64,000 nt of DNA. Source: Candidatus Moraniibacteriota bacterium (GTDB lineage Bacteria; Patescibacteriota; Minisyncoccia; Moranbacterales; DUUL01). Position numbers and translations under genes: made by a program. How positions within the stretch are numbered: the first letter of the stretch is position 1; each line of letters begins with the position of its first letter. Shown here piece by piece: positions 1 through 64,000 of the stretch. The notes under the pieces are model-generated. The model saw only the letters and a program-made list of their open reading frames with translations, did no database searches and had not been told where the DNA came from. The stretch spans positions 73,934-137,933 of the forward strand of contig JALVDV010000001.1 of the NCBI GenBank assembly GCA_027008775.1, read 5' to 3'.

Positions 1-1446
1 TTATTGGCAATCATTCCTTCCACCGCCACCGTCGGATCTTTGTAATGTCCGGCATCTTGTTCAATAATCTTTTTTGATTTGGCATTGTACAACTTTACTC
101 CTCGCTTCCGCATTTTTTCCAACAACTCTTTTTTATTGCTGGGCACCTTGGAGGTCTTCTTTACCCCTTTCCCGGTACCGTGAGCCGCCGAAAAAAACGT
201 ATCTTGATTTTCATCCGTGCCCACCCCGATATAAGCGTCAGTACTCATAGAAGAGGGCATAAACAAGGGCTCACCGGTCTCGGCAAATTTGGTTCCTTTC
301 ATCCTGGTCGGCCCGAAAGCTCTGGTAGTGTTACTGCGACTAACAATAACTTCTTCGCCAAAGTGTTCTTCTTTGTTCATATAAACATGAGACATATCGT
401 AAAGAACCCGCAAAGCCTTTTTCTTGCCCAAAACGCGCTCAATCTCTTTTTCCATATGAAATTGAATCATTGTCCGGTTGGCAAAACCATGGTTACCGGC
501 CGCACGATGGGCTAGATAATATTTTTCACCCAATTCCGACTGACTGTCAATCGGATAAAACTCATCTCGCCTGGCCCAACGAGGCAAATCTTTTTCCAGA
601 GAGCGATGCCAATCAACTTTATCATTCAAAAAAGTGAAGCGAGACAATTCCAAAACCATCTTTTGACTAAAGTGTTCCTTTTGTTTGGGGGTGTAAAAAT
701 AGCTGGCATACTGACCAAACAAACCGGAACCGGTATGCAATAAAAAAACATATTGACCGGGATGCAAAGAAAATTTTTTGGCAATTCGCTCATCCAAGAC
801 TTCCTCAATTTTCATCAAATCCAAAAAATGATTACCGGCCGCCCCCAGAACCCCCAAACGAAGCTGAGCCAAACGAAAAAACAAGCGGGGCAGGGCGGAA
901 AACAAATCCTTGTCAGTCACTTTTTCCTCTCCAAACATATTCCCGCGGAAAAGGAAATTTTCATTCATTTCTTCATCCATTCCCAAATAGCGAGTTAGAG
1001 CTTTATTTCCTTGGCGGGAAATATCCAAGATTACCCGATGAGGTACCCAAGAGCCAACATAAGCTTTGGTCGGCACTGTCTCTACCAAACGCCGAAACAA
1101 TTCATCTATTTTTTTCTCCGATAAATTATCCTCACTAAAAGGAGTAGTCATCAATCGCATCCCGCAGTTAGGCGCCGTATCTAGCAACTGAGGTAGAAAA
1201 TATCTCTTGGTCGCCACCACCGTCCCGGACGGGTTCTTCCGACCCGGTTTGCGATGGATATCACTCAAAGCATTGGTATGGTGAAAAACATGTTCATTGG
1301 AAGCCACCTTGATCAACTTCTCAATCGTCCGTTCATCCGGCATTAACTCCTTGGAGATATGAAAAACCACCGGCACTCTTTGTTTGCCCCGCGGGCGAAT
1401 AATTTGTTTATATTTATTTATTTCTTCTATTTCAAATTTAGTCATT
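1..1446 (-). CDS. rtcB: RNA-splicing ligase RtcB (3' end runs off the window start; N-terminal ~481 aa present)
   Basis: Manual translation of the minus strand from ATG at 1446-1444 (AGGAAAAG RBS upstream) gives a continuous ORF. It contains RtcB-like motifs: GNHF, HTGSG (cf. HSGSRG), EEHFGEE...SRSNTTRAFG (cf. QHFGEE...TRKGA), and AAHGTGKG (cf. SHGAGR). No in-frame stop occurs before position 1, which is why the ORF track omits it. Confidence 0.8.
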
Positions 1447-1496
1447 TTCTTTTCCTAATTTTTAATTTTGCTTCTTCTTTTATTCCTTTCCCCCTT

Positions 1497-2750
1497 CTAC
1501 AACCTCTGGTATATATCGTTATATTCCTCCGCTACCAATTTGATATCAAATTTTTTTTGGGCGAAACGGCGAGCATTGCTGGCCAAACGCTCCCTTTCCG
1601 CTGGATTATCATAGAGATCCTCAACAATCTTAATCAACTCATTTCTGTCACCCGACTTGATTATAACAGCATTGTCATAGTTGGCAAACTCCCGCAACAA
1701 AGGCAAATCGGATAAGATCACCGCTTTCTGACAAGCCATTGATTCCGGAATTACCAATGGAACATCAAACTTTCCGTTCATATTATGAATAGGGTAAATC
1801 ATCAAATCTTGCAGGTTGAAAAGTTCACTCATATCCACTACTTCATAGTCCAGTTCATCTTCAAAAACAACCTTGGTCAACAGGCCTCTGTTTTGCAACT
1901 CGTTTTTAACAATTTCCTTTCGACGCGCATCTTTTTCATTCTTTATTCGTAATGCCAAAAACAAACGCAAAGAGGAAATTTTCTTTTCCAAACGAGCGAA
2001 AGCCTCCAAAACATCTCGCAATCCACCCAAACGAGAATACTCCCCGGCAAACATCATTACAAAATCATTTTTTTTTAATCCGGACTTCCTCAAAAGATTA
2101 GCTGATTTTTTGCGTGGAGAAAATTTTTCCAAATCAATTCCCGGATAGATATGTTGTACATTGGAAAAGCCTAAATCCTTTAATTTATTTCTACTGTAAG
2201 CGGAATAAGTCACCAATAAATCGGCAAACATATTTTTCTTGATTTCCTTGTCTGTCAAAAGATCCTCCCGCAGAGTGGGAATGGTCTGAATGGTCTTGCT
2301 CTGCCTCGGTAAAAGAAACCTTTTAATCAACCAGGTATTTAATTTGGAAGGAGTGAAAAAATATTGAACAATATCAAACTTGTTTTTCGCTTTCCATTGA
2401 AAAAACAAGGAACGCAATTTTTGCGAAAAAGTTATATCGTTTTCCGCCACCGTGTAAATGGGGTGTTGTCTAATATTTTTGGGCAGAGCGGGATTGTATT
2501 CTCGCAAATCACTTTTAGTCAACAAGTGAATTTCCAATTCCGGGTTAATTTGCGCCACATTAATAGCCAAGTTGTAAGCAAAATTTTTACTGGCCTCATC
2601 CCAAGGCGGAGAGAGAGGGCGGGTAACAAATAAAATTTTCTTTCGCACCGCCAATTCCTTGTCAATTTCCGTCGGATAAAAATCATCCAAAACTGTTGCT
2701 TCGGAAACCGCTTCTGAAGTTGATTGTAGAATCTCTTTTTTCTCAGACAT
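1497..2750 (-). CDS. Glycosyltransferase family 4 (GT-B, group 1)
   Basis: 417-aa ORF. The C-terminal half has the GT4 EX7E-like region (PESMACQKAVILSDLPLLREF...IIKSGD), with typical length and architecture. Confidence 0.7.
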   Translation of the reverse strand: MSEKKEILQSTSEAVSEATVLDDFYPTEIDKELAVRKKILFVTRPLSPPWDEASKNFAYNLAINVAQINPELEIHLLTKSDLREYNPALPKNIRQHPIYTVAENDITFSQKLRSLFFQWKAKNKFDIVQYFFTPSKLNTWLIKRFLLPRQSKTIQTIPTLREDLLTDKEIKKNMFADLLVTYSAYSRNKLKDLGFSNVQHIYPGIDLEKFSPRKKSANLLRKSGLKKNDFVMMFAGEYSRLGGLRDVLEAFARLEKKISSLRLFLALRIKNEKDARRKEIVKNELQNRGLLTKVVFEDELDYEVVDMSELFNLQDLMIYPIHNMNGKFDVPLVIPESMACQKAVILSDLPLLREFANYDNAVIIKSGDRNELIKIVEDLYDNPAERERLASNARRFAQKKFDIKLVAEEYNDIYQRL

Positions 2751-2836
2751 ATCTTCTATTTAACCATTAGACTTGACTTTTAATATTATACAGGTAAAAT
2801 TATTTTTTCCAAAAACAAAAAGAGAGGAGGAAAAAA

Positions 2837-3070
2837 ATGGAAAACTGGAGAAAGGTGGAAATTTCCGCCGAGCAGTTATCGCTCCTGCGAAAAATTTCCA
2901 CCAAACCCAATTCTTTCCTCTGGCAGAAATTGTCAGAGGAAGAAAAAATTGTGGCCAAAAAACTGATGAAGAAGGGACTGGCCATCGGTATAAATGGCCA
3001 TCCCACGCCCCAGTATCTGAGAATTTCAGATCTGGGGTGGAAAATTCTCGGGAGATTCAAAATCTCCTGA
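2837..3070 (+). CDS. Small hypothetical protein (77 aa)
   Basis: ORF preceded by a strong RBS (AGAGGAGGAAAAAAATGG); no recognisable domain. Confidence 0.4.
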   Translation: MENWRKVEISAEQLSLLRKISTKPNSFLWQKLSEEEKIVAKKLMKKGLAIGINGHPTPQYLRISDLGWKILGRFKIS

Positions 3071-3110
3071 GAAACAAACGGGGTCTCGTCTTAAATAAAC
3101 GGGACCTCTT

Positions 3111-3533
3111 TTATTTTTTCAACCATTTACCCAAGTAAATTTTCTTCTTGTTCGTTTTTAAAAAAACTTTTACCAACAAAATTTTTTCTTTTGTCAAATT
3201 TTCCGCTAATTGGCCGTCCGGCAAATCAACAATTTTTTCCGCGCCGCTGGCTAGATCAATCTCTTTGGCAACCGTTCCCAACTCCTTTCCTTGTCCGCTC
3301 AAAAAGTGCCATTCCAATCGTCCAGATAAGCGCCGTCCGGTATGGTTTCGTACCAGCACCGCCAGGCTATCTTTTTGCCTATTGTCGGACAAACTTTGCC
3401 AAGCCAATGTCAATCCCGTTTTTTCACCGGCTTCTTCAATTTTCCTACTCCCATAAGTAAACAAAACACCACTGAAAACAATCAACAACAAAACAACTAA
3501 TCCGACTCCCAATTTTTCTTTACGGTTTAACAT
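3111..3533 (-). CDS. Hypothetical membrane-anchored protein
   Basis: 140-aa ORF with an N-terminal hydrophobic helix (LGVGLVVLLLIVFSGVLF) followed by a soluble domain. Confidence 0.45.
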   Translation of the reverse strand: MLNRKEKLGVGLVVLLLIVFSGVLFTYGSRKIEEAGEKTGLTLAWQSLSDNRQKDSLAVLVRNHTGRRLSGRLEWHFLSGQGKELGTVAKEIDLASGAEKIVDLPDGQLAENLTKEKILLVKVFLKTNKKKIYLGKWLKK

Positions 3534-3565
3534 AGCAAAAACTTACAAATTAATGAATACTGGTA

Positions 3566-5593
3566 TCAGCGACTCTTGTAATCAGAATCATTCGCAACTT
3601 TGGGCAAGTCAAATCTTTCCCAAACAACCACGTTTTCACCAACATACACCGGCTGAAACTCCGGTTTTTTGGCAAAATTGACATCCTCATAACCTTTCCG
3701 GACAACAAGATATTTCGTTCCCGTTTTAGCAAAACATTTTTCCGCCTCGGCCGAGAAAGGTCGGGACATCATTTCTCGTGTACAAGTTTCTCGTTGCGAA
3801 TAAGGATCATCATAACGACGATCATAGGTTCGGGAAAGAGGGTACCGGTAGCCTCTCATAAAAAATAGCTTCATCCAAGTATCCCCGGGAAGAAAACGAT
3901 GATCCTTCAAAATAATGTCTTTTGCCGAAGTCCTTTCCGCCAAATAAACAGCCGACAAATAAGTCTGCATTACCGCCGAATTTTCAACTTCCCGATGCTG
4001 ATTGACGTTTATTTCCCGAGCCAAACCAACCACAGATAAAACTCCCAAGAAAAATACCAGCCACCAGGTTATCACCTGCTTGTTCAGTTTACTATACAAC
4101 CAGCCCAAGAAATAAACAAAACCAAAACCGGCCAACAAAGAAACAGGAAAAGTCAAATAGGTGATAATCCTCCGCGAAGGAATATCAACCATCAGCCAAG
4201 CCGGTTTCCAACTCATCAAAAAAATAATTCCCGCCCATAGCCACAACAAAGAAAGCCCCGCCAATGGCCAAATCAATTCTTCTTTCGGCCTCTTTTGTTC
4301 CTGCCGAAAACGGCGCCAATAAAGAATCAATGCCAGGAAGGAAATAAAAACAAAAATCAAAGCAAAGGTGACACGCCAAGCTCCCAAACGATCAACAATG
4401 GTCATCAGAGAAAAGCCCACTCGCGTTAATTTTACCGGCTCGCCTACAGCCGTTTTAACCGCCCCCGGATTTAAGTAAGAGGGAGTTCTAACAATCGTTA
4501 AAAAAACAATTCCCAGTAAAATCAAAAAGAGAGATGTTGGTTGCCAAAACAAAAACAAAGGTTTTTTGATGATCTGCCAAATTCTTTTGAATTTAAGACC
4601 CTGGAAGACAAAAAGCAAAGTTAACCAACCCAGCAGAAGAGCTAATAAAACATAAAGCAAAGCAAAAGTGGAAAGATGGTGGGTATAAAGCAAAACCAAC
4701 AAAGAGATAATAAACAAATTAGCGAAAACAACTCTTTTTTCTTTTAACAACAAAAGTAAAGAATAGATGGCCAACAAAAAGAAAAAATTGCCCATCACAT
4801 TGCCTACCACACCGCCGGAAACAAATTTAATTTGCGGAGGAGTTATGGCGTAAAAAACTGAACTCAGAAAAAAAATCGCCAAAGCGCTGTCCCAAACGGT
4901 AATCCGAGGAAGAGACTGAAAAAGTTTTTTCAACAGCTTGTTAAAAAGCCCGGCCAAATAATAACTGAGAGCAAAAAGCAACAATAAACTCAAAACATTA
5001 AAAAGGGATAACCAGAGAATCGGAAGGGGACTGAGATAAGGAATATGCGTCATGATATTAATGGCCGCCAAGGATAAATGTTCGCCAATAATAAATTTTT
5101 CCGAATAATGTGGTAAAGATCCTTTTATACTGATGTAATTGGCCCAATAAATATGGTGCCCCAAATCGGTCGTCTTGGGAAAAATACCATCCGCCAAATA
5201 TTTCCCTCGGATTAATAAAGCTAAACTGAAAACCAAAATAAATAAAAGAATTTGCCGATAAGAAGGGGCAATATAGTCATTCTTTTCTTTCTCGTCGTTT
5301 TTCTCTTTTTTTTCAATGAAAGTCTGTCGCCATTTTTTTCCCGCCCACAAAAGAAAACAAAGAACTAAAACCGCCAACAATAAATTCTTGCGAGTAATAC
5401 CCAGGTGAAAATAATCCATACCAAGCATCAAAAAATCAATTACCGCCACCCCCAAGCCAAAAACAACAGGAATTATTTCCCAAAAAGAGAATTTTCTCTT
5501 TTCCGACACCAATAACAACCGCCACAACAGATAACCGGGACAAACAAAAAGAAAAAACAGGGCAAAATAATAAAGCAACAATTGGCTAAACAT
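3566..5593 (-). CDS. Large polytopic membrane protein, GT-C-like glycosyltransferase candidate with C-terminal soluble domain
   Basis: 675 aa with more than 12 predicted hydrophobic helices followed by a ~150-aa hydrophilic C-terminal domain. Located in a glycosyltransferase neighbourhood. Confidence 0.5.
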   Translation of the reverse strand: MFSQLLLYYFALFFLFVCPGYLLWRLLLVSEKRKFSFWEIIPVVFGLGVAVIDFLMLGMDYFHLGITRKNLLLAVLVLCFLLWAGKKWRQTFIEKKEKNDEKEKNDYIAPSYRQILLFILVFSLALLIRGKYLADGIFPKTTDLGHHIYWANYISIKGSLPHYSEKFIIGEHLSLAAINIMTHIPYLSPLPILWLSLFNVLSLLLLFALSYYLAGLFNKLLKKLFQSLPRITVWDSALAIFFLSSVFYAITPPQIKFVSGGVVGNVMGNFFFLLAIYSLLLLLKEKRVVFANLFIISLLVLLYTHHLSTFALLYVLLALLLGWLTLLFVFQGLKFKRIWQIIKKPLFLFWQPTSLFLILLGIVFLTIVRTPSYLNPGAVKTAVGEPVKLTRVGFSLMTIVDRLGAWRVTFALIFVFISFLALILYWRRFRQEQKRPKEELIWPLAGLSLLWLWAGIIFLMSWKPAWLMVDIPSRRIITYLTFPVSLLAGFGFVYFLGWLYSKLNKQVITWWLVFFLGVLSVVGLAREINVNQHREVENSAVMQTYLSAVYLAERTSAKDIILKDHRFLPGDTWMKLFFMRGYRYPLSRTYDRRYDDPYSQRETCTREMMSRPFSAEAEKCFAKTGTKYLVVRKGYEDVNFAKKPEFQPVYVGENVVVWERFDLPKVANDSDYKSR

Positions 5594-6010
5594 AAATTCA
5601 TAAACAAATTAAAACCGTTTAAAGTATAACATAGCCCCAAAAATTGACAATCATCTATACCACCTAAGTAAATACCGTCAAAAAACAACTCTTTTTATAA
5701 TTCTACCATATTAACATTGAAAGAATTGGGAGTCTTTCTTAGAGTGTTTTTTCGGATAATTTGGCGCATCCTCTTAATATCCATCTTAGAATAGTGAAAC
5801 ATTCGGAAAAAATTAAAAATTTTCTAATCAGAATCAATTCTGTCAAACCTTTCCCTTTGTCAAACCTTTTCTCTTTGTCAGATTTTTATTCTTTGAAACT
5901 TGAAAACAAAATTACCTCACATTCACAATGAACTACCCCGCAGCAAGCTGACGGGGAATTCTTTTTGATTAAACAAAATCTCAATTCAAACAAAATCTCA
6001 ATTTTTCCTA

Positions 6011-6038
6011 TACTACCATATTACGTAATATGGTAGTA
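6011..6038. promoter_or_regulatory. 28-bp perfect palindrome TACTACCATATTACGTAATATGGTAGTA in divergent intergenic region
   Basis: Read directly from the sequence: the two 14-nt arms are exact reverse complements. A half-site-like copy CTACCATATTAAC occurs at ~5704. It lies between divergently transcribed genes (5593 minus, 6421 plus). Confidence 0.5.
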
Positions 6039-6420
6039 TCAGTATTGAAACCATTTTCATTTTTTCGTAAGTAAGAACGAAGAGTAAAGTGAGAATACAA
6101 TATTTTTTAGTCACTGATAATCCGGATATCCGACCGCAGAAAACGCCGTTATACAACCATACAATTTTGCGCAACGATAGAAATAACGACGGAAAAGATG
6201 TTGTCGGTCTGTCTTTCACCGATTTTTATTTTTACTTTAATGAAAGCGCCTTTACTACAAACCACCGGTTTTAAAACCATATTTTGCAAACAATCAATTG
6301 GCTCTTGTTTAAGGAAAGCAACCCATTTAACAACAATACCACTGCTCCGAACTGTAACACATCATTTAAAGATTTTTTACAGCTGTGTTATTATGGTGAA
6401 ATGAGATTTTTATTAAACCA

Positions 6421-7002
6421 ATGAAAAAGAAAACTGAAAATTTAGTTCTGGCTCTATTCCTGATATTTCTAGGCTATTTTTTTGGCGACATCTCAGTCAA
6501 AATAAAAGAAAGCAAAAAGCCGACTCTTCCTAAAGAGGGAACAGCTACTCAACCAGATAATGCCAAGACACCCTTTCCCGATTTAAAAACTCTTCACCAA
6601 GACCTCAGAAAAGGTCGGGTTAAATATGTTATTGACGGCGACACAATTATCCTGCAAAACAGAGAGAAGGTGCGATACATTGGTATTGACGCTCCTGAAC
6701 GGGGAGGATGTTGGTATGAAACCGCCAAGCGCTATAACCAAAGACTTGTTGCCGGACAAACGATACAACTGGAAAAAGACAAATCTAACCGCGACCGCTA
6801 CCAAAGGCTGCTGCGTTACGTCTATTTGGAGAAGACAAATCCTCCACAGAGAATTTTTGTTAACTTAGAACTGATCAAAGCCGGTTTGGCTCAGGCCAAG
6901 GAATATAAACCGGACACCAAGTATCATCACTTATTTTCCGAAGCAGAAAAAGTCGCCCGCCAAAATAAACTTGGTCTTTGGAGTAATCAATGCGCTCCCT
7001 AA
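6421..7002 (+). CDS. Thermonuclease / staphylococcal-nuclease-like secreted nuclease
   Basis: N-terminal TM/signal sequence. Contains the SNase motifs VIDGDTI, IGIDAPE, DRYQRLL and VNLELIKAGLA. Confidence 0.8.
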   Translation: MKKKTENLVLALFLIFLGYFFGDISVKIKESKKPTLPKEGTATQPDNAKTPFPDLKTLHQDLRKGRVKYVIDGDTIILQNREKVRYIGIDAPERGGCWYETAKRYNQRLVAGQTIQLEKDKSNRDRYQRLLRYVYLEKTNPPQRIFVNLELIKAGLAQAKEYKPDTKYHHLFSEAEKVARQNKLGLWSNQCAP

Positions 7003-7021
7003 AAAGCTGATAAAAATAAAA

Positions 7022-8218
7022 TTACAAATTTTTCAGAACTTCTAAATAACGTCTGCCAATATTTTCCCAACTGAAGTTCTCCAAAGTATAGCGACGCGCC
7101 TGTTTAATAAATTCCTCTTTCTCAAATCCCGGAGATAGCACTTCTTCAATTTTGTTTTTCCAAGCCAAAGAATTCTCCGGTTCCAACAGAAAACCGTTAA
7201 CGCCGTCCTTAATGGCGTCTTTTAAGCCTTGCAAATCGGCTGCCAAAACTATTCTCTTACAAACAACTGCCTCCAAAGCATTGATGCCAAAACCTTCCGC
7301 CGAGCCTTTAATTTCAATGTTGGGGCTAATATACAAATCAGCCGTATTAAAAAGAATATTCATTTCTTTTTGCGGAACATTGGGAAACAGAATCACCCGC
7401 TTCTCCAAAGAATGTTTTTTAATATATTTTTGACAAGTAGTGTAATTTTCTTTGTCTCCGGCTGTTCGTGGATTATAACCGCCGGCGCCCACTAAAACAT
7501 AATCATCCGGCAAAAGAGGCATCACCTTGTCAATAAACCAATGTAATCCTTTGTGCGGAACAAAACGTCCCACTCGCAAAATAATTTTTTTGTCAGCGAA
7601 AAAAGAAATATCTTTCCCGGTTTTTCCCGCCAAAAGTTTCTCCAATTCCAACCGACTATGAGGTTCAAAAACTTTTTCCACATCAACCCCGTTGGGGATA
7701 AAAACACATTTTTCCCTTTCAATACCCAACTTCACCGCTTCCCCAATGGCATAATTGCCAACCATAATCAACTTGTCCAGACTGCGCAAAGCCGGAATAT
7801 TAAAAAATTTATACACCTTTCCCAAAAAGGTGTCTTGATAAACATAAGTCAAATCCAGAGCGTGAATAACGCTGACAAATTTTTGTCGTCTGTAAAAAAA
7901 ACGGAAAAATCTTCCCACCGGCGCTAAAACACCGTCACCAAAAAGAACAACATCATATTTTGGCAAAAGAAAAGGCAACCGTCCCATTAATCTCAATAGA
8001 AAAAAAGGCAGATTTTTTTTACCTTTTTTATTGGCAATTATCCTGGTTGTCGTTAATTTACGTAGAGCTTTCCCTAAGTTATAATTCTGGTCCTCAATCC
8101 CTCCCAGAACGGGCGGATAGGCTCGCGAAATAAATAAAACCCTCAGATCTTTTTTGACAATATCTTTTGACATTCTCCGAAGAATTAACTCATTTTCCGC
8201 CGACGCGCTTTCCGCCAA
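7022..8218 (-). CDS. Glycosyltransferase family 4 (group 1)
   Basis: 398 aa with a C-terminal GT4 signature (EGFGINALEAVVCKRIVLAADLQGLKDAIKDGVNGFLLEPEN). It overlaps the upstream gene by 34 bp, so an internal start (MSKDIVKK, ~8173) is possible. Confidence 0.75.
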   Translation of the reverse strand: MAESASAENELILRRMSKDIVKKDLRVLFISRAYPPVLGGIEDQNYNLGKALRKLTTTRIIANKKGKKNLPFFLLRLMGRLPFLLPKYDVVLFGDGVLAPVGRFFRFFYRRQKFVSVIHALDLTYVYQDTFLGKVYKFFNIPALRSLDKLIMVGNYAIGEAVKLGIEREKCVFIPNGVDVEKVFEPHSRLELEKLLAGKTGKDISFFADKKIILRVGRFVPHKGLHWFIDKVMPLLPDDYVLVGAGGYNPRTAGDKENYTTCQKYIKKHSLEKRVILFPNVPQKEMNILFNTADLYISPNIEIKGSAEGFGINALEAVVCKRIVLAADLQGLKDAIKDGVNGFLLEPENSLAWKNKIEEVLSPGFEKEEFIKQARRYTLENFSWENIGRRYLEVLKNL

Positions 8219-9159
8219 CGACGCAACTTTTCCCGGTAAGCCAAATACTCAATCATTTGCCGATTGGTCTTGGTCATATCGGACAGCAGGGCAAAGACCA
8301 AAAACTGTAAACCGACCAAGAAGAAAGCGATAGCTACCAAAAGATGATTGCGGTAGGGCGTAATTTGCAAGTTGGGTAAATAAAGATAAAGAAAAACAGC
8401 AAAAAACACTCCCGACAGAGATATCAAAACCAAACCGGGCAAACCGAAAAATTTCATCGGTCGCACATCTCTGATGGCCTTAATAATAATTTTAAAACTG
8501 TTATTAACAAAAGACCAAACACTTTTCACAATCCTTGATTGTCGGTCCTCAAAATATCTCACTCTGACCGGGATCCATTTTAGTTTCAATTTTTTTCCGA
8601 TGGCGTCAATAATCGTTTCCTGAGTGTAGGTAAAACCGGTCACCTGATTCAGGCGCAACAAGGCCTCTCGGCTGTGCGCTCGAAAACCGCAAGTCAAATC
8701 ATGAATTTCCACATTCAAAAAAGCTCCCACCACTTTGGCCGCCAATCTGTTCAAAAAACTTTTCAAAAAGGGAATGCCTTCCGCCGTTCCCCGATTAAAT
8801 CTGTCGCCAATGGTAATATCCGCCTCACCACTTAAAATAGGAGCAACCATTTCCGGAATCTGTCGGGAATCAAACTGACCATCGGCATCAATATTAACCA
8901 TTAAATCAGCCCCGTTATCTATAGCGCTTTCCACCGCCGTGTTGAAAACCGCTCCCAAACGACGGTTGGTGGAATGGGAAACAACAATATCGGCGCCGGC
9001 CTCCTTGGCCACTTCAGCCGTACTGTCTCGCGAACCATCATCAACCACCTGCACCAACACCTCGGAAATTCCGGCTATCTCCCGCGGAACACTTTTAACG
9101 GTCTTGGCGATATTCTTCGCTTCATTGTAAGCGGGAATATTTACTATCAATTTTTTCAT
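8185..9159 (-). CDS. GT2 polyprenol-phosphate glycosyltransferase (Dpm1/GtrB-like) with C-terminal TM helices
   Basis: Contains VNIPAYNEAKNI...VVDDGSRDST...NIDADGQ (GT2 DxD). The C-terminal hydrophobic segments are typical of the GtrB/DPM synthase family. Confidence 0.75.
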   Translation of the reverse strand: MKKLIVNIPAYNEAKNIAKTVKSVPREIAGISEVLVQVVDDGSRDSTAEVAKEAGADIVVSHSTNRRLGAVFNTAVESAIDNGADLMVNIDADGQFDSRQIPEMVAPILSGEADITIGDRFNRGTAEGIPFLKSFLNRLAAKVVGAFLNVEIHDLTCGFRAHSREALLRLNQVTGFTYTQETIIDAIGKKLKLKWIPVRVRYFEDRQSRIVKSVWSFVNNSFKIIIKAIRDVRPMKFFGLPGLVLISLSGVFFAVFLYLYLPNLQITPYRNHLLVAIAFFLVGLQFLVFALLSDMTKTNRQMIEYLAYREKLRRWRKARRRKMS

Positions 9160-9284
9160 AAGAATTTGCTTAAAAATAAATTTCTGCCTAAAAAATACCT
9201 CCGGCCAATTCTCAACAATTTACTTTTCAAACTATTTTTCCTTTTCAACAACCATTCTTTGGCAACAGTCTGTCAGCGCCCTCA

Positions 9285-10613
9285 TCAACGGCCAATTCCT
9301 TTATAAACCACTCCCGCCTTTTCAATATCATCCTTGTCCAAAGCGTTAACTCCGTCAACAATAACTTTAACCTTATACTCTTTCAACATTTCACCATCCA
9401 GGTCTTGAAATTCCCGATGATTGGTTACCAAAATAACCGCCTCCGCTTCTCGCAAAAGCTCAGTCAAGGAATTAACATCGGAACGCTTGGGAATATGCGG
9501 ATCAAAAGAAACTATTTCCGCCTTCTTTTTACGTAGCTCCGCCACAATATCATAGTAGGGCGATTCCCGATCGTCATCAACATTCGGTTTGTAGGCAATC
9601 CCCAGCAAACCAACCTTTGTTCCGTTCAAAGGCATTTTTAAATCATTCAATTTTTCTTGCAAAAGACTAACTGTATAAGCCGGCATAGAATTGTTAATCG
9701 CTCGGGATGTTCGTAAAAATTTGTGATCAAAACCGGCTCTCTTCGCGCGCTCAATCAAATAATAAGGATCAACCGGAATACAGTGCCCGCCAATACCGCG
9801 ACTGGGGTAGTGCGCCAAGAAAGCAAAAGGTTTGGTAGCCGCTCCGTCAATTACATCCTTAACATCAATTCCCAAGACATCAAAAGATTTGGCCAATTCA
9901 TTGACAAAAGCAATATTAATATCTCTGAAAGAATTTTCCACCACCTTGCAAGCCTCCGCCTCTCTAATGTGTTTCATCGGCTTAATTGGCGCGTCAATAA
10001 TCGTCTCGTAAAACCGCAACGCTTTCCGTAAACCCTCTTGGGTAAAGGCTCCCACCACTCGCGGAATGTTGGTCACGTTCCACTTGGGATCTCCGGGATT
10101 TATTCTCTCCGGACAATGAGCGATAAAAACATCTTTGCCAACTTCATGTCCCTTCGCCTCAAAAATTGGTTTGACAATTTCTTCACTGACTCCCGGATTA
10201 ACCGTAGATTCCAAAACAACCAAAGCGCCCGGTTTTAAATTCTCGGCCACACTCTCCGAAGCTTGCCGAACCGGACCAATATCCGGATTGTGAAATTCGT
10301 CCACCGGCGTCGGCACACAAATTAAAACAATATCACACTCTTTGATTCTGGCAGTGTCGGTAGTGGCCTCAATGGGGTTTTCTGGCAATTTTTTTTCCAA
10401 ATACTCATCCTCAATAGGGGATTGCCCGGAATTGATAATGTCCGCTTTTTCTTGGGTTCTTTCAAAACCCAGAACCCGAAACCCTTTTTCCCTGGCTCTA
10501 ACAGCCAAAGGCAAGCCGACATAACCCAGGCCGACCACTCCTACCGTTTCTCTTTCAAGTTTTTGACTTCTATCTTTTTCTTTTCTTTTTTCCGTCTTTG
10601 TTTTTTCAGACAT
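9285..10613 (-). CDS. Nucleotide-sugar dehydrogenase (UDP-glucose/GDP-mannose 6-dehydrogenase family)
   Basis: N-terminal Rossmann motif VGVVGLGYVGLPLAV. Contains the catalytic-region motif GGHCIPVDPYYL and a C-terminal UDPG_MGDP_dh domain. Confidence 0.8.
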   Translation of the reverse strand: MSEKTKTEKRKEKDRSQKLERETVGVVGLGYVGLPLAVRAREKGFRVLGFERTQEKADIINSGQSPIEDEYLEKKLPENPIEATTDTARIKECDIVLICVPTPVDEFHNPDIGPVRQASESVAENLKPGALVVLESTVNPGVSEEIVKPIFEAKGHEVGKDVFIAHCPERINPGDPKWNVTNIPRVVGAFTQEGLRKALRFYETIIDAPIKPMKHIREAEACKVVENSFRDINIAFVNELAKSFDVLGIDVKDVIDGAATKPFAFLAHYPSRGIGGHCIPVDPYYLIERAKRAGFDHKFLRTSRAINNSMPAYTVSLLQEKLNDLKMPLNGTKVGLLGIAYKPNVDDDRESPYYDIVAELRKKKAEIVSFDPHIPKRSDVNSLTELLREAEAVILVTNHREFQDLDGEMLKEYKVKVIVDGVNALDKDDIEKAGVVYKGIGR

Positions 10614-10864
10614 AAATTTTCCTTACATTTTACTCCTTCAATGGTAACACAACTATTTTTCCCAATCAACCTGAAACAAGATCCGGCAAAAATCCGTCCA
10701 AGGAAAGACTTGTTAAAAAAGAAGAAAAATTATACAATGCCAAAAAACAAACAACGAAAAAATTTCCGGAACTGAACCAAAAAAGATTCCGATAAACACG
10801 CGCATCATAAATGACAAACTGCAAATGTAATTAACAACAAATTTTAAACATTAAAACAAAAACC

Positions 10865-12028
10865 ATGTCCCAAATTTTGCAATTCGTTCAAAATAAATTG
10901 ATATTCCTTATCTTAGTTGTTATTCTCGCCGGCCTCTTCAATGTTCATTTTTTTGGTGGTTGGCATTTCACTCCGCTCATTTGTCTCTTAGCCGCCCTGG
11001 TAATGATTTATCCGTCTCTGGTGCCACTTTCTTTTAGCGGATTAAAAGAGCTAAAAACACACCGTTCGTTACTTTTTCTTTCCGCTCTCTTGAATTTTCT
11101 GGTTGCTCCCCTGATTGCCTATTTCGTCTCCGGATTTCTTTTGGCCGACCAACCCGCCTTACGCCTGGGCTTCATCGTCTTGGCTCTTTTGCCGGGCGGG
11201 GGAATGGTAACCACCTGGGCATTAAAATCCAAAGCCGATATGCCTTTGACCGTCGGGATTATCGTCCTCAATCTTCTTTTAGCCATCGGTCTTACTCCCT
11301 TCGGTATTTCTTATGCCACCAAACTGCTAATCAAAGAACAGGCCCCCCAAATTAAACAAACGACTCCGGCAAAAAAATATCAAACCAGCAAAAAATCCTT
11401 CTCTTTGCCCGAAAAAAATTCCGCTTACCACCAATCACTGGTTAATAATGAAAAACCGGACAACGCCAACGAAGAATGCCTTATTGAAAAAACCACTGCC
11501 GGACAAGCTTCCTGCGGTCTATCCGGTTCAACCATCACTCCCTTTAAAATCGCCATTCCCATTTTATTCATTGTCGTTTTTCCTCTCGGCTTAGCCTGGC
11601 TCACCCAACGCTTGATTATCAAATTCAAAGGTCAAGAATATTTTCAAACAGTCAAAAAAGAATTCGGGCAGTTTAGCAACCTGGGACTTTTGATAGTGCT
11701 TTTTGTTTTAATGAGTTTGCAAAACAATGCCACCATTTTTGAACAAAAATATTTACTCGGTGAAACTTTTCTCACTCTCTTGCTTTTTTACGGCTTAATC
11801 TTCTCAGTGCCTTACTTTATCTACAAAAAATTCTATCCCAACGCCAAGGGGGTGGCTCTTTTCTGGGGCAGTTATTTACGTTACATCACCCTGGCGCTCG
11901 GTTTGGGCATTTCTCTGGTCTTTCAAAACGACCGCCTTTCTCCGCTTATCCTGGTCATTGTTCTTTCCTACTTCATCCAAATTCCTTCTTCCTATTATTT
12001 ATCCAAAATAATAAAGGCTGAAAACTAA
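10865..12028 (+). CDS. Polytopic permease, bile acid:sodium symporter / ACR3-like family
   Basis: 387 aa with ~10 TM helices and an ALLPGGGMVTTWALKS segment resembling BASS/ACR3 family signatures. Assignment is tentative. Confidence 0.45.
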   Translation: MSQILQFVQNKLIFLILVVILAGLFNVHFFGGWHFTPLICLLAALVMIYPSLVPLSFSGLKELKTHRSLLFLSALLNFLVAPLIAYFVSGFLLADQPALRLGFIVLALLPGGGMVTTWALKSKADMPLTVGIIVLNLLLAIGLTPFGISYATKLLIKEQAPQIKQTTPAKKYQTSKKSFSLPEKNSAYHQSLVNNEKPDNANEECLIEKTTAGQASCGLSGSTITPFKIAIPILFIVVFPLGLAWLTQRLIIKFKGQEYFQTVKKEFGQFSNLGLLIVLFVLMSLQNNATIFEQKYLLGETFLTLLLFYGLIFSVPYFIYKKFYPNAKGVALFWGSYLRYITLALGLGISLVFQNDRLSPLILVIVLSYFIQIPSSYYLSKIIKAEN

Positions 12029-12049
12029 ACAAACCCTAACGAACAATCC

Positions 12050-13420
12050 ATGGTCCACCGCAGTAAACAGCGAAAACAAAAAACGGTTGAACTTCTGGCT
12101 CCCGCCGGCAATTTGGATAAATTGAAAACCGCTTTCTTTTACGGCGCCGATGCAGTTTATTTCGGTCTGCCTGACTTTTCTCTGCGCGCTCGCTCCAACC
12201 AGTTTAAACCGGAAGACTTTCTCATCGCCCAAAAAATCTGCCGGAACCTGAATAAAAAATTCTACATTACTATGAACATTTATGCCCATAATGTTCATCT
12301 GCAAAAAGTGGAAAAACAATTGCTCTGGTTGAAAAAAAACAAGATTCATCCCCAGGGATTGATCGTTTCCGACCCCGGCATTATCCGACTTGTCAAAAAA
12401 CATTTACCGAACGTTGACCTGCATCTTTCCACTCAGGCCAATACTACCAATAAAGAAGCGGTCAGGTTTTGGTGGGAACAGGGCATCAAACGCATTATTT
12501 TAGCCCGTGAACTGACCTTGCCGGAAATAAAAGAAATACACCAAGCTGTCCCGCAAATGGAGTTGGAGGTTTTTGTCCACGGCGCTATGTGTATGTCTTA
12601 CAGCGGACGTTGCTTGCTTTCCAAGTGGATGACCAATCGTAGCGCCAACCTGGGTGATTGCGCCCAGCCCTGTCGTTGGCGTTGGCAAGAAACAAAAAAT
12701 GAAAGCGGACGACCCAATCTGGAGAATCTCCAAAAAAAAGAATTTATAGACGACCAACAACGTTTTCAAATGAAAGTGGAAGAGGACCGCCACGGCAGTT
12801 ATATTTTCAACAGCTACGACATTTGCCTGTTAGAACACCTGAAAGAATTAAGTCAAGCCGGCATTACCTCCTTCAAAATAGAAGGGCGCGCCAAAAGCGT
12901 CTACTACTTGGCCATTGTCACTCGCGCTTACCATTTGGTGCTGGAATCTCTGCAAAAACTGAAGGAAAATAAAATCAACTCATCAGAGTTTCAAAAGATT
13001 GTGGCGGAACAAATGAAAGAATTGTCCACAATATCCCACCGCGGTTACTGGACCGGTTTCCTCTTTGGCAACGAACCACCTCACCTCTTTGATCAATCCT
13101 ACTTGCCAACCGACTGGGAATTTGTCGGTATTTCCCGGAAAATATTGGACGCGCAACCTTCAGACTTTCGTCAAATAAATTCCAAAACCAGACAAAGAAC
13201 TCACCCTGTTTTTGTCCACAATAAATTGAGTTTGACCGATCAAATCCAAGCCATCTATCCCAAAAACAACGAAAAAGTGTATCTGGAGAAAATCATTGAC
13301 CCCGAGAAGGGCGTTGTTCAATCGGCTCACGGCGGTTTGGGAAAAATTTTTCCAGTCACTTTTCGGGAACCCATCCCCAAAATATTCCTTCTGCGCAAAC
13401 AAATAAAATCTCAAAAATAA
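12050..13420 (+). CDS. Peptidase U32 family protein (YegQ/RlhA-like)
   Basis: Contains ELLAPAGNLDKLKTAFFYGADAVYFG, LHLSTQANTTN, and the Cys cluster MCMSYSGRCLLS...GDCAQPCRW, all characteristic of the U32 family. Confidence 0.8.
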   Translation: MVHRSKQRKQKTVELLAPAGNLDKLKTAFFYGADAVYFGLPDFSLRARSNQFKPEDFLIAQKICRNLNKKFYITMNIYAHNVHLQKVEKQLLWLKKNKIHPQGLIVSDPGIIRLVKKHLPNVDLHLSTQANTTNKEAVRFWWEQGIKRIILARELTLPEIKEIHQAVPQMELEVFVHGAMCMSYSGRCLLSKWMTNRSANLGDCAQPCRWRWQETKNESGRPNLENLQKKEFIDDQQRFQMKVEEDRHGSYIFNSYDICLLEHLKELSQAGITSFKIEGRAKSVYYLAIVTRAYHLVLESLQKLKENKINSSEFQKIVAEQMKELSTISHRGYWTGFLFGNEPPHLFDQSYLPTDWEFVGISRKILDAQPSDFRQINSKTRQRTHPVFVHNKLSLTDQIQAIYPKNNEKVYLEKIIDPEKGVVQSAHGGLGKIFPVTFREPIPKIFLLRKQIKSQK

Positions 13421-13441
13421 ACAAATAAAAATCAGGCTCAG

Positions 13442-14167
13442 ATGACCTTGCACTCTTTCAAAAAAGAACAAATTATTCTTCAACTAAATTCTCTCTTGTT
13501 GTTTCTTTTTATTATTTTCACTCCCAGTATTATCAAAACCGGCTTTTGGGGGGTTCCGGAACCGGCCGTAGAAGGCATATTTTTGTTTCTGGAACTGATA
13601 ATTCTCAGTAAACTTTTTCAAAAATACAATCAACACAACCTTAAAAACGTCACTAAAGTTAATAAATTATCAGCCAAACTGCGTCAACAAGAAAATTTGT
13701 TGATTGACTCTTTGGAATATCTCGGCAAAATCAACATCCAAATGTCCATTGTTAAAAAAGTCATCAGTCAAGTCAAAATTCCTCGTAACGAAAATCGTCT
13801 GGATTATTTAATCCAAGAAATACTGCAATCAATCAGTCAACTGAGCAAAAGCAAAAAGGTCACTCTCAAGTTGATTGATTTGAAAAACGAACATACTCTC
13901 AAAAAAATATCCCTGGGCAAGAATCAAACTTGCAAATTGGCAAACAAAATTTCCAATAAAAAACTCTTGCGTCAGGATTTTTCCAACAAGAAAACGGAAA
14001 TCCTTACTTCTTCTTACGACAACTTTTCCATCAAAAGTTTCTTGTTTTTGGAAAAAGACAAAAACCGACAATTAAACTCCGACCAAAAAACCCTGATTAA
14101 AGGCTTAGTCAATCAATGTGAAATCCTTTTCCTTCTGTTTAACTCCAAATATTACAGACATCGCTAA
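13442..14167 (+). CDS. Hypothetical membrane-anchored protein
   Basis: 241-aa ORF with two N-terminal hydrophobic helices and a Lys/Asn-rich remainder; no domain recognised. Confidence 0.45.
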   Translation: MTLHSFKKEQIILQLNSLLLFLFIIFTPSIIKTGFWGVPEPAVEGIFLFLELIILSKLFQKYNQHNLKNVTKVNKLSAKLRQQENLLIDSLEYLGKINIQMSIVKKVISQVKIPRNENRLDYLIQEILQSISQLSKSKKVTLKLIDLKNEHTLKKISLGKNQTCKLANKISNKKLLRQDFSNKKTEILTSSYDNFSIKSFLFLEKDKNRQLNSDQKTLIKGLVNQCEILFLLFNSKYYRHR

Positions 14168-14292
14168 ATTTTAAAAACGCCAAATCCACTCCTCTGGAAT
14201 ATAATCAAAATTTGACGTATAATGAAGAAGTCTTAAAACCAAAAAAATTTCAAGTAAAAATTTTACTTAAAACGGTTACTTACTCCAAAACA

Positions 14293-15159
14293 ATGAAAAT
14301 CAAAAAAGCCATTATTCCCGTAGCCGGTTTTGGCACCAGATTCCTGCCGGCCACCAAAGCTCAACCCAAAGAAATGTTGCCGGTGGTGGACAAGCCGGTT
14401 ATCCAATACTTAGTGGAGGAAGCGGTCGCTTCCGGAATTGAGGAAATTATTTTCGTCACCGGCCGGGGCAAACGCGCCATTGAAGATCACTTTGACACTT
14501 CTTACGAACTGGAGCAAACACTGGTGGAAAAAGAGAAAAGAGATTTACTGGAAGCGGTTAAGAACATTCCCAAACTGGCCAGATTTTCTTATGTTCGCCA
14601 AGCCAAACCTCTGGGAGACGGTCACGCCATTATGTGTGCCCAGCATCTCGTCTTCCCCGGCGAAACGGTCGCCATTCTCTTCGGCGATGATTTGGTTGAC
14701 AACAAGGTTCCCGCTTTGCAACAACTGATAGATGTTTATCAAAAAGAAAAAGCGCCGGTCATCGCTCTGGCCAGGGTTCCTCACGAAGAAGTTTCCAAAT
14801 TTGGAGTTATTAAAGCCGAAAAAAGCGACGGGCGTTTACACCAAATAAGCCAATTTGTGGAAAAACCGCCCGTGGAAGAAGCGCCCTCGGACCTGATTGT
14901 TATCGGAAAATACATTATTACTCCGACGGTTTTTGAATATTTGGAAGCCTCCCGCAACGACCAAGGAGAAATCCGTCTGGCTAACGCTTTTATTAAAATG
15001 ACCAAAAACCAGGAAAAAATTTACGGCTATGAAGTTGAAGGGAAACGCTATGACTGTGGCGACAAATTCGGTTTTATTCAAGCTACCATTGAAATGGGTT
15101 TAAAGCATCCAAACACCAAAGAAAAATTGCGAAATTTTCTTAAAAATCTGGAAATTTAA
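14293..15159 (+). CDS. galU: UTP--glucose-1-phosphate uridylyltransferase
   Basis: MKIKKAIIPVAGFGTRFLPATKAQPKEMLPVVDKPVIQYLVEEA is a near-canonical GalU N-terminus. Start placed at the internal ATG 14293 rather than the track's 14212. Confidence 0.9.
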   Translation: MKIKKAIIPVAGFGTRFLPATKAQPKEMLPVVDKPVIQYLVEEAVASGIEEIIFVTGRGKRAIEDHFDTSYELEQTLVEKEKRDLLEAVKNIPKLARFSYVRQAKPLGDGHAIMCAQHLVFPGETVAILFGDDLVDNKVPALQQLIDVYQKEKAPVIALARVPHEEVSKFGVIKAEKSDGRLHQISQFVEKPPVEEAPSDLIVIGKYIITPTVFEYLEASRNDQGEIRLANAFIKMTKNQEKIYGYEVEGKRYDCGDKFGFIQATIEMGLKHPNTKEKLRNFLKNLEI

Positions 15160-15177
15160 AAAAATAATTTTAAAGCT

Positions 15178-15294
15178 ATGCTCAAAAGAACAAAAAGGAA
15201 GGTAAGAATTGTTTGGATTATCATTTCGCTTTTGGGAATAATCGGTATGTTGGCCTTCACTCTAATCCCGCTTCTGCAAAGCCTGCGTTATTAA
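15178..15294 (+). CDS. Possible small membrane protein (38 aa; below the ORF-track cutoff)
   Basis: ATG...TAA ORF MLKRTKRKVRIVWIISLLGIIGMLAFTLIPLLQSLRY: a basic N-terminus plus one TM helix, positioned between galU and the ftsB-like gene. Confidence 0.3.
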   Translation: MLKRTKRKVRIVWIIISLLGIIGMLAFTLIPLLQSLRY

Positions 15295-15319
15295 AAGAAC
15301 ACCATTACTTAAAACAACT

Positions 15320-15730
15320 ATGCCCACCCGAAAAAAGAGCAAAAATGGTTTGCTGTTTATTCTGCAGTTTGTTTTCGTGATTATCTTGCTAATCATGATA
15401 TTTGCCATGCTGAAAAAAATTTATTACAGTGTTCAAAAAGAAAAAAAGATTAAGCAAGAAATAGAAACACTACAGAGAGAAAATGAAAAATACAATCGGG
15501 AGAATGATAATCTGAACAAGTTGATAAAGTATCTCCACAGTGAAACTTTTAAAGAAAAAGCTATCAAGGAAAAATTAAATATGGTCAAACAGGGTGAACA
15601 AGTGGTGGTGATTCAAGGCGCCGATAAAACAAACCTAAATCCAACAAACACAGAAAAGGAGAAAGCTCAGGTTGAGATTGAATTTCCCAACTACTACCTT
15701 TGGTGGCAATATTTTTTCGGCAAGCGCTGA
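15320..15730 (+). CDS. Septum formation initiator (FtsB/DivIC-like)
   Basis: Single N-terminal TM followed by a coiled coil (QEIETLQRENEKYNRENDNLNKLIKYL...EKAIKEKLNMVKQGE), typical of FtsB/DivIC. Confidence 0.55.
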   Translation: MPTRKKSKNGLLFILQFVFVIILLIMIFAMLKKIYYSVQKEKKIKQEIETLQRENEKYNRENDNLNKLIKYLHSETFKEKAIKEKLNMVKQGEQVVVIQGADKTNLNPTNTEKEKAQVEIEFPNYYLWWQYFFGKR

Positions 15731-15893
15731 CGCTGATAAACAACAATTGACGCCGGGCGCGCAATCGGCAACAATCAATAAATGTAAAGAATAAATCGGG
15801 GCGCTAAAATTTAAGTTATAAATTCCGAGACAAACAAACCGCAAACCGCAAAACAAACCGCAAACAAATCCAATTAAAAATTTAAGAAAGCAA

Positions 15894-17132
15894 ATGAAAT
15901 CCTTAAAACAACAAGACCAAGAAGTTTACCAAGCCGTCAAAGGAGAAGAAAAACGACAAAAAGAGGGAATGGAACTGATTGCTTCTGAAAATTATGTTTC
16001 CCGAGCCGTTTTGGAAGCTCTCGGTTCCGTTTTCACCAATAAATATTCCGAGGGTTATCCCGGCAAAAGATACTACGGCGGTCAAGATTTTACCGATCAA
16101 GTGGAAAGCTTGGCCATTGAGCGAGCCAAGAAACTTTTTCGCGCCCAACACGTCAATGTTCAACCCCATTCCGGAGCGCCGGCCAATATGATAGTTTACA
16201 GCGCCGTTCTCCAACCGGGTGATAAAGTTTTGGGAATGGACCTCTCTCACGGCGGACACCTCACCCACGGTCACCCCGTTACTCTTTCCGCCCAAATTTA
16301 CAATTTCACGGGCTACAAAACCAATTCTCGCGGAGAAATAGATTACGACGCTTTGGAAAAAATGGCCCGGCGCGAAAAGCCAAAATTGATGCTGGCCGGA
16401 TTCTCCGCTTACAGTCGCAAAATCAACTATCGTCGCTTTACCCAAATTGCCAAAAAAGTCGGCGCCATTTCTATGATGGACATGGCTCACATTGCCGGCC
16501 TGATTGCCGGCAAAGTCTTAACCAATCCCGTCCCTTATTTTGACATTGTCACCACCACCACCCACAAAACACTACGCGGTCCCCGCGGGGGAATGATTCT
16601 TTGCAAGAAAAAATTCGCCAAAGTTATTGACCAAGCCTCATTTCCCGGTTTTCAAGGCGGTCCTCATATGAACAACATCGCCGCCAAAGCGGTGGCTTTC
16701 GGCGAGGCTCTACAACCGTCTTTTCAAAAATACGCTCGCCAAGTTCTAAAAAACGCCAAAGTTTTGGAGCAAGAACTGAAAAAATACGGTTTTAAAATCG
16801 TTTTCGGCAAAACGGAAAATCATTTGATTTTGTTAGACGTTTTTAATAGCAAGGGAATTTCCGGCAAGCAGTTGGAAGAAGCTCTGGATAAAATCAATAT
16901 TACCGTCAACAAAAACGTTATCCCTGACGATCCTCGTTCTCCTTTGGATCCCAGCGGAATTCGTTTGGGAGTACCGGCTGTCACCACCCGCGGTATGAAA
17001 GAAAAAGAAATGAAACAAATCGCCGCCTGGATTCAACAGGCAACTGAAAACATCAATTCCGACCAAGCGTTGAAAAAGATTCGGCAAGAAGTTGTCAGAT
17101 TTTGCAAAAAATTTCCTTTACACAAAGAATAA
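15894..17132 (+). CDS. glyA: Serine hydroxymethyltransferase
   Basis: Canonical SHMT motifs: ELIASENYVS, YSEGYPGKRYYGG, and THKTLRGPRGG (PLP-lysine region). Confidence 0.95.
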   Translation: MKSLKQQDQEVYQAVKGEEKRQKEGMELIASENYVSRAVLEALGSVFTNKYSEGYPGKRYYGGQDFTDQVESLAIERAKKLFRAQHVNVQPHSGAPANMIVYSAVLQPGDKVLGMDLSHGGHLTHGHPVTLSAQIYNFTGYKTNSRGEIDYDALEKMARREKPKLMLAGFSAYSRKINYRRFTQIAKKVGAISMMDMAHIAGLIAGKVLTNPVPYFDIVTTTTHKTLRGPRGGMILCKKKFAKVIDQASFPGFQGGPHMNNIAAKAVAFGEALQPSFQKYARQVLKNAKVLEQELKKYGFKIVFGKTENHLILLDVFNSKGISGKQLEEALDKINITVNKNVIPDDPRSPLDPSGIRLGVPAVTTRGMKEKEMKQIAAWIQQATENINSDQALKKIRQEVVRFCKKFPLHKE

Positions 17133-17186
17133 GCAAACATAATCAACACCGCAGAGCAAATCTTTAACCGATTAGATTCAAAAATT

Positions 17187-18041
17187 ATGCAAATCATTGA
17201 CGGACAACAACTGGCCACGGAAATAAATCAACGCACCGCCCGAGAAATATTCAACCAATCCCCGGAACAACGACCGGGCTTGGCCATTATTTTGGCCGGC
17301 CAACGACCGGATTCCGAACTATATGTCAAATTAAAAGAACAAAAAGCCAAAGAAGTTGGCATTGATACCCATCTTTACAAAATCAAAAACAAAGAAACAA
17401 CTGACGATATTTTGGAACTTATCAAATTCCTTAATCAAGATCCGGAAATAAACGGCATTCTTATCCAACTGCCTCTGCCGGACAAATACGATACCGACAA
17501 AATTATTTCCGCCATCGCCCCCCAAAAAGATGTTGATTGTTTTCATCCGACCAACGTTCAAAAACTGCGAACTTACCAACCGGAAAAAGAAATGATTTTA
17601 CCACCGGTTTATGGTGCCGTTCTTTTAATTTTGGAAAAAATTTATTTCATCCCTACGGGACAACAAGCTCTAGTCTTAGCCAATTCAGACCTTTTCGGAC
17701 AAGGTTTGAAAGATATTTTGGAAACAAAAGAAATCAAAGTCAGCGTAGCCAAACCTTCAGACAAAGATTTGAAAAATAAAATTAAACAAGCTGATTTGCT
17801 AATCACCGCTTTGGGAAAAAAGCATTTTATCAAAGGAGATATGATTAAACCCAATGCCGTCGTTATTGACATTGGCATTGTCCGGGAAGGAGGCAAAGTT
17901 TACGGCGATGTTGATTTTGCCGAAGCTAAAGAAATGAGTTCGGCTATCACTCCGGTACCGGGAGGAATTGGGCCCCTAACCATTGCCAAAGTACTGGAAA
18001 ACACCTGGCGTCTCACCAAACAGCAACGGGGGCTGAAATAA
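17187..18041 (+). CDS. folD: Bifunctional methylenetetrahydrofolate dehydrogenase/cyclohydrolase
   Basis: IIDGQQLA...AIILAGQRPDSELYVKLKEQ...GILIQLPLP...PVPGGIGPLTIA, the FolD signature. Confidence 0.95.
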   Translation: MQIIDGQQLATEINQRTAREIFNQSPEQRPGLAIILAGQRPDSELYVKLKEQKAKEVGIDTHLYKIKNKETTDDILELIKFLNQDPEINGILIQLPLPDKYDTDKIISAIAPQKDVDCFHPTNVQKLRTYQPEKEMILPPVYGAVLLILEKIYFIPTGQQALVLANSDLFGQGLKDILETKEIKVSVAKPSDKDLKNKIKQADLLITALGKKHFIKGDMIKPNAVVIDIGIVREGGKVYGDVDFAEAKEMSSAITPVPGGIGPLTIAKVLENTWRLTKQQRGLK

Positions 18042-18128
18042 GATTGCCTTTCTTGCCTAAAAATGTTAAACTTCCGAAGCGTAGCAACAAAACAACAAAA
18101 TATCAATAAGTTTTAATCAGCAAAAATT

Positions 18129-18578
18129 ATGTTCAAATTTTTCCGAAAAAAGAAAAAGCAAATGTCAGCCAACGACAGCCAAGTAACCGATAACAGCGCC
18201 GTCAAAAATAACGACAATAATTCCACCGAAAATTCCAATCAAGAATCCAACAAACAACAATCTGTTAAAAAGGAGCAGGGCAGTCAAGCGGATATGATGC
18301 AAGCTGTTATGAGTGGGGCTCTCGGCGGCGCCGATATCAACACTCTCCTGGACAATATAGACACCTCCCAACTGTCTCTCAAAGAAAAAATGGGACTAAA
18401 AATGCTGAAAAAACTCCCCCGTCATAAACAAGAAGAAATCATCCGCCAAGCCCTCAACCCGCAAGAATTATACAAACACAAAGACAAAGTTTTGCAACAA
18501 ATTGATGAAATGGTTAAAGCCGGACAAATAGACAAATCGCAAGCCGAAGCCATCAAATCACAAATGGGATTAAGATAA
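18129..18578 (+). CDS. Hypothetical protein with low-complexity N/S/Q-rich N-terminus
   Basis: 149-aa ORF followed by a strong terminator; no domain recognised. Confidence 0.5.
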   Translation: MFKFFRKKKKQMSANDSQVTDNSAVKNNDNNSTENSNQESNKQQSVKKEQGSQADMMQAVMSGALGGADINTLLDNIDTSQLSLKEKMGLKMLKKLPRHKQEEIIRQALNPQELYKHKDKVLQQIDEMVKAGQIDKSQAEAIKSQMGLR

Positions 18579-18629
18579 TTTTTTCCTTTAATCTCAAAAT
18601 TTAATCCCAAAACAAAACTGAACAACCTC

Positions 18630-18670
18630 AGGCGCCGGGAGAAAAACCTCCGGCGCCTGTTTTATTTTTA
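18630..18670 (+). terminator. Rho-independent terminator
   Basis: Perfect 9-bp GC-rich stem AGGCGCCGG/CCGGCGCCT with an 11-nt loop, followed by TTTTATTTTTAA. Confidence 0.75.
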
Positions 18671-18902
18671 ATACTTGGTTTTTAATATCTGTAGAGATCT
18701 TAGCCTCCCCAAAGGTTTTTTACTAAATTTTTTTACTAAATTTCCCGAAAACGGGGCATTAAATTCTTGAACTGGTATTTTTACCAGCTTTTCAGCTAAA
18801 AATAAGTGTTTTTAAAAGAGAATATTACGACCCCACTGTCAAAACAAAAAGGTATTTTCTGGAGAAAAAAGCAACTACTACTCCATTTAACCCCAAAAGT
18901 AG

Positions 18903-18929
18903 CCACACCCCCTTGACAAAAAACAAAAA
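18903..18929 (+). promoter_or_regulatory. Promoter-like module P1 (TTGACA-15-TAGAAT)
   Basis: CCCCTTGACAAAAAAC...GCTAGAATGACGCGTCAAGG. Shares a ~20-nt upstream and ~10-nt downstream context with P2. Confidence 0.4.
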
Positions 18930-19028
18930 AAGCTAGAATGACGCGTCAAGGTGGAGGTTGAAACTGAAGCAAAAAAGAATAAATAAATTCCATAAACCAT
19001 TTCAGACCACCAACCCCTTGACAAAAAA

Positions 19029-19058
19029 TCAATAGTATGCTATAATACCGCGTCAGGC
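19029..19058 (+). promoter_or_regulatory. Consensus sigma70 promoter P2 (TTGACA-18-TATAAT)
   Basis: CCCCTTGACAAAAAATCAATAGTATGCTATAATACCGCGTCAGG. Both hexamers are exact consensus. Lies in a ~1.5 kb ORF-poor region. Confidence 0.55.
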
Positions 19059-19322
19059 TGAGAAAAGGTGAACAGACAGTTAAACAATTTAAAACAGAGA
19101 GAGCAAGAAAAGAAGCTGAGTGGGCAAAGTAAAAAAGAGCAAAATAGCAGAACCTTAGACAACTAAATAGAAGCGATGCTGGAGAGAGACGTCGCTGGTA
19201 AACACCAACAAGCAGACTATTTTCCGTTTGTTAAACTATTAAATCAAAAGCCGAAAAAGGAATAAAGTCTTCACTTGTTTGGTCGCAAATCCTGAAATCA
19301 AAGGTAACAAATTTTACAGTTT

Positions 19323-19393
19323 TTCTCCGGCCACCAGTCAAAAGACTGTAAAATTTGTTACCTTTTTTGTTTGTCCAGCAACCGCTTGCCAAA
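19323..19393 (+). terminator. Long perfect hairpin (18-bp stem, 24-nt loop) followed by T-tract; terminator or structured RNA element
   Basis: GGTAACAAATTTTACAGT ... ACTGTAAAATTTGTTACC are exact reverse complements, followed by TTTTTTGTTTG. Lies ~270-320 nt downstream of the P2 -10 element. Confidence 0.55.
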
Positions 19394-19838
19394 AAAAATT
19401 GCGGGAGAAAATAGCGGAGGAGAGAGATAAAGTTTGGGACAGAAGTAATTTTAATAATTGGTCCCAAAACTCATCTTCGCTATTTTCTTCCGACAAGGAG
19501 GAAAATAGTTTTTTGATATTGTAAAAATATCACAAAATAAAATTGTCGTTTTGAATAACTTAGAGCCAAATTTTGGAGAGAGATGTTATTCAAGACCGAC
19601 AATTATCTTAGATGGAATAAAACTTCTCCGACAAACAACGCTTTGCCGAGAAGACATTGCCCTAACGGTAATGTTGTCAACCGAATATTTTTTAGACCCG
19701 AAGCGGAGTAAAAAATATTCCTACGACACTTCCATCACCCGTTCTCGCAAGGAGATCGGCCGAGCGTGAGGACTAACCACCCTGGCGCTCGGGAATTTCC
19801 TTGCGAAAGGAAAAAGTTGTTCTTTGAAATACCGCTAA

Positions 19839-19880
19839 CGCGGTCGCAGAAAGTCGCAGACTAAACGCAGACTAACGCGG
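19839..19880. repeat. Direct-repeat block CGCGGTCGCAGAAAGTCGCAGACTAAACGCAGACTAACGCGG (left copy)
   Basis: Shares CGGTCGCAGAAA and reiterated CGCAGAC/ACGCAGA units with a block at 21676-21737. The two blocks bracket the GC-rich ORF. Confidence 0.5.
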
Positions 19881-20155
19881 AAGAATTATGTAATAGTTCT
19901 TTGAAAAAATCCCATTTTCTTTGTCTCCATTTCATCTCCTTAATGGCCAACCTCCCCAACCCAACCTTTTTCGAGTGGTTTTTGGGACAGCAATTTCAAA
20001 AAAATTGCCACCCCAAAAACCGCTCGGAAGAGTGGGAAAAATAGGGAAAAGGGATTGTGAACATGCTCCACAATTCCTGATTCAGCAGGATGGTCCTGTT
20101 GGACAAAAAAATTACCGCGCTACCGACGGTCAAAATATCGGAGAAGGAGAAAAAA

Positions 20156-21450
20156 TGAGAAGACATCAGATCAACATTACAAGCATTACCGGACTGAATA
20201 CTAGGGGCCTCTCCTCTGAGGAGGTGAGAGAGGTTGTGGAATGGAAGGAGATAGTCAACGCTGGGCAAATTCCCATAGATTGGAAGCCCAGCTGGGACAG
20301 AGCCGGGCTTGAGGAACTCGTAGACTCCGCAAAGGAGTATTACGAGGAAAGAACGGGATTAATCCTACCACATAACCTCGCGGTTCACGGCCCCTGGGTC
20401 GGTCATCCTAATGGTTACAAATTATATGAGGGTGACCGGTTCGACTCTGCTCCGGCAGAAGAAATGGTCAGCATTGCTGCTCGCTTTGCGAGCTGGCTAA
20501 AAATTATTGCTGACCAGAAATTGGTTGGTCTCCAGCGGTTGCTGGAGAAAAATTTAAGTTCAAGGGGGATGAACTCCCCACGAACAAAAATCGATCCGTA
20601 CCGTTTGCTACGTGTTTGGAGTTCTCCGCACACTGCGGAGAAAATGTTCTGGAAGTCCTATAAAAGGGCGTGGCAGATTCTCAAGCCCTTTGGGCTTGCT
20701 CCAAGCTGGAAAGCTGTTGGGCAGGTTATGACCAATTGGCATTCCTATCGTGTTGGCAAGATGGCATTTATCATTGCTGCTCGGACAGTGAACCAAATTT
20801 TGTCTCTTAAAGTGAACCGGGAATTTACCGGTAAGTCAATCAAAATTTTGGAGAAATCCAGAGGAATCGGTCAATTTGTCAATGATGGTGATTATGCGAT
20901 CTTGGCATGGGCGGTGGATCGAATTGAGACTGGAGAATTTTCTTGTATTCGCGAGGCAATTGCGAATGCAGGTCGGCTGGAATGGGATAAAACAGATGGT
21001 GTCGGTTTATGGATCGACCCGAGCTTAACGAAAGAAATCCACCGTGTAGAAGTTATACACGGATGGGATAGACAAGGATGGTTTTATTTCCTTCTCCGCC
21101 AGAAAGGAACCGGGCGGAGTTACCACTTCAGGCCATGGAAACATACAGCTCGTGAAGCTGTAAAATTCGCCATCGGTGAATGGCACAAACAGGTCAGAGC
21201 GGAGCGCAAAAAACGTAACATCCTTAAGGTTCTTCAGCCGAAGAATGCATCCGTTCTGGTTTGGATCCAGGATTCTCTGGATTCTGGGAATTGTTATATT
21301 GGAACGAGAGCTTGGTCTGAACGCAACGGTTTCAACGGGGCTATGTTTGCCCCTGCGGAGAAACTCCTAAAGTTCGCAGATGATTTGCGTGTCTTCCGGG
21401 TTCTCCAGACGGTGGCCGAAAAGGTTGCTGAGTTGAAACTTAAATATTGA
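20156..21450 (+). CDS. Hypothetical protein, ORFan of visibly higher GC than surrounding genes (431 aa from internal ATG with GGAGAAGGAG RBS)
   Basis: Long ORF; the track start at 19921 has no RBS and lies in non-coding-looking sequence. The ATG at 20156 is preceded by GGAGAAGGAGAAAAA. No RT (YxDD), TnpB or HUH motifs were found. GC-rich codon usage is atypical for this window. Confidence 0.55.
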
Positions 21451-21455
21451 ATCTC

Positions 21456-21502
21456 TCACCCGCCACGCCGGGTGATACAAAAATTTTTTTAGTTCTTTTT
21501 TT
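21456..21502 (+). terminator. Probable terminator after the ORFan
   Basis: TCACCCG-CCACGC-CGGGTGA hairpin followed by TACAAAAATTTTTTTAGTTCTTTTTTT. Confidence 0.45.
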
Positions 21503-21675
21503 AGAAATTTCTAATTTCCTCCGGGGCGTGGACTGTGGGAATAGGTTTCCGGGAGCAAGTTGTGTGGTTTACAACCTCTGCTCCCACCATTTCTTGAAAT
21601 CGGAAAATGATAAAACATTTTGCGGTTTCAAATAGATGGTTTCTTTTTCTACTAGCACGGTCGCAGAAAAATGCC

Positions 21676-21737
21676 GACCTTACACAGACTGACGCAGAAA
21701 GACACAGACACACACGGAACCAATAAAATAAACAAAC
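21676..21737. repeat. Direct-repeat block CACGGTCGCAGAAAAATGCCGACC...GACGCAGAAAGACACAGACACACACGG (right copy)
   Basis: See 19839-19880; same CGGTCGCAGAAA core and CGCAGA/CACAGAC reiterations. Confidence 0.5.
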
Positions 21738-21884
21738 TAAAAAATTAACAAATCAAATCGCTACAAGCTCGCAGGGCAGAAAAGGTGGTGAGCAAATTCT
21801 TTATCTCTCTCCAAGAATAATTCACTTATGCCTTTTGCTTATTACCCTGCGAACTTGTGGCGATTTCTTAATCCAGCGAGAATT

Positions 21885-21904
21885 CCCCGCCTGTAAGGGC
21901 GGGG
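21885..21904. repeat. Solo GC-rich hairpin CCCCGCC-TGTAAG-GGCGGGG (REP-like, or tnpA-less derivative of the IS200-like element at 53.5 kb)
   Basis: Exact reverse complement of the hairpins at 53533-53552 and 54028-54047. Its flanks (ATAGATAC on one side, ARTTCTCGCTG on the other, after reverse-complementing) match the outer flanks of the left and right hairpins of that element. Confidence 0.7.
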
Positions 21905-21996
21905 GTATCTATTTCAACCAGACAAATCCCTTTTGTGAAAATGATGCCCAACACCAAAAACTTTTTCTCTCGCCAAGACAAAACCGGCGCAACTCT

Positions 21997-22032
21997 TGAC
22001 AAATTTTCTATTTTCCTTAATATAAAAACCTG
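21997..22032 (+). promoter_or_regulatory. Promoter upstream of RND adaptor gene (TTGACA-N17-TAATAT)
   Basis: CTCTTGACAAATTTTCTATTTTCCTTAATATAAAAACC. Confidence 0.45.
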
Positions 22033-22122
22033 TTGCTTACGGGAAAAACAAGCTTAATTAGAGAAAAATTAAACCAACAAAATCCCTCTGACAGATCAAA
22101 AAAATTAATTTTTTACAATAAA

Positions 22123-23316
22123 ATGAATAATAAAAAAAGAAATTTTTTAATCATTATCGGTATCCTATTTATCATTGGCGGAGCAACTTGGGCTCATCGC
22201 CATAATTTATCCCAAACGGAAAAAGCGGCAGACAATAATCCGCGCAAAGTTAAAGTGGTTTCCGTTAGCTCTCAATACAAGGGCTTTGTTCCTTTGGAAG
22301 GAATCATCAAAGGAAAAAATGAAATTTATTTGGCCCCCAAGGCTCAAGGCCGAATTGTAAAAATATACAAAGAAATGGGAGAAAGGGTTTGGCGTGGACA
22401 ACTCCTGGCTCTAATAGACGGTCGGGAAACTTGGGCGCAAACACAAATTGCTCAAGCCGGCTACAACCTGGCTAAACGTTCCAGCAAAAAAACCAGAAAA
22501 TATTTTGACAAACAAGTCTCTCAAGCCAAAAAAGCCAAAGAATTAGCCAAAGAATCTTACGAAAATGCCAAAGCTAGCGGTGATCCGGAAAAAATCGCCC
22601 AAGCCAAGTATAACTACGAAATGGCTCGCAAACAGTTGGAGGTGGCCGAAAAAGGGCGCGATTTGCAAAAAACTATTGCCAAAGGCAAAAAGGAAGTGGC
22701 CAATCAACAACTTATAGCCAGCCAAATCGTAGCCGAGAGCAATAGAGTGCGAGCGCCTTTCAGCGGTATCATCGCTCAAGTAAAAGTGGAGAAGGGTGAT
22801 TTGGTTTCACCGGAACGACCTCTTTTTCTCCTGGTGGATGATTCCGCTTGGGAAATAAAAATATCGGTCCCGACGGAAATCATTTCTCAAATCAAGGTTG
22901 GCCAAAAGTTGAAAATAATCGGCTCTGACGGTCAAGAAACCTTCGGTCTGATTAAAGCCATCAGCCCCATGGTGGATACCTACAGTCGTAAATCGTTAAT
23001 CAAAATCAGTCTAAAGCCGAGCGATGGTTTCCGCTTAGGAGAATACGTCAAAGTTCTGGTACCAACCGCCAGTCAAGAAAACCTATTGATTATTCCTCGT
23101 CAAGCTCTATTGCAGGAATATCTTGATAATTTCATTTTCACTGTTGAAAACGGCCTAGCCAAAAAAATTCCGGTGGAAGTGGTACAAGACTTTGGCAAGC
23201 AAATCGGAGTCAAGATCAAAGATGAAGAAAACAACATCGACCTTTCCAATGTAGTTGTTAACGGACAATGGGAAATCGGCGACGGAGAGAAAGTGGAAAT
23301 CATAAAGGATAAATAA
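22123..23316 (+). CDS. Efflux RND transporter periplasmic adaptor subunit (membrane fusion protein, HlyD-like)
   Basis: N-terminal TM, lipoyl/barrel motif RVRAPFSGIIAQVKVEKGDLVS, coiled-coil region, and position immediately upstream of an RND permease. Start at internal ATG 22123 (MNNKKRNFLIIIGILF). Confidence 0.8.
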   Translation: MNNKKRNFLIIIGILFIIGGATWAHRHNLSQTEKAADNNPRKVKVVSVSSQYKGFVPLEGIIKGKNEIYLAPKAQGRIVKIYKEMGERVWRGQLLALIDGRETWAQTQIAQAGYNLAKRSSKKTRKYFDKQVSQAKKAKELAKESYENAKASGDPEKIAQAKYNYEMARKQLEVAEKGRDLQKTIAKGKKEVANQQLIASQIVAESNRVRAPFSGIIAQVKVEKGDLVSPERPLFLLVDDSAWEIKISVPTEIISQIKVGQKLKIIGSDGQETFGLIKAISPMVDTYSRKSLIKISLKPSDGFRLGEYVKVLVPTASQENLLIIPRQALLQEYLDNFIFTVENGLAKKIPVEVVQDFGKQIGVKIKDEENNIDLSNVVVNGQWEIGDGEKVEIIKDK

Positions 23317-23320
23317 AACT

Positions 23321-26300
23321 ATGTCAGAAGAAAAGAAAACGAACAAGCAGAATTTCTTTGCGCAAATAGCCACCCTGTTTATCCGTCACAAGGAGCTCGG
23401 CTTTTTAACTTTCATAGGTATCTTCCTTTGGGGATTGTTTTCTTTTGTTATTATGCCCAAACAATATAACCCCGACATCACCGCGCCCGCTTTCCAAATA
23501 GTAACCGAGTTTCCCGGCGCTACCAGTGAGGAAGTTTATCGCCTCATTACCAAGAGAATGGAAGATCGTCTCAAAGAAATCCCCACGGTGGACAAAGTTA
23601 TGTCCCAGTCTTTTGACGGTGGAGCCAGTGTGGTCATCGTTCAATTTTACATTGGTGAAGATTTGGAAAAAGCCAAAATCACTCTCATTGACAAACTGCG
23701 CAGTAATATGAGTGACAAACCTTTCGGCGCCAAAGACCCTCAAATCAAAGCCATTGATCCCGACGATGTTCCCATCATCACTTTAGCTCTGACCAGTCCA
23801 ACCTTATCGCCGGCTTCATTGCGGACTCTGGCCGACGACCTGGTTGATGAATTTAAAAAGGTTAAGGGTACTTCAGTTCTTTCTGTTATCGGCGGCAAGA
23901 AAAAAGAACTGCGAGTTAATCTGCATCCGACCCAATTGGCGCAAAATAATCTAACTGTCCAAAGAATAATTGACACCATCAGAGGAAACAATATGTATGT
24001 CTTGGCCGGCAACCTCACCGACAAAGATAACAATTTCAAGGTCATAATTGACGGACTCTTAAAAACCAAAACCGACCTGGAAAACATTGTTATCAAGCAA
24101 GAAGGGGACAGTGTTATTTACCTGAAAGATTTAGCCGACATCAAGTTGGCCGACGAAGATACCAAGTCAGCCACTTATTTTTGGCAAAAAGGTCAGAAAG
24201 AGGAACCGGCCGTCTATCTGGCTATTTCCAAACTTAAAGGAACCAATGCCACCAAGATCAGCCAGGCCGTCAAAAAGAAAATTAAAGAATTGCAAAGACG
24301 TCAAATTATCCCCGCCGATGTCCAAATTAAAACCGTCAGAGATGAAGGGCAGGTGGCTCAGGAAGCTACCATGACCTTAACCTACAATCTCTTTAGCGCC
24401 ATTGTCATAGTGGCCGCGATTCTGCTAATGTTCCTTGGCTGGAAAAGCGCCCTGATTGTCCTCATTTCCATCCCCCTTACCCTGGCCATGGTTTTTGGTA
24501 TCGGCAACTTGGCTCACCAAAATATCAATCGTATTACGCTTTTTGCCCTTATTCTCTCCCTGGGAATGCTGGTTGACGCCGCTATCGTGGTGGTGGAAAA
24601 TATTTTCCGGCTTTTCCGTGAAAATCCGGGAAAGAATCGTGTTCGCCTGATTGCCAGCGCCGTCAGTGAAGTCGGTCCCGGCCTGGTTCTCAGTACCACC
24701 ACCGTTACCTTGGCTTTCATTCCGATGGCCTTTGTCACCGGCATGATGGGACCTTATATGCGTCCCATTCCTTTCTTTGTTCCTTTGACATTGATTTCCT
24801 CCTTGCTTATCGCCTTGTTTATAATTCCTTACCTTCTCTACAATCTCTCGGGTAAAAAAGGAAACAACTCCAACCAATCATCTGAAGTCAAAACAACCAA
24901 AGATAATCGCTTTTTAGCTTTCGTTTCCAAATTAAAAAATTCTTATGCCCGTTTTCTACATTATCTTCTCAATCATCGTCCGGCCCGTCGCGCGCTAATG
25001 TTCACAGTCGTCATTTTATTGTTTGTTTCTCTCTCCTTACCCTTGCTGAAAATAGTAAAATTTCGTATGCTACCCAAGGCTGACAAAGAACAATTCTTTA
25101 TTTACCTTGACTTCCCCCAATACACCACCTTGGAAAAAACAGAAAAAGCCGTCCGGTTAGCGGAAAATTTTCTCCAAGAAAACCCTCAAGTGGTTAGTGT
25201 ACAAAGCTATATCGGCACACCACCGGTGGTTGACTTCAACGGTCTTTTCAAAGGTTCCGACGGTCGTCGCCAAGAAAATCAAGCCACTTTAAAAGTCAAC
25301 CTGGTCCACCACAAGAAAAGAAATATCACTTCCGAAGAAATCGTCAGTCAAATCAGAAAACCTCTTCTGGAAAAATTGTCAATCTTTCCCGACCTGAAAG
25401 TTAAATTGATAGAGGATCCTCCGGGCCCACCCGTTCTTTCAACTTACCTCTTAAAAATCAGCGCCAAAGATGAGAAAGTTTTAAACTCCGCCACCAACCG
25501 ATTAAAAAAATTCACCAAAAATATTGATGGCTTGGTGGACACCGACACCACCCAAAACGAAATCACTGCCAACTACATTCTAAAAGTTAAAAAAGAAGAA
25601 GCTTCCCGTTCCGGATTGAGCGTTTACCAGATAGCTACCACTCTACGCACCCTCCTACACGGAGAAAAAGTGGCTATGTATCACCAAACGGAAAAATCAG
25701 TCTGGCCAAAAGCCGAGCAGGAATTTATTGTCGTCCATTCTGACAAAAAAAATCGCGACGATAAATACGATCTGGACAATATTTATCTCACCAATCTTTT
25801 CGGGCAATCCATTCCTTTGTCCAGTGTGGTGGAGTACACTCAAGAAAAAATGATTCCCGTCATTTATTCCGATGACAGGGAACGAACCGAATATATTTAC
25901 GGAGAAATGGACAAGAAGAGCGTTATCTACGCTATGCTTGACACTCTCAAATATCTCCTTAAGGACTACCGTCCTTTCGGCGCCGACACCAAAATCGCCC
26001 ATTGGAATCCTCTAAAAGTCGTTTACGAAAATCAAAAGACCCATCAACAAGTCAGCGTTCGTTTGGGCGGAGAATGGAAATTGACCCTAGAGGTTTTCCG
26101 AGATTTGGGTATTGCCATGGCCGTCGCTTTGGTAATGATTTATTTTGTCCTGGTGGCGCGTTTTCGCTCCCTAAGAATTCCCTTGCTTATTATGGGCACT
26201 ATTCCTTTTTCCTTTATCGGAGTTATGCCCGGCTTCGCTCTCTTGGGTTGGACCAAAGGAGTTTACTTTAATGCCACCAGTATGATTGGCGTTATCGCTC

Positions 26301-26611
26301 TCTCCGGCATCGTGGTAAACAACGCCATTATGCTCTTGGAATATCTTAACCAATTAAAATCAGAAGGCTTAGGCTTGCAAGAAGCAATCATTAAAGCCGG
26401 TCGCACCAGACTACTGCCAATTATGCTCACTTCCCTGACAACCATTTTCGGTTCTCTGACAATCATTTCCGATCCCGTTTGGGAAGGACTGGCTTGGTCA
26501 ATTGTCTTCGGACTTTCTCTGGCCGCCTTTTTGACACTGATTCTTTTCCCTATAATGTACAACCATTTTGAAAAGAAAAAGTGGCCGGCAGAAAATGAAA
26601 ACGTTGCCTAA
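23321..26611 (+). CDS. Efflux RND transporter permease (AcrB/HAE1-like)
   Basis: 1096 aa with 12-TM architecture, two large periplasmic loops, and the conserved motifs GMLVDAAIVVVEN and SGIVVNNAIMLLEY. Confidence 0.9.
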   Translation: MSEEKKTNKQNFFAQIATLFIRHKELGFLTFIGIFLWGLFSFVIMPKQYNPDITAPAFQIVTEFPGATSEEVYRLITKRMEDRLKEIPTVDKVMSQSFDGGASVVIVQFYIGEDLEKAKITLIDKLRSNMSDKPFGAKDPQIKAIDPDDVPIITLALTSPTLSPASLRTLADDLVDEFKKVKGTSVLSVIGGKKKELRVNLHPTQLAQNNLTVQRIIDTIRGNNMYVLAGNLTDKDNNFKVIIDGLLKTKTDLENIVIKQEGDSVIYLKDLADIKLADEDTKSATYFWQKGQKEEPAVYLAISKLKGTNATKISQAVKKKIKELQRRQIIPADVQIKTVRDEGQVAQEATMTLTYNLFSAIVIVAAILLMFLGWKSALIVLISIPLTLAMVFGIGNLAHQNINRITLFALILSLGMLVDAAIVVVENIFRLFRENPGKNRVRLIASAVSEVGPGLVLSTTTVTLAFIPMAFVTGMMGPYMRPIPFFVPLTLISSLLIALFIIPYLLYNLSGKKGNNSNQSSEVKTTKDNRFLAFVSKLKNSYARFLHYLLNHRPARRALMFTVVILLFVSLSLPLLKIVKFRMLPKADKEQFFIYLDFPQYTTLEKTEKAVRLAENFLQENPQVVSVQSYIGTPPVVDFNGLFKGSDGRRQENQATLKVNLVHHKKRNITSEEIVSQIRKPLLEKLSIFPDLKVKLIEDPPGPPVLSTYLLKISAKDEKVLNSATNRLKKFTKNIDGLVDTDTTQNEITANYILKVKKEEASRSGLSVYQIATTLRTLLHGEKVAMYHQTEKSVWPKAEQEFIVVHSDKKNRDDKYDLDNIYLTNLFGQSIPLSSVVEYTQEKMIPVIYSDDRERTEYIYGEMDKKSVIYAMLDTLKYLLKDYRPFGADTKIAHWNPLKVVYENQKTHQQVSVRLGGEWKLTLEVFRDLGIAMAVALVMIYFVLVARFRSLRIPLLIMGTIPFSFIGVMPGFALLGWTKGVYFNATSMIGVIALSGIVVNNAIMLLEYLNQLKSEGLGLQEAIIKAGRTRLLPIMLTSLTTIFGSLTIISDPVWEGLAWSIVFGLSLAAFLTLILFPIMYNHFEKKKWPAENENVA

Positions 26612-26673
26612 ATTTGCTTTGGAAAAATTTTTGTTATAAAATAAGCAACGTAACAAATTATTTTTAAACACCA

Positions 26674-27000
26674 ATGTTTGAAATTTATCAAGACAAGAAG
26701 GGGGAATTTCGCTTTAGATTGTTGGCTGCCAACGGCGAAACTATTCTCTCCTCGGAGGGATACAAAACAAAGGCGGCCTGCAAAAACGGCATTGCCTCTG
26801 TTATTAAAAACAGTCAAGACAAAGAATTGTTTGAAGTTAGAGAGGCTAAAAACGGAAAAAGTCATTTCGTTTTAAAAGCCAGAAACAATCAAGTCATCGG
26901 CCAAAGTCAAATGTACGCCAGCAAAAGGGGGGCTAGCTGTGGCATCCGTTCCGTAATGAACAACGCCAAGAAAAAAGAAATAAAAGATTTGACAAAATAA
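26674..27000 (+). CDS. DUF1508 / YegP-family protein (tandem UPF0339 repeats)
   Basis: Two repeats of the FE.Y.DKKGE.RFRL.A.NGE.I..SEGY..K..C.NGI.SV motif (MFEIYQDKKGEFRFRLLAANGETILSSEGYKTKAACKNGIASV and HFVLKARNNQVIGQSQMYASKRGASCGIRSV). Confidence 0.7.
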   Translation: MFEIYQDKKGEFRFRLLAANGETILSSEGYKTKAACKNGIASVIKNSQDKELFEVREAKNGKSHFVLKARNNQVIGQSQMYASKRGASCGIRSVMNNAKKKEIKDLTK

Positions 27001-27053
27001 ATCACCCCTGGCGATCGCAATTTTCCGTTAACTTGAACCAAATTAAATTGAAA

Positions 27054-27090
27054 AGACCGCCGGCTGACCAGCCGGCGGTCTTTCTGTATT
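27054..27090. terminator. Bidirectional terminator between convergent genes
   Basis: Perfect 13-bp stem AGACCGCCGGCTG/CAGCCGGCGGTCT with a 2-nt loop, flanked by T-runs on both strands. Confidence 0.7.
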
Positions 27091-27119
27091 CGCCCAAAAA
27101 GTAACAACCATTGTAAAAC

Positions 27120-27650
27120 CTACTTAGTCTCCGGAAATACTCTCAAAGCGTCATTAAAGCGATTGATAAAATTAAACAAACCAACCACTGCCGTAATCTC
27201 CACTAATTGTTGATCACTAAAATTTTCTTTCATTTTTAATATCAATTCATCATCAATTTTGTAAGCCTCATCGTTGACCGCCTTGGCATACTCTATAGCC
27301 AATAATTCTTTTTCATCGGAAACAGCATCCAGTTTATCCAAATCATCACCTGTCAATCCCAAAGCTTTTAGTTGCATTTTGGAAACACTGACGCAATACT
27401 CACACTTGTTCAAATCGGAAACCACCAAAGCGATTTTCCATTTTAAAATTTTATCCGTTGGCGCATCATCCATCAGCGATTTAAAAAGACTGAAAAAGCC
27501 AACCAGAGTATCTTCGCAATTGGCCATTACCCGCATCCACTTGGGAACTTTCCCGGTTTTAGTCTTCATCATCTCAAAAATTTCCCTGGCTTTTCCGGAA
27601 ACTTCATCTTCGCCAACGACCTTCACCACCGGCGCTTTTAATTCTTCCAT
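27120..27650 (-). CDS. Carboxymuconolactone decarboxylase family protein (AhpD-like)
   Basis: CEYCVSVS (CxxC of the AhpD/CMD fold) and typical length; tandem CMD-like halves. Confidence 0.7.
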   Translation of the reverse strand: MEELKAPVVKVVGEDEVSGKAREIFEMMKTKTGKVPKWMRVMANCEDTLVGFFSLFKSLMDDAPTDKILKWKIALVVSDLNKCEYCVSVSKMQLKALGLTGDDLDKLDAVSDEKELLAIEYAKAVNDEAYKIDDELILKMKENFSDQQLVEITAVVGLFNFINRFNDALRVFPETK

Positions 27651-27727
27651 TTGATTTTTGTTTACTTATTAAACTCTGCAACTCATTTAGGACTACTCTC
27701 TTAAATCCTTTGTCCGCCAAGCTTTCT

Positions 27728-27806
27728 GGATGTTATTTTCGAACGCATGTTTGGTTCCTTTTTTAAAATTAACAAAGCGTCAGACATCAGGTGGAAAATA
27801 ACATCC
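27728..27806 (-). promoter_or_regulatory. 13-bp inverted repeat (GGATGTTATTTTC ... GAAAATAACATCC) in the 5' leader of the CMD-family gene
   Basis: Exact reverse-complement arms separated by 53 nt, 80-160 nt upstream of the minus-strand start at 27650. Confidence 0.35.
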
Positions 27807-28148
27807 GGAAAACTTGACTAAACATTGAAAGGAGAAAACCCTAGATGAGTTCCTACTTTTTTATTATAACACAACAAAGAATAAATTTCCAAAAAACAAA
27901 ACATTTTATTAATCACCAAATTACCGGTGTCGATTGCAAATAAAAATGTCATACTTCATTACCAAATTAAAATGTCATACCCGGAGAAAAAGTTAAAAAA
28001 CCAAAAATAAAACATGTTCCACACAATAGATACGCGCCACACGCCAAAATAAAAAACAAACCTCTTAAGCCGACAACCGCCTCATTAACCAACGAGCCCG
28101 GACAAACAAAATCCCATTCTCAAAAAACCTCTCACAACACTAAAACGT

Positions 28149-28176
28149 ATTATGATATTATCAATAATATCATAAT
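28149..28176. repeat. 28-bp palindromic repeat ATTATGATATTAT-CA-ATAATATCATAAT, copy 1
   Basis: 13-nt arms are exact reverse complements around a 2-nt centre. One of 4 exact copies in the window. Confidence 0.85.
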
Positions 28177-28204
28177 AAAAGCTTCAACAACAGCAGGATT
28201 GGGT

Positions 28205-28232
28205 ATTATGATATTATTGATAATATCATAAT
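28205..28232. repeat. 28-bp palindromic repeat, copy 2 (opposite orientation, centre TG)
   Basis: ATTATGATATTATTGATAATATCATAAT, 28 bp after copy 1, ~210 bp upstream of ruvA. Confidence 0.85.
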
Positions 28233-28444
28233 GGGAGCATAACAGAAGATGATAGCGGAGAAATAAAAAGGATTGAAAAATTACAAAAAAGTTTGGATCC
28301 TCAATTGCTTGCTCACAATAAAATTTACAATAGAAAGTTGAGAAATAGTGACAATCATTTACTAAACAAAATACAACAAAGATTGAGTTAGCTAACAATT
28401 TATGCTATCATCCTAACATCAAGAAATTAATTCCGACAACTACA

Positions 28445-29023
28445 ATGATTGGAAAATTAACCGGAAAAATTGACGAATTATCAAACACTTCAGTAATTTT
28501 AGACGTCAACGGCGTCGGTTACCAGGTTCTTCTAAACGAAAACACCCTCAATAAACTTTCCGCTACAGGGGAGGGAGGAACAATCAGTCTGTTTATTCAC
28601 ACCGATGTTCGCGAAGACCACATTCAACTCTTCGGTTTTTTGGACCCCGCCGAATTAAAAATTTTTAAACTCTTACTAACCGTTTCCGGCATCGGTCCCA
28701 AAGCCGCCCTTGGCATCCTCAATGTCGCCTCCGCCGGCACCATCAAAAATGCCATCTTTCAACAAGACCACAACCTTCTCACTCAAGTACCAGGCATCGG
28801 CAAAAAAACCGCCGAACGGGTTTGCTTGGAACTGAACAACAAAATAGACAATCTGGAAATCAAAGATGAACCGGCCACCCAAACAAACCGCGAAGTGGTT
28901 GATGCTTTGGTGGCCATGGGCTATTCCGTCAGAGAAGCTCATCAAGCCTTAAAACTCCTTCCTCCGGAGATAACTGATGAAGCGGAAATGATAAAACTGG
29001 CTCTGAAAAATATGAATAAATAA
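28445..29023 (+). CDS. ruvA: Holliday junction DNA helicase RuvA
   Basis: MIGKLTGKI...VILDVNGVGYQV...LLTVSGIGPKAALGIL...QVPGIGKKTAERV, the canonical RuvA domains. Confidence 0.9.
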   Translation: MIGKLTGKIDELSNTSVILDVNGVGYQVLLNENTLNKLSATGEGGTISLFIHTDVREDHIQLFGFLDPAELKIFKLLLTVSGIGPKAALGILNVASAGTIKNAIFQQDHNLLTQVPGIGKKTAERVCLELNNKIDNLEIKDEPATQTNREVVDALVAMGYSVREAHQALKLLPPEITDEAEMIKLALKNMNK

Positions 29024-29031
29024 CTTACCAC

Positions 29032-30078
29032 TTGATATCAATGATAGCAAAAGACGGCGGTTTTCTACAATCAAAATGTTGGGATTGTTTTCAGCAAGCA
29101 CTGGGACGTAAAACAATCTACGTTGTAAAAGATGGCTTCAAATTTTTAGCTATCAAGCAAAATCTACCTTTAAAGCTGAACTATTTTCTAATCCCTCGCG
29201 GTCCGATTTTTAAAAAAAATCCAACTAACACAACCACTGCTCTCTCTTTCTTAGAATCTATTTTCAAAGTAGCTCAAAAAGAAAAAATTCCTTGGATAAA
29301 ATTTGAACCGCAAAAATCTTCCGACCTAAAAACAATCAAAAAAGCTCTCCAACTCTACAATCAACAACAAGGAACCGACTACTTTATCAAAAAATCCACT
29401 AAAGAACACCAACCGCGACAAACCGTTTTCGTTAACCTTCAACAAAAAAATCTGCTTTCAACCTTCAAATCAAAAACTCGTTACAATATTCGCCTTAGCC
29501 AACGCAAAGGCGTGCAAGTTTTTCAGGCTCGGCAACAAAAAGACATTAAGCAATTTTTGCAATTACTGCAAGAAACCGCTCATCGCAATCAAATTAAAAA
29601 TCATCCTTCCGTCTATTACCGCGCAATGATTGAAACGGGAACAAAAGGTTGCCGTGACAAAAAGGGTGGGAAAGCTTGCCAAAACAAAATTCGTCTTTAT
29701 CTGGCGCGACAGCAAAATGATATCCTGGCCGGAGCCATCGTTTCCTTTTCCAGCCAAGTAGCCACCTATCTACACGGCGCCTCCTCTAATCAGAAAAGAA
29801 ATCTAATGGCTCCCTTTGCCCTACACTGGCATATAATCCGGGAGGCTCAAGAAAAAGGTTATCGCTATTATGACTTGGGTGGAGTCAAAGCTTTTTATTC
29901 TCGGAACAAGCTGCAACCGGAACAAGGAGGTTGGTTTGGTCTAACCAGATTTAAACTGGGCTTCTGCCCGCAGGGACCGCTGATTGAGTTTCCCGGCGGT
30001 TACAATTTGGTTTTAAACAAAACGAAATACAATTTCTATCGCCTCGCGCAAAGCTTAAAAAATAAATTTCCTTTCTAA
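29032..30078 (+). CDS. FemAB-family peptidyl/aminoacyl transferase (peptidoglycan interpeptide bridge formation)
   Basis: 348 aa with FemABX-like features (KCWDCFQQALG...FLIPRGPIF...LYLARQQNDILAGAIVSF...YYDLGGV). Adjacent to a Mur ligase. Confidence 0.6.
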   Translation: MISMIAKDGGFLQSKCWDCFQQALGRKTIYVVKDGFKFLAIKQNLPLKLNYFLIPRGPIFKKNPTNTTTALSFLESIFKVAQKEKIPWIKFEPQKSSDLKTIKKALQLYNQQQGTDYFIKKSTKEHQPRQTVFVNLQQKNLLSTFKSKTRYNIRLSQRKGVQVFQARQQKDIKQFLQLLQETAHRNQIKNHPSVYYRAMIETGTKGCRDKKGGKACQNKIRLYLARQQNDILAGAIVSFSSQVATYLHGASSNQKRNLMAPFALHWHIIREAQEKGYRYYDLGGVKAFYSRNKLQPEQGGWFGLTRFKLGFCPQGPLIEFPGGYNLVLNKTKYNFYRLAQSLKNKFPF

Positions 30079-30079
30079 A

Positions 30080-31465
30080 ATGTCAAGACTGATTTTTTCA
30101 CTCAAAAAAATAATTCCTGAGAAAATCTTAAACAAATTGCGACCAAGTTACCACCTTCTTTGGAATTTTTTCTCCGCTCTGCGCTACAATTTCCCCGCTC
30201 AAAAACTGTTGGTCATTGGTGTCACCGGCACTACCGGCAAAACCACCACAATTTTAATGTTGGCTAAAATCTTCCAAACAGCCGGCTTCAAAGTCGGTTA
30301 CACTTCCACCACTTTGTTTAGCGACGGCGACCGGGAATGGCTCAATGATAAAAAAATGACCATGTTGGGACGATCATTAACTCAAAAAATGCTGGCGAAA
30401 ATGCTTACCAACGGTTGCCAAGTCGCCATCGTGGAAACAACCTCCGAAGGCATTACGCAAAATCGTCACCGTTTTATAAACTACGATATTTGCTTGCTAA
30501 CCGACCTCTATCCGGAACATATTGAATCCCACGGCAGTTTTGCCAATTACAAGCAAGCCAAACTGGAACTCTTTCAACATCTGACCAAATCTAAAAGAAA
30601 AAAATTAAAACTAAACAAACTTCTTTCCGGTAGAATTCCCAAAACAATTATAGTCAATTTGGATAACAAACATGCTCCCGAATTTCTACAATTTCAAGTT
30701 GAACAAAAATTTGCTTTCAAAAAAGAAAGCTCCTCCTCCGCAACAAAAATGACTAATATCCCAACTGGCACCAAAATAATCACTTATCGTCTTTTGGAAA
30801 ACAACGAAAAGGGGAGCGCCTTTTTGGTTAACGCACAAGAAAAATTTCATTTGAACATTTTGGGCGAACACAACGTTATCAACGCCGTTGCCGCTTTAAC
30901 AGTTGCCAAATCTCTACAAATCTCCTCCGCCAAAATTCGCTCAGCCTTAGCCGCAATCAAAAACCTCCCGGGACGTTTGGAAAAAATAGAAGGGGGCCAA
31001 AATTTTACCGTCATCGTTGACTACGCTTTTGAACCGAAAGCTTTGCGAAAGTTGTATCAAAGCGTATCACACTTAAAACCGCAAAAAATAATTCACGTTC
31101 TCGGTTCGGCTGGGGGAGGGCGCGACACCGCTCGCCGACCAAAATTGGGAAAAATAGCCGGCGCTCTGGCCGATTATGTCATTGTCACCAATGAAGATCC
31201 CTACGACGACAATCCGCAAGAAATAATCAAACAGGTTGCCGGTGGCGCCTCGGCCAAGAATAAAATCCTCAACCGAAATCTTTTTCTGATTGAAGATCGT
31301 CGTCAAGCCATCAAAAAAGCTCTCTCTTTGGCGCAAAAAGGAGACTTGATCCTAATCACTGGTAAAGGAGCCGAGCAAGCCATCGCCGGACCAAAGGGCG
31401 AATTAATCCCCTGGGACGATCGTCAAATAGTCAAAGAGCTTTTGCAAAATACCATTAAAAAATAA
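30080..31465 (+). CDS. Mur ligase family protein, MurE-like (UDP-N-acetylmuramoyl-tripeptide synthetase)
   Basis: P-loop VIGVTGTTGKTTT, middle-domain motifs (NRHRFINYDICLLTDLYPEHIESHG), and a C-terminal Mur ligase domain. Confidence 0.75.
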   Translation: MSRLIFSLKKIIPEKILNKLRPSYHLLWNFFSALRYNFPAQKLLVIGVTGTTGKTTTILMLAKIFQTAGFKVGYTSTTLFSDGDREWLNDKKMTMLGRSLTQKMLAKMLTNGCQVAIVETTSEGITQNRHRFINYDICLLTDLYPEHIESHGSFANYKQAKLELFQHLTKSKRKKLKLNKLLSGRIPKTIIVNLDNKHAPEFLQFQVEQKFAFKKESSSSATKMTNIPTGTKIITYRLLENNEKGSAFLVNAQEKFHLNILGEHNVINAVAALTVAKSLQISSAKIRSALAAIKNLPGRLEKIEGGQNFTVIVDYAFEPKALRKLYQSVSHLKPQKIIHVLGSAGGGRDTARRPKLGKIAGALADYVIVTNEDPYDDNPQEIIKQVAGGASAKNKILNRNLFLIEDRRQAIKKALSLAQKGDLILITGKGAEQAIAGPKGELIPWDDRQIVKELLQNTIKK

Positions 31466-31497
31466 ATTCTAGACAAAAACGCTTGGTTAACTTCATA

Positions 31498-31533
31498 ACA
31501 CCAAAAGCAAAAAGACCCTTTTAACAGGGTCTT
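31498..31533 (-). terminator. Rho-independent terminator of rpmA
   Basis: AAGACCCT-TTTAAC-AGGGTCTT hairpin, followed on the minus strand by TTTTTGCTTTTGG. Confidence 0.65.
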
Positions 31534-31612
31534 CTTTAACTTAAAAATCCGGCACAGTTTCACTTGGGAAGCACTTGGAAAAGTCTTTCTGAATTTAAAA
31601 CAAAAACCAATC

Positions 31613-31897
31613 CTACTTCCCTTGAGCAACAACCTCCACAAAAGTCTTCTTTTTCAACTTGCCGGTAAATCCACTGATTTTTCGGGTGATAAAACTAACC
31701 GTACCGGTCGTCAAGGCTATCAGGGAATCATCAGCCGTTCTTTTAACGTTTTTACCCGGTTTAAACTTTGTTCCCCTTTGTCGCACCAAAATCTCGCCGG
31801 CTCGCACCTTTTGACCGCTAAAACGTTTCACTCCCAGATATTTTGGCCTGGAATCTCTTCCATTATCAGTTGAGCCTCCGGCTTTTCTATGAGCCAT
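31613..31897 (-). CDS. rpmA: 50S ribosomal protein L27 (with C-terminal extension)
   Basis: [51 protein letters not shown] is the canonical L27 N-terminus. Confidence 0.9.
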
Positions 31898-32022
31898 CTT
31901 TTTATCAATTAATTCTTAGAAAACGCGCTTTACTTTTTCTTTGCAATATGCTAGTTTCTCTAGAGAATTTAGCGCACACTGTATCCATTCAACTCTTCCC
32001 AGTATACCTAAAAATCAACTTT

Positions 32023-32451
32023 ATGTCAACAAAGAAAAATTGGTGGAAAAGGGAGGGACACGCTAAAACAATAATATTTTTTCTCAATATAATTTTAGCC
32101 GGTCTGGTTGGCTTTCAATTAGGAAAAGTGCAAGCCGGCCAAAATATTCCTATCAAAATTAATCTCCATAATCAAGGCGCTCAAAATCCCGCCAAAAAAG
32201 AATTAGAAATCGTCTCTCAATCACTAGAACGACAAGGCGTCATCAAAAAAGAAACTCTTATTAAAAACAACCAACAAAAATGTCTTTTTGTCGCTTCTCG
32301 TCGTTGCAAAAAATATCACCGTTCTGATTGTCGTTATGCTAAAAATATCAAAGAAAGCAACAAAGTTTGTTTTGCCAGTACTCAAGAAGCCGAAGCTAAA
32401 GGATACGGTCCCGCTCAAGGCTGCTTGGGTAAAAATAAGAATAAAAAATAA
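32023..32451 (+). CDS. Membrane-anchored protein with C-terminal Ada-like zinc-binding domain
   Basis: Start at internal ATG 32023 (MSTKKNWW...); one TM helix. The C-terminal CKKYHRSDCRYAKNIKESNKVCFASTQEAEAKGYGPAQGC resembles the Ada N-terminal Zn-binding motif (FHRPGCRY...N.V.F.S.EEA.AAGFRPCKRC). The 202-aa track ORF overlaps rpmA and its promoter. Confidence 0.45.
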   Translation: MSTKKNWWKREGHAKTIIFFLNIILAGLVGFQLGKVQAGQNIPIKINLHNQGAQNPAKKELEIVSQSLERQGVIKKETLIKNNQQKCLFVASRRCKKYHRSDCRYAKNIKESNKVCFASTQEAEAKGYGPAQGCLGKNKNKK

Positions 32452-32466
32452 AAATCAAATAAAATA

Positions 32467-33219
32467 ATGGGGAAAAGAAAAGGGGAAGGGGATAATAATC
32501 AAATTCCCGTCATCATTTCTCTAGGCGGTTCCCTCATCGCTCCCGTCGCCGGTCTTAATGTAAACTTTATCAGAGAGTTTAAAAAGCTTATTCTGCAAGA
32601 AATAGAGAAGGGCAGACGTTTCGTGATTATCACCGGTGGCGGACAGCTCAGTCGCAACTACGTCAAAGCCCTTAATCAAATCACTCCCAGCGATGAAGAA
32701 GAGCAAGATTGGCTAGGCATCCACGCCACCAGAATGAATGCTCATTTTATTAAAGCGGTCTTCAAAAAATATGCTCACCCTCGCATCAACAAAAACCCTC
32801 GCACCAAAGAAAATTTGCAAAAACATTTCGCTCAGGGAGAAAAAATTATGGTTGCCGCCGGTTGGCGTCCCGGTTGGTCCACCGACTACGTCGCTACCAT
32901 TCTGGCAGAAAGATTTAAAGCTAAAAAACTGATCAACCTTTCCAACGTTGAATATATTTTTGACCGCGATCCCAAAAAGCATCCCCAAGCCCAAAAAATC
33001 GAAGAAATCAGTTGGACTGATTTCCGCAAAATCGTCGGCAACAAATGGAGTCCCGGTCTAAATTCTCCCTTTGATCCCATCGCCGCCCGATTGGCGGAAA
33101 AAAATGACCTGGAAGTAGCCATTATTGCCGGCAAAAACCTGAGCAGTCTGTCTCGCTATCTCAACAATCAACCCTTCACCGGAAGTCTAATAAAAGGCTC
33201 AACCAACAACAAGGCTTAA
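32467..33219 (+). CDS. Amino-acid kinase family protein, probable archaeal-type UMP kinase
   Basis: VIISLGGSLIAP...FVIITGGGQLSRNY...MVAAGWRPGWSTDYVA: AAK-fold signatures with a length (250 aa) matching archaeal-type PyrH. Confidence 0.55.
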   Translation: MGKRKGEGDNNQIPVIISLGGSLIAPVAGLNVNFIREFKKLILQEIEKGRRFVIITGGGQLSRNYVKALNQITPSDEEEQDWLGIHATRMNAHFIKAVFKKYAHPRINKNPRTKENLQKHFAQGEKIMVAAGWRPGWSTDYVATILAERFKAKKLINLSNVEYIFDRDPKKHPQAQKIEEISWTDFRKIVGNKWSPGLNSPFDPIAARLAEKNDLEVAIIAGKNLSSLSRYLNNQPFTGSLIKGSTNNKA

Positions 33220-33471
33220 ACAACCCTCACCTCTTGACAATTTGCTTTTTTCTTTATACAATCACCAGATTGATAAAAGGCAAGAATACTTAAGTAAATT
33301 TCACTAAATTGACAAAACAAACAAAGGGGTTTATCATTTGAGTGTTCAACAACACAAAATACAAACGAACTACCTGTAAGTGTAGAAGCAGGTTGTTTTT
33401 ATTGTTGTTTCGATAAAACATATCTTAAATAACACCCCATCTAAATTTAGTTAAATCTATTTCAAATAATC

Positions 33472-34965
33472 ATGCCCCCGATTTTTGTTCAAGGAGAATC
33501 ATCTAAAAATTTCTGCCATCAAAAAAGCAACCCTCTCAATAATGGATTAGTTTTTAAGGGTAATAAATTCATTACCCATACTAATCTACATCCTAAATAC
33601 TCTGCTCTGGAAACTATACAAAATCACCAGAAATTGGTAATCATTGGTCTTTTGACTATTCTGTTACTTGGAATTATTGTAAATTGGCACCAAACAGTAC
33701 TAATAACTATTTCCGTTTTAACAATTCTATACTTTGCTGATTTATTATTCAATCTCTTTCTAACCGTTAAAACTCTTAGAAAAACACCTGAAATTGTTGT
33801 CAACAAACAAGAGATTTCGCTTCTCCAAGATAAAGATTTACCGATTTATACCATTTTCTGCCCCTTGTATAAAGAGTGGCAAGTATTACCCGACTTTATT
33901 AAATCCATTAGTAAAATAAATTGGCCAAAAAACAAATTAGATGTCCAGCTACTTCTGGAAGAAGACGATAAAAAAACAATTGCTGAAATAAAAAAAATGC
34001 GATTACCGAACCATTTTCGAGTTATCATCGTTCCACATAGTGAACCAAAAACCAAACCAAAGGCTTGTAATTACGGGCTACACCATGCGCAAGGCGAATA
34101 TGCCGTAATTTATGATGCTGAAGACAATCCTGATCCTAACCAGCTTAAAAAAGCTTTTATTGCTTTTCAAAAGACAAGAAAAAATAATGTGGTTTGCGTA
34201 CAAGCAAAATTAAATTTTTATAATTCACATCAAAATATTCTTACCAGATTTTTTACCATGGAATATTCTCTTTGGTTTGATTTAATTCTTCCTGGTCTGC
34301 AATCTATTAAAGCGCCCATTCCCCTGGGTGGAACATCTAATCACTTTCGCACCAAAGATCTAAAATATCTGCAAGGATGGGATCCTTTCAATGTTACTGA
34401 GGATTGTGATTTGGGAATAAGAATAGCTAAACTCGGTTTGCACACCGCCATTATAAACTCTACCACCCTGGAAGAAGCAAATAGTAAACTCGGCAACTGG
34501 TTCAGGCAACGCTCTCGTTGGATTAAAGGTTATATGCAAACCTATCTGGTACACATGCGACGACCCCACGAATTTATAACCGATTTTAAAAATCCAAACA
34601 TTTTATTCTTCCAGCTAACAGTTGGTGGTAAAATCTTGTCTCTTTTCATAAACCCCCTAATGTGGATAATGACTATATCATACTTTCTATTCAAAGATTC
34701 TCTGGGGCCAATCATTGAATCTTTCTATTTAACTCCTGTTTTCTACATGGCCATCTTTTCATTAATAATTGGTAACTTTTTTTATATCTACAATTATATG
34801 ATTGGATGCGCAAAGAGAGAACAATGGGATATAATAAAATATGCCTTCCTGGTACCATTCTATTGGTTGGCAATCAGTCTAGCCGCCTGGAAAGCTTTAT
34901 TTCAACTTGTAACCAAACCTCACTACTGGGAAAAAACAGTGCATGGATTACATCTAAAAAAATAG
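33472..34965 (+). CDS. Membrane GT2 processive beta-glycosyltransferase (cellulose/chitin/PNAG synthase-like, QxxRW)
   Basis: N- and C-terminal TM helices. GT2 core with DAEDNPD (DxD), and QRSRWIKG (QxxRW), the processive-synthase hallmark. Confidence 0.75.
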   Translation: MPPIFVQGESSKNFCHQKSNPLNNGLVFKGNKFITHTNLHPKYSALETIQNHQKLVIIGLLTILLLGIIVNWHQTVLITISVLTILYFADLLFNLFLTVKTLRKTPEIVVNKQEISLLQDKDLPIYTIFCPLYKEWQVLPDFIKSISKINWPKNKLDVQLLLEEDDKKTIAEIKKMRLPNHFRVIIVPHSEPKTKPKACNYGLHHAQGEYAVIYDAEDNPDPNQLKKAFIAFQKTRKNNVVCVQAKLNFYNSHQNILTRFFTMEYSLWFDLILPGLQSIKAPIPLGGTSNHFRTKDLKYLQGWDPFNVTEDCDLGIRIAKLGLHTAIINSTTLEEANSKLGNWFRQRSRWIKGYMQTYLVHMRRPHEFITDFKNPNILFFQLTVGGKILSLFINPLMWIMTISYFLFKDSLGPIIESFYLTPVFYMAIFSLIIGNFFYIYNYMIGCAKREQWDIIKYAFLVPFYWLAISLAAWKALFQLVTKPHYWEKTVHGLHLKK

Positions 34966-34971
34966 AATTTT

Positions 34972-36513
34972 ATGTCTGAGCAAAAAACAAAGATTTCATT
35001 ATCAAAAAGACAGATTGTTATTTTAGCTCTATTTTTTACTTTTTACCTCTCTATAGCCTATTACCTTGTCTTTGACTTACAGCTTGTTTTTAGAGATGCA
35101 GTTTCAAGGACGGAAAAAGCATTCTTGGTTTTCTTTGACAATTCAGCAAAAATTTCATCTATTGGGTTTATTTGGACACCTCTCCCAAGTATATTGCAAC
35201 TACCACTCGTTATATTTAAACCACTGGCTAAATATGGATTTAGCGGAAATATTATATCAGCACTGTTCGGCGCTTTAAGTTGTTTGTATATTTACAAATT
35301 CCTCAATAAATCACACTTAAATTTCTTTTCAAAAATAATTTTTTTGCTATTGTTTGGGCTAAATCCAATGATTATTCTGTACTCAGCAAATGGTATGTCT
35401 GAAATAATTTTTGTCTTTTTTATAATACTGGCCAGTTGGCACTTAATAAAGTGGAACAAAACAAAGAGAATGACCGAACTCATTTTACTAGGAATAATCT
35501 TATCCTTAGCTTTTTTCACCAGGTACGAAACGATTCCACTTGCCATCACAATCGGCTTCCTTGTAATCTTTTTGAACTACGGAAAAATTAAGACAAGATT
35601 TAATGAAATTCAAGGAAGTATTGTCCTATACTTTCTGCCAATATTATTTTCTGTTTTTTTATGGATAGTCGCCAACTGGTTAATCATGGGAGACCCCTTC
35701 TACTTTCTGCGTGGAGAATATTCTAATATTGAACAATCAAATTTTATAGGAGGGGAGCTGAAAAAATTAAAAGGCAATCTTGTCGATGCAATTTATTATG
35801 CAACAAAAATGATTGCCCATCTTTACCCGGTTTTCTTCGCAACACTAATATATGCTATTTACAAACAGTTTTCAAAAATATCATTAATAACTATTTCCAT
35901 AATATTCTTATCTTTAAGCATAATCCTATTTCATATATTAATGTTACTTAAAGGCGTTTCCTACGGCTGGTTAAGATTCTACATATACATAATTCCATTT
36001 TCGTTCATACTATTTAGTATCACAATAGAAAATGTAAGAAAAAAAATGCTGGTAGCAACACTCTTCATCACACTTTTTTTTATTTCAAACATATACTCAC
36101 TCAAATCTATTTCAGATAAAAATTATGGCAAAGAAGAATGCCATGTCATAGAAGCCATCAAAGGACACTTTGACGAAAATTATTCATACATCAAAGATAT
36201 GGAGGTTGTTGACTACATTAACAAAAACAATCTAACCAATAAAAAAATTATTGTCGATGACTTTACCGGCTTTGGAATTATTCTAAACTCATTGAACCCT
36301 AAAATATTTATTAACAATTCTGACAAGGAATTTAAGAATAGTTTAGAGAATCCAAGGCAATATGCTGATTACATTTTGGTAAGACGCCCCACAGGAATTG
36401 GAATTATTGATGCAATAAATAAAAAGTATCCGGATATGTTTACTAAAGGAGCCAGCTATCTTAGACTAAAAAAAGATTTTGGCATTTGGAGATTGTATGA
36501 AATTATCAAATAG
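34972..36513 (+). CDS. GT-C-fold membrane glycosyltransferase candidate (PMT/ArnT-like), paralog A
   Basis: 513 aa, ~11 TM helices. N-terminal region FDNSAKISSIGFIWTPLPSILQLPLV parallels DIGKRVVDGLQPGLAQLGSVWLPLPHILMTITIW in the next gene. Confidence 0.55.
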   Translation: MSEQKTKISLSKRQIVILALFFTFYLSIAYYLVFDLQLVFRDAVSRTEKAFLVFFDNSAKISSIGFIWTPLPSILQLPLVIFKPLAKYGFSGNIISALFGALSCLYIYKFLNKSHLNFFSKIIFLLLFGLNPMIILYSANGMSEIIFVFFIILASWHLIKWNKTKRMTELILLGIILSLAFFTRYETIPLAITIGFLVIFLNYGKIKTRFNEIQGSIVLYFLPILFSVFLWIVANWLIMGDPFYFLRGEYSNIEQSNFIGGELKKLKGNLVDAIYYATKMIAHLYPVFFATLIYAIYKQFSKISLITISIIFLSLSIILFHILMLLKGVSYGWLRFYIYIIPFSFILFSITIENVRKKMLVATLFITLFFISNIYSLKSISDKNYGKEECHVIEAIKGHFDENYSYIKDMEVVDYINKNNLTNKKIIVDDFTGFGIILNSLNPKIFINNSDKEFKNSLENPRQYADYILVRRPTGIGIIDAINKKYPDMFTKGASYLRLKKDFGIWRLYEIIK

Positions 36514-36659
36514 AATCCCAAAACTGTTCAAAATTACAAAAGCGATTAACAAAAATTTATTTTCATTCTAAGGCAAATACAAGATTTAAGACATTATCAT
36601 TGGTGCCTTAAATCCAAGTAAAATATTTTTCATATCCTGAAATCAGAAATAAACAAAAA

Positions 36660-38273
36660 ATGAATAACACCCCAAAAACTATAAAAAAAGAAAAAAATAT
36701 CGGCAAAAAATTTAACACCATGTTGCTTATTCTCTCCTGTGTTTTGTCTCTTGTTTTTTCTTTCTTCTATTATCAAAACAAGTTAAATATTTCTTACAAC
36801 GACGCTCGTTCGCATTTAGATATCGGCAAAAGGGTGGTTGACGGATTGCAGCCAGGACTTGCCCAGTTGGGAAGCGTTTGGCTACCACTACCACACATCT
36901 TGATGACTATCACCATTTGGAATGATTTTATGTGGCACAGTGGTCTAGCCGGAACAATATTTAGCATGCTTTCTTACGTCGGTATTGTTTTTTTTATTCT
37001 AAAATTTTTAAATCAACTAGATGTTGATATCTGGGGCAAAATGGCAGCCTTTGGTATTTTCGCTTTTAATCCCAACATTCTTTACCTACAATCAACTCCA
37101 ATGACCGAGTTATTACTGTTGCTTACCATGTTGGCCGGCGTTTACTATTTCCTCCTTTGGCTCAAAAACAACAGTAACATTCTCCTAATTAAGTCAGCTC
37201 TTTGGATTATGCTTTCCACTTTAATTAGATATGATGGTTGGTTTTTATTTATCTGGGCCACTCTAATCTTGACTGTTTACAGTTTTAGAAACAGGAATTG
37301 GAAAATAACTGAAGGAAGGATATTCCTATTTACCTCTGTTGCTGGATTCGGAATCCTGCTATGGTTCATTTGGAACTATATTATTTTTAATAATGCTTTA
37401 TACTTTATGTTTGGACCATACTCTGCTCATAGTCAACAAGAAACATTTGCCCAAGAAGGCCTTTTAAGCACCAAAGGAAACTTATTGCTCTCAATCAAAA
37501 CCTACCTTTATGCCGTCATTCTAAATTCTGGAAAATATGTATCTTTCCTGGGAATATTGGGGGCATTGCTTCTGGCTGTCAATGCCAGAAAAAAACCAAT
37601 CTCTCTCTACGTTTTTTTATTACTCTTAACACCAGTCATTTTTAATATTCTAGCTCTTTACCTTGGTCACTCCATATTATTTATCCCGGGTTTTAATGGT
37701 ATGAAAGACTGGTTCAACATTCGTTATGGAGTTATGGCCATACCCTCGTTAGCTATATTTGGCGGATTTTTATTGGGAAAAATAAATGAAAATTGGCTAA
37801 AATTAATTCTATTACTTTTACTTTTTTTCAACTTAACAGTTAATTTAACAAAGGAGCCGGTAACAGTTGCTGATGCCAAATTTGGCAAAAGCCAAAAAAA
37901 CATCGATGCTGTTGCTAAATGGTTGCATGAAAACACCAAAAACAATGATGGTTTGATTTTAATCTCCGCCGCTTCGCACGACTCAATTATATTTTCCTCC
38001 AATTTGCCAATGAGAAAGTTTATCCATGAAGGTGTCAATTTAATTTGGCCAAAAGCCACAAATAATCCGGAGAAGTGGGCTCGTTGGATAGTTTTAATGC
38101 CTGAAAAAGCGAGAAAATCCGACTTTCTCTGGCAAGCCATTAACAAAAAAGACAAGCTACGTCACTATCATCCGGTTGCTACTTTCCCCTCAATCACTAT
38201 TTTTCAATTAGACGACAGTTTTTTTAAAAAAATTAAGGATAAAACTAATCAAATATATCATGATAAGGAATAA
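36660..38273 (+). CDS. GT-C-fold membrane glycosyltransferase candidate, paralog B
   Basis: 537 aa, polytopic. The DARSHLDIGKRV (DxD-like loop 1) followed by the WLPLPH segment aligns with paralog A. Confidence 0.55.
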   Translation: MNNTPKTIKKEKNIGKKFNTMLLILSCVLSLVFSFFYYQNKLNISYNDARSHLDIGKRVVDGLQPGLAQLGSVWLPLPHILMTITIWNDFMWHSGLAGTIFSMLSYVGIVFFILKFLNQLDVDIWGKMAAFGIFAFNPNILYLQSTPMTELLLLLTMLAGVYYFLLWLKNNSNILLIKSALWIMLSTLIRYDGWFLFIWATLILTVYSFRNRNWKITEGRIFLFTSVAGFGILLWFIWNYIIFNNALYFMFGPYSAHSQQETFAQEGLLSTKGNLLLSIKTYLYAVILNSGKYVSFLGILGALLLAVNARKKPISLYVFLLLLTPVIFNILALYLGHSILFIPGFNGMKDWFNIRYGVMAIPSLAIFGGFLLGKINENWLKLILLLLLFFNLTVNLTKEPVTVADAKFGKSQKNIDAVAKWLHENTKNNDGLILISAASHDSIIFSSNLPMRKFIHEGVNLIWPKATNNPEKWARWIVLMPEKARKSDFLWQAINKKDKLRHYHPVATFPSITIFQLDDSFFKKIKDKTNQIYHDKE

Positions 38274-39585
38274 AGTTATTATTTTTTCCATTCTCCTGAG
38301 CACAGGCTTGCTTTCTATTTACAAATTTCACTTCCAATCTGCCAATAAATCCGGAAATATTAACAAACAGTCAGCAAAAAATATAACTTGCCCCGCGCCA
38401 AGTCAACAGACATTTTGGAAAATACAATCAATTGATACTATGAAACAGTCCCGAGATTTGGCCCGAGCAAAAAAAAATGACAAGAGCTTTGAAAGAGAAA
38501 TTGACCAACAGGTATCCGCTATCTCTTCAACAGGCGCTACGCACATTACTATTGATACTCCGTATGATCCAGAATTTATCCCTTTTTTAAAGAAGTGGAT
38601 CGCCAGCGCCAGAAAATATAATCTAAAAATCTGGTTCAAAGGAAATTGGTCTGGCTGGGAAGGGTGGTTTAATTACCCCAAAAATCTCAGCCGTCGCCAA
38701 CATCAGCAAAAAACAATTGCCTTCATTCTCCAATACCCGGAGTTTTTTGAAGACGGAGACATTTTTTCTCCTTGTCCCGAGTGTGAAAATGGAGGACCGG
38801 GAGATCCGCGTCAAAATAAAAATGCTGTAAGCCATCAACAATTTATTATTAAAGAATTTGAGGCCTGTAATAAATCTTTCAAAAAAATTAACAAAAAAGT
38901 TTTGGTTCTTTTTCCGATGAATAACGATGTCGCCAAAATGATAATGGATAAAAAAACGACTGCGGCACTGGGAGGATATGTCACCACTGATCACTATAGT
39001 AAGAGCCACCAGCAACTAATTGAAGACCTAAGACAATTGGCCATAAATTCTGGTGGAAAAATAGTGCTGGGAGAGTTCGGTTTACCCATTCCCGACATCC
39101 ACGGCCAAATCTCTCCGAAAAAACAAGCTGAATGGATCAAGGCTTTACTGAAAGACCTGTCCATTCATAAGAAAATAATTGGGGTTAATTACTGGGTTAA
39201 CAAGGGGGGAAGTACAGCCATTTGGCAAAACAATAATGAAGCAAAACCGGCAGTAAACATATTAAGAAAAGCCTTTAAACCCCAAGTTTTTTACGGACGA
39301 ATAGTTGATGAATTTAATCAAAGCATTAAGAGTGCCGAGATCAAAAGTCAGAATTACTCAACCGGTACAAACCAGCAGGGTTGTTTTTTCTTGTTGGTAT
39401 GGCCTCAAGAAAAATCATTGTTCACCATCAAAGCTGATAATTTCAACGATAAAAATATTACTTTAAACAATCAGTCAAAGTCATATCAAAAAATAGTCCT
39501 TTCCCAAAAGGACGTCAACAAATACTATCACATCAAACTGGAACTGTATAAAAAATTTGGTTTAAATTTACAAAAACACAAATAA
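38260..39585 (+). CDS. Secreted hypothetical protein, possible glycoside-hydrolase-like (TIM barrel) enzyme
   Basis: N-terminal signal/TM and a W/Y-rich region (WFKGNWSGWEGWFNYPK, GVNYWVNKGG). The assignment is only tentative. Confidence 0.4.
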   Translation: MIRNKVIIFSILLSTGLLSIYKFHFQSANKSGNINKQSAKNITCPAPSQQTFWKIQSIDTMKQSRDLARAKKNDKSFEREIDQQVSAISSTGATHITIDTPYDPEFIPFLKKWIASARKYNLKIWFKGNWSGWEGWFNYPKNLSRRQHQQKTIAFILQYPEFFEDGDIFSPCPECENGGPGDPRQNKNAVSHQQFIIKEFEACNKSFKKINKKVLVLFPMNNDVAKMIMDKKTTAALGGYVTTDHYSKSHQQLIEDLRQLAINSGGKIVLGEFGLPIPDIHGQISPKKQAEWIKALLKDLSIHKKIIGVNYWVNKGGSTAIWQNNNEAKPAVNILRKAFKPQVFYGRIVDEFNQSIKSAEIKSQNYSTGTNQQGCFFLLVWPQEKSLFTIKADNFNDKNITLNNQSKSYQKIVLSQKDVNKYYHIKLELYKKFGLNLQKHK

Positions 39586-39738
39586 AATCCCCGTAACAAC
39601 AAAACAAAGAGATATGAAATAAACAGAGGCTTGACACATAATTAAAAGAGTTATACAATGGCCGGACGGCAAATGAATAAAATAAGATAACCAGATGCAA
39701 ACTAACTAGATGCGGTTTTTGTAAACAGAGAAAGAAGT

Positions 39739-41109
39739 ATGAAAGAGACTCTACACAATATCAACAAGAAGATAACTGAGAGAGCTGTTATTTATTTTAT
39801 AACAATGTCCGTTTTCATTATTTTAATTGGTAAAGCTTTCTTTGTAAAACCTGATTATTTCACTTTATATATTTACGGAGTTTTAGTAACACTCGTTCTT
39901 TTAATTAACTTTTACTACGCCATATTTAAATACGAGGACCCGGCCATAACAGCTAAAAAAATTATTCGCCAAAAACCAACTTCTCAGAAAAAACCACTGG
40001 TTAGTTGTATGGTAGCGGTTTATAATGAGGAGAAGATTATTGAAGACTGTATTCTTTCCTTGGCAAATCAGACATATCAAAACAAAGAAATTATTTTTGT
40101 TAATGATGGTAGCACGGATAAGACCGCCGAAATCCTTGATTATTATGCAAATAAAGGTCTCATTAAAGTCATTCACCAAAAAAACGCCGGCAAAAAAAGA
40201 GCTTTGGGACGAGCAATGAGAGAAGCCAAAGGAGAAATTTTCGCTTTCTCCGACAGTGATTCGGTTTGGGCACCGGACGCCATTGAAAAAATCGTTCCTA
40301 TCTTCATGGCATTTCCTGATATTGGAGGAGTAAGTGGTCATTTTCGCCTAAAAAATTCAGCAACCAACATTCTCACTCGCGCTCAGGATGCCTGGGCGGA
40401 AGGGCAGTTTTCTATTAGAAAAGCATTTGAGAGTTATTTTGGAGCAGTCACTTGCGTTTCCGGACCTTTGGCTGTTTTCCGTAAATCAGCCATTTACAAC
40501 TACATACCCGCCTGGGAACAAGATACTTTTTTAGGTCAAGAATTTAAATTTGCCACCGATCGAACATTGACCGGCTTTTTGCTTGGCAACAAATACATCG
40601 GCGAAAAATTAAAACAAAAATATCACAATGATGATTGTGTAAAAAAAATAGACTATCCCATCAAAGATTGGAAGGTTGTTTATTCAAAATCAGCCAAAGC
40701 TTGGACGGTCCTACCGGATAACTTTAAATCTTTGCTAAAACAACACATTCGCTGGAAAAAATCTTTTATACGCAATACTTTCTTCACCGGTTCTTTTTAT
40801 TGGCATAAGCCATTTTTGGCCGCTCTTGCTTATTATCTTCACGTAGTATTTGTTTTAGTGGGACCTTTTATTGCTTTCAGGCATATAATCTATCTACCAA
40901 TAAGAGGGGACATATGGGGGGCAATTTTGTATATTTTGGGAATTATTTTTATAGGATTTATGTTTGGCTTGGCGTATAAAATTGAAAACAAGGAAGACCA
41001 CATTTGGATTTACAGACCAATTATGAGTATCCTAAGTACTTTAATCCTTTCTTGGTTAATTTTCTACTCTGCTTTAACGATTAAAAAGATGGTATGGCAC
41101 AGAAACTGA
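39739..41109 (+). CDS. Membrane GT2 processive N-acetylglucosaminyl/hexosyl transferase (NodC/IcaA/HasA-like, QxxRW)
   Basis: MVAVYNEE...VNDGSTDKT...SDSDS (DxD)...QHIRWKKS (QxxRW), with N- and C-terminal TM helices. Confidence 0.75.
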   Translation: MKETLHNINKKITERAVIYFITMSVFIILIGKAFFVKPDYFTLYIYGVLVTLVLLINFYYAIFKYEDPAITAKKIIRQKPTSQKKPLVSCMVAVYNEEKIIEDCILSLANQTYQNKEIIFVNDGSTDKTAEILDYYANKGLIKVIHQKNAGKKRALGRAMREAKGEIFAFSDSDSVWAPDAIEKIVPIFMAFPDIGGVSGHFRLKNSATNILTRAQDAWAEGQFSIRKAFESYFGAVTCVSGPLAVFRKSAIYNYIPAWEQDTFLGQEFKFATDRTLTGFLLGNKYIGEKLKQKYHNDDCVKKIDYPIKDWKVVYSKSAKAWTVLPDNFKSLLKQHIRWKKSFIRNTFFTGSFYWHKPFLAALAYYLHVVFVLVGPFIAFRHIIYLPIRGDIWGAILYILGIIFIGFMFGLAYKIENKEDHIWIYRPIMSILSTLILSWLIFYSALTIKKMVWHRN

Positions 41110-42761
41110 CAAAAAAATTCAGACAAACATTTTTGGAATACCTTATTCTAACTACTATAGTGATAATTTTTATTGTTTTGTTTGACAAATATATATTATC
41201 AACCCTGCAACAAAATCAAAATGAAAAACACCAGCACATTAAGACAATTGGTAATGAAATCACAACAATAAAACATTCTCCTCTTAACTTTAGCCAAAGA
41301 GCCCACCACAATAAAAATGAGAAAAACCTTCAAAAAAAATACTATGCTAAACTGCAGAAAAACGGTGAAAAGTGGAGCTTAGTCGGTGCCCCTAAGACAT
41401 TTCATCTCAGCTTTTCCTCTGACAACAAATTACAAATAAAAGGATACGCTCCATTTATTGTTAAGATTAAAGATTTTACTCAAGAATATTATTCTATTGA
41501 TAAAACAGTTACATTGGATATCCCGAAAGATGCAAGTTCATTTATGGTTTACGAGCAAGAAGATGCATTACCAATCTTTGGTTATCATTATGTTGTCAGT
41601 GATAAAGACCAAATCAACAAACCCTCTTTAGAAATCCATCTGTCTGAATTTGACAAACAAATTAATTATCTAACCAACAAACTCGGCTGTCGATGGTTTA
41701 CTTTCGCTGATATCATGGAAAATTATGTCATAAAAAATAAAAAAATACCACAAAGAGCATGTGTTCTGAATTTTGATGATGGCAGAAAAGATAGTTATTT
41801 CTATATATTTCCAATACTAAAAAAATATAAAGCTGTAGGCACATTCTATATAATTACTCACTTGCTAGGTAAGCCAGCCTATATGACTTGGGAACAAGTT
41901 GATCAACTTTATTTAGATGGCAATGAGATAGGATCACACACACTTTTTGGTGGAAGTTTAGTACACCATCAACACTGGTTTGAGGAAAAATTAGGAAAAA
42001 AATTTACACACAACGAATTGGAAAAACAAATTATCGGTCCCAAAGAAGAATTAGAAAGTAGAGGATATTCTGTTAAAACATTCGCCTACCCACTAGGAGA
42101 GTGGAATCAAGAAATAGAAAACATAGTAAAGAAAAACTACATAGCTGCCAGAGATATTGAACGCCCTAGCAAAACTCTCTGCCCAAAAACTCCAACACTT
42201 TCTTTTGATGATTCTTTTATTTGGCATATGCACTACCATCACATTGAAAATGAAAATTTTACAACAATTAAACAAGGAATGGCCTATAATCATTGGTGGC
42301 AATTTGAGGATGGCTACAAAATTATATCGAGTAATCAAAACAGTGTTAGACAACTGAATAGTTTATACGATTTAACCAGTACAACTTATCATATTGTTGA
42401 TTTACGCGCCAAAAATGACCAGATTATAAACAAATTTATAATACCTAGAAAAGGTTCTTACCAAATTGAAATATTTGGTTCAACTGGAGAGCTGGGAAAA
42501 TCCAAATACTATTTCCTCAAGAATATCAAAATATTCATAGACAACAAACAAATGCGTATTTTCGCCGGAAATAGTAAACAATGCAAAAAAAATCACAACA
42601 CTTATTATTGCAGTTATTTTATAAAGAATGTAGAATTGGAACCGGGAGTTCATACTATCAGCGTAAAAAATATTGGCAAAAAGTTTCTTCGCTTGGACAA
42701 ATTTAGGATATTTAGGAAATTTAAAACAAAAAAAAGTTATGAAATTGAAATTATTAGCTAG
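41094..42761 (+). CDS. Polysaccharide deacetylase (CE4/NodB homology domain) with N-terminal TM and extra C-terminal domain
   Basis: CVLNFDDGRKDSY...GTFYIITHLLG...MTWEQVDQLYLDGNEIGSHT carries the NodB motifs 1-3 (TFDDG, H...H, Rpp). Confidence 0.7.
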   Translation: MAQKLTKKFRQTFLEYLILTTIVIIFIVLFDKYILSTLQQNQNEKHQHIKTIGNEITTIKHSPLNFSQRAHHNKNEKNLQKKYYAKLQKNGEKWSLVGAPKTFHLSFSSDNKLQIKGYAPFIVKIKDFTQEYYSIDKTVTLDIPKDASSFMVYEQEDALPIFGYHYVVSDKDQINKPSLEIHLSEFDKQINYLTNKLGCRWFTFADIMENYVIKNKKIPQRACVLNFDDGRKDSYFYIFPILKKYKAVGTFYIITHLLGKPAYMTWEQVDQLYLDGNEIGSHTLFGGSLVHHQHWFEEKLGKKFTHNELEKQIIGPKEELESRGYSVKTFAYPLGEWNQEIENIVKKNYIAARDIERPSKTLCPKTPTLSFDDSFIWHMHYHHIENENFTTIKQGMAYNHWWQFEDGYKIISSNQNSVRQLNSLYDLTSTTYHIVDLRAKNDQIINKFIIPRKGSYQIEIFGSTGELGKSKYYFLKNIKIFIDNKQMRIFAGNSKQCKKNHNTYYCSYFIKNVELEPGVHTISVKNIGKKFLRLDKFRIFRKFKTKKSYEIEIIS

Positions 42762-43674
42762 TTTAGTAATTATTTTCATCGCTCTAATGTTGACCAAAGA
42801 TAATCTGAAATCTTGTTTCAGAAGTAAATTTTCCAAACAAATAGGACAGGGAACAACAAAAATAACACTCCTCGAGAAACCCAAAAACAACGATCGGCAA
42901 CAAAACAATACTCACCAAAAAACAAAAGGAGCAGGAAGTTTTGTTGAGACTTTTTCAAAAGATTTTATTTTGGAGGAAACCGGCTCTATACTCGAAAGTC
43001 AAAATGACAATTGGTGGGTTAATTCGGGAGCTTTTCTGTATTCCGAGCATGGTATCGGTCGGACAATATTCGGCGCGTTGGATAAAAATAATAAATGGCG
43101 TCTTGATTATAAAAATTATAATGCTGATGAGACAGACAATGGATACCACCCTCAAAATATTTTTCGACTAATCACCAAAAGCAAATGGAAAAATTTCACT
43201 CAGTCAGCTTATTTTAGAATGAAAAAATATCATCTCAGTTCCAGCAAACATCGCTTTGAATCAAATGGAATTCTGTTGTTCAATCGATATCTGGACGGTA
43301 ATAACCTTTACTATACCGGACTGAGAGTAGATGGAGCAGCTGTTATCAAAAAAAAGTACAAAGGGAAATATTATTTAATGGGCTATAAAAAAATATTAAA
43401 GGGAAAATACGACAGACAAAAAAATCCCAATCTAATCCCGACAAATCAATGGATTGGTATTAAAAGCAAGGTAGCAACAATTTCCAATAATAAGACTGAA
43501 ATAAAATTAGCTATTGACATCAAAGGAAACGGAAATTGGCAAGAAATTTTAAGAGTTATTGATGACGGTAAAAAATTTGGCGGTCCAACTATTTCTCAGA
43601 ATGGCCATGCCGGCATCAGGACTGATTTTATGGATGTTCAGTTTGACAATTATAAAATAGAAGAAAGGAGGTGA
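42739..43674 (+). CDS. Secreted LamG/DUF1080-like (concanavalin-type jelly-roll) protein
   Basis: Signal peptide MKLKLLASLVIIFIALM. The C-terminal GHAGIRTDFMDVQFDNYKI resembles the DUF1080 terminal strand motif. Start at internal ATG 42739. Confidence 0.4.
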   Translation: MKLKLLASLVIIFIALMLTKDNLKSCFRSKFSKQIGQGTTKITLLEKPKNNDRQQNNTHQKTKGAGSFVETFSKDFILEETGSILESQNDNWWVNSGAFLYSEHGIGRTIFGALDKNNKWRLDYKNYNADETDNGYHPQNIFRLITKSKWKNFTQSAYFRMKKYHLSSSKHRFESNGILLFNRYLDGNNLYYTGLRVDGAAVIKKKYKGKYYLMGYKKILKGKYDRQKNPNLIPTNQWIGIKSKVATISNNKTEIKLAIDIKGNGNWQEILRVIDDGKKFGGPTISQNGHAGIRTDFMDVQFDNYKIEERR

Positions 43675-43737
43675 AACAAGTATAATAAACAAGAGTTCTT
43701 TTGGGGTTTTTAAAAAAAATTTAAAGGAGGGAGAGCA

Positions 43738-43959
43738 GTGAAAGTTAACGTAGAAAGAAACGGTAGTCAACTGGTTAAAAAGATTTCAGACTGTGAGTTG
43801 GGAGATGTGGTTAATTATTCGGCAGAGAATTGCATTATTATCGAGAAACGTAAAAATATTACGCAATTGGTCTCTGCGGATTTCTCCAGAAAATTCGTAG
43901 TAGCTAACCACATCGCCTTGCCGGTCGCCCAAAAAGCCCAGATGACTATTCAATTCTAA
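43738..43959 (+). CDS. Small hypothetical protein (73 aa, GTG start)
   Basis: RBS AAAGGAGGGAGAGCAGTG; followed by a strong terminator. Confidence 0.35.
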   Translation: MKVNVERNGSQLVKKISDCELGDVVNYSAENCIIIEKRKNITQLVSADFSRKFVVANHIALPVAQKAQMTIQF

Positions 43960-43996
43960 TTAATCTAAATTTCAATCTAAGTTTCAATTTTAACTC

Positions 43997-44033
43997 AAAC
44001 ATGCTGATAAAATTTATCAGCATGTTTTTTGTG
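43997..44033 (+). terminator. Rho-independent terminator ending the glycan operon
   Basis: AACATGCTGA-TAAAATTTA-TCAGCATGTT hairpin followed by TTTTTTG. Confidence 0.7.
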
Positions 44034-44402
44034 TAAACTTATAATAGGATGAGCGATGAATAAAAAACTAAAGTTTCAATCCGGCATCTAATATGTCAGT
44101 CCGAATATTAATAAATTGGTAAAACTTAAGAAATCAGGAAAGTAAGATATGAAATGGTATGGTAGGGAAGCAGGGTAAAGATATAAAAAATCACAATAAA
44201 ATCAACTGCAAAAAGAATTATCGGTTTATTACTAATAAATTTATTTGATCAATCATTTATACAAATACAGACAACGGATTTAGACATCTATTCTTACCGG
44301 TGATTGAAACTTGATAATTCAGACAAAAGAGAGGAAAAGAGGGGAATGGTTAAGATTCAAACTTAAAAATCAAAATCGCAAAATATTACAAGATAAAAAT
44401 AT

Positions 44403-44434
44403 GGAAATAAAAATAAAAATAAAAATAAAAAATT
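44403..44434. repeat. (AAAAAT)n microsatellite
   Basis: AAATAAAAATAAAAATAAAAATAAAAAATT read directly from the sequence. Confidence 0.8.
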
Positions 44435-45084
44435 AAAACAAAACTAAAATTGAAATAGATACAACGTCGCACAATATATCTTTTGCGACATTATATATTG
44501 CCACTTGATAATTAGCAACAAATGCTAAAGCCTGAAACAACAAAACATAATGAACGAACTTGAAGAACAAAGCAAGATAAGCAATTCTCTCTGTTTATAG
44601 CCATAAATTAAACAATTAATTTGATTTCAAATTCAAAAAATTTACAAACTCTTGCTATTCATAATATTATATTTATTTTCATTCAGAATATCATCCATAA
44701 ATTCATTCTTATTTAGCTTTTCAGGTATTTTCCGGCCAAAAGGTACCCTTCCTAACGAAAGCAAATTTTTTTATTCAATTTACAAGATAAGCCCCGGTAC
44801 CTACCTACCTTTAACTTTTTTCAATTCGCTTCTAAAAAGCGAGAATTCATCAAACCTCCACCAAACAAGAGAAATTTAGCCAAATTTTGTCAAAAATTTC
44901 TAACACAAACAAAATTTTTAGCCGGTCCCACTTATTAACAATTTCAAACAATCTAATTTGTCATTCCAAATTTTCTGAAAAATTTTTTCAATTCAAGTGT
45001 CCTATTAATGAACATTTTGCCAAGTGACTTAAAAACAGAAGCATTCACAAAGACGATAAATAAAATAAAAAATCCGAGAAAACT

Positions 45085-45135
45085 TCTTAAAAAAATAAAA
45101 ACAAAAAAATTAGCAGTCAACTACCTCAACTGCTA
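45085..45135 (-). terminator. Rho-independent terminator of the peptidase gene
   Basis: TTAGCAG-N13-CTGCTAA hairpin, followed on the minus strand by TTTTTTTGTTTTTATTTTTTTAAG. Confidence 0.55.
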
Positions 45136-45204
45136 ATTTAAAAACGAATAGGGCGACAATTTCAAAAACAACCTAAAAAGCAAGACGAAGACAAATAAAA
45201 CAAA

Positions 45205-46563
45205 TTATTCGTAAACTATCATTTGATCTATTACCACCCCGCTTTTGTATATAGCGCTAATCAACTTTTTACTGGTGTCCAAAAATATATTGGGACCAAA
45301 CAAAGGATCATGCACAACATATTTACCTTTCTTGTCCTTGTGATGAATAACGACATAATGCCCTGCCCCGCTACGCGACCTGATGAAAACAATGACCGGG
45401 TGTTTCTTTTTAAGCTGAGAGTTAATCTTACTCCAACTGATATTTCCGTGACTACGACCATATTTCAAAGACAAATCACCCCATTTTGATGGCCAAACTA
45501 TCAAGTCTTGATAAAAAAGCGGCTTTTTGGCTAATTTACCAGGATTTATCTTTTCTCCCTCCTTAGTAAAGACCATTGCCAAGGAAGTTACCGCGCAACC
45601 ATAGTCTTTCATTAAAGTTCCGGAGAAACCAATCGTCTTCTTTCCCCAGCGAGGATCATCCTGCGCGTAATACCAGGAAGTGCTGGCCAGACCGCTTTTA
45701 GGTTTCTTAGCCTTTCTTTTAATTTCCGCCACCGTAGCCTTGACCGCGCTGGAAAACGAAGACATATTCATAATCAATTTTTTTTGAGCTTCAATTCTGG
45801 CCAACATAGCTTTATATTTGGCCTCATCCCCCGCCGTACGAGCCAAGAAATCATTCTTAATCCTCCGTTGTTCTTCCAAAACCTCTTTTTCCCTTTTGAG
45901 CTTTTTCTTTCCTTTTTCAATTTCCTCAATTTTCTCTTTTATCTTGGCCCGCTTTTCCAAAATCTCCCTTTTGTCGTCTTTCAAGCGTTTTAATTTTTCG
46001 TTAATTTTTTCAGATAGTTTATTTAGATAATTCGCCCTATCCATCCAAACCGTCAAATTGCTTTCGCTGTTTAAAAGATTAATTTCAAACTCCCGCCGAT
46101 TCTTTTCGTATAAAACTATATTGGATTTCAGTTGTTCTTTTAATTCTTGCATCTCCTTATTTTTCATTTCCAGTTCAGTCTCCAACCTCTTCAACTCATT
46201 CTGATTACGCTCAATCTCTGCCTCAATATTTCTTAAATTATTCTCTGCCCTACTGACACGCAAATTGTATAATTTGACTTGATTGGCCAAAATATTTTTT
46301 TGCTGAGTGGTTGTTTCAACCTTGGCGCTTAAAACACGTTTACACTTCTCTAGCTTTTCCAGGTCTTGGGTGTTTTCTTTGATAATACGTTTACATTTTT
46401 CTATTCTTTCTGAAGTGGGAATAATAGCTTGAACATAAGCAAAAGCAAGCGCCCAAAGAATAAAAGCGCTCAGCCACCTAATAACAAAAATACTCATTTT
46501 TCCTATTCCTCTCGTAGTCATAAAAAAATTTATCTCACCCCCAATTCTACCATTTATTAACAA
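45205..46563 (-). CDS. Coiled-coil protein with C-terminal papain-like (C39-like/CHAP-type) cysteine peptidase domain; putative cell-wall hydrolase
   Basis: N-terminal TM followed by ~230 aa of heptad-rich coiled coil. C-terminal YYAQDDPRWG...GCAVTSLAMV (Cys)...GHYVVIHH (His)...VHDP is consistent with C39-like peptidases. Confidence 0.55.
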   Translation of the reverse strand: MLINGRIGGEINFFMTTRGIGKMSIFVIRWLSAFILWALAFAYVQAIIPTSERIEKCKRIIKENTQDLEKLEKCKRVLSAKVETTTQQKNILANQVKLYNLRVSRAENNLRNIEAEIERNQNELKRLETELEMKNKEMQELKEQLKSNIVLYEKNRREFEINLLNSESNLTVWMDRANYLNKLSEKINEKLKRLKDDKREILEKRAKIKEKIEEIEKGKKKLKREKEVLEEQRRIKNDFLARTAGDEAKYKAMLARIEAQKKLIMNMSSFSSAVKATVAEIKRKAKKPKSGLASTSWYYAQDDPRWGKKTIGFSGTLMKDYGCAVTSLAMVFTKEGEKINPGKLAKKPLFYQDLIVWPSKWGDLSLKYGRSHGNISWSKINSQLKKKHPVIVFIRSRSGAGHYVVIHHKDKKGKYVVHDPLFGPNIFLDTSKKLISAIYKSGVVIDQMIVYE

Positions 46564-46640
46564 TTTTGTCTAAAGACAATTATATGTTATGATGGAAACC
46601 GCTTTGACGTTTTTTATAAAAAATAAAACAAAAAATAACT

Positions 46641-46994
46641 ATGAAGGATCTGCAAGAAATTTTTGATGAACTCCAAACTCTAAAAAAAGAAAACAAAGAA
46701 ATAAGAAAGGATTACAAAAATATCCTTCTTCAAGATGGAGAGTACGAAAAAATTACCGATAAAATCGCTGAGTTAAGAGAAAAGAAAAAGGAAAGAGAAA
46801 TTAGCGCTCAAAACGAATTGGGTTCCGCCTGGAACAAATTGGAAGAAAACAAACAGAAAATCAAAGATTTGGAACAAATCCTGACCGACGTCGCTATGAC
46901 CAATCTAATGGATGGCAAGACCGTTGAAGTTAGAGACGAATGGGACACTCTCTACGAACCGGTCTATAGAATCACTTTTAAAAAAGTGAAATAA
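46641..46994 (+). CDS. Hypothetical coiled-coil protein
   Basis: 117-aa K/E-rich ORF; no domain recognised. Confidence 0.4.
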   Translation: MKDLQEIFDELQTLKKENKEIRKDYKNILLQDGEYEKITDKIAELREKKKEREISAQNELGSAWNKLEENKQKIKDLEQILTDVAMTNLMDGKTVEVRDEWDTLYEPVYRITFKKVK

Positions 46995-47186
46995 AAAACT
47001 CCATTGCATTCAACATTTTTGTATATCTGAAGTAATGCCCGGAAAATTTTGCGAAATAAAAATTTAGCAAAATATCAGAAGAGAAAAACTTCACCCGATA
47101 AGCTCAGACTGCAAGTTAGCCGATCGAAGACATCGAGCATCCATTGTGGCCAGGAATTAACACATTATAACAATTGGAAGCCGACA

Positions 47187-48707
47187 TTATAATTCAGATA
47201 TTGCTTTTTCAATTCTTTTCAAACTTTCTTCTTTACCCAAGACCCAGGCCACCTCAAAGGGTGAAGGTGATTTTTTCTGTCCCGTTAAAACCCAGCGCAG
47301 AGGAAACAAATAATCACCTCTTTTTTCTCCAGCCAGCCCTAGCAATTGTTCTTGAATATATTCTTCTGTCCATCTTTCTCCTGGTATATCCTCCAAAACT
47401 TTCTTCACCTCAATTAACGCTTTTTTCGTATCCTCAGCAGTATTGTTTTTCCAATGAATATCTTTTAGAGAAAAATTTAGTTCTTCCGCCGTTTTAAAAA
47501 AGAACTGATTCTCAACACCAATCTCGGTAAACTTATTCAGTCTCTCCTGCTCCACCCGTAAAACTTTTTTAACATAATCTTTTATTTCCTCAACGCTTAA
47601 ATCAGTCCTTTTCAGAAATCTTTGATAAAAACCGTGCTTCCCTAAAAATCCAATACCTCTATTATATAAATCATCAATGGACATTCTTTTAATATGCTGA
47701 TTACTAATCCAATTCAAACGATCCAAATCAAACACTCCCCCGGCCTTATTCATTTTCTTGAGATCAAACTGCTCAACCAATTCTTCCATAGTAAAAATTT
47801 CCTGCTCTGTCTTGGGGTTCCAACCCAACAAAACAATAAAATTTATCAAGGCCTCCGCCGGATAACCTTGGTTTCTAAAATCTTCCACACTCACGCTTCC
47901 CTCCCTTTTGGAAAGTTTCTTTTTATCCTTATTCAAAATGTTAGCCATATGAACAAAATAGGGCATTTCTTTTTCCCAACCCAAAGCCCTATACAACAGA
48001 ACGTGCTTGGGCGTACTAGGTAGCCACTCCGCTCCTCTGATAACGTGAGAGATTTTCATTAAATAATCATCCACTACTGAAGCCAGATGGTAGGTGGGAA
48101 AACCATCCGACTTTAGGATAATTGGATCATCCAAGGTTTCGTTTTTAATTTTAACCTCACCAAAAACCGCATCCTGAAAAACTGTCTCTCCTTTCGGAAT
48201 TTTAAAACGCACAACATAGGACTCACCAGCTTCAACTTTCTTTTGCGCTTCTTCCGCTGACAAATTCAAACAGTGCCTGTCATATTTCGGAGCCTGTTTA
48301 TTTTTTTGCTGCTCCTGACGCAATTTTGCCAATCTTTCCGGAGAGCAGAAACAGCGATAAGCCTTGCCCTCTTCCAACAATTTCTCCGCATATTTCCTAT
48401 AAATATCCAGTCTTTTAGATTGAACATAAGGGCCGTATTCACCTTCTTCAACCAATTTTCCGGTCTCACCAATTTTCACCCCCTCGTCTATCTCCAGCCC
48501 GGCCCATTTTAAAGATTTTACAATCCGCTCCATTGAGCCCTCAACTAACCTTTTCTGATCCGTGTCTTCAATTCGCAAGATAAAATCGCCACCATTTTGC
48601 TTAGCCAATAGATAATCAAATAAAGCGGTCTTTAAGCCGCCAATATGCAACTCTCCCGTCGGCGACGGTGCAAATCTGGTTCTAATCCTTTTGTGATTTT
48701 TATTCAT
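47187..48707 (-). CDS. gltX: Glutamate--tRNA ligase
   Basis: IRTRFAPSPTGELHIGGLKTALFDYLLAK...ILRIEDTD carries the HIGH region; KMSKS-region equivalent KLSKR. Confidence 0.95.
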   Translation of the reverse strand: MNKNHKRIRTRFAPSPTGELHIGGLKTALFDYLLAKQNGGDFILRIEDTDQKRLVEGSMERIVKSLKWAGLEIDEGVKIGETGKLVEEGEYGPYVQSKRLDIYRKYAEKLLEEGKAYRCFCSPERLAKLRQEQQKNKQAPKYDRHCLNLSAEEAQKKVEAGESYVVRFKIPKGETVFQDAVFGEVKIKNETLDDPIILKSDGFPTYHLASVVDDYLMKISHVIRGAEWLPSTPKHVLLYRALGWEKEMPYFVHMANILNKDKKKLSKREGSVSVEDFRNQGYPAEALINFIVLLGWNPKTEQEIFTMEELVEQFDLKKMNKAGGVFDLDRLNWISNQHIKRMSIDDLYNRGIGFLGKHGFYQRFLKRTDLSVEEIKDYVKKVLRVEQERLNKFTEIGVENQFFFKTAEELNFSLKDIHWKNNTAEDTKKALIEVKKVLEDIPGERWTEEYIQEQLLGLAGEKRGDYLFPLRWVLTGQKKSPSPFEVAWVLGKEESLKRIEKAISEL

Positions 48708-48741
48708 AAAATCATTCTCTAATTATATCTTTAAAAATTTT

Positions 48742-49329
48742 TCAGAGTTTTAAAACATTAACACCCAGCTTCTTCAAACCCAAATACAATTTTGTCAAAG
48801 GCAATCCGATTATCGAGAAAAAATCCCCCTCCACCGCCTCAGTCAAAATCGCCCCTTTATTCAACAAACCAAAACCGCCGGCAAAAGTCAAAATATTCTT
48901 TTCACTGCTAACATAATCCGCTATTTCTTTTACAGTTAACTTTCGGAATTTAACCCAGCCAATCCCGTAATCACTAATCGCTTTTCCAGTCTTTGCATTA
49001 ATAAGCGCCAATCCAGAAACAAGACCAACTCGCTTCCCGGAAAATTTTGTCAAAACATTTATCGCTTCGTTCTCATCTTTGGGCTTACCGATTACTTCAT
49101 TCGCCAAGAAAACCATTGTGTCGCCGGCGACAACAATTCCTTCACTATAATGACTAGCCACCTCCTTAGCTTTTCCCATCGCTAAAAATTGAGCCAACTC
49201 TACCGGCTTTTTATCCAGAGTCATATCTTCCTGATAATCACTTTCCCTGACAATAAAATCAGTTAAACCAATCTGTTTTAACAATTGTTGACGACGCTCT
49301 GATTTTGAAGCCAAAATTATTTTTTTCAT
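48742..49329 (-). CDS. maf: Maf-like nucleoside triphosphate pyrophosphatase
   Basis: KIILASKSERRQQLLKQIGL...VVAGDTMV...FAGGFGL carries the Maf/Ham1 signature. Confidence 0.85.
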   Translation of the reverse strand: MKKIILASKSERRQQLLKQIGLTDFIVRESDYQEDMTLDKKPVELAQFLAMGKAKEVASHYSEGIVVAGDTMVFLANEVIGKPKDENEAINVLTKFSGKRVGLVSGLALINAKTGKAISDYGIGWVKFRKLTVKEIADYVSSEKNILTFAGGFGLLNKGAILTEAVEGDFFSIIGLPLTKLYLGLKKLGVNVLKL

Positions 49330-49952
49330 TTCTCTCCCGTCTTTTTAATATTTTCCACAATCTCCGGGAAATCATCCGTGATAAAATGCCCCTTGTCCTG
49401 GAAAACAAAAAACTTTGCTCCCGGCAAAAGTTTTTTATACTTCTCCATATCGGTAAAAGGAACAATCGGATCATCAAGTGAGTGATAAAAAAACAACCTC
49501 CCCGCCAATTTTCTTCCCACATTGTTCTTTAATTTTTCTGAATCTAAAACAAATCCATCCAAATAATCATGGTTGCCATTTTTATCTCCAAACGGGGGCG
49601 CAATTAAGTGCACCTGCCCTATTCCCACCGGAAACTCATTCTCGTTAAGATATTTTAACCAAAAAATTCCCCCTAAAGAGTGACCAATTAAAACAACATC
49701 ATCCGTCAGATAAGGAAAATATTTCTCTATCCAAATCTTCCACTCCAAGTATTTGGCATTCCTCGGACAAGGCATCCGAGATAAAATCACTTGATAGCCA
49801 TCTCCCAAATCTTCTTGTAAAAGATCCTTCCAACGTTTTTCTCTTTTTTGACTAGCGGAAAAATCCAATTCATAGCCCCTCAGATAATCCAAATATTCAT
49901 CGTAGGTTTTAAAAGTCTCTCCTCCGTGAACGACCAAAACTTGCTTTTTCAT
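49326..49952 (-). CDS. Alpha/beta hydrolase, YdeN/RBBP9-like serine hydrolase
   Basis: MKKQVLVVHGG...VVLIGHSLGGIFWLKYL (GxSxG nucleophile elbow). Start taken at the internal ATG (49952) because the longer track ORF would overlap tRNA-Val. Confidence 0.7.
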   Translation of the reverse strand: MKKQVLVVHGGETFKTYDEYLDYLRGYELDFSASQKREKRWKDLLQEDLGDGYQVILSRMPCPRNAKYLEWKIWIEKYFPYLTDDVVLIGHSLGGIFWLKYLNENEFPVGIGQVHLIAPPFGDKNGNHDYLDGFVLDSEKLKNNVGRKLAGRLFFYHSLDDPIVPFTDMEKYKKLLPGAKFFVFQDKGHFITDDFPEIVENIKKTGEK

Positions 49953-50015
49953 AACAATCTTACTTACTACAAAATCCAAATAGCATAACTCGAACGTATC
50001 CTTCGGAAATTTACG

Positions 50016-50089
50016 TGGACAATACAGGATTTGAACCTGTGACCTCTCGCACGTCAAGCGAGCGCTCTAACCAACTGAGCTAATTGTCC
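50016..50089 (-). tRNA. tRNA-Val (anticodon GAC)
   Basis: The reverse complement GGACAATTAGCTCAGTTGGTTAGAGCGCTCGCTTGACGTGCGAGAGGTCACAGGTTCAAATCCTGTATTGTCCA folds as a cloverleaf: 7-bp acceptor stem, D-loop AGTTGGTTA, anticodon loop TTGACGT, T-loop TTCAAAT. CCA is not encoded. Confidence 0.8.
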
Positions 50090-50111
50090 ATACAACATTA
50101 ATCTTACCTAT

Positions 50112-50150
50112 AGCTTCTCGCCCGTCAAGAGAGCGCTCCTCGCCCAAACA
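50112..50150 (-). other. Partial tRNA-Val-like duplicate (anticodon-region fragment)
   Basis: TTCTCGCCCGTCAAGAGAGCGCTCCTCGCCC resembles the D/anticodon segment of the adjacent tRNA (CTCTCGCACGTCAAGCGAGCGCTCTAACC) but cannot complete a cloverleaf. Confidence 0.3.
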
Positions 50151-50308
50151 TACCGTTCGGTACGGACGGGTAACCTACCGAACTAAACTAACTTCCCAAA
50201 ATAAATCAAACAATTTTCCGCCTATCATTTATCAATTAAAAATCCCAACAGCCCACCAAAAATCAACGTGGAAACAAGCATTGGAATTATACTACTGACA
50301 TCACCCCT

Positions 50309-50560
50309 TCAAACTGGAAAAGTGATTGGTAACAACGTCAAAACAACCAGCACAACTCCTTTGTAGATGCCTCTAATTTTCATGTCTGTCGTGGCCACCA
50401 AAAACCCAACGACTAACCAATGGAAAAAAGCAGAGAAATCAGCTTCCCACTCCAGTTTCATTAAAATCATCGATACAACATCCAGTGGATCAACCACCGC
50501 TCCCAAAAAAAGAGCTTTTTGATTTTTTCCATAAAGTAGCAATAAATAATTTTCAAACAA
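50309..50560 (-). CDS. Possible small membrane protein (83 aa)
   Basis: ORF with two hydrophobic segments; weak evidence. Confidence 0.25.
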   Translation of the reverse strand: MFENYLLLLYGKNQKALFLGAVVDPLDVVSMILMKLEWEADFSAFFHWLVVGFLVATTDMKIRGIYKGVVLVVLTLLPITFPV

Positions 50561-50914
50561 CTACTTAAGTCAACTATTCTCTGACTCGTTTATTCTATAT
50601 TTTTTTCCATTTTTTTGCAACCAGATCCCCACAATTTATCCCATTTTATTTGCCAAGCTTGTTTAACAATCAACTTCTAAATGAAGCAACATATCTTCAT
50701 GCAAATCCCGCAAATAATCAGTGAGCAAAATCCAACACAATCAACAAGAGTAACACTCAATCAATTTAATCGGTCAATCTGCATTTCCGAATCACCAAAC
50801 AACCAACATTTACCACCAAGTACCGTGATTAAATATAACTGAAAAACCTAAAAACAAAAGATATCACATATTCTCCAGTCACTTCCTCTTCCGCTATTAT
50901 AATTACCACCTTCC

Positions 50915-50942
50915 ATTATGATATTATCAATAATATCATAAT
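50915..50942. repeat. 28-bp palindromic repeat, copy 3
   Basis: ATTATGATATTATCAATAATATCATAAT, exact. Confidence 0.85.
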
Positions 50943-51012
50943 GGTTACGCTTACAGACAAACTCTTTTCCTCTTCCTCATTCGATCATAACTGTCATCAC
51001 CACTTCCACTAT

Positions 51013-51519
51013 CTATTTTTCAGTATCATAAAACAATACTTCACAAGCATATTTATCGCAAAATCTCAAAAAATCATCCTTTTTTATTTTCAAAGAAGCC
51101 GTATTCCGAAAAGGATGGAAATGAATATAGTCGGAAACCAAAATATCCTTGTCTATTATCAAAGGAATATTTTTAGCTCCGGGATAAATCAGTGCCAACG
51201 GTGTCACTGAGCCGGGACTAAGACCCAAATATTTCGCCAATCTTTCCTCAGAAGCAAAGCCCATTTTCCGATGTTCACCTAAAAACTCAGCCAAATGGGG
51301 TATATCCAAACGCTTATCGGCTCTCAGCACCAATAAATAATGCCTGCGACCTCTTTTATCACGCAAAAACATATTTTTACAATCAATTCCCATTTCATTT
51401 TTCTGGTAAAAATCTCCCGAGGCCTCACAAGTAGCAAAAGCGGGATGTTCAAATTTTTGATATTTTATATTCAAATCATCTAAAATTTTATACAATTTTT
51501 TTTCATATTCCTCATTCAT
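51013..51519 (-). CDS. YbaK/ProX-type aminoacyl-tRNA editing deacylase
   Basis: YbaK-domain features: CKNMFLRDKRGRRHYLLVL...YLGLSPGSVTPLAL. Confidence 0.7.
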   Translation of the reverse strand: MNEEYEKKLYKILDDLNIKYQKFEHPAFATCEASGDFYQKNEMGIDCKNMFLRDKRGRRHYLLVLRADKRLDIPHLAEFLGEHRKMGFASEERLAKYLGLSPGSVTPLALIYPGAKNIPLIIDKDILVSDYIHFHPFRNTASLKIKKDDFLRFCDKYACEVLFYDTEK

Positions 51520-51581
51520 TTTTTTGAATTTATCACTTAAAATTTTTAAATTAAATTTCAGAAGAAAAACCTTTGAAAAGT

Positions 51582-52322
51582 CTAGTTTGTCGAAACATAT
51601 TTTAAAAGAACAATGCCAGCAAAGCGACCGGTTTGATTGTTTTCGGCGCGACGATAAGAAAAGTAATTTTGGTCACAGTGATTGCAAGTTTTGCTGACAA
51701 ATATATTTTCCTTTTTAACGCCGACTTTTAACAATTGGTCTTGGTTTAATAAAGGTAAATCAAGATTAGTTTCGTTATAAATATATTTTTTACTCCACCG
51801 TTTTTCAAATCGCTGGATAGTATTTTGATCTATTCTATAACAATCCTTTTGAATAGATGGTCCTAAAAACACCTGAATATCTTGAGTATTGGAATTGTAT
51901 TCCTTTTGTAACTTTAAAATCATTTTTCCGGCAATATTTAAAAAACTACCCTCTCGTCCGGCGTGAGCAACGGCAATTACTTTTTGCCTTGGATCATAAA
52001 ACAAAATCGGAATACAATCAGCTACCAGAACCATCAAAGCCAGTCCCGGTTGAACGGTAATTAAGCCATCGGTTCCCAAAGACTCTCCGCTTTGAGCAAC
52101 GCTTGCAATTTTATCAGAATGCACCTGATTCATCCAAACGAAATTTTCCTGATCAACTCCCAGTTCTTTCGCCAACAACCTTCTATTTTCCAAAACATCT
52201 TCTCTTTTATCTCCAACATGTAATGCCAGGTTCAAAGTATCGTAAGGTGATTCACTCACCCCGCCCCACCGATTTGTAAATCCCGCCACCACTGTCTTCG
52301 TTTCCAAAACTTTTTGAAACAT
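51582..52322 (-). CDS. pgeF: Purine nucleoside phosphorylase / laccase-domain protein PgeF (YfiH family)
   Basis: Cu-oxidase_4/YfiH signature: NRWGGVSESPYDTLNLALHVGD...VLVADCIPILFYDP...AVAHAGREG. Confidence 0.85.
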   Translation of the reverse strand: MFQKVLETKTVVAGFTNRWGGVSESPYDTLNLALHVGDKREDVLENRRLLAKELGVDQENFVWMNQVHSDKIASVAQSGESLGTDGLITVQPGLALMVLVADCIPILFYDPRQKVIAVAHAGREGSFLNIAGKMILKLQKEYNSNTQDIQVFLGPSIQKDCYRIDQNTIQRFEKRWSKKYIYNETNLDLPLLNQDQLLKVGVKKENIFVSKTCNHCDQNYFSYRRAENNQTGRFAGIVLLKYVSTN

Positions 52323-52369
52323 AAATCAATCTTTTAAAGTCTTTTAATTTAATATCTATTTTTAATTAT

Positions 52370-52560
52370 CCATCTTTTAGCTATCTGTCTCTCAGTTGCC
52401 AGACATCTTTTAATTATTCGTCTATTGGTTGTCTGTCTCTTAGTTGTCTATTTGTTAATCGTCTGTCTCCTAGTTGTTTGTCTCCTAGTTATTTGTCTTT
52501 TAATTGTTTATCTTTTAGTTACCTATCTCCTGACTATCCATCTTTTAACAACTTTTACTC
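52370..52560. repeat. Degenerate tandem array (~9 units of ~15-17 bp, consensus TTGTCTRTCTCYTAG)
   Basis: Read directly: ...TTGTCTGTCTCTTAG TTGTCTATTTGTTAATCG TCTGTCTCCTAG TTGTTTGTCTCCTAG TTATTTGTCTTTTAA TTGTTTATCTTTTAG TTACCTATCTCCTGAC... The spurious 65-aa ORF here reflects the repeat periodicity. Confidence 0.7.
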
Positions 52561-52577
52561 AACACTCTTTAACCTCT

Positions 52578-52613
52578 TACTATCATATAAGGTTGTGTAG
52601 TTGTATGATAGTA
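52578..52613. repeat. 36-bp hairpin repeat TACTATCATA-TAAGGTTGTGTAGTTG-TATGATAGTA, copy 1
   Basis: 10-bp exact inverted arms with a 16-nt loop. One of 4 identical copies (also at 56697, 58280, 59044). Confidence 0.85.
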
Positions 52614-52702
52614 TTTCGATAGTATTTTGGTTGGATTTATTATTTTTTAGCCTATTTTACCAAATGCTTGTCATAGCCTTATTTTATTAATTCCTCCCTT
52701 AC

Positions 52703-53060
52703 TTACTCAACAGCTTGCGAAACATCTTGCGGAACATCTTGCGGAATTTGAAAGCCCTTCTGCGGATAAATTTTTATTCTTTGTAAATCACCGACCATAA
52801 TGTTAACCACTCTGTCAAAAACATTGAAACCGTTTTCTTCCGGATAATCGGCAAAGGATATTTGCGAAGAAGTAACCGTTATTTCCACTCCCCGCTCCGA
52901 CCAAAAACAACTTCGCTCCTCGCTCCGCCACTCGAGTATCATGACTGCCCAATACCAAAATCAAATCCGCTTTTTTTAATTTGTGATTTAGATGATAATA
53001 ATCCCAAATTCTCCGCGCCAGTTTTTTTATTTTCTTTTTATCTTTAATGGTATTATTCAT
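52703..53060 (-). pseudogene. Frameshifted DUF218 (YdcF/SanA-like) gene
   Basis: Two overlapping minus-strand ORFs in different frames (52815-53060 with ADLILVLGSHDTRVAERGAKLF; 52703-52942 with the C-terminal part) together span one DUF218-like protein, indicating a frameshift near 52900-52940. Confidence 0.45.
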
Positions 53061-53379
53061 ATCGTTTTTTTATTTTTTTAATTTTATTTTCCAAGGCCGT
53101 TTTTATATCAACGGCCGACACCTCAGCCAACAACAAAGTGGTGATTATAACATCCGCCAATTCATTCGGTAAATTGTTTTTCACTTTCATTTTTGACAAT
53201 TTTTCTTTTCGCTGGTCATTATCCAAAGCTAAAATTTCCGCGCACAACTCGCCAACCTCCTCATTAAGTTTGACCGTTCGCGGTAAAACAATCTCCCGTG
53301 AGGATGATCCTTGACCGTGTTTTTTCACCAATCGCTCACTTTCCGATTTAATAAATTGCAACAATTCTTGAAAGCTCAT
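53053..53379 (-). CDS. MazG-like nucleotide pyrophosphohydrolase (all-alpha NTP-PPase)
   Basis: EEVGELCAEI...ELADVIITTLLLAEV are the MazG core helices with metal-binding EExxE/D. Confidence 0.65.
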   Translation of the reverse strand: MSFQELLQFIKSESERLVKKHGQGSSSREIVLPRTVKLNEEVGELCAEILALDNDQRKEKLSKMKVKNNLPNELADVIITTLLLAEVSAVDIKTALENKIKKIKKRYE

Positions 53380-53524
53380 ATAGTTTTAAAATTTATAAAG
53401 TTATCCATTTTTACCCCAAAATTCACTCTTTGCTTTTCTATAATTTTGATACGGCTTACCTTGATGCTCTTTTTTTAACAAATTGAAATCTTGTCTGGCA
53501 CATTCGTCTTTCTTTAAAATCTCC

Positions 53525-54058
53525 ATAGATACCCCCGCCCTTACAGGCGGGGTTCTTTTTATATTACAAGCTGCGCTTGTCCCGCATCTTCCTCGCCTTG
53601 TTTACGGACATATTCTTGAATTATTTTTTCATTGATACCGACAGTGGATACAAAATATCCTTTTGACCATATTCCTTTGTTGTCCCAATACACTTTTTTG
53701 AGAAACTTGAATTTGTTTTTTAAGCTTCTGCCAGTGTTGGATTTTATTGTTTCCACAACTTTACTTATGGCATATTTGGGGGGAATTATCATATGTAGAT
53801 GAATATGGTCTTTGTCGATTCCCATTTCAATATAAATCCGGTCCGGATAATATTTATTCACTTCTTGGAGTTTTATACGGAGACAGGAATCAACTCCTTT
53901 GACCAGTATTTTCCTTCTGTATCTGGTTGGCCACACTATGTGATATTGGGTTCCGTATACACTATGGTTTGCTTTGTATAGTTTCATATCCTCCATTATA
54001 CAGGAAGATGCGGGATTTGGCTCTCATCCCCGCCCTTACAGGCGGGGAGTTCTCGCTG
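53525..54058 (-). mobile_element. IS200-like element (tnpA only) bounded by direct-repeat GC hairpins and internal inverted repeats
   Basis: CCCCGCC-CTTACA-GGCGGGG occurs at 53533-53552 and 54028-54047 in the same orientation. Subterminal inverted repeats TCCCGCATCTTCC (53581-93) and GGAAGATGCGGGA (54003-15). The GC-rich ends contrast with the AT-rich host sequence. Confidence 0.8.
53559..53996 (-). CDS. tnpA: IS200/IS605-family Y1 (HUH) transposase TnpA
   Basis: YHIVWPTRYRRKIL, HUH motif HIHLHMI, and catalytic-Tyr region GYFVSTVG; 145 aa, typical of IS200 TnpA. Confidence 0.9.
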   Translation of the reverse strand: MEDMKLYKANHSVYGTQYHIVWPTRYRRKILVKGVDSCLRIKLQEVNKYYPDRIYIEMGIDKDHIHLHMIIPPKYAISKVVETIKSNTGRSLKNKFKFLKKVYWDNKGIWSKGYFVSTVGINEKIIQEYVRKQGEEDAGQAQLVI

Positions 54059-54413
54059 AATTAAATATATGAAACTCATCAAAACGAGAATCTTTAATAA
54101 CCAGCATGATATCAACAGATTCTAAATCAGGTGGAATATTTTTTTCTTTGAATATCGCCAACCCCTCATTCTTACCAACAACCCAGACGTCCTCATGTTC
54201 GGCAACAAATACTTCTTTAAACTTTTCTATCGCTGATTGGAAATCACTTCCTCGCACTCGCACGGTTATATCCAAATCTTTTTTGGTTAACATTCCGGAA
54301 ACCGCCGAACTACCCACATGTTCAACTTCCGCCTCCGGTACCAATTCTAAGATTTTGTTTTTTATTTTTGCATATTCCGCCTCAATCACTTCTTTGCATA
54401 AGATGAGATACAT
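54036..54413 (-). CDS. GrpB-family protein (UPF0157, nucleotidyltransferase-like)
   Basis: VEHVGSSAVSGMLTKKDLDITV matches the GrpB motif HVGSTAVPGL.AKPIIDI. Start at internal ATG (MYLILCKE). Confidence 0.6.
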   Translation of the reverse strand: MYLILCKEVIEAEYAKIKNKILELVPEAEVEHVGSSAVSGMLTKKDLDITVRVRGSDFQSAIEKFKEVFVAEHEDVWVVGKNEGLAIFKEKNIPPDLESVDIMLVIKDSRFDEFHIFNSARTPRL

Positions 54414-54461
54414 CTTGGACACCCCTAAAAAAGATATTATGCTAAAAAAGGTTAACCAATA

Positions 54462-55532
54462 ATGTATCTCAAAAAAATGAAAACCAAACAAGTGGGATAT
54501 TATCTGATTCCCAATATTAAAATATCCAAAACAAAATACATTCGTTGGAAAAAGATAGCTAAAACATTAAATCTATCCCAGAAAGCCAGACAAAGATTGG
54601 ATTGGATAATATACTATTACACCAAAGCCAATCAGAACGCCTCTCTAACTTGCAAGCACTTTGGTATTAGCAGATCCAAATGGTATTTCTGGATAAATAA
54701 GTTTGCTGAAACCAACTTGAGAACTCTAGAAAATAATCCCACAGTTCCTTTTAAAAAAAGAGAAAAAGAATACACTGATTTACAATATGAAAGAGTGGTA
54801 AAATTAAGAAGACAATTTATCAAATACGGAAAGGTAAAACTGCTTAAAAAATATCAATCATTATACCCGGAGGATAAAAACATCAGCCAATGGAAGATTC
54901 AATGTATTATTCAAGTATCAGGAATCTATTATCACCCTAAAAAAGCCTTTAAAACGGCTAATAAACGAAGAAAAGCCATTCAGAAGAAAAAGATAACCGA
55001 ATTGAAAAAGAAACCTAAGAGTGGTTATCTAATAGCTTTGGATACAATTGTTAGAATAATCAACGGTCAAAGAAGATATATCATCACCGCCATAGACACT
55101 TATTCCAAAATAGCTTATGCCAGAATGTATAGTTCTCACAGTTCAATACAAGCTGAAGATTTTTTAATGAGATTAAATTATCTCCTAAATGGCAAGATGG
55201 AAAACATTCTAACCGATAATGGCTCAGAGTTTCAAAAACATTTTGAAAAAGCTTGTCAAAGATTAAACTTAAAGAGATACTACAGCCGAGTGAGACAACC
55301 TAAGGATAATCCCGTTTGTGAAAGATTTAACAGAACTTTAAATGAAGAATTCATCCAATTGGGCAATTTAACAACAGATGTAAAAACTTTTAACAGTAAT
55401 TTAACTGATTGGTTGATTGAATACAACTTTCACAGACCTCATCAAGCTTTGGATTATATGACTCCTATAGAATTTACTCAAAAATATGCCAAAGTGTCCA
55501 AGAGGTGGTCATCTAATACATTCTTTGATTGA
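54462..55532 (+). CDS. DDE-type integrase/transposase (rve core; IS481/IS3-like) with N-terminal HTH
   Basis: rve-core features: ALDTIVRIINGQRRYIITAIDTYSK...LTDNGSEF (second D)...NPVCERFNRTLNEE (E)...HRPHQAL. Confidence 0.85.
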   Translation: MYLKKMKTKQVGYYLIPNIKISKTKYIRWKKIAKTLNLSQKARQRLDWIIYYYTKANQNASLTCKHFGISRSKWYFWINKFAETNLRTLENNPTVPFKKREKEYTDLQYERVVKLRRQFIKYGKVKLLKKYQSLYPEDKNISQWKIQCIIQVSGIYYHPKKAFKTANKRRKAIQKKKITELKKKPKSGYLIALDTIVRIINGQRRYIITAIDTYSKIAYARMYSSHSSIQAEDFLMRLNYLLNGKMENILTDNGSEFQKHFEKACQRLNLKRYYSRVRQPKDNPVCERFNRTLNEEFIQLGNLTTDVKTFNSNLTDWLIEYNFHRPHQALDYMTPIEFTQKYAKVSKRWSSNTFFD

Positions 55533-55611
55533 TTCCTGCGGAACAAAATTACATATTCTTTCTCGCATAGTTTTAAGAACTTATAAAATCTCCAACAAAT
55601 TATTTTCACCT

Positions 55612-55639
55612 ATTATGATATTATCAATAATATCATAAT
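55612..55639. repeat. 28-bp palindromic repeat, copy 4
   Basis: ATTATGATATTATCAATAATATCATAAT, exact. Lies 80 bp after the transposase stop, between convergent genes. Confidence 0.85.
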
Positions 55640-55667
55640 ACTCAAATATTTTTCAAATTTGCAATTA

Positions 55668-56558
55668 TCAAATTTTAATCATCTCCAACAACAATTTCTT
55701 CTTTTCCTCCAAATCTCCTTTGATATATTCTACCTGATGAAACAAAATATCCCAACCCAACAAACCGATGGCTCTATTTGCCAAAACCAATTTAACCTCC
55801 TCTCGGTTTTCGTTAGGTAAATATTTGTTCAACCAGTCAGAAATTTTATTATAAAATTCCTGAGTATTTTTTGTTTTTAAGAAAGCAAAATCAATCGCTC
55901 GCAAAAAATCATAATAGCCCCGCCCGACTCGTGGAACAATATTTAAATCCAACAAATATAATTCTTCACCGGAAACAATAATATGATCGCCAATAATATT
56001 ACCGTGCGCCCAACCGAAAAACTCTTCTTCTTTTTCATTAATCACGGTTTGCATTTTATCGGCAATATTTTTAATGTCATCATACCGCAACAAACCAGCT
56101 TCCACAATCGGTCCGCCCCAAGTCAAAATAGAACCCATCGTCCACCTTTCACCGTCTTTTCGCAAATCACCCACCCTTTCCGCTTGCAATAATCTATCAA
56201 TAACCTTTTGATAATCATCGGCTATTCTTTTGCTTTGTTCAATGACCCAATCCGGATTTCCATCAATAAACTCATTCAGACTATCTCCGGCAATTTCTTC
56301 CATTAAAATCATTTCTTTGTCCGCTTTAATGATTGTCGGAACCTTAAAACTCAATTCCCTTTCCATTTCTTTGGCGATTTCAAAAAGTTTTGTTTGTTGC
56401 GGTTCAATTCTTTCCGTTTTTAAAATATATTTTTTACCGGTCTTGTCTTCAACCCGAGCAACACCGGATTTATTCCGGAAAAACCCCTTTTCCACAACTC
56501 GCAAATCATTTTCTCGCGCAATTTGCTCAACTGTTTTTTTCTTGGTTTTTGATGACAT
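55668..56558 (-). CDS. Phosphotransferase enzyme family protein (APH/choline-kinase-like kinase fold)
   Basis: Kinase-fold catalytic loop WAHGNIIGDHIIV (cf. APH HGDLHPGN) and LLDLN (DFG-equivalent D); size 296 aa. Confidence 0.6.
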   Translation of the reverse strand: MSSKTKKKTVEQIARENDLRVVEKGFFRNKSGVARVEDKTGKKYILKTERIEPQQTKLFEIAKEMERELSFKVPTIIKADKEMILMEEIAGDSLNEFIDGNPDWVIEQSKRIADDYQKVIDRLLQAERVGDLRKDGERWTMGSILTWGGPIVEAGLLRYDDIKNIADKMQTVINEKEEEFFGWAHGNIIGDHIIVSGEELYLLDLNIVPRVGRGYYDFLRAIDFAFLKTKNTQEFYNKISDWLNKYLPNENREEVKLVLANRAIGLLGWDILFHQVEYIKGDLEEKKKLLLEMIKI

Positions 56559-56696
56559 AATTTTAAGACTTAATAATTAACTATCTAATAATTAACCATT
56601 GTAGGTCATAAACAATTAGCGTAAACATATTTTACCCCGCAACACTCTCCAACCCTATATCACCACCCCATAACACCACACGACCACACAATCCAA

Positions 56697-56732
56697 TACT
56701 ATCATATAAGGTTGTGTAGTTGTATGATAGTA
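56697..56732. repeat. 36-bp hairpin repeat, copy 2
   Basis: Identical to 52578-52613. Confidence 0.85.
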
Positions 56733-57147
56733 TTTTGTTTTTTAATTATATTTTTCCAGTGATTTCTTGCTCCAATTTGTTTGAAAATTTCCCGTAAAAA
56801 ATTTAATCGTTCTTCACCTCTCTTTTGTCCTTGCTGGACATACAATTCATCCGAATTTATCCGATAAAAATTTTAACTTTATTTCAAACTCTATTTGTAA
56901 ATTATATTTTGCTTTATCTTAGATTTTACCGTTAATTTTTTCTCCCAAATTTTATCTGACGTGTTTCCCAACATCAATCTTCTTACAAATTCTTGCACTA
57001 TTTCTTCTCGTTAAAACAAAACCAATAGCCATACCTATCACTCCGAGAGCGTCCAGTTTGTCCACGTCAAACAAAGTTTACGCTTTTTTTGCTTTTTGGC
57101 TTGTTGCCCGTTCTATATCTGTGCGCGACAATAAGCATTTATACATC

Positions 57148-57531
57148 TTATCTTTCTACCACTTCTACTAAATTTCCACTGCAATCTTTTAAAAAAATAT
57201 ATTTTAATATTTTTCCTTCGGTAATGTCTTTATAGATCTCTATTTTTTTCTTTTTTAATTTATTTTTAAATTTCTCTAAATCAGAAACAGAAAAAGCAAA
57301 ATGATTTATGCCAATAGTTTTTATATCTTTTTCCAAATCTTTCTTGTATTTAGGTAAATCATTAAATTTTCTAAACCAAAAGATTTCCAAGATAATATTA
57401 CCCTTCAATAAATAAATTTCCATTTCATCATCTTTGTACTGCTTAAAGATTTGCAAACCAAAAATATCTTGATAAAATTTCAAGTCCTTTTTTATATTTT
57501 TACTTGTAATTGAGATATGATGAATTTCCAT
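57148..57531 (-). CDS. VOC family protein (glyoxalase/bleomycin resistance/dioxygenase fold)
   Basis: HHISITSKNIKKDLKFYQDIFGL...GINHFAFSV are the VOC beta-alpha-beta-beta-beta module motifs. Confidence 0.6.
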   Translation of the reverse strand: MEIHHISITSKNIKKDLKFYQDIFGLQIFKQYKDDEMEIYLLKGNIILEIFWFRKFNDLPKYKKDLEKDIKTIGINHFAFSVSDLEKFKNKLKKKKIEIYKDITEGKILKYIFLKDCSGNLVEVVER

Positions 57532-57545
57532 ATCCTATACGTTTT

Positions 57546-57962
57546 TTATTTAACGGTTTTCAAAAACTCCTCTATTGTTCTGTATCTCTCTTGAAAAATC
57601 AAATATAAAGTTTCCGGCTTTTCTGGCTCGCCGATCAAAATCAATGGTTTACCCAATCCGTAAGCAATTCCCGCCTCAATATGAACAGCATTTCCAGCCG
57701 GCAACAGAACAATAACTTTCTCGGCATTTTTTAACGCTCGTAAATCTCTTTTAAATATTTTCCAATAATATTTGTCCTCATAAAAATTTTCCACCGCTTC
57801 AAATTTTTCCATATGTTTTTCCGGATTAATATCCGGATCGTTTTCATCCACCGACAAGTCACAAAAATTATAACAAGATTTCCCTCGTCTCCTCAATCCA
57901 AAAACCAATTTCTCTACATTTTCTTTGTTTCTAAATTTTCCTAAAACAGTATAGTCAGTCAT
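57546..57962 (-). CDS. Nucleoside 2-deoxyribosyltransferase-like protein
   Basis: VLLPAGNAVHIEAGIAYGLGKPLILIG matches the NDT family catalytic Glu region (GTAFELGYA.A.GKPV). Confidence 0.55.
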   Translation of the reverse strand: MTDYTVLGKFRNKENVEKLVFGLRRRGKSCYNFCDLSVDENDPDINPEKHMEKFEAVENFYEDKYYWKIFKRDLRALKNAEKVIVLLPAGNAVHIEAGIAYGLGKPLILIGEPEKPETLYLIFQERYRTIEEFLKTVK

Positions 57963-58279
57963 AGTAATTATTTTTACCTATTCCTACCTTCTGCCATATA
58001 TATATTCTTATTTTATTTTGAATAGATATTCCATTTCTACAGGAAAGAAATGTTCGCCGGTTAAATCTTATCGCATTTTGTTTTTTATTACAAAACATCA
58101 TGCTAATTTTCAAAATCACTCAAAAAATCTAAAACTTTCTTCTTTCAAATTTTTTATATCCCAAACCTCTACATCCTAAGCTCATATTCAAACCTCCATA
58201 TGCTAACCTCACGTTTAAATTCACAATTTACAACCATCCAGCCACAGCTATTCATAACTCACAAAATCATCAAACCACT

Positions 58280-58315
58280 TACTATCATATAAGGTTGTGT
58301 AGTTGTATGATAGTA
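58280..58315. repeat. 36-bp hairpin repeat, copy 3
   Basis: Identical; 53 bp downstream of the TrpR-like gene stop. Confidence 0.85.
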
Positions 58316-58367
58316 AAATTCATTTTTTACTTGTTTAATTTGATCTGTTTGTTTAAATTCGAGCCAA

Positions 58368-58790
58368 CTATAATCCCAGCAATCTTTTTAAAAATCTATG
58401 CTGAGGATACTTATCTAATAATCCCGTATATTCATATTTATCAGCTCTTCCCTCTTTTTTTCTGATCCGCTGATTTTTACGTTTCATCCAATTAGCCAAA
58501 ACTCTCCTGTAGGCATTGTCCCGAGCATTCATCCAGTGCTCAATCCCATTAATTGTATTATAACTTACCTTCATATTTTTTCTTATTTCATCGTAAGTTT
58601 TACCTTCAATCAATTGCTTTGCCACCTGTATCCTACGCGCTAACATTAAAGATTCACTGGGCGTCAATAATCCAATCAAAAAATCAATTGTGTCTGTTTT
58701 TGTTTTTAATCCGTACACAATATCAAAAAGATCCCCCACTAACTCCATTCTTTCCTGTTTAGGTATGGAGCTTACTTTTACTTTCGCCAT
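58368..58790 (-). CDS. TrpR-like / YerC-YecD family DNA-binding protein
   Basis: FLIGLLTPSESLMLARRIQVAKQLIEGKTYDEIRKNMKVSYNTINGI is the TrpR/YerC HTH signature. Confidence 0.65.
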   Translation of the reverse strand: MAKVKVSSIPKQERMELVGDLFDIVYGLKTKTDTIDFLIGLLTPSESLMLARRIQVAKQLIEGKTYDEIRKNMKVSYNTINGIEHWMNARDNAYRRVLANWMKRKNQRIRKKEGRADKYEYTGLLDKYPQHRFLKRLLGL

Positions 58791-59043
58791 ATTATTATTT
58801 CTATTGTTAAATAATTATCAATCTAAATTAAATGGATACAAAGCAATTCAAACAAATACAAACAAAGCAAATACGGATAAATAACAATGATATGATAAAA
58901 ACATAATAAAGATACAATAAAAAATAGTCAAAAATGAAAGTAAAACAAAATAAAGTAAAATTAAAACAAAATAAAGTAAAACAAAGTAAGACAAAAATAA
59001 AAATAAACAAATAGACAACCCCAATATTTTACTATTATAACCT

Positions 59044-59079
59044 TACTATCATATAAGGTTGTGTAGTTGTATGATAGTA
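59044..59079. repeat. 36-bp hairpin repeat, copy 4
   Basis: Identical. Confidence 0.85.
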
Positions 59080-59270
59080 TTGTTACGATTATAATATAAT
59101 GTTTTATCGTGAAAGTCAAAAATTTTGAAATCTGCCTGCTTGCTACTTTTTCCTCTTTATCCATTAACAATCCCTCTCTTATTCGCTTACCAACATCATA
59201 TTCCCACCACTCAATACTTTTTTATTATCCGCCAACAAGCACTCCTTCCCGCTGATGAATGAAAATCTCA

Positions 59271-60080
59271 CTAAACCAACTCCCCTTTCAAAAATTTTTT
59301 CCTCTTTCTCTCATCCATTCTTTCAATGGCGTAACGGAGAGTGGTGCGGGGAATTTTATTGTAATTTTTAATCAAAAATTGTTCCACTTGTTTTTGCGCT
59401 TTTTTACCTTCATCTTTCTTGTTTATAAACCCACCCCGTTGGTTTCCTTTAGATACACGAGCAGATTTCCTGCCACCTTCTCCCAATTTCCAACACTCCC
59501 TCAACATCCACCCCACCGCCTTGTGTATTAAATCCTCTTTATCCGCTAATAATTTCCTTGCTAAACGCAAAGTTAAATCTATTTTTCCATTTTTAATAAA
59601 AGCCCAAGAAGCGATAACGGCAATCCGCCTATCCCACATTGACGAGGAATTAACTAATTCTGTTAAAATACTTCTCGGCTTTAGCCTATCAAAAACCGCT
59701 CGTCCCAAAATATAGTGCGCCGACAAATCAACCAAATCCCAATTATTTACCCACCCTTTATTTCGCAAATAGAGATTAACGATTTTTTTCTGTTTCAGAC
59801 GATTTCCACTTTTAATCACCTTCTCATTTTCCTCAACCAAAACCAGCAACGCCAACAATCGCTCTTCATGTACTTCTGACCGCAAAAGCTTTAGCAAATC
59901 TTTATCTATCAATCCAACAAACCGCTTGGCTATCTTCCGGAGATCCGGTACTCTTACTCCAATAAATTTATCCTTCTTCTCGCCCTCTTCCGTGATAACT
60001 CTAAAGAAACGCTGATAGTTTTTCTTTTGTTTCTGGGAAATATATTTAACTAATTCTTCCCTGATTTTTTTAACCGCCAT
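59271..60080 (-). CDS. DNA alkylation repair enzyme (AlkD-like HEAT-repeat glycosylase family)
   Basis: AlkD/PF08713-like features: VRVPDLRKIAK...LLALLVL...SSSMWDRRIAVIASWAFIKNGK...HKAVGWMLRE. Confidence 0.7.
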   Translation of the reverse strand: MAVKKIREELVKYISQKQKKNYQRFFRVITEEGEKKDKFIGVRVPDLRKIAKRFVGLIDKDLLKLLRSEVHEERLLALLVLVEENEKVIKSGNRLKQKKIVNLYLRNKGWVNNWDLVDLSAHYILGRAVFDRLKPRSILTELVNSSSMWDRRIAVIASWAFIKNGKIDLTLRLARKLLADKEDLIHKAVGWMLRECWKLGEGGRKSARVSKGNQRGGFINKKDEGKKAQKQVEQFLIKNYNKIPRTTLRYAIERMDERKRKKFLKGELV

Positions 60081-60100
60081 TAAGCAAACAACCGCTTAAA

Positions 60101-61426
60101 CTATTTTTTTTGTTTCCCATTTTTCTTAGCCTTTTTACGCTCCTCACCCTTCTTACCTCTCTTCTTGCCTTTACTCCTCCTGTCATCACCCCCTCTGCCA
60201 GTCATCCTATTTTTCGCCATCCATCCTAGTAGGCCGGCAATCACTAAGAGTAAAATGATTATCAACCATTGATAAATGTTTAGTGGATTGCCGCTCTTGC
60301 TTCCGCTATTGTCTGTTTCGGAAGCGTTTACTGAGGAAGTGGTTTGATTGGCTACTTCATTAGTAGAGGTAGCCGGAGTTACATTGGTTTCCGTTTCAGA
60401 ATGATCAACAACTGTTTCTTCCTCAACCGCCCCTCTTTCAGCGGTTAAACCTTTCTCGCCGGCAACAATTTCAAATTTATTTCTATCTGTTTTATAAACT
60501 TCCTCCCCATTCCAGTAGCCTTTCAAATACCACTGGTATTTCCCCGGGGACAACCGCCTGTCACTTGTATAACTCGTGCCATTCAAATCAACTTCCGCAT
60601 CAAAAACTCTATCCCCATTCTCCTTTTTTAATACCAAAACCAATTTACTTAAATCATAGGAGTGATTTCTCTCACTCCAAACAAAAGTCGGCGTTTGGTC
60701 GGTGATTTTTTCACCATCTCCCGGGAAAATCAAATGCAAAACCTCCGTACGCTCAGTCACCCCATCATCGGAATCATCTGTATGACCCATCTCGTCTCCG
60801 CCCCCTTCTCCGATATTATCTCTATACTCCACTGTTAAATAAGAAGGACTACCCCGTCTGCCAATAGCCATCAACCAACCGGTATTGTATCGAAATACTG
60901 ACATTCCTTTATCCGGATCCAAACTACCATCTAACCAACCACGCACCAGAGGAGTAATGTCAACTGTTTTCCAATCTCCGGTACTTAAATCAACATCCGC
61001 CAGAACAGAATGGGCAGTGTCAAAAAGAGATGCCGGCTGCCGGGCCCATGTTACTTCAGTCGCATTCCAGGAGTGAGCAGCCGGACGAATTCTTAATCGT
61101 GCCTCATTGTTTCCCAAGTGAGATATAACTCTAAAATGCCATTCCGCTTTAACCAATTCTTGTCCCGAATGATGCGGAATATTTTCAAACTTTATATAAG
61201 CACCTGCTAAAGTCCGCCGAGAAGTACTTGGATTGGTGTAATCCGCCACCAATAAATATGGTCGCGAATTCAGGTTTGTATGCTGGTAGGCGAAGTCAAT
61301 ATAAATGTCTTCTTTTTTCGGCACCGTATACCGACTGGCGAAACTTGCCCTGGGAAACAGTGTCAACAGAAACACTCCGCCCAAAACAACCACCAACCAG
61401 CGACCTTTTTTGTTTTCTTTTCGCAT
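60101..61426 (-). CDS. Surface protein with DNRLRE-like domain and C-terminal TM anchor plus Lys/Arg-rich tail
   Basis: Signal peptide; NPSTSRRTLAGAYIKFE...WNATEVTWARQP (DNRLRE-like); S/T-rich linker; TM helix IIILLLVIAGLLGW; K/R-rich C-terminus. Confidence 0.45.
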   Translation of the reverse strand: MRKENKKGRWLVVVLGGVFLLTLFPRASFASRYTVPKKEDIYIDFAYQHTNLNSRPYLLVADYTNPSTSRRTLAGAYIKFENIPHHSGQELVKAEWHFRVISHLGNNEARLRIRPAAHSWNATEVTWARQPASLFDTAHSVLADVDLSTGDWKTVDITPLVRGWLDGSLDPDKGMSVFRYNTGWLMAIGRRGSPSYLTVEYRDNIGEGGGDEMGHTDDSDDGVTERTEVLHLIFPGDGEKITDQTPTFVWSERNHSYDLSKLVLVLKKENGDRVFDAEVDLNGTSYTSDRRLSPGKYQWYLKGYWNGEEVYKTDRNKFEIVAGEKGLTAERGAVEEETVVDHSETETNVTPATSTNEVANQTTSSVNASETDNSGSKSGNPLNIYQWLIIILLLVIAGLLGWMAKNRMTGRGGDDRRSKGKKRGKKGEERKKAKKNGKQKK

Positions 61427-61520
61427 ATTTTCCTATTAATTTTTAAAATTATGCTCTACTTATTTCGAAATTACTAATGAGATTTTCATATTATTCCCTC
61501 ACAAATGCATTCCGCTGTTC

Positions 61521-61826
61521 TCAGTTTCCAAATTTTTCAATCGTCTCTTTTGCCTTTTCTACCAGCTCTTTTAAACTTACCCCATTTATTGCTATAGTAT
61601 TTTCTCTTTTCCAACTGGGCAAACCAATATTAAAAACAAAAAGATATTCCCCTTTCTTAATTTTCTCCATAGGGCCAACATATTTTATATTAACCGGATT
61701 ATTATATTTCTGCCTTAAAATCTCCTTGGCCCGCCTGGCAATTTTTTTACACTCCCCCTCTTTCTCTACTAAATATCTCTCAGTATTCCCGTCTTTCCCC
61801 AAATCAATTTTCTCCAAATTTCCCAC
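61521..61826 (-). CDS. Hypothetical protein (101 aa)
   Basis: ORF only. Confidence 0.35.
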   Translation of the reverse strand: MGNLEKIDLGKDGNTERYLVEKEGECKKIARRAKEILRQKYNNPVNIKYVGPMEKIKKGEYLFVFNIGLPSWKRENTIAINGVSLKELVEKAKETIEKFGN

Positions 61827-61923
61827 GTCTTTTTGTTTTTTCTGTTAATTTTTAAATTCAAATTATTTTCTTTCAAAAGCTGTCCTCATTCCTGACATTT
61901 CTAACGAAACCAAAATCAGCCAG

Positions 61924-62310
61924 TCAACCCAGCAACGCCTCCCGCCCTTTGACCACTTGCCAAAAAAGCGCTAACAACAAAACAATCATCGGCACAACAT
62001 AACGCATCAAAATTTTACTGTGACGATAAGAAATATTCACCCCCAACATTCTCAAGTAGGGATACAAAAAAACTGCTTCCTTGTCATTGGGAAAATGCCA
62101 TTTATTTATCAAGCAACCATTCAAAGCAAAAAATTGTAATTCCAACAAAACAACCCCCAGTAAAATCGACTTCCAAAACAGCAACAAAGGCGAAAGAAGA
62201 AAAAGAACCTCCAAAAGCAAATGTAACCAAAAGAAAGGGCCGAATAAAACTGCTCTACTATAACGTCGGTAATTAAACTCTTGATTATTTTTTCGCGAGC
62301 AACTGTTCAT
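61924..62310 (-). CDS. Hypothetical small membrane protein
   Basis: Three or four hydrophobic helices; overlaps the ppa stop by 26 bp. Confidence 0.35.
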   Translation of the reverse strand: MNSCSRKNNQEFNYRRYSRAVLFGPFFWLHLLLEVLFLLSPLLLFWKSILLGVVLLELQFFALNGCLINKWHFPNDKEAVFLYPYLRMLGVNISYRHSKILMRYVVPMIVLLLALFWQVVKGREALLG

Positions 62311-62812
62311 ACTTTTTTATCGCTTTTTTAATTTTCTTCTTGGCTTTTTGAGCAGAAGCAAATCCCCCTATTTCCAGTTTAGTTTCCTCTCCGTCTTTAT
62401 ATCTTTTGGTCCACTCGGCAATCTCCGAAAATATTTCCTGTTTTCTATCGTCAAGCCTTCTCCGCCAAAAATCATCACTGGCAATAACTGCTATTATCTT
62501 ATCATCTTCTTGGCTTTCATCAAGCATTTTCATCAGACCAACAACTTCAACTCTCACCACTTTTCCTCGCGACAGCTTGTCCTGCGTCAACACAATAACA
62601 TCTAAGGGATCGCCATCTGCAGTAATGGTCCGAGGAACAAAACCATAATCAAAAATAAACATTTGCTCGCCAGACAGCTTCTTTTCCAAAACAAAATCAG
62701 CCTTCTGTAAATCATATTCGTACTTATCCCGCGAATTTTTCAAAATTTCTATCACCGCATTAAATGTACCATCGCTATTCTCCGCCTTTACTGTCTGCCA
62801 AAGATTTCTCAT
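62285..62812 (-). CDS. ppa: Inorganic pyrophosphatase (family I)
   Basis: Family I PPase signature: KYEYD...DGDPLDVIVL...VIASDD. Confidence 0.9.
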   Translation of the reverse strand: MRNLWQTVKAENSDGTFNAVIEILKNSRDKYEYDLQKADFVLEKKLSGEQMFIFDYGFVPRTITADGDPLDVIVLTQDKLSRGKVVRVEVVGLMKMLDESQEDDKIIAVIASDDFWRRRLDDRKQEIFSEIAEWTKRYKDGEETKLEIGGFASAQKAKKKIKKAIKKYEQLLAKK

Positions 62813-62819
62813 CGCTTTA

Positions 62820-63596
62820 TTATCTCTTTAAAAAAACCATCAAAGGAAAGATAACCACTGCCCGCCAAACTCGGCGCCAGCGATAACGAGGCTCCAAAAA
62901 CAATCGCCACAACCACTCTAATCCAATTTCACGCATCCACCACGGCGCTCGCCTGATTTTTCCAGTCAAAAAATCAAAACTGCCACCCACGCCCATCGCC
63001 AGTTTTACACCAGTATCTTGTAAATTGTGTAACAATATTTCTTGTTGTGGCGCGCCGAGCGCACAAAACAAAACATCCGATTTATGATTTAAGATATAAG
63101 ACTTGAGAGAACGCGGAACTACATTGTTTCCTGAATCATAAATCATAAATCTTAAATCTTTTTTATTTTTTTCTATGGCAACATTCATTCCTTTAATTTC
63201 TAAATCAGGATATTTTTTTTTCATCACTTCCGCAATCTCTTGCCAGGTAGTCAGTCCTCTTTTATTTGCAATTAAAAAAACTCTCTGTTTCTTTTTGTTG
63301 GCAACCTTCAAAACCTCCTGCATTAAATCCACCCCCGGCCAACGACAACGTAAACTTTTTCCCTGCCACCAAGTGACCAGTTTTACTCCGAAGCCGTCGG
63401 CAATATTCAGAACTCTTTTAGCATTTAAAATTTTTCTGAATTCAACATTTTTTTGCCCCTCCAAGATAATCTCCGGATTAACCGTCACAATTTGATAGAA
63501 TTTTTTATTCTTATTACTCAAAACAAAATCTACTTTTTGTAAAATTTCTTCTCGTGACAAATTATCAATTTTGACACTCAAGCATTTAAAATTCAT
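62820..63596 (-). CDS. WecB/TagA/CpsF-family glycosyltransferase (GT26)
   Basis: GVGGSFDFLTGKIRRAPWWMREIGLEWLWRLFLEPRYRWRR is the TagA/WecG C-terminal signature. Confidence 0.85.
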   Translation of the reverse strand: MNFKCLSVKIDNLSREEILQKVDFVLSNKNKKFYQIVTVNPEIILEGQKNVEFRKILNAKRVLNIADGFGVKLVTWWQGKSLRCRWPGVDLMQEVLKVANKKKQRVFLIANKRGLTTWQEIAEVMKKKYPDLEIKGMNVAIEKNKKDLRFMIYDSGNNVVPRSLKSYILNHKSDVLFCALGAPQQEILLHNLQDTGVKLAMGVGGSFDFLTGKIRRAPWWMREIGLEWLWRLFLEPRYRWRRVWRAVVIFPLMVFLKR

Positions 63597-63685
63597 TTCC
63601 GTCCCAATTATGATTCATTAGACCTGGGATACAATATTTTAAATTTCCAGTCCAAGGCTGGTCAGCCAGCGGAAAAATTTAAAAT

Positions 63686-64000
63686 TTAAAATTTTCCATT
63701 TTTTATCTCGTTCAAAAACTCCTTTATTTTTTCAACACTCTCGTCATCCAAGATACTGAGAGTTCGGATATTCTTGTTATATCTTTTCAACTTCTTCTTT
63801 ATTTTCTCCAAATCCTCCTGACTCACCTCATCAATCCGACTCAATATTATCCATTCCGGTTTTTGTAACAACTTTTCGTTGTATTTACCCAGCTCCCGTC
63901 GTACAATCAAATAATCATTAACCGGATCCAGACTATCCGCCGCTATAAAATGAAATAACATCTTCGTCCTTTCAATATGTTGCAAAAATTTATGTCCCAA
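63686..64000 (-). CDS. GTPase Obg/CgtA-like, C-terminal portion (5' end beyond window)
   Basis: MLFHFIAADSLDPVNDYLIVRRELGKYNEKLLQKPEWIILSRID matches the Obg G4 region (NKIDL-like) and downstream. The ORF runs off the window end; the first codon in the window is TTG, not a true start. Confidence 0.5.
   Translation of the reverse strand: MGHKFLQHIERTKMLFHFIAADSLDPVNDYLIVRRELGKYNEKLLQKPEWIILSRIDEVSQEDLEKIKKKLKRYNKNIRTLSILDDESVEKIKEFLNEIKNGKF

What the first reader, a model, noticed from the sequence alone, without database searches (positions are those of the whole stretch)
18600..21950. GC-rich ORFan with a long non-coding leader, tandem consensus promoters, flanking CGCAGA-type direct repeats and a solo IS-end hairpin: candidate foreign module of unknown function
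Most of 18.6-20.15 kb is ORF-poor (the track's three 72-81-aa ORFs there are not convincing), which is unusual in this otherwise tightly packed window. The region contains two copies of a ~55-bp promoter module, one with exact TTGACA/TATAAT hexamers, and an 18-bp perfect-stem hairpin with a U-tract. The 431-aa ORF that follows has clearly higher GC than every neighbouring gene and a strong GGAGAAGGAG RBS. It lacks motifs for RT, TnpB/RuvC, HUH, or nucleotidyltransferase that I could recognise. Two related repeat blocks built from CGGTCGCAGAAA plus reiterated CGCAGAC units sit immediately 5' of the ORF's RBS (19839-19880) and ~225 nt 3' of its stop (21676-21737). A REP-like GC hairpin identical to the ends of the IS200-like element at 53.5 kb lies 430 bp downstream. 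Together this looks like a horizontally acquired unit, consisting of a ncRNA or structured leader plus a novel protein, rather than core genome.
Basis: partly seen in the sequence, partly recalled or inferred. Interest (0 to 1): 0.8.

Follow-up and report, generated by a model that had tools for sequence, protein, structure and literature searches.

The report
Swappable gene behind conserved RNA leader
A long non-coding RNA leader that close relatives share drives a slot holding different genes in different strains; here the slot holds a gene from a large, uncharacterised family seen so far in ultra-small (Patescibacteria/CPR) bacteria, carrying its own conserved RNA control element.

Summary
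The sequence features are real. The reading "one foreign module" is only partly right.

**Swappable cassette.** Two close relatives (94-96% identical flanks) keep the promoter, leader and, in one, the trailer. They carry other ORFs in place of 19985/20042-21450. So the ORF plus its ~115-nt 5'UTR is swappable, while the leader is resident.

**5'UTR element.** The cassette's 5'UTR is conserved in nine family loci. It has a hairpin with compensatory changes in 9 of 10 pairs and an invariant pseudoknot-like motif next to the ribosome-binding site.

**Leader.** The resident leader has:
- consensus promoters;
- GGAGAGAGA motifs, mostly placed in hairpin loops;
- an overlapping antiterminator/terminator pair;
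- boxA-like sequences.

**Trailer.** A trailer hairpin shows the complementary loop UCUCUCUCC. Distant CPR loci repeat this layout.

**Repeats.** The CGCAGA repeats belong to a reiterated inter-cassette element. The GC hairpin is a 41-bp IS200-derived insertion.

Function is inferred, not shown.

The parts
18629..18670 (+). Intrinsic terminator of the upstream 149-aa gene (GC stem plus U-tract). It marks the left limit of the unit.
   Evidence: RNAfold -23.2 kcal/mol; sequence.
18913..18939 (+). P1, the degenerate upstream copy of the promoter module (TTGACA-15-TAGAAT). The duplication is present in the window and L016 and absent in L014/L015.
   Evidence: (D2).
19018..19046 (+). P2, a consensus extended -10 promoter (TTGACA-17-TGCTATAAT). 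The same promoter type precedes family genes in L001, L003, L007 and L010.
19047..19814 (+). Resident non-coding leader. It carries four GAGAGAG-core motifs (19097, 19181-19189, 19419-19427, 19575-19583), three of them predicted in hairpin or internal loops.
   Evidence: 4 motifs against 0.097 expected, P=3e-6. Folds. 99% identical in L014. Substitutions against L016: 3.8% in paired vs 9.4% in unpaired positions.
19300..19372 (+). T1, a 25-bp AU-rich hairpin plus U-tract (intrinsic-terminator shape). Its loop contains UUUUUCUCC, which is complementary to GGAGAGAGA if G-U pairs are allowed.
   Evidence: I2; -30 kcal/mol; identical in L014 and L016. The loop complementarity was read by eye.
19402..19515 (+). 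H3 (19402-19492; holds GGAGAGAGAUAAAG) overlaps the 5' arm of T2 (19479-19509 plus U6). Together they form an antiterminator/terminator pair.
   Evidence: H3 -42.3, T2 alone -17.2, forced T2 -33.8 kcal/mol; z=-7.0; T2 listed.
19815..20041 (+). Inter-cassette element. It contains boxA-like GTTCTTTGAAA at 19819 and 19896, a small hairpin ACCGCUAACGCGGU, CGCAGA repeats (the left direct repeat, 19835-19882), and a long imperfect hairpin at 19966-20032.
   Evidence: These are the only two exact GTTCTTTGAAA in 64 kb. The element occurs twice in L014 (12500-12750 and 13215-13420).
20042..20154 (+). Family-specific 5'UTR element. Helices: P2 (20051-20059 with 20069-20077) and P3 (20083-20101). Pseudoknot-like motif TACCGCGCTACCGACGGTCAAAATATCGGA at 20113-20142: S1 = 20114-20117 with 20127-20130; S2 = 20123-20126 with 20138-20141. 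SD at 20140-20149.
   Evidence: Alignments A6/A7. 93.4% of cells paired against 35-47% for slid controls; P3 has compensatory changes in 9 of 10 pairs. The motif occurs once per family locus and nowhere else.
20155..21450 (+). 431-aa protein of a large uncharacterised CPR family. pI 9.75, 4.4% Trp. Nearly invariant residues include R110, W114, S157, P158, G180, H324, W343 and G378-N379-C380.
   Evidence: AF2 pLDDT 92; no fold neighbour.
21456..21495 (+). Weak terminator-like hairpin with a distal U-tract. It starts the conserved trailer; the cassette's right junction is at 21450/21451.
   Evidence: -11.3 kcal/mol; junction.
21652..21719 (+). Right, partial copy of the CGCAGA block (the right direct repeat). 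It is conserved in L016.
   Evidence: (D1, D3, D4).
21755..21866 (+). Closing hairpin. Its 11-nt apical loop UAUCUCUCUCC (21802-21812) is complementary to the leader motif; 14 nt are perfectly complementary to 19419-19432.
   Evidence: z=-7.5; (I20); duplex -23.6 kcal/mol. Counterpart in L001 (z=-9.3, loop UUUCUCUCUCC). CUCUCUC also lies in predicted loops in L008 and L002.
21872..21912 (+). 41-bp solo hairpin insertion derived from the IS200-type element at 53.5 kb. It is not part of the unit.
   Evidence: Absent in L016; its flanks combine those of the two IS-end copies. Exact hairpin matches. tnpA matches Y1_Tnp at E=1e-27.

Best explanation
The segment is one transcription unit of a Patescibacteria-type genome, built in three layers.

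1. **Resident non-coding leader.** Strong sigma-70 promoter(s) start an RNA of about 1 kb. This RNA carries GGAGAGAGA motifs, mostly in hairpin loops, an intrinsic-terminator hairpin (T1), and an antiterminator/terminator pair (H3/T2). It ends in a ~230-nt inter-cassette element with two boxA-like sequences and hairpins. Inferred: the leader meters how many polymerases continue, and the boxA sites recruit NusB/NusE-type antitermination factors. Those factors would let the polymerase cross untranslated RNA and weak terminators.

2. **Cargo slot.** Related strains carry different promoter-less ORF cassettes in this slot, probably exchanged by recombination in the conserved flanks. Here the cargo is the 431-aa gene of a large family seen in CPR/Patescibacteria records, together with the family's own 5'UTR element (two hairpins plus an invariant H-type pseudoknot-like motif touching the SD). 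Inferred: this element is a translational operator. Most likely the basic, Trp-rich protein it precedes binds it (autoregulation); less likely it is a riboswitch.

3. **Resident trailer.** Its long hairpin presents UCUCUCUCC, complementary to the leader motif. Inferred: loop-loop pairing links the 5' and 3' ends of the transcript, or tunes H3/T2.

Shown: the anatomy, the conservation, the cassette replacement, and covariation in P3. Inferred: every functional step, and the protein's activity.
For: **Cassette swap.** Flanks are 94-96% identical, the leader 99% and 91-93%, and the trailer 93.6%, while 19985/20042-21450 is replaced. L014 has 3-4 GC-rich cassettes (0.48-0.61 against 0.35-0.43), preceded by boxA-like sequences and, for the first, by the CGGTCGCAGAA core.

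**No promoter in the slot.** No promoter-like site lies between T2 and the ATG, so the ORF depends on P1/P2.

**boxA-like motif.** Exact copies occur only at 19819 and 19896 in 64 kb. A relaxed form occurs upstream of family genes at 8 sites in 3.7 kb, against a background of 1.7e-4 per nt (P=3e-7). It sits at -196 to -201 in three loci. BoxA is already known to protect long untranslated transcripts other than rRNA (PMC7665894).

**Leader motif.** GAGAGAG is enriched in the leaders of the window (P=3e-6) and L001 (P=1e-11). It also follows a similar promoter in L008.

**Closing hairpins.** The window and L001 hairpins carry the complementary 11-nt loop (z -7.5 and -9.3).

**Attenuator.** H3 and T2 overlap.

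**5'UTR.** (covariation; one copy per family locus).

**Protein.** 469 clusters; pLDDT 92; pI 9.75.

**Shared cargo.** Cargo families recur between loci: L016_182 ~ L010_217 ~ L002_146, and L001_138 ~ L008_136. The 182-aa family has 105 Patescibacteria-type relatives.
Against: - There is no expression data, so it is not shown that transcripts pass T1 and T2 or reach the trailer.
- The boxA-like sites lie downstream of T1 and T2, so they cannot explain read-through there.
- The boxA assignment rests on resemblance to the E. coli consensus, counted by eye, and on recalled Firmicutes rrn leaders. The organism's own rRNA leader was not available.
- S2 of the pseudoknot is invariant, so it has no covariation support. 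S1 has one compensatory case.
- The 14-nt leader/trailer complementarity alone is not above shuffles (29 of 300). The trailer hairpin read on the minus strand would simply be one more GGAGAGAGA loop.
- L002, L003 and L007 have the family gene without a GAGAGAG leader.
- The cassette differences come from metagenome assemblies.
Confidence: 0.5

Rival explanations
1. The leader is one or more independent small-RNA genes (P1/P2 to T1, about 320 nt; possibly a second RNA ending at T2). Their function would be unrelated to the downstream ORF, which is expressed only by incidental read-through.
For: T1 is a near-perfect 25-bp hairpin plus U-tract. The leader is kept at 99% and 91% identity in relatives whatever follows it. 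Leader and family gene occur apart: L003 and L007 have short leaders, and L014/L016 have other cargo.
Against: There is no promoter-like site for the ORF downstream of T2. boxA-like elements and cassettes follow in the same orientation. H3 overlaps T2 as an antiterminator, which implies regulated read-through. The same leader, cargo and closing-hairpin order appears in L001 and L008.
Confidence: 0.2
2. One reading: the whole 18.7-21.9 kb (leader plus ORF plus repeats) is one horizontally acquired module.
For: The ORF GC is the highest in the window. Direct repeats flank it. The ORF is absent in relatives.
Against: Leader and trailer are present and highly similar in relatives that lack the ORF. 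GC3 is ordinary. The repeats are part of a reiterated inter-cassette element. No integrase or transposase is adjacent.
Confidence: 0.08
3. An integron-like cassette platform: a common promoter expresses promoter-less cassettes that are captured by site-specific recombination at the inter-cassette elements, using an unidentified recombinase.
For: Cassettes differ between close relatives at the same slot. A repeated boundary element holding an imperfect hairpin precedes cassettes. A single strong promoter lies upstream. ACCCAAC (an RYYYAAC-type site) sits next to the hairpin (read).
Against: No tyrosine recombinase flanks the locus in the window, L014 or L016. No GTTRRRY core lies at the 3' side of the hairpin. 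The family cassette brings its own long 5'UTR. The left junction differs between L014 and L016 (20041 vs 19984), which fits homologous recombination better.
Confidence: 0.07
4. A DNA-level mobile element. Its left end would carry several GGAGAGAGA-hairpin sites and its right end one inverted copy. The family protein would be a new recombinase that acts on them.
For: Several copies on one strand upstream and a single inverted copy downstream, seen in the window, L001 and L008. The protein has a new fold with conserved His and Cys. Neighbourhoods vary, and AAA_14/DUF4143 genes are often adjacent.
Against: The motifs all lie downstream of a consensus promoter on the transcribed strand, mostly in RNA hairpin loops. 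Their spacing is irregular. The unit persists at the same site in relatives without the protein. Many family genes have no such motifs nearby. No target-site duplication was found.
Confidence: 0.06

Closest known systems
BoxA/Nus-factor antitermination sites of rRNA operons, phage lambda nut sites, and the boxA upstream of CRISPR arrays (PMC7665894)
   Same: A boxA-like sequence (GTTCTTTGAAA; by my own count about 10 of 13 positions shared with E. coli TGCTCTTTAACAA) is followed by a small hairpin. It sits in a long untranslated transcript behind strong, here tandem, promoters. Leader and trailer carry complementary sequences, as in rRNA processing stems.
   Different: The cargo is protein-coding cassettes. 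The boxA-like element is repeated before each cassette and lies after two terminator-like hairpins. Nus binding and the organism's own rRNA boxA were not tested.
Integron cassette arrays
   Same: One upstream promoter, promoter-less cassettes that differ between close relatives, and a repeated hairpin-containing boundary element.
   Different: No IntI, no attC core sites, and junction positions that are not fixed. At least one cassette carries its own long regulatory 5'UTR.
SD-adjacent H-type pseudoknot regulators: preQ1-I riboswitch; autoregulatory operators such as those of T4 gene 32 or ribosomal protein S15 mRNAs (from my own knowledge)
   Same: A compact stem, loop, stem and A-rich linker sit directly 5' of the SD. 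The sequence is nearly invariant across proteins that are only 28-58% identical.
   Different: No Rfam model matches. The ligand or protein partner is unknown. Only one compensatory change supports S1 and none supports S2.
Csr/Rsm-type RNAs with a short motif repeated in hairpin loops, and attenuators run by RNA-binding proteins (PyrR, TRAP, LicT; from my own knowledge)
   Same: A purine-rich motif containing GGA is displayed several times in loops. An overlapping antiterminator/terminator pair contains one copy.
   Different: The motif is GGAGAGAGA with irregular spacing. A complementary loop exists in cis. No known binding protein has been identified.
IS200/IS605 palindrome-associated elements (PATE/REP-like)
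   Same: The 41-bp insertion carries the exact end hairpin of the resident IS200-type element and is missing in a close relative.
   Different: It is a bystander, not part of the transcription unit's conserved design.

Membership tests
Recently acquired genomic island | Presence/absence among close relatives | tested here: met
   Met for 19985/20042-21450 only. Leader and trailer are present in relatives.
Recently acquired genomic island | Atypical synonymous-site composition | tested here: not met
   GC3 is 0.491 against 0.47-0.50 in neighbours; the excess is in GC2. The family gene is GC-richer than its locus in 5 of 6 loci, and in L001 its GC3 is close to locus GC.
Recently acquired genomic island | Adjacent mobility gene and att-type flanking repeats | tested here: not met
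   Neighbours are SHMT, FolD, a 149-aa ORF, and HlyD-like and AcrB-like genes. The repeats belong to a reiterated inter-cassette element.
BoxA/Nus antitermination site | Match to the boxA consensus, at a conserved position in the leader | tested here: inconclusive
   The only two exact copies in 64 kb lie in the leader. The motif is enriched upstream of family genes (P=3e-7) at about -200. The consensus comparison was made by eye and from memory.
BoxA/Nus antitermination site | Same sequence in the organism's own rRNA leader; NusB/NusE binding | not testable with these tools
   There is no rRNA gene in the window, and no binding assay is available.
Integron | IntI integrase next to the array | tested here: not met
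Integron | attC sites with RYYYAAC and GTTRRRY cores | tested here: not met
   An imperfect hairpin is present, but no GTTRRRY lies on its 3' side (inspected by eye).
Integron | Promoter-less cassettes behind a common promoter, differing between relatives | tested here: met
Known Rfam RNA family (riboswitch, leader, sRNA) | Covariance-model match | tested here: not met
   The only hit above a gathering score is a tRNA at 50 kb. At E<=10 there are only hairpin-type chance hits.
Structured cis-regulatory RNA (generic) | Conserved structure with compensatory changes | tested here: met
   P3 has compensatory changes in 9 of 10 pairs. Overall covariation score is 0.276 against 0.05-0.10 for slid controls, and 0 of 500 shuffles reached it. 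S2 is invariant.
Transcription attenuator | Mutually exclusive antiterminator and terminator helices | tested here: met
   H3 (19402-19492) shares 19479-19492 with T2. Regulation itself was not tested.
Known protein families (Pfam, NCBIfam, PADLOC, PDB) | Significant profile or fold match | tested here: not met
IS200/IS605-derived solo hairpin | Identity to the IS end hairpins, and insertion polymorphism | tested here: met

The most novel reading that the evidence does not exclude
The GGAGAGAGA-hairpin leader and the closing hairpin with the complementary UCUCUCUCC loop together define a previously undescribed CPR RNA element. It brackets exchangeable gene cassettes. It would be a self-pairing (kissing-loop) scaffold or sensor RNA, possibly bound by the basic 431-aa family protein, that controls a 'cassette operon' without any integron machinery.
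Probability: 0.15. Interest if true: 0.85.

Novelty: new variant of a known kind. Interest (0 to 1): 0.6.

Why it matters
CPR/Patescibacteria genomes are small and tightly packed, so more than 1 kb of conserved non-coding RNA in front of a gene slot is costly and probably functional.

The locus offers three testable objects:
- a candidate new cis-regulatory RNA (covarying hairpin plus SD-adjacent pseudoknot motif) tied to one protein family;
- a protein family of at least 469 clusters with a confident predicted structure and no detectable fold relative;
- a leader/trailer pair with complementary loop motifs that frames cargo differing between strains of about 95% identity.

If the boxA reading holds, it extends Nus-type antitermination to protein-coding accessory cassettes in a phylum where gene regulation is almost unstudied.

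Tried and rejected
**RNA searches**
- Rfam, gathering and E<=10: nothing relevant.
- tRNA/tmRNA: none in the region.

**Protein searches**
- Pfam, NCBIfam, PADLOC and PDB sequence searches: nothing.
- BFVD: nothing. afdb50 was unavailable.
- tblastn of the C-terminal domain against phage genomes: only E about 0.3.
- A second word-indexed protein search with the 44-sequence profile added almost nothing.

**Collection scans**
- Viral contigs, with the family and with the 182-aa cargo: no relatives. The profile A4 was too diverse to scan.
- GTDB species representatives: no protein relative and no pseudoknot motif.
- Metagenome contigs: one extra locus, L003.

**Ideas rejected**
- Replication origin with iterons: the cumulative GC skew does not turn here and the motif spacing is irregular.
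- Small ORFs in the leader as genes: TTG starts, mirrored on both strands of palindromes, no Pfam hit, and one is deleted in L016.
- TRAP or PyrR sites: wrong spacing and no Rfam PyrR hit.
- Leader/trailer complementarity as a single long processing stem: the three matches are collinear rather than antiparallel, and two of them are low-complexity.

**Literature**
- Searches for the boxA-like sequence found nothing usable.

Full report
**1. What is in the sequence**

The region lies between a 149-aa ORF (18129-18578, followed by a strong terminator at 18629-18670) and an HlyD-like/AcrB-like efflux pair (from 22033). From 18579 to 20154 there is no credible ORF. The three 72-81-aa ORFs start with TTG, mirror each other across palindromes, and have no Pfam hit. 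One of them is deleted in a close relative.

- P2 (19018-19046) matches TTGACA-17-TATAAT perfectly and has a TG extension.
- P1 is a degenerate copy of the same ~55-60-bp module 105 bp upstream, with a 15-nt spacer.
- The ORF starts at 20155 behind GGAGAAGGAG.
- The CGCAGA-type direct repeat (19835-19882 and 21652-21699) is 75% identical. Only 1 of 300 shuffles reached its score.
- The GC hairpin is exact at 21885, 53533 and 54028.

**2. Composition**

The ORF has the highest GC of 40 ORFs (0.478; mean 0.393, sd 0.042). Its GC3 (0.491) matches the neighbours, and the excess is in GC2. Homologues are 6-11 points GC-richer than their loci in 5 of 6 cases. In L001 the gene's GC3 (0.343) is close to the overall locus GC (0.315). 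High GC therefore looks mainly like a property of this Gly/Ala/Arg/Trp-rich protein. It is not evidence of recent transfer.

**3. The protein**

The word-indexed search found only 8 relatives. An exhaustive HMMER profile search found 469 clusters at 50% identity, 117 of them at E<=1e-30, typically 400-450 aa long.

- One member is labelled as coming from a Patescibacteria MAG.
- A co-occurring cargo family is labelled Patescibacteria, Giovannonibacteria and Wolfebacteria.
- No Pfam, NCBIfam, PADLOC or PDB-sequence match exists for the query or for 44 members.
- The protein is basic (pI 9.75) and has 4.4% Trp.
- Nearly invariant positions include R110, W114, S157-P158, G180, H324, W343 and G378-N379-C380. 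In the model C380 sits immediately before a predicted helix and H324 lies in a predicted strand.
- The only outside lead is phrog_1196, hit by 15 of 44 members in the GNCxxGT region (best E 2.4e-5).

The activity remains unknown.

**4. A conserved 5'UTR element belongs to the gene**

Upstream of nine distinct family genes (window, L001-L008) the last ~115-170 nt are conserved. Three features stand out.

- A segment GGAATTGTG can pair with CACAATTCC (P2). In most loci it can alternatively pair with an upstream copy, forming a longer hairpin.
- A hairpin P3 shows compensatory changes at 9 of 10 pairs.
- The nearly invariant string TACCGCGCTACCGACGGTCAAAATATCGGA runs into the SD.

The string can form ACCG/CGGU (S1) and CCGA/UCGG (S2) in H-type pseudoknot topology.

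- On the alignment, 93.4% of cells pair, against 35-47% for slid controls, and no shuffle reaches the covariation score.
- L008 changes S1 to ACCC/GGGU, which is compensatory. S2 never varies, so it is untested.
- The motif occurs exactly once in every locus with a family gene of this clade, 12-16 nt before the ATG. It occurs nowhere else in the window or in the other loci.
- A distant homologue (L010) lacks it.

**5. Comparison with close relatives: the decisive result**

Members of the folD protein cluster led to syntenic contigs L014 (GCA_026992875.1) and L016 (GCA_027038515.1). blastn gives the following.

| Window segment | L014 | L016 |
|---|---|---|
| glyA-folD-149-aa block | 96.2% | 94.6% |
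| Leader | 19011-20041: 99.0% | 18617-19519: 91%; 19795-19984: 92.7% |
| 19985-21450 | homology ends at 20041 | replaced by ORFs of 182 and 112 aa |
| 21451-27000 | only 21564-21639 (89%), elsewhere in the contig | 93.6% |

- The right junction falls immediately after the stop codon, at the start of a shared hairpin.
- The left junction falls within or just after the long imperfect hairpin 19966-20032.
- In L014 the leader is followed by three or four GC-rich ORFs (0.48-0.61 against a 0.35-0.43 background). BoxA-like GTTCTTTGAAA or GTTCTTTAAAA sequences precede them, and the first is also preceded by the CGGTCGCAGAA core.
- A second copy of the ~200-nt block (boxA, CGCAGA repeats, boxA, hairpin) lies at L014 13215-13420.

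The ORF with its own UTR is a replaceable cargo. The leader and trailer are resident. The tandem promoter duplication is itself polymorphic, with one copy in L014 and L015.

**6. The resident leader and trailer**

- *Motif enrichment.* The leader carries four GAGAGAG-core motifs on the transcribed strand within 480 nt (0.097 expected, P=3e-6). L001, a distant CPR locus whose family gene is 58% identical, has seven in its 1.2-kb leader (P=1e-11). L008 has four behind a similar promoter, 3.9 kb upstream of its family gene, with other ORFs between.
- *Loop display.* In predicted folds, three of the four window motifs lie in hairpin or internal loops.
- *Attenuator.* H3 (19402-19492, -42 kcal/mol), which contains GGAGAGAGAUAAAG, shares 19479-19492 with the 13-bp stem of T2 (then U6). 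This is an antiterminator/terminator arrangement.
- *Closing hairpin.* Downstream of the cargo, a very stable hairpin (21755-21866, z=-7.5) has the 11-nt apical loop UAUCUCUCUCC. L001 has a counterpart (z=-9.3) with loop UUUCUCUCUCC, and this holds the only CTCTCTC in that 13.6-kb locus. In L008, the only CTCTCTC on the plus strand lies in a predicted apical loop downstream of the array. L002 has one in a hairpin loop region. L005 pairs the two motifs in a local hairpin.
- *Caveat on significance.* The 14-nt perfect complementarity 19419-19432 / 21799-21812 (duplex -23.6 kcal/mol) is not significant on its own. The recurrence of the same motif pair in similar structural settings in separate loci is what carries weight.
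- *Conservation.* Against L016, substitutions are rarer in predicted paired positions (3.8%) than in unpaired ones (9.4%). T1 and the arms of H3 are essentially unchanged. There is too little variation for covariation.

**7. boxA-like elements**

- GTTCTTTGAAA occurs exactly twice in 64 kb, at 19819 and 19896.
- A relaxed form lies upstream of family genes far more often than elsewhere (P=3e-7), at -196 to -201 in L001-L003.
- By my own count it shares about 10 of 13 positions with E. coli boxA. It also resembles Firmicutes rrn leaders as I recall them.
- BoxA-dependent antitermination is documented for non-rRNA untranslated transcripts such as CRISPR arrays, and the consensus drifts between phyla (PMC7665894).
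- This assignment is a lead, not a test. The window has no rRNA gene for comparison.

**8. Neighbourhood of the family elsewhere**

- Family genes are solitary, sit in varied contexts, and always lie behind a near-consensus extended -10 promoter.
- AAA_14/DUF4143 ATPase genes are adjacent in L001 and L002. The divergent gene upstream in L003 looks like the same type by eye.
- Cargo families recur. The 182-aa protein that fills the slot in L016 is homologous to neighbours of the family gene in L010 (E=4e-35) and L002 (E=3e-13). L001's 138-aa ORF matches a 136-aa ORF in L008.
- L008 also has a distant paralogue next to the family gene (hhalign probability 79%).
- No relatives were found on viral contigs.

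**9. Interpretation**

The best-supported picture is a promoter-leader-slot-trailer unit.

*Shown:* the anatomy, its conservation, the cargo replacement, and the RNA covariation in P3.

*Inferred:*
- the leader attenuates or regulates transcription through T1 and H3/T2;
- the boxA-like sites give Nus-type processivity across untranslated RNA and between cassettes;
- the pseudoknot motif at the SD is a translational operator, most simply for autoregulation by the basic protein it precedes;
- the leader and trailer loops pair.

The rivals are independent sRNA genes, a whole foreign module, an integron-like capture platform, and a DNA-level mobile element. They are listed with their tests in the Rival explanations section.

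**10. The GC hairpin**

It is a 41-bp insertion (about 21872-21912) that is absent in L016. Its left flank matches the copy at 54028 and its right flank matches the copy at 53533. Those two copies bracket an IS200-type tnpA (Y1_Tnp, E=1e-27). It is a bystander.

**11. Verdict**

This is a new variant of known kinds of regulation, joined to an uncharacterised protein family with no fold neighbour. It is worth experimental follow-up. Interest 0.6.

Noticed in passing
window 53533-54047: An IS200-type element. tnpA is at 53559-53996 on the minus strand (Y1_Tnp, E=1e-27) and is bracketed by two identical 20-nt GC hairpins. It lies between a MazG-like gene and a GrpB/nucleotidyltransferase-like gene.
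   Followed up: partly
L016 11439-12069: The relative L016 has a 630-bp insertion between the terminator of the 149-aa gene and the promoters. It carries its own promoter-like site and a 135-aa ORF with a hydrophobic N-terminus. This intergenic region takes up insertions repeatedly.
   Followed up: no
window 18913-19046; L014 11721-11765; L016 12367-12502: The 105-bp tandem promoter duplication is polymorphic. The window and L016 have two copies; L014 and L015 have one.
   Followed up: partly
L001 7243-8439; L002 4449-5600 and 7940-9214; L003 about 1-1230 (minus strand): AAA_14/DUF4143 ATPase genes lie next to the family gene in L001 and L002. The gene upstream in L003 looks like the same type, judged by eye only.
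   Followed up: no
L002 about 880-900 and 1094-1118; L003 1459-1480: A GC hairpin of the type CCTGCCTRCCGGYAGGCAGG recurs in two unrelated CPR loci near the family gene. It may be another REP-like element.
   Followed up: no
L008 6302-7552: A 417-aa ORF directly downstream of the family gene is a distant paralogue. It shares the G-x-NSP and RA-x-x-I motifs of the helical domain (hhalign probability 79%).
   Followed up: partly
window 33000-45000 and 54000-59000: Blocks of markedly lower GC (0.27-0.37) than the first half of the window (0.38-0.48). They could be other compositional islands.
   Followed up: no
L014 11721-12750 vs window 19011-20041: The leader is 99% identical, while the flanking housekeeping genes are 96% identical. 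This suggests either strong constraint or recent recombination of this stretch between strains.
   Followed up: no
window 1-64000: GC skew is negative over almost the whole window. It is near zero or positive only around 15-24 kb.
   Followed up: no

What the first reader, a model, noticed from the sequence alone, without database searches (positions are those of the whole stretch)
18890..19393. Duplicated near-consensus sigma70 promoter modules feeding an ~300-nt stretch that ends in a perfect 18-bp-stem/U-tract hairpin: candidate novel ncRNA
P2 (TTGACA-18-TATAAT, 19029-19058) and P1 (18903-18929) share upstream (CCCCTTGACAAAAAA) and downstream (GCGTCA(A)GG) context, i.e. a duplicated module. 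A transcript from P2 would run ~300 nt before the 19323-19393 hairpin (GGTAACAAATTTTACAGT/ACTGTAAAATTTGTTACC + TTTTTTGTTTG). The interval has no credible ORF; the only one is 29 aa with a weak RBS. It does not resemble tmRNA, RNase P, SRP or 6S RNA by eye.
Basis: seen in the sequence. Interest (0 to 1): 0.6.

Follow-up and report, generated by a model that had tools for sequence, protein, structure and literature searches.

The report
Promoter and attenuator of long leader
The promoters and hairpin are real, but they look like the front end of a 1.1-kb, heavily folded, non-coding leader that controls an uncharacterised gene, rather than a separate small-RNA gene; no described RNA family matches it.

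Summary
Every quoted sequence exists, 10-20 nt from the stated coordinates. P2 is TTGACA-17-TGcTATAAT (19018-19046), the only perfect match in 64 kb. P1 (18913-18939) is a duplicate with a 15-nt spacer. The hairpin has an 18-bp perfect stem (25 bp with one mismatch), 19300-19365, plus a U-tract.

The stand-alone ncRNA reading is only partly supported. The RNA body (19053-19299) folds no better than shuffles (z -0.34). No other promoter precedes the next gene, an orphan ORF (20155-21450, no Pfam domain, no fold match).

Three distant loci with this ORF family share one layout: a TGCTATA-type consensus promoter (tandem at ~105 nt in two loci) 1.0-1.25 kb before the ATG, a hairpin plus U-tract at +250 to +400, then about 780 nt of extreme structure (z -13.7, -9.1, -5.5).

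GGAGAGAGA-type motifs are strongly enriched in the leaders, on the sense strand only. In the window, one sits in the 5' arm of an antiterminator that competes with a second terminator (19479-19509).

Best reading: a leaky attenuator in a factor-controlled leader, releasing a ~320-nt 5' RNA as by-product or decoy. No transcript data exist.

The parts
18909..18939 (+). P1: duplicated promoter module. CCCCTTGACAAAAAA, then TTGACA 18913-18918, a 15-nt spacer and TAGAAT 18934-18939. Probably weak or decayed.
   Evidence: Not listed by the scan because the spacer is 15 nt.
19014..19046 (+). P2: consensus promoter. TTGACA 19018-19023, a 17-nt spacer and TG-extended TATAAT 19041-19046. The inferred transcription start is about 19052-19055.
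   Evidence: 12/12 match, TG present. (the only exact match in 64 kb). nhmmer matches 19011-19066 to the L016 promoter and start, E 6e-4.
19058..19065 (+). CTGAGAAA near the 5' end of the transcript. L002 also has CTGAGAAA and L016 has TTGAGAGA at the same offset after the -10.
19172..19196 (+). 7-bp hairpin presenting CUGGAGAGAGA in its loop (motif at 19181-19189). It is the only stable local structure in the body of the candidate RNA.
   Evidence: L002 has the same kind of hairpin at 6861-6885.
19300..19373 (+). T1: 25-bp AU-rich hairpin (18 bp perfect) plus UUUUUUGUUUG. Read as a leaky intrinsic terminator (attenuator), possibly also an RNase III site.
   Evidence: Analogous hairpin plus U7 in L002 at about 7100-7160 and in L015 at 5184-5222.
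19379..19396 (+). Degenerate third copy of the promoter module (CAACCGCTTGCCAAAAAA), with no usable -10.
   Evidence: (repeat D2).
19402..19492 (+). Antiterminator hairpin, dG -41.2 kcal/mol. Its 5' arm contains GGAGGAGAGAGATAAAG (motif 19419-19432). Its 3' arm is the 5' arm of T2.
   Evidence: (repeats I4, I23).
19479..19515 (+). T2: 13-bp perfect stem with a 5-nt loop, followed by UUUUUGAU. Mutually exclusive with the antiterminator.
19541..19604 (+). 19-bp hairpin with UUUUGGAGAGAGAU in its loop (motif 19575-19583).
19376..20154 (+). Rest of the leader: a chain of about 12 long hairpins with extreme predicted structure.
   Evidence: MFE -278.5 against -183.9 +/- 6.9 for shuffles, z -13.65. 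The minus strand folds 16.5 kcal/mol worse. L002 z -9.1 and L015 z -5.5.
19752..19873 (+). Leader block homologous to L015 5592-5728. It includes CTAACCACCCTGG (19773-19785), which is also in L009.
   Evidence: (E 4e-4).
19819..19906 (+). Two exact GTTCTTTGAAA (boxA-like) elements, at 19819 and 19896. They flank about 10-nt periodic repeats of the form ACGCAGACnn (19835-19882).
   Evidence: (the only two exact copies in the window).
20047..20154 (+). Conserved, covarying proximal 5' UTR element that ends in GGAGAAGGAG just before the ATG.
20155..21450 (+). Orphan ORF of 431 aa. The start is set from the family alignment. The public gene call starts at 20032.
   Evidence: No Pfam, PHROG, NCBIfam or PADLOC hit and no fold match.
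21755..21866 (.). 22-bp hairpin downstream of the ORF. Its loop carries CTTTATCTCTCTCC (21799-21812), the exact complement of the leader 14-mer at 19419-19432.
   Evidence: (repeats I3, I18). A minus-strand GGAGAGAGA copy also lies downstream of the ORF in L002 and L011.

Best explanation
The interval is the promoter-proximal first module of an approximately 1.1-kb untranslated, multi-hairpin leader of the orphan gene at 20155-21450.

Proposed mechanism:
1. P2 fires strongly. P1 is a weaker duplicate.
2. The first ~250 nt are A-rich and mostly unstructured, carrying one GGAGAGAGA hairpin loop.
3. The 25-bp hairpin plus U-tract (T1) stops a fraction of transcripts, releasing a ~320-nt 5' RNA.
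4. The rest read on into a second, switchable terminator. Its 5' arm (GCUAUUUUCUUCC) can pair with an upstream near-copy of the terminator's 3' arm to form an antiterminator, or with the 3' arm itself to form T2.
5. The GGAGAGAGA motif lies in the antiterminator's 5' arm, recurs in hairpin loops along the leader, and resembles the GGAGAAGGAG immediately before the ATG.
6. A trans-acting factor that recognises this motif is therefore proposed to set both read-through and translation. The released 5' RNA and the upstream motif copies would act as decoys or cooperative sites. The factor could be an RNA-binding protein, possibly the ORF product itself.

Shown: the sequence anatomy, the motif enrichment, the alternative pairings, and the conserved layout in other loci. 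Inferred: transcription, termination efficiency, and the existence and identity of the factor.
For: - Only one promoter-like site on the + strand lies between 17500 and the ORF. P2 is unique in 64 kb.
- Promoter-to-ATG distance: window 1137 nt, L002 1242 nt, L015 1227/1119/1013 nt. No genes were called in between.
- L015 has three tandem TTGACA-17-TGCTATAnn modules spaced 108 and 106 nt, compared with 105 nt for P1/P2.
- A hairpin plus U-tract lies at +256 (window), +343 (L002) and +381 (L015).
- GAGAGAG counts in the leaders against 1000 dinucleotide shuffles: 4 vs 0.10, 7 vs 0.28 and 2 vs 0.23. GAGAGA in L016: 11 vs 1.9. No GAGAGAG occurs on the opposite strand of any leader.
- GGAGAGAGA in the whole window: 6 vs 0.31 expected.
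- Antiterminator and terminator overlap, with dG -41.2 and -16.6 kcal/mol.
- Leader structure z -13.65, -9.1 and -5.5, against controls of -1.65 and +0.18.
- The + strand folds 16.5 kcal/mol better than the minus strand.
- The proximal UTR has 21 of 35 predicted pairs with compensatory changes across 10 loci, so the leader is constrained as RNA on this strand.
Against: - There are no expression data of any kind.
- The distal leader, including the whole reader interval, has no alignable sequence in other loci beyond the promoter and short motifs. Homology of T1 is therefore positional only, from 3 loci.
- The T2-type overlap was found only in the window.
- The motif is only marginally more unpaired than other purine-rich 6-mers (0.58 vs 0.49, p = 0.057).
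- Other family loci (L003, L010, L012, L013) have short leaders with closer promoters and no upstream GA cluster, so the long leader is not obligatory for the gene.
- T1 is atypical for this genome. Clear terminators here are short and GC-rich (18629-18660 and 21884-21905).
- No candidate binding protein was identified.
Confidence: 0.45

Rival explanations
1. A stand-alone trans-acting small RNA gene. P2 to T1 would make a discrete ~320-nt RNA, for example a decoy or sponge presenting GGAGAGAGA. Its function would be independent of the downstream ORF, which would have its own undetected promoter.
For: - A consensus promoter and a strong hairpin plus U-tract.
- In L016 a homologous promoter and 5' end drive a GAGAGA-rich stretch. 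It lies 3.9 kb from the family ORF, with other ORFs in between.
- The motif is multiplied without positional conservation, which is the pattern of sponge RNAs such as CsrB/RsmZ (own knowledge).
Against: - The body is unstructured (z -0.34).
- It carries only one or two motif copies before T1. Most copies lie after T1.
- No promoter-like site lies between 19400 and 20155.
- The promoter-to-ATG distance is conserved.
- No Rfam match.
Confidence: 0.2
2. The features act on DNA rather than RNA. They would be ends or binding arrays of a mobile or formerly mobile island, with TTGACA-containing repeats, GGAGAGAGATAAAG in inverted orientation on both sides of the ORF, 10-nt periodic repeats and long palindromes serving as protein-binding or single-strand hairpin sites.
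For: - A 14-nt perfect inverted pair, 19419-19432 and 21799-21812, and a 48-nt direct repeat, 19835-19882 and 21652-21699, bracket the ORF.
- The same arrangement, with a minus-strand copy downstream, occurs in L002 and L011.
- The 3.4-kb segment is absent next to the 149-aa gene in relatives.
- The ORF has an SD-like GGAG pair in a genome whose genes almost never have one.
- The minus strand also folds well (z -7.9).
Against: - No transposase, recombinase or replication domain, and no fold match.
- No match in the phage, plasmid or viral collections.
- Motif copies in the leaders are strictly on one strand.
- The + strand folds better than the minus strand.
- Compensatory changes involving G-U pairs in the proximal UTR argue for RNA.
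- The inverted 14-mers are internal, not at recognisable element ends, and no target-site duplication was found.
Confidence: 0.12
3. Non-functional debris: decaying tandem duplications of a promoter and ribosome-binding-site segment in a fast-evolving accessory region, with hairpins as by-products.
For: - P1 has a defective spacer and the third copy has lost its -10.
- The motif resembles the ORF's own pre-ATG sequence.
- The distal leader is not conserved in sequence.
Against: - Leader length, promoter type, the terminator-like hairpin, motif enrichment and extreme structure recur in three loci whose upstream-region GC ranges from 31% to 53%.
- A z of -13.65 is not expected from drift.
Confidence: 0.08

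Closest known systems
Protein-mediated transcription attenuation leaders (Bacillus subtilis trp leader with TRAP; PyrR leaders)
   Same: - Overlapping antiterminator and terminator hairpins.
- A short purine-rich repeated motif lies in the 5' arm of the antiterminator, so binding there would favour the terminator.
- A related motif sits at the translation start.
   Different: - The motif is GGAGAGAGA in scattered hairpin loops, not 11 closely spaced (G/U)AG triplets.
- The leader is about 1.1 kb, with a dozen extra hairpins.
- No TRAP- or PyrR-like protein was identified.
- The overlap was seen only in the window.
CsrB/RsmY/RsmZ sponge RNAs and CsrA-controlled leaders
   Same: - Many copies of a GGA-containing motif, often in hairpin loops.
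- One copy-like sequence overlaps the ribosome-binding region.
- Copy number and position vary between relatives while the motif is kept.
   Different: - No Rfam CsrB/Rsm match.
- The motif is longer and GA-repetitive.
- It lies within an mRNA leader.
- CsrA was not found in the 64 kb available (uninformative).
Type III toxin-antitoxin loci (ToxIN, CptIN)
   Same: The order is strong promoter, repetitive non-coding RNA, leaky terminator, then protein gene. This layout sets an excess of RNA over protein.
   Different: - No exact tandem 34-36-nt repeats.
- The protein is 431 aa, with no PADLOC or fold match to ToxN/AbiQ-type toxins.
rrn-type tandem P1-P2 promoters with a boxA antitermination leader, and boxA upstream of CRISPR arrays (PMC7665894)
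   Same: - Two strong promoters about 105 nt apart.
- A long untranslated transcript.
- Two exact copies of GTTCTTTGAAA, which resembles the Firmicute-type boxA (own knowledge).
   Different: - No rRNA or CRISPR array follows.
- The boxA-like elements lie after T1 and T2.
- This organism's own rRNA-leader boxA is unknown, so the match is only a lead.

Membership tests
Sigma-70-type promoter | -35 TTGACA and -10 TATAAT separated by 16-18 nt, optionally with a TG extension | tested here: met
   P2 matches 12/12 with a 17-nt spacer and TG. P1 fails the spacer criterion at 15 nt.
Intrinsic (Rho-independent) terminator | Stable hairpin immediately followed by a U-rich tract | tested here: met
   T1 has dG -29.4 and is followed by UUUUUUGUUUG. 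T2 has dG -16.6 and is followed by UUUUUGAU. T1's stem (25 bp, AU-rich, 16-nt loop) is atypical, and the consensus scan lists T2 but not T1.
Intrinsic (Rho-independent) terminator | Termination demonstrated in transcripts | not testable with these tools
   No RNA data are available.
Known housekeeping or curated RNAs (6S, tmRNA, RNase P, SRP, any Rfam family) | Covariance-model match at gathering score | tested here: not met
   The window and eight homologous loci return only tRNAs. An E<10 scan of 18500-22100 gives only miRNA-hairpin noise.
Transcription attenuator (antiterminator/terminator switch) | Mutually exclusive helices sharing one strand, with the terminator downstream | tested here: met
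   19479-19491 pairs either with 19403-19415 or with 19497-19509. This was found for T2 only. No convincing competitor was found for T1.
Transcription attenuator (antiterminator/terminator switch) | An identified effector (protein, tRNA, metabolite or ribosome) that selects the fold | not testable with these tools
   The motif in the antiterminator arm suggests a binding factor, but none was identified.
CsrB/Rsm-type sponge RNA | Multiple GGA motifs in hairpin loops | tested here: inconclusive
   The motif is enriched. Its loop preference is only marginal (0.58 vs 0.49 unpaired, p = 0.057).
CsrB/Rsm-type sponge RNA | A cognate CsrA/RsmA protein in the genome | not testable with these tools
   Only 64 kb of the genome is available, and it has no CsrA signature.
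Type III toxin-antitoxin | Tandem direct repeats of about 34-36 nt upstream of the toxin gene | tested here: not met
   No such array was found.
Type III toxin-antitoxin | ToxN/AbiQ-type endoribonuclease toxin | tested here: not met
   No PADLOC or Pfam hit and no structural match.
boxA / Nus-factor antitermination leader | A boxA matching the organism's rRNA-leader boxA | tested here: inconclusive
   GTTCTTTGAAA occurs exactly twice, only in this leader. Related copies exist in L003 and L009. The rRNA operon of this genome is not in the window.
Insertion sequence / transposon | Terminal inverted repeats at the element ends plus a transposase or recombinase | tested here: not met
   A 14-nt inverted pair exists but is internal. 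The ORF has no recognisable catalytic domain or fold.

The most novel reading that the evidence does not exclude
The whole unit is a previously undescribed RNA-protein system of uncultivated bacteria. It comprises the tandem promoters, the GA-loop RNA, the ~780-nt hairpin chain, the covarying switch-like 5' UTR, the orphan ORF whose own coding region is unusually structured, and the complementary CU loop in the 3' region. In this reading the orphan protein binds the GGAGAGAGA loops of its own transcript. The excess 5' RNA would neutralise or scaffold the protein, analogous in logic to type III toxin-antitoxin or RNA-guided/RNP modules but unrelated to any known one.
Probability: 0.15. Interest if true: 0.8.

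Novelty: new variant of a known kind. Interest (0 to 1): 0.55.

Why it matters
If the model holds, this is a new attenuation-type leader RNA class attached to a sizeable protein family. That family has 418 clusters at 50% identity and no domain, fold or functional annotation.

The leader gives that family its first experimental handle: a defined promoter, two candidate terminators, a 9-nt motif and a covarying 5' UTR switch. All can be tested in vitro.

It also shows that the scan's 'novel ncRNA' calls can be the tips of much longer regulatory leaders.

Tried and rejected
- Rfam at gathering and permissive thresholds, on the window and on eight homologous loci: nothing. ARAGORN: only tRNA-Val at 50015.
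- blastn of 18580-20160 against phage and plasmid collections: no match. Viral contig scan with the ORF profile: none.
- Synteny through the adjacent 149-aa gene gave five loci, but similarity ends at that gene's stop, so no orthologous intergenic region was available.
- blastn and nhmmer of the distal leader against other loci matched only the promoter and first bases (L016), a mid-leader block at 19752-19873 (L015) and the proximal ~420 nt.
- tblastx for hidden small proteins gave only frame-independent hits in the proximal UTR. Pfam on six small ORFs found nothing.
- The profile search of the word-indexed protein collection added nothing useful.
- 6S-like rod or ornate fold for 19053-19299: rejected, z -0.34.
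- A competitor helix for T1: only a weak 7-8-bp AU pairing, seen by eye. Not claimed.
- The idea that GGAGAGAGA is just this organism's Shine-Dalgarno: rejected, because its genes almost never have one.
- A regex search for CsrA or Hfq in the window found none, which is uninformative.
- Literature searches for the motif and for ncRNAs of candidate-phyla bacteria found nothing relevant.

Full report
**Observation.**
- P2 is TTGACA (19018-19023), a 17-nt spacer, and a TG-extended TATAAT (19041-19046). It is the only exact TTGACA-N16-18-TATAAT in the 64-kb window, against 0.06 expected.
- P1 is TTGACA (18913-18918), a 15-nt spacer, and TAGAAT (18934-18939). It is a duplicate with a defective spacer and no TG.
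- The shared 15-mer CCCCTTGACAAAAAA is exact at 18909 and 19014, and a degenerate third copy lies at 19382.
- The hairpin has an 18-bp perfect stem (19303-19320 / 19345-19362), extensible to 25 bp with one mismatch. Its dG is -29.4 kcal/mol and it is followed by TTTTTTGTTTG.
- Nothing in the interval looks coding.
- No Rfam family, tRNA or tmRNA matches.

**Context.** Upstream lie glyA, folD and a 149-aa gene that ends at 18578 with a clean GC-rich terminator (18629-18660). Downstream, the next gene is an ORF called from 20032 in the public contig. The family alignment places its start at ATG 20155, preceded by GGAGAAGGAG. The non-coding stretch is therefore 1.58 kb. HlyD and AcrB genes follow at 22033, with their own promoter-like site at 21996.

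**The ORF.**
- It has no Pfam, PHROG, NCBIfam or PADLOC hit.
- The family is nevertheless real and sizeable: 418 cluster representatives at E <= 1e-3.

**Is the segment an accessory island?** Homologues of the 149-aa gene in five other genomes lose all similarity right after that gene. The 3.4-kb segment from 18580 to 22033 is therefore not seen in the relatives that could be found.

**Comparison with other loci carrying the ORF family.** Twelve further loci were retrieved. At nucleotide level only the ORF and about 110-420 nt before it align.
- In L002 (a single-cell genome; upstream-region GC 31%), a TTGACA-17-TGcTATACT promoter lies 1242 nt before the ATG.
- In L015 (hydrothermal vent metagenome; upstream-region GC 53%), three tandem TTGACA-17-TGCTATAnn modules spaced 108 and 106 nt lie 1227, 1119 and 1013 nt before the ATG.
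- In the window, P2 lies 1137 nt before the ATG and P1 105 nt further upstream.
- All seven promoters of this set have the -10 region TGCTATA.
- Gene callers found no gene in these leaders.
- A hairpin followed by a U-tract lies 256, 343 and 381 nt after the promoter in the three loci.
- No other promoter-like site lies on the + strand between the hairpin and the ORF in the window or in L002. In L015 the consensus scan lists only the first of the three tandem modules, and none downstream of them.
- More distant members (L012, L013; also L003 and L010) have promoters or promoter-like sites only 190-400 nt before the ATG and no long leader. The long leader is therefore an add-on of one subgroup.

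**A repeated motif.**
- GGAGAGAGA occurs three times on the + strand of the window leader (19181, 19419, 19575), with a GAGAGAGC at 19097. It occurs once on the minus strand just after the ORF (21804-21812). That is six copies in the window against 0.31 expected.
- Against 1000 dinucleotide shuffles of each leader, GAGAGAG occurs 4 times vs 0.10 (window), 7 vs 0.28 (L002) and 2 vs 0.23 (L015). GAGAGA occurs 11 times vs 1.9 in a promoter-driven stretch of L016. No GAGAGAG copy lies on the opposite strand of any leader.
- The copies often sit in hairpin loops: a 7-bp stem at 19172-19196 and a 19-bp stem at 19541-19604, with L002 equivalents. A formal unpaired-probability test is only suggestive (0.58 vs 0.49, p = 0.057).
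- The motif resembles the sequence just before the ORF's ATG in all loci (GGAGAGGAG or GGAGAAGGAG).
- It is not this organism's ordinary ribosome-binding site. About 2 of 40 genes in the window have GGAG within 25 nt of the start.
- Downstream of the ORF, a 22-bp hairpin (21755-21866) carries in its loop the exact 14-nt complement of 19419-19432. L002 and L011 have an equivalent minus-strand copy, with compensatory changes between their stems.

**Two terminators, one switchable.** A second element, T2 (19479-19509), has 13 perfect pairs and a 5-nt loop, then UUUUUGAU. The consensus scan picks it up. Its 5' arm, GCUAUUUUCUUCC, can pair instead with 19403-19415 (GGGAGAAAAUAGC), a near-copy of T2's own 3' arm (GGAGGAAAAUAGU). 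That alternative forms a 95-nt hairpin of -41.2 kcal/mol, against -16.6 for T2. This is the classical antiterminator/terminator arrangement. GGAGGAGAGAGAUAAAG lies in the 5' arm of the antiterminator. A factor bound to the motif would therefore free the shared strand and favour termination, the logic of TRAP at the B. subtilis trp leader (own knowledge). I found this overlap only in the window.

**Where the structure is.**
The z of -3.4 for the whole interval comes from T1.
- The remainder of the leader (19376-20154) is extreme: -278.5 kcal/mol against -183.9 +/- 6.9 for shuffles, z -13.65.
- The equivalent parts of L002 and L015 give z -9.1 and -5.5.
- Controls are folD at -1.65 and acrB at +0.18.
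- The minus strand folds 16.5 kcal/mol worse. Together with the strand-specific motif, this favours RNA on the + strand.
- The last ~170 nt before the ATG are conserved in ten loci. Of 35 predicted pairs, 21 keep pairing through changes on both sides. Read from that alignment, GGAAUUGUG can pair with a CACAAUUCC on either side, and an outer helix CCUGA/UAUCGG abuts the GGAG run. This looks like a translational switch.
- Two exact GTTCTTTGAAA elements, the only ones in the window, lie at 19819 and 19896. They resemble Firmicute-type boxA (own knowledge). boxA-dependent antitermination of long non-coding transcripts is documented (PMC7665894). This remains a lead only.

**Interpretation.** The ~320-nt terminated RNA would be a by-product or decoy.

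**Rivals.**
- A stand-alone sRNA (0.20). It is favoured by L016, where a homologous promoter and 5' end drive a GA-rich RNA 3.9 kb from the family ORF.
- DNA-level repeats of a mobile island (0.12). It is favoured by the inverted 14-mer, a 48-nt direct repeat flanking the ORF and the foreign-looking ribosome-binding site. It is disfavoured by strand specificity, the strand asymmetry of folding, covariation, and the absence of any transposase-like protein.
- Decaying duplications (0.08).

Everything about transcription, termination efficiency and the binding factor is inferred.

**Novelty.** No curated RNA family or described system matches. The parts (tandem promoters, attenuator, repeated loop motif) are of known kinds, but their combination and their link to an orphan protein family are new. 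An unexplained extra observation is that the ORF's own coding region is unusually structured (z -5.8 in the window, -3.8 in L002).

Noticed in passing
window 20047-20154 (aligned with L002, L003, L010-L016): Conserved ~170-nt 5' UTR element directly before the orphan ORF. RNAalifold predicts 35 pairs, 21 of them with compensatory changes. GGAAUUGUG can pair with CACAAUUCC on either side, and an outer helix abuts the GGAG run before the ATG. It looks like an undescribed cis-regulatory switch. No Rfam match.
   Followed up: partly
window 19819-19906 and 21637-21720; L003 4283-4345 and 5711-5810: A module made of a boxA-like GTTCTTTGAAA, a short GC hairpin and about 10-nt periodic repeats (ACGCAGACnn, 4-6 copies). 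One copy lies before and one after the ORF (a 48-nt direct repeat, 75% identical). The same module brackets genes in L003.
   Followed up: partly
[not shown]
   Followed up: partly
whole window (40 gene starts): Genes almost never have a Shine-Dalgarno sequence: about 2 of 40 have GGAG within 25 nt of the ATG. The orphan ORF has GGAGAAGGAG. This suggests a foreign origin or special translational control.
   Followed up: partly
window 21755-21866: A 22-bp hairpin after the ORF. Its loop holds CTTTATCTCTCTCC, the perfect complement of the leader 14-mer at 19419-19432. L002 (about 10470-10590) and L011 (about 2500-2590) have an equivalent hairpin, with compensatory changes between them.
   Followed up: partly
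L015 4774-5090: Three (possibly four) tandem promoter modules, TTGACA-17-TGCTATAnn, spaced about 105 nt apart. This is the same period as P1/P2 in the window.
   Followed up: partly
window 21868-21912, 54028-54064, 53525-53552: A short GC-rich terminator-like repeat (CCCCGCC...GGCGGGG with flanks) occurs three times in the window at 95-100% identity.
   Followed up: no
window 28149-28232: A 29-nt perfect inverted repeat (ATTATGATATTATCAATAATATCATAATA) with a 26-nt spacer.
   Followed up: no
window 18716-18741: An exact tandem 13-mer, TTTTTTACTAAAT x2, about 170 nt upstream of P1 in an AT-rich stretch. It could be an upstream promoter element or an operator.
   Followed up: no
L016 1-70 and 875-930; L009 230-400: Palindromic repeats of the type GTCATTCCCGCG...GCGGGAATCC or GTCATTGCGAGG... 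flank the GA-rich promoter-driven stretch in L016 and occur in the L009 leader.
   Followed up: no

Follow-up and report, generated by a model that had tools for sequence, protein, structure and literature searches.

A dispersed 28-bp palindrome as a predicted operator of a small ArsR-like winged-helix protein in Patescibacteria

Four exact copies of a 28-bp palindrome lie in a 64,000-nucleotide stretch of DNA from a Candidatus Moraniibacteriota bacterium, referred to here as the window. What could such a sequence do, and which protein, if any, might recognise it? The answer that is considered probable is that the palindromes are double-stranded operators, bound in Patescibacteria by a homodimeric winged helix-turn-helix (wHTH) protein of about 95 residues with the ArsR/SmtB fold.

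The palindrome in the window and in other genomes

The sequence ATTATGATATTAT-NN-ATAATATCATAAT occurs as an exact 28-mer at positions 28149, 28205, 50915 and 55612 of the 64-kb window. Three copies (28149-28176, 50915-50942 and 55612-55639) are in plus orientation, and the copy at 28205-28232 has the centre TG, which makes it the exact reverse complement of the others. A sequence-only reading had described four exact 13-2-13 copies, one with an inverted centre, and this is confirmed by a mismatch-tolerant scan and by shuffling. No further site with up to three mismatches to the 28-mer exists in the whole window, and the 28-mer has no match in 100 dinucleotide-preserving shuffles. The frame ATTAT-N3-ATTAT-N2-ATAAT-N3-ATAAT, again with up to three mismatches, finds only the same four sites in the window, where 0.01 are expected.

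The sites and the genes around them are listed below.

28149-28176, no strand assigned: palindrome copy 1, predicted wHTH dimer site; exact match, ATTAT-GAT-ATTAT CA ATAAT-ATC-ATAAT
28177-28204, no strand assigned: 28-bp spacer between copies 1 and 2, read from the sequence
28205-28232, no strand assigned: palindrome copy 2, centre TG; exact reverse complement of copy 1
50915-50942, no strand assigned: palindrome copy 3; exact match
55612-55639, no strand assigned: palindrome copy 4; exact match
53394-55596, no strand assigned: insertion of about 2.2 kb with two small ORFs and the rve/DDE transposase, absent from the related contig L071; context only
27120-27650, minus strand: CMD-like gene
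28445-29023, plus strand: ruvA
50015-50089, minus strand: tRNA-Val
50309-50560, minus strand: ORF
51013-51519, minus strand: YbaK/tRNA_edit gene
54462-55532, plus strand: rve/DDE transposase ORF
55668-56558, minus strand: ORF convergent with the transposase

The gene context also proved to be as first described, with a pair in the divergent gap before ruvA, one copy between tRNA-Val and ybaK, and one downstream of the DDE transposase. Copies 1 and 2 share the 795-bp gap between the CMD-like gene and ruvA. From copy 1 it is 498 bp to the start of the CMD-like gene and 268 bp to that of ruvA, copy 2 is 212 bp upstream of the ruvA ATG, and the best sigma-70-like ruvA promoter (TTGAGT-17-TATCAT, 28383-28411) begins about 150 bp downstream of copy 2. 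Because the two copies are exact reverse complements, they and one flanking base on each side make up an inverted repeat of 29 bp whose arms are 26 nt apart. A homologous double site is found in the related loci L102 and L120, and the spacer is weakly conserved in L102.

Copy 3 lies 70 bp past the YbaK-like stop codon; relative to ORF 50309-50560 and to tRNA-Val, it is 354 bp and 825 bp upstream, respectively. Copy 4 follows the transposase ORF by 79 bp and is 28 bp from the stop of ORF 55668-56558.

Likeness between the window copies ends at 28 bp, save for a preferred T/A just outside. Every copy is exact, with no degenerate relatives in the window. This differs from transcription-factor sites, which are normally degenerate, and points to copying rather than independent origin. 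Single 13-bp arms, counted alone, are not enriched in the window, and a DNA-uptake sequence is rejected because of this. Association with an origin or terminus was ruled out as well: DnaA boxes are at chance level in the window, and GC skew is uniformly negative across it, with no terminus or origin signal. At the Rfam gathering threshold, only tRNAs are found in the window and in four palindrome-rich loci. A full-text literature search for either arm returned only unrelated papers, and nothing describing the 28-bp motif was found in the literature on CPR regulation and LexA.

Outside the window, the same 26 specified bases occur at 20 loci from eight CPR MAGs, and a near-copy with a different outermost base pair occurs in one Wolbachia genome. 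At least 78 sites with full ATT/AAT ends are found in both scans combined, the per-contig copy numbers of the metagenome scan being minimum values; about 60 of the metagenome matches listed agree in the 10-2-10 core alone and are unrelated, AT-rich DNA. The carriers, which are CPR MAGs and metagenome contigs, range from 28 to 45% GC, and across this range 20 of the 26 specified positions are invariant. The centre dinucleotide is unconstrained (CA, TG, GA, TC, AA, AT, GT, GC). In the loci collected, 82 exact sites compare with about ten genuine variants with one or two mismatches.

Intergenic sites are conserved base for base across lineages. The positional check suggested by the earlier reading, whether copies lie inside coding sequence, gave a clear answer: none of about 70 sites listed lies within a real gene, and all are intergenic. 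In tandem gaps, the site is at most 27 bp after a stop in 15 of 41 cases and at most 57 bp before a start in 18 of 41. Sites are also found in divergent gaps and directly upstream of start codons. Convergent gaps are not depleted, holding 6 of 61 classified sites as compared with 60 of 466 background gaps. Most neighbours are genes for tRNAs, translation or the envelope, and they are not SOS genes. Presence of the palindrome varies among relatives, as between loci L015 and L006 or between the window and L141.

A winged-helix protein beside the palindrome

A candidate partner can be found by starting from either the DNA or the protein. Starting from the palindrome, a wHTH gene of 94-102 aa adjoins the site in L015, L006/L068, L024/L075/L107, L048 and L116. 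Starting from the protein, homologues were found by sequence alone and their contigs were then fetched; in 12 of 12 distinct contexts, a palindrome stands both before the ATG and after the stop. Taken together, a palindrome of the 13-2-13 type lies beside the gene for this protein of about 95 aa in 17 separate homologue contexts. All related genomes examined have a palindrome on one side of the gene or, nearly always, on both. The upstream palindrome is 15-52 bp before the wHTH ATG in 16 of 17 contexts (the exception is L006/L068), a place at the putative regulator's own promoter that predicts autoregulation, and the downstream palindrome is usually 1-18 bp past the stop.

No wHTH homologue is detected by tblastn in the 64-kb window. 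Locus L048 does encode one, and because it comes from the same metagenome as L071, a contig 92% identical to the window, the window's genome presumably encodes the protein outside the 64 kb.

The structure predicted by AlphaFold, from an alignment of database sequences only, has a pLDDT of 95.8 and the topology a1-a2-a3-aR-b1-b2-a5. Foldseek gives TM values of about 0.75-0.82 to CzrA, SmtB, NolR, HlyU and CadC and also about 0.8 to Rv0081, and the top PDB matches include 3gw2, an ArsR-like regulator from Mycobacterium. The protein scores above the cut-offs of Pfam MarR and HTH_24, and reaches 35-40 bits against NCBIfam NF033788 (ArsR), whose cut-off is 55. Cys is absent from its sequences, as is any His/Asp/Glu cluster in alpha5, so that it resembles the non-metal members HlyU and NolR. 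Profile and structure comparison find no other domain, catalytic or otherwise. The candidate is a wHTH conserved in Patescibacteria (Paceibacteria/Parcubacteria-type lineages) without a recognisable sensor site.

Variants of the site differ only at arm positions 6-8, with complementary changes in both arms, as fits a homodimeric regulator and its operator. Distinct variants go with diverged homologues and with paralogues of one genome. Contig k141_50138 encodes protein P0012, paired with ACG-AT-CGT, and P0032, paired with GTT-GC-AAC. On FLOH01000029, the site of P0011 is AGT-GC-ACT, and P0025 is accompanied by clustered sites of the ATT type with the centre AT. In MAG JAGLLX01, P0024 goes with GTT, and canonical GAT sites lie elsewhere in the same MAG.

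The variants can be compared with the recognition helix. Among homologues with a YQT-x-A-[S/T]-H helix whose upstream site was identified, seven of nine carry GAT, the variant of the window (P0009 and P0015 are the exceptions, and P0006 has GAT only downstream), and homologues with an A-V-H helix have a non-GAT variant in six of six. A simple rule in which Ser/Thr before His means GAT fits most proteins and predicted P0024 correctly, but it failed for P0009 (GAG) and P0015 and was rejected in that form. P0015 has an A-S-H helix yet is bracketed by GTT and CTT variants, and P0011 and P0008 share the same recognition helix yet go with AGT and GTT. The link from triplet to recognition helix is imperfect.

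The suggestion that a 13-2-13 dyad is the operator of a dimeric HTH regulator is therefore supported, and can be tied to a candidate ArsR-like wHTH whose gene adjoins the palindrome. The protein is predicted to bind the palindrome. Each monomer would read one 13-bp arm, ATTAT-GAT-ATTAT, with the central 2 bp as an unread spacer. Because a site stands shortly before the ATG and usually another after the stop, the wHTH probably represses its own gene and the downstream gene. The extra exact copies would put other intergenic regions under the same protein; in the window, these would be the gap between the CMD-like gene and ruvA, the region downstream of ybaK and the region downstream of ORF 55668. 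The best guess at the regulatory outcome is repression by promoter occlusion or by a roadblock, because the arms carry an extended -10-like TGATATTAT and many sites are 13-57 bp from a start codon.

Other explanations for the palindrome

Some positions are odd for a simple promoter operator, namely the sites in convergent gaps and those in MAG WGDO01 that precede a separate TTGACA-17-TATAAT promoter by about 75 bp. It can be asked whether the wHTH and its palindrome are instead a self-bracketed module, found throughout Patescibacteria, that serves to punctuate the genome and not as a classical regulon operator; this is rated as rather unlikely. Protein-bound palindromes would then mark the boundaries of transcription units in very compact genomes, with bound sites acting as roadblocks, insulators or protein-assisted bidirectional terminators. 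The sites would spread as exact copies, and paralogues with non-cross-reacting variants would coexist in one genome. In a related view, the repressor-operator pair may be a selfish element in its own right, one that spreads by copying.

A distinctly unlikely explanation is that the palindrome works chiefly as a hairpin of RNA or single-stranded DNA, and that the wHTH is tolerated or was recruited secondarily. The hairpin could be a 3'-end, terminator or mRNA-stabilising stem-loop whose sequence is conserved, or it could be REP-like. The arms do stay complementary through one to three changes per arm (22 fully symmetric non-canonical sites were counted), several single mismatches are G.T, and orthologous sites can have flipped centres, TG or CA, as in hairpin loops. 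The tandem sites close behind a stop and the sites in convergent gaps would also suit a hairpin, but those in divergent gaps and directly upstream of start codons would not.

In several genomes, the flanks lengthen the stem with unrelated covarying sequence, and in some there are A/T tracts; in L031, L099 and L121, aaaaaaacc[28]ggttttttt reaches -29.5 kcal/mol. The 28-mer alone, however, folds at only -8.6 kcal/mol. None of the four window copies is called terminator-like: each stem has one G-C pair, copies 1-3 have no T tract, and the intrinsic combination of a G+C-rich stem and a T tract is absent. Only in some other lineages (L031, L099, L121) do flanking G-C pairs and A/T tracts supply such features, and ordinary GC-rich terminators are used by the same lineage (L078). 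A hairpin also leaves unexplained the 20 invariant positions, the constant wHTH neighbour and the paralogue-specific triplets, and the flanked gene is no Y1 (RAYT) transposase.

Mobile-element ends or remnants, whether terminal repeats of the DDE transposase or a minimal MITE, had been offered as an alternative by the sequence-only reading. This is now very improbable and largely refuted. In its favour are the proximity of copy 4 to the transposase ORF, the exactness of the copies, their differing presence between relatives, and the frequent T...A just outside the 28-mer. Locus L071, 92% identical to the window across copy 4, keeps the site without the 2.2-kb transposase segment and joins window position 55597 almost directly to 53393, so copy 4 is not an IS end. 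The site there lies 55 bp upstream of the homologue of ORF 53053-53379, in tandem arrangement. A search for related sequence at the far end of the transposase segment found neither a copy nor a matching inverted repeat. The MITE form fails because only 28 bp are common to the copies and there is no consistent target-site duplication, the flanks being T/A, C/G, C/A or T/G. No transposase or serine recombinase is consistently nearby in the loci examined, and 2.9 million viral contigs contain no match to the 28-mer.

Equally hard to credit is that the copies are LexA/SOS operators for ruvA, as the pair upstream of that gene had suggested, or serine-recombinase crossover sites, for the motif has no GAAC-N4-GTTC or CTGT-N8-ACAG core, L141 shares the ruvA-FemAB synteny and has no palindrome upstream of ruvA, the neighbours are not SOS genes, and the site's constant companion protein is ArsR-like rather than LexA and contains no catalytic domain. 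The sole GAAC-type near-match in the ruvA gap (27740-27753) is at chance level. Invertase and resolvase crossover sites (hix, res site I) have a 12-2-12 geometry, which a 13-2-13 palindrome with a free central dinucleotide in both orientations does resemble; tblastn with Hin and gamma-delta resolvase queries found no serine recombinase in the window and no consistent match in the loci.

Comparison with known systems

The preferred reading, an operator bound by a dimeric wHTH, has its closest parallels in the ArsR/SmtB repressors (SmtB, CzrA, ZiaR and AzuR, and the non-metal HlyU, NolR, PagR and Rv0081), which have the same small dimeric fold. For SmtB/ArsR proteins, the binding sites are 12-2-12 inverted repeats that lie at their promoters or close to them (PMC8790569). 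In both systems, the inverted repeat has 2 bp at its centre and is placed at the regulator's own gene or upstream of it, near the start codon (PMC8790569). The CPR arms differ in being 13 bp long and perfectly symmetric, whereas ArsR/SmtB arms are imperfect. The CPR protein lacks alpha3N and alpha5 metal ligands and falls below the NCBIfam ArsR cut-offs. Sites bracket its gene from both sides, many more exact copies are spread over intergenic DNA, non-promoter positions included, and several paralogues with distinct site variants can be found in one genome.

AspA of the Sulfolobus plasmid pNOB8 (PDB 4rs8, 5k1y) is likewise an ArsR-like wHTH of about 90 aa, and binds centromeres. It matches the CPR protein weakly in sequence (E about 4e-4) and in structure with TM 0.68-0.82. 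AspA binds a palindrome next to its own gene. Unlike the CPR protein, it partners ParA and ParB in segregating the plasmid and spreads from a single site; the CPR gene has no consistent ParA/ParB partners, though L150 has ParB two genes away, and the CPR sites are many and dispersed.

REP/BIME sequences are short intergenic palindromes, often just past stops and sometimes in inverted doublets, and the RAYT gene is flanked by such repeats. The CPR palindromes are also short, intergenic, often past a stop, found as a doublet, and flank a dedicated gene. That gene, however, encodes a wHTH without a Y1 transposase domain. The CPR sequence is conserved across deep lineages, whereas REP is species-specific; it has no GTAG-type cleavage motif, and there are apparently tens of copies per genome as against hundreds for REP.

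RTP of Bacillus subtilis is a small winged-helix dimer with multiple chromosomal sites of about 30 bp, and its gene lies beside such sites and is autoregulated by them. The CPR system is similar in its small winged-helix protein, its multiple chromosomal sites and a gene beside its own sites. RTP Ter sites are asymmetric, polar and clustered at the terminus, whereas the CPR sites are symmetric and the window has no terminus or origin signal.

Patescibacteria (CPR) account for a large part of bacterial diversity. Their genomes are tiny and encode very few transcription factors, and hardly any of these bacteria can, to our knowledge, be grown alone, so that their gene regulation is essentially unmapped. 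Here, a specific small protein can be paired with a specific 28-bp site from genome context alone, across many lineages. Natural specificity variants exist at arm positions 6-8, and the pair is directly testable in vitro without cultivation. If confirmed, the wHTH would be a candidate major or global regulator in Patescibacteria. Its variants would provide a natural collection of compact repressor-operator pairs, perhaps free of cross-reaction, in which the co-evolution of protein and operator specificity could be neatly studied.

A portable promoter with a fixed -35 element was considered and rejected: across 77 sites, in both directions, there is no TTGACA-like enrichment at any spacing from TATTAT, and no -35-like hexamer stands at a fixed spacing from the arm's -10-like element. 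Individual promoters do fit an overlap with the site. In L141, the overlapping promoter is TTGACG-18-TATTAT with an upstream TG, and copy 4 of the window is overlapped on the minus strand by TTGAAA-18-TATTAT, also with an upstream TG (55656-55627).

The palindrome copies in the window

The 28-mer ATTATGATATTAT-CA-ATAATATCATAAT has exact matches at window positions 28149, 50915 and 55612. The copy at 28205 has the centre TG and is the exact reverse complement of the 28-mer. Allowing up to 3 mismatches added no site in the window, and shuffled sequence gave 0 matches. Likewise, the frame ATTAT-N3-ATTAT-N2-ATAAT-N3-ATAAT with up to 3 mismatches found the same four window sites only, against 0.01 expected. 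These searches bear out the four exact copies, one of them with inverted centre, that had been read from the sequence alone, and the neighbouring genes agree with the settings given there:

28149 and 28205 (copies 1 and 2): CMD-like gene and ruvA, divergent
50915 (copy 3): YbaK-like gene and tRNA-Val, 70 bp past the ybaK stop
55612 (copy 4): rve/DDE transposase and a convergent ORF

Single 13-mer arms are not enriched in the window beyond the palindromes. When the four copies are aligned with their flanks, similarity stops at 28 bp. Rfam detected only tRNA in the window.

Each copy (e.g. 28152-28175) can also be read in frame, on either strand, as the mini-ORF ATG ATA TTA TCA ATA ATA TCA TAA (MILSIIS*), which probably just reflects the ATTATG/CATAAT symmetry. 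Adjoining tRNA-Val, the ORF at 49326-50057 matches a serine-hydrolase family (PF06821); a domain of the same family is inserted in a valyl-tRNA synthetase (residues 449-601) on another contig (L013, 2715-5882).

Occurrence and position in other genomes

One genome per species was scanned with TATGATATTAT-NN-ATAATATCATA, giving 21 loci, and the window is none of the contigs matched. Twenty of the loci come from Patescibacteria/CPR MAGs whose labels read Paceibacterota, Parcubacteria or Patescibacteria and, in one case, Saccharibacteria. All of these CPR sites have full 13-bp arms and vary at the central dinucleotide only; their hosts range from 28 to 45% GC (window, 38%). The remaining locus is a Wolbachia near-copy with a different outermost base pair. 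This site, in the Wolbachia endosymbiont of Howardula (L021, NZ_CP092368, 7348-7375), is a perfect 13-2-13 palindrome, TTTATGATATTAT-TC-ATAATATCATAAA, and its only difference from the CPR site is itself a symmetric change.

When metagenomes were scanned with the shorter core ATGATATTAT-NN-ATAATATCAT, at least 116 loci matched. Both scans combined hold at least 78 sites with full ATT/AAT ends; the other ~60 among the matches listed end in unrelated sequence and form a separate population that looks like chance occurrence. In five metagenome contigs (L042, L043, L061, L064, L087) the core lies within longer perfect palindromes, with arms up to 23 bp and different outer arms. The viral contigs scanned contained no palindrome, and no paper was found that describes the motif in this sense.

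Gene positions were assigned with a simple ORF caller for ~70 non-redundant sites among the matches listed. None lies within a real gene, the "inside" calls being short spurious ORFs. Sites fall in 41 tandem, 14 divergent and 6 convergent gaps, against 334, 72 and 60 background gaps; convergent gaps thus show no depletion. Sites in tandem gaps are near gene ends: 15 of 41 are at most 27 bp past the upstream stop, and 18 of 41 are 13-57 bp ahead of the downstream start. In the MAG WGDO01, which has at least 14 copies of the palindrome, it belongs to a repeated intergenic segment, directly past the stop of one paralogue and ~75 bp upstream of the clear TTGACA-17-TATAAT promoter of the next. Genes recurring downstream of sites are the winged-helix gene described below, mnmA, miaA, valS, yqeY and a GT4 glycosyltransferase. 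This pattern hints at a possible tRNA and translation theme.

A gene-poor region of one metagenome contig (L078, Ga0256832_1000111, 1-2000) holds 5-6 palindromes, among them a compensated variant, ATTATGAAATTAT-CA-ATAATTTCATAAT. It also has a DnaA-box-like TTATCCACAgtttTTCCACA near position 585 and a GC-rich probable ncRNA, without Rfam match, which follows a TTGACA-17-TATAAT promoter and ends in a canonical terminator near 895-935.

The winged-helix gene and its site

Annotation of flanking ORFs revealed a gene for a ~95-aa MarR/ArsR-like winged-helix protein (wHTH) adjoining the palindrome in two loci, L006 and L015. By tblastn it was also found beside palindromes in L024/L075/L107, L048 and L116; in L048, from the same metagenome as L071 (discussed below), it is bracketed by the exact window palindrome. 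No wHTH gene was found in the 64-kb window.

To avoid the bias of starting from palindromes, homologues were searched by wHTH sequence, giving 13 matches, then 48 with a profile. All are ~95 aa and come from sources named Patescibacteria, Pacebacteria or Campbellbacteria. For 12 distinct homologues the contig was examined, and all 12 genes are bracketed by 13-2-13 palindromes. The upstream palindrome ends 15-52 bp before the ATG, and the downstream one begins 1-18 bp past the stop (55 bp in L145). Adding 5 palindrome-side contexts, an upstream site is present in 16 of 17; the exception, L006/L068, has the downstream copy only.

The protein matches Pfam MarR and HTH_24 above cut-offs. Its best NCBIfam model is an ArsR/SmtB metalloregulator subfamily (35-40 bits, below the cut-off of 55), and PDB sequence matches are weak (SlyA, a MarR protein, AspA, HlyU, PagR, ArsR). 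The AlphaFold model, based on 27 family members (pLDDT 95.8), has five helices and a beta-hairpin in ArsR/SmtB topology. Its Foldseek neighbours are an ArsR-like Mycobacterium regulator (3gw2), CzrA, NolR, SmtB, HlyU, CadC and Rv0081 (TM ~0.75-0.82). Cysteine is absent from the family sequences, as are alpha5 metal ligands; the protein thus appears to be a minimal DNA binder of ArsR type that lacks a sensor site. Classical SmtB/ArsR binding sites are 12-2-12 inverted repeats at or near repressed promoters, including their own (PMC8790569); the 13-2-13 palindrome with its free centre fits this geometry.

The window's canonical site is ATTAT-GAT-ATTAT NN ATAAT-ATC-ATAAT. Beside more diverged homologues, changes are limited to arm positions 6-8 (the triplet) and the centre, and are mirrored in the other arm.

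Site variants at wHTH homologues (P) and loci (L)
P0011: AGT-GC-ACT
P0012: ACG-AT-CGT
P0008, P0032, P0024: GTT-GC-AAC
P0009: GAG-CA-CTC
L116: AAT-AC-ATT
L141 (additional sites): CAT...ATG
P0025: seven clustered ATT-type sites, AT centre

Paralogues in the same genome differ in their variant. Contig k141_50138 encodes P0012 (ACG) and P0032 (GTT), FLOH01000029 has P0011 (AGT) and P0025 (ATT type), and the MAG JAGLLX01 combines P0024 (GTT) with canonical GAT sites at L009 and L011. Orthologues in one syntenic slot can also carry different triplets (transketolase-wHTH-mnmA; cation ATPase-wHTH-yqeY; wHTH-RNase R-mraZ).

Among proteins whose upstream site is identified, nine have the recognition helix YQT-x-A-[S/T]-H, and the triplet is GAT in seven of them; P0006, with the same helix, has a GAT site downstream only. 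All 6 proteins with the helix A-V-H have non-GAT triplets. This correspondence has exceptions: the triplet of P0015 (A-S-H) is GTT at the upstream site and CTT at the downstream one, P0009 (A-T-H) goes with GAG, and P0011 and P0008 share one recognition helix with different triplets. A homodimer reading each arm would explain both the mirrored changes and the divergence among paralogues, which would avoid cross-talk. Hairpin selection or template-switch "palindrome correction" possibly contributes to the mirroring.

Proposed mechanism and alternatives

The palindromes are probably operators of a wHTH dimer, and the best-supported prediction is that the protein represses its own gene. The sequence-only reading had expected a dimeric HTH operator from the 13-2-13 dyad; the bracketing of 12 of 12 genes and the mirrored arm changes make this a likely interpretation. 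Each arm contains TGATATTAT, an inward-pointing extended -10-like element. Given this element and sites 13-57 bp from many starts, we infer that the dimer, once bound, would act by occluding initiation or by blocking elongation. Promoters that fit this are TTGACG-18-TATTAT in L141 and, overlapping copy 4 on the minus strand, TTGAAA-18-TATTAT with TG upstream. Two findings limit this model: no general -35 occurs at a fixed spacing from the arm element, and some sites are far from every start codon or have convergent genes on either side.

ArsR-like autorepressors with dyad operators are well known, but this subfamily and its site appear undescribed in the literature. What is unusual is an operator kept base for base across lineages whose proteins are only ~60% identical, a regulator gene bracketed on both sides, many exact copies scattered through intergenic DNA, and distinct site variants among paralogues.

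It is unlikely that the palindrome is mainly a hairpin or REP-like element, since the 28-mer alone folds with only -8.6 kcal/mol. In some Paceibacterota, however, the flanks make a textbook bidirectional terminator (-29.5 kcal/mol). Copies 1 and 2 (28149-28232), centre included, are exact reverse complements of each other, and a transcript across both could therefore form a 29-bp duplex (-36 kcal/mol). It is thus plausible that the site acts secondarily as a hairpin in some lineages. L053, L102 and L120 have similar double sites, with spacers of 26-28 bp.

An origin as transposase ends, or as a MITE, had been named as an alternative in the sequence-only reading and is very improbable. Contig L071 (metagenome Ga0256832) matches window 55597-56580 at 92% identity, palindrome included, and past that stretch runs directly into the homologue of the window ORF at 53053-53379. 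It lacks this segment:

53394-55596: 2.2-kb transposase segment, two small ORFs and the rve/DDE transposase

L071 thus has copy 4 without the transposase, which argues that the segment is a later insertion. Together with the short TTAAAACTAT-like direct repeat at its borders, its absence from L071 makes it look like a recent IS insertion adjoining copy 4. No inverted repeat pairing the palindrome with the far end of the segment was found. In the ancestral arrangement, copy 4 is 34 bp past one gene and 55 bp ahead of the next. Another ~730-bp stretch (52323-53052) is likewise missing in L071.

LexA operators or serine-recombinase crossover sites are likewise very improbable. For the crossover sites, the window encodes no serine recombinase, and the loci show none with any consistency. 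DNA-damage regulation, suggested from the pair near ruvA, is not supported. The best candidate promoter of ruvA is at least ~150 bp downstream of copies 1 and 2. L102 and L120 have a homologous double site, and L141, with the same ruvA-FemAB synteny and a ruvA 56% identical, has no palindrome at that place, which argues that the ruvA link is not conserved.

Upstream of the CMD-like gene, window 27718-27816 holds a 36-nt imperfect inverted repeat (81% complementary, 27-nt loop) without Rfam match; L113 has a homologous self-complementary region. Within it, CGAACGCATGTTTG (27740-27753) differs at a single position from a LexA box of Gram-positive type, a match at chance level. The 18-nt sequence CAAAT(A/T)AAAATGTCATAC is directly repeated, at 27937 and 27963. 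Next comes a tract (~27990-28148), strongly A/C-rich and poor in G/T, that abuts copy 1. The divergent gap that holds 27937-28148 is 795 bp, unusually long for a compact genome, and this region is possibly a small gene or an RNA that lacks annotation.
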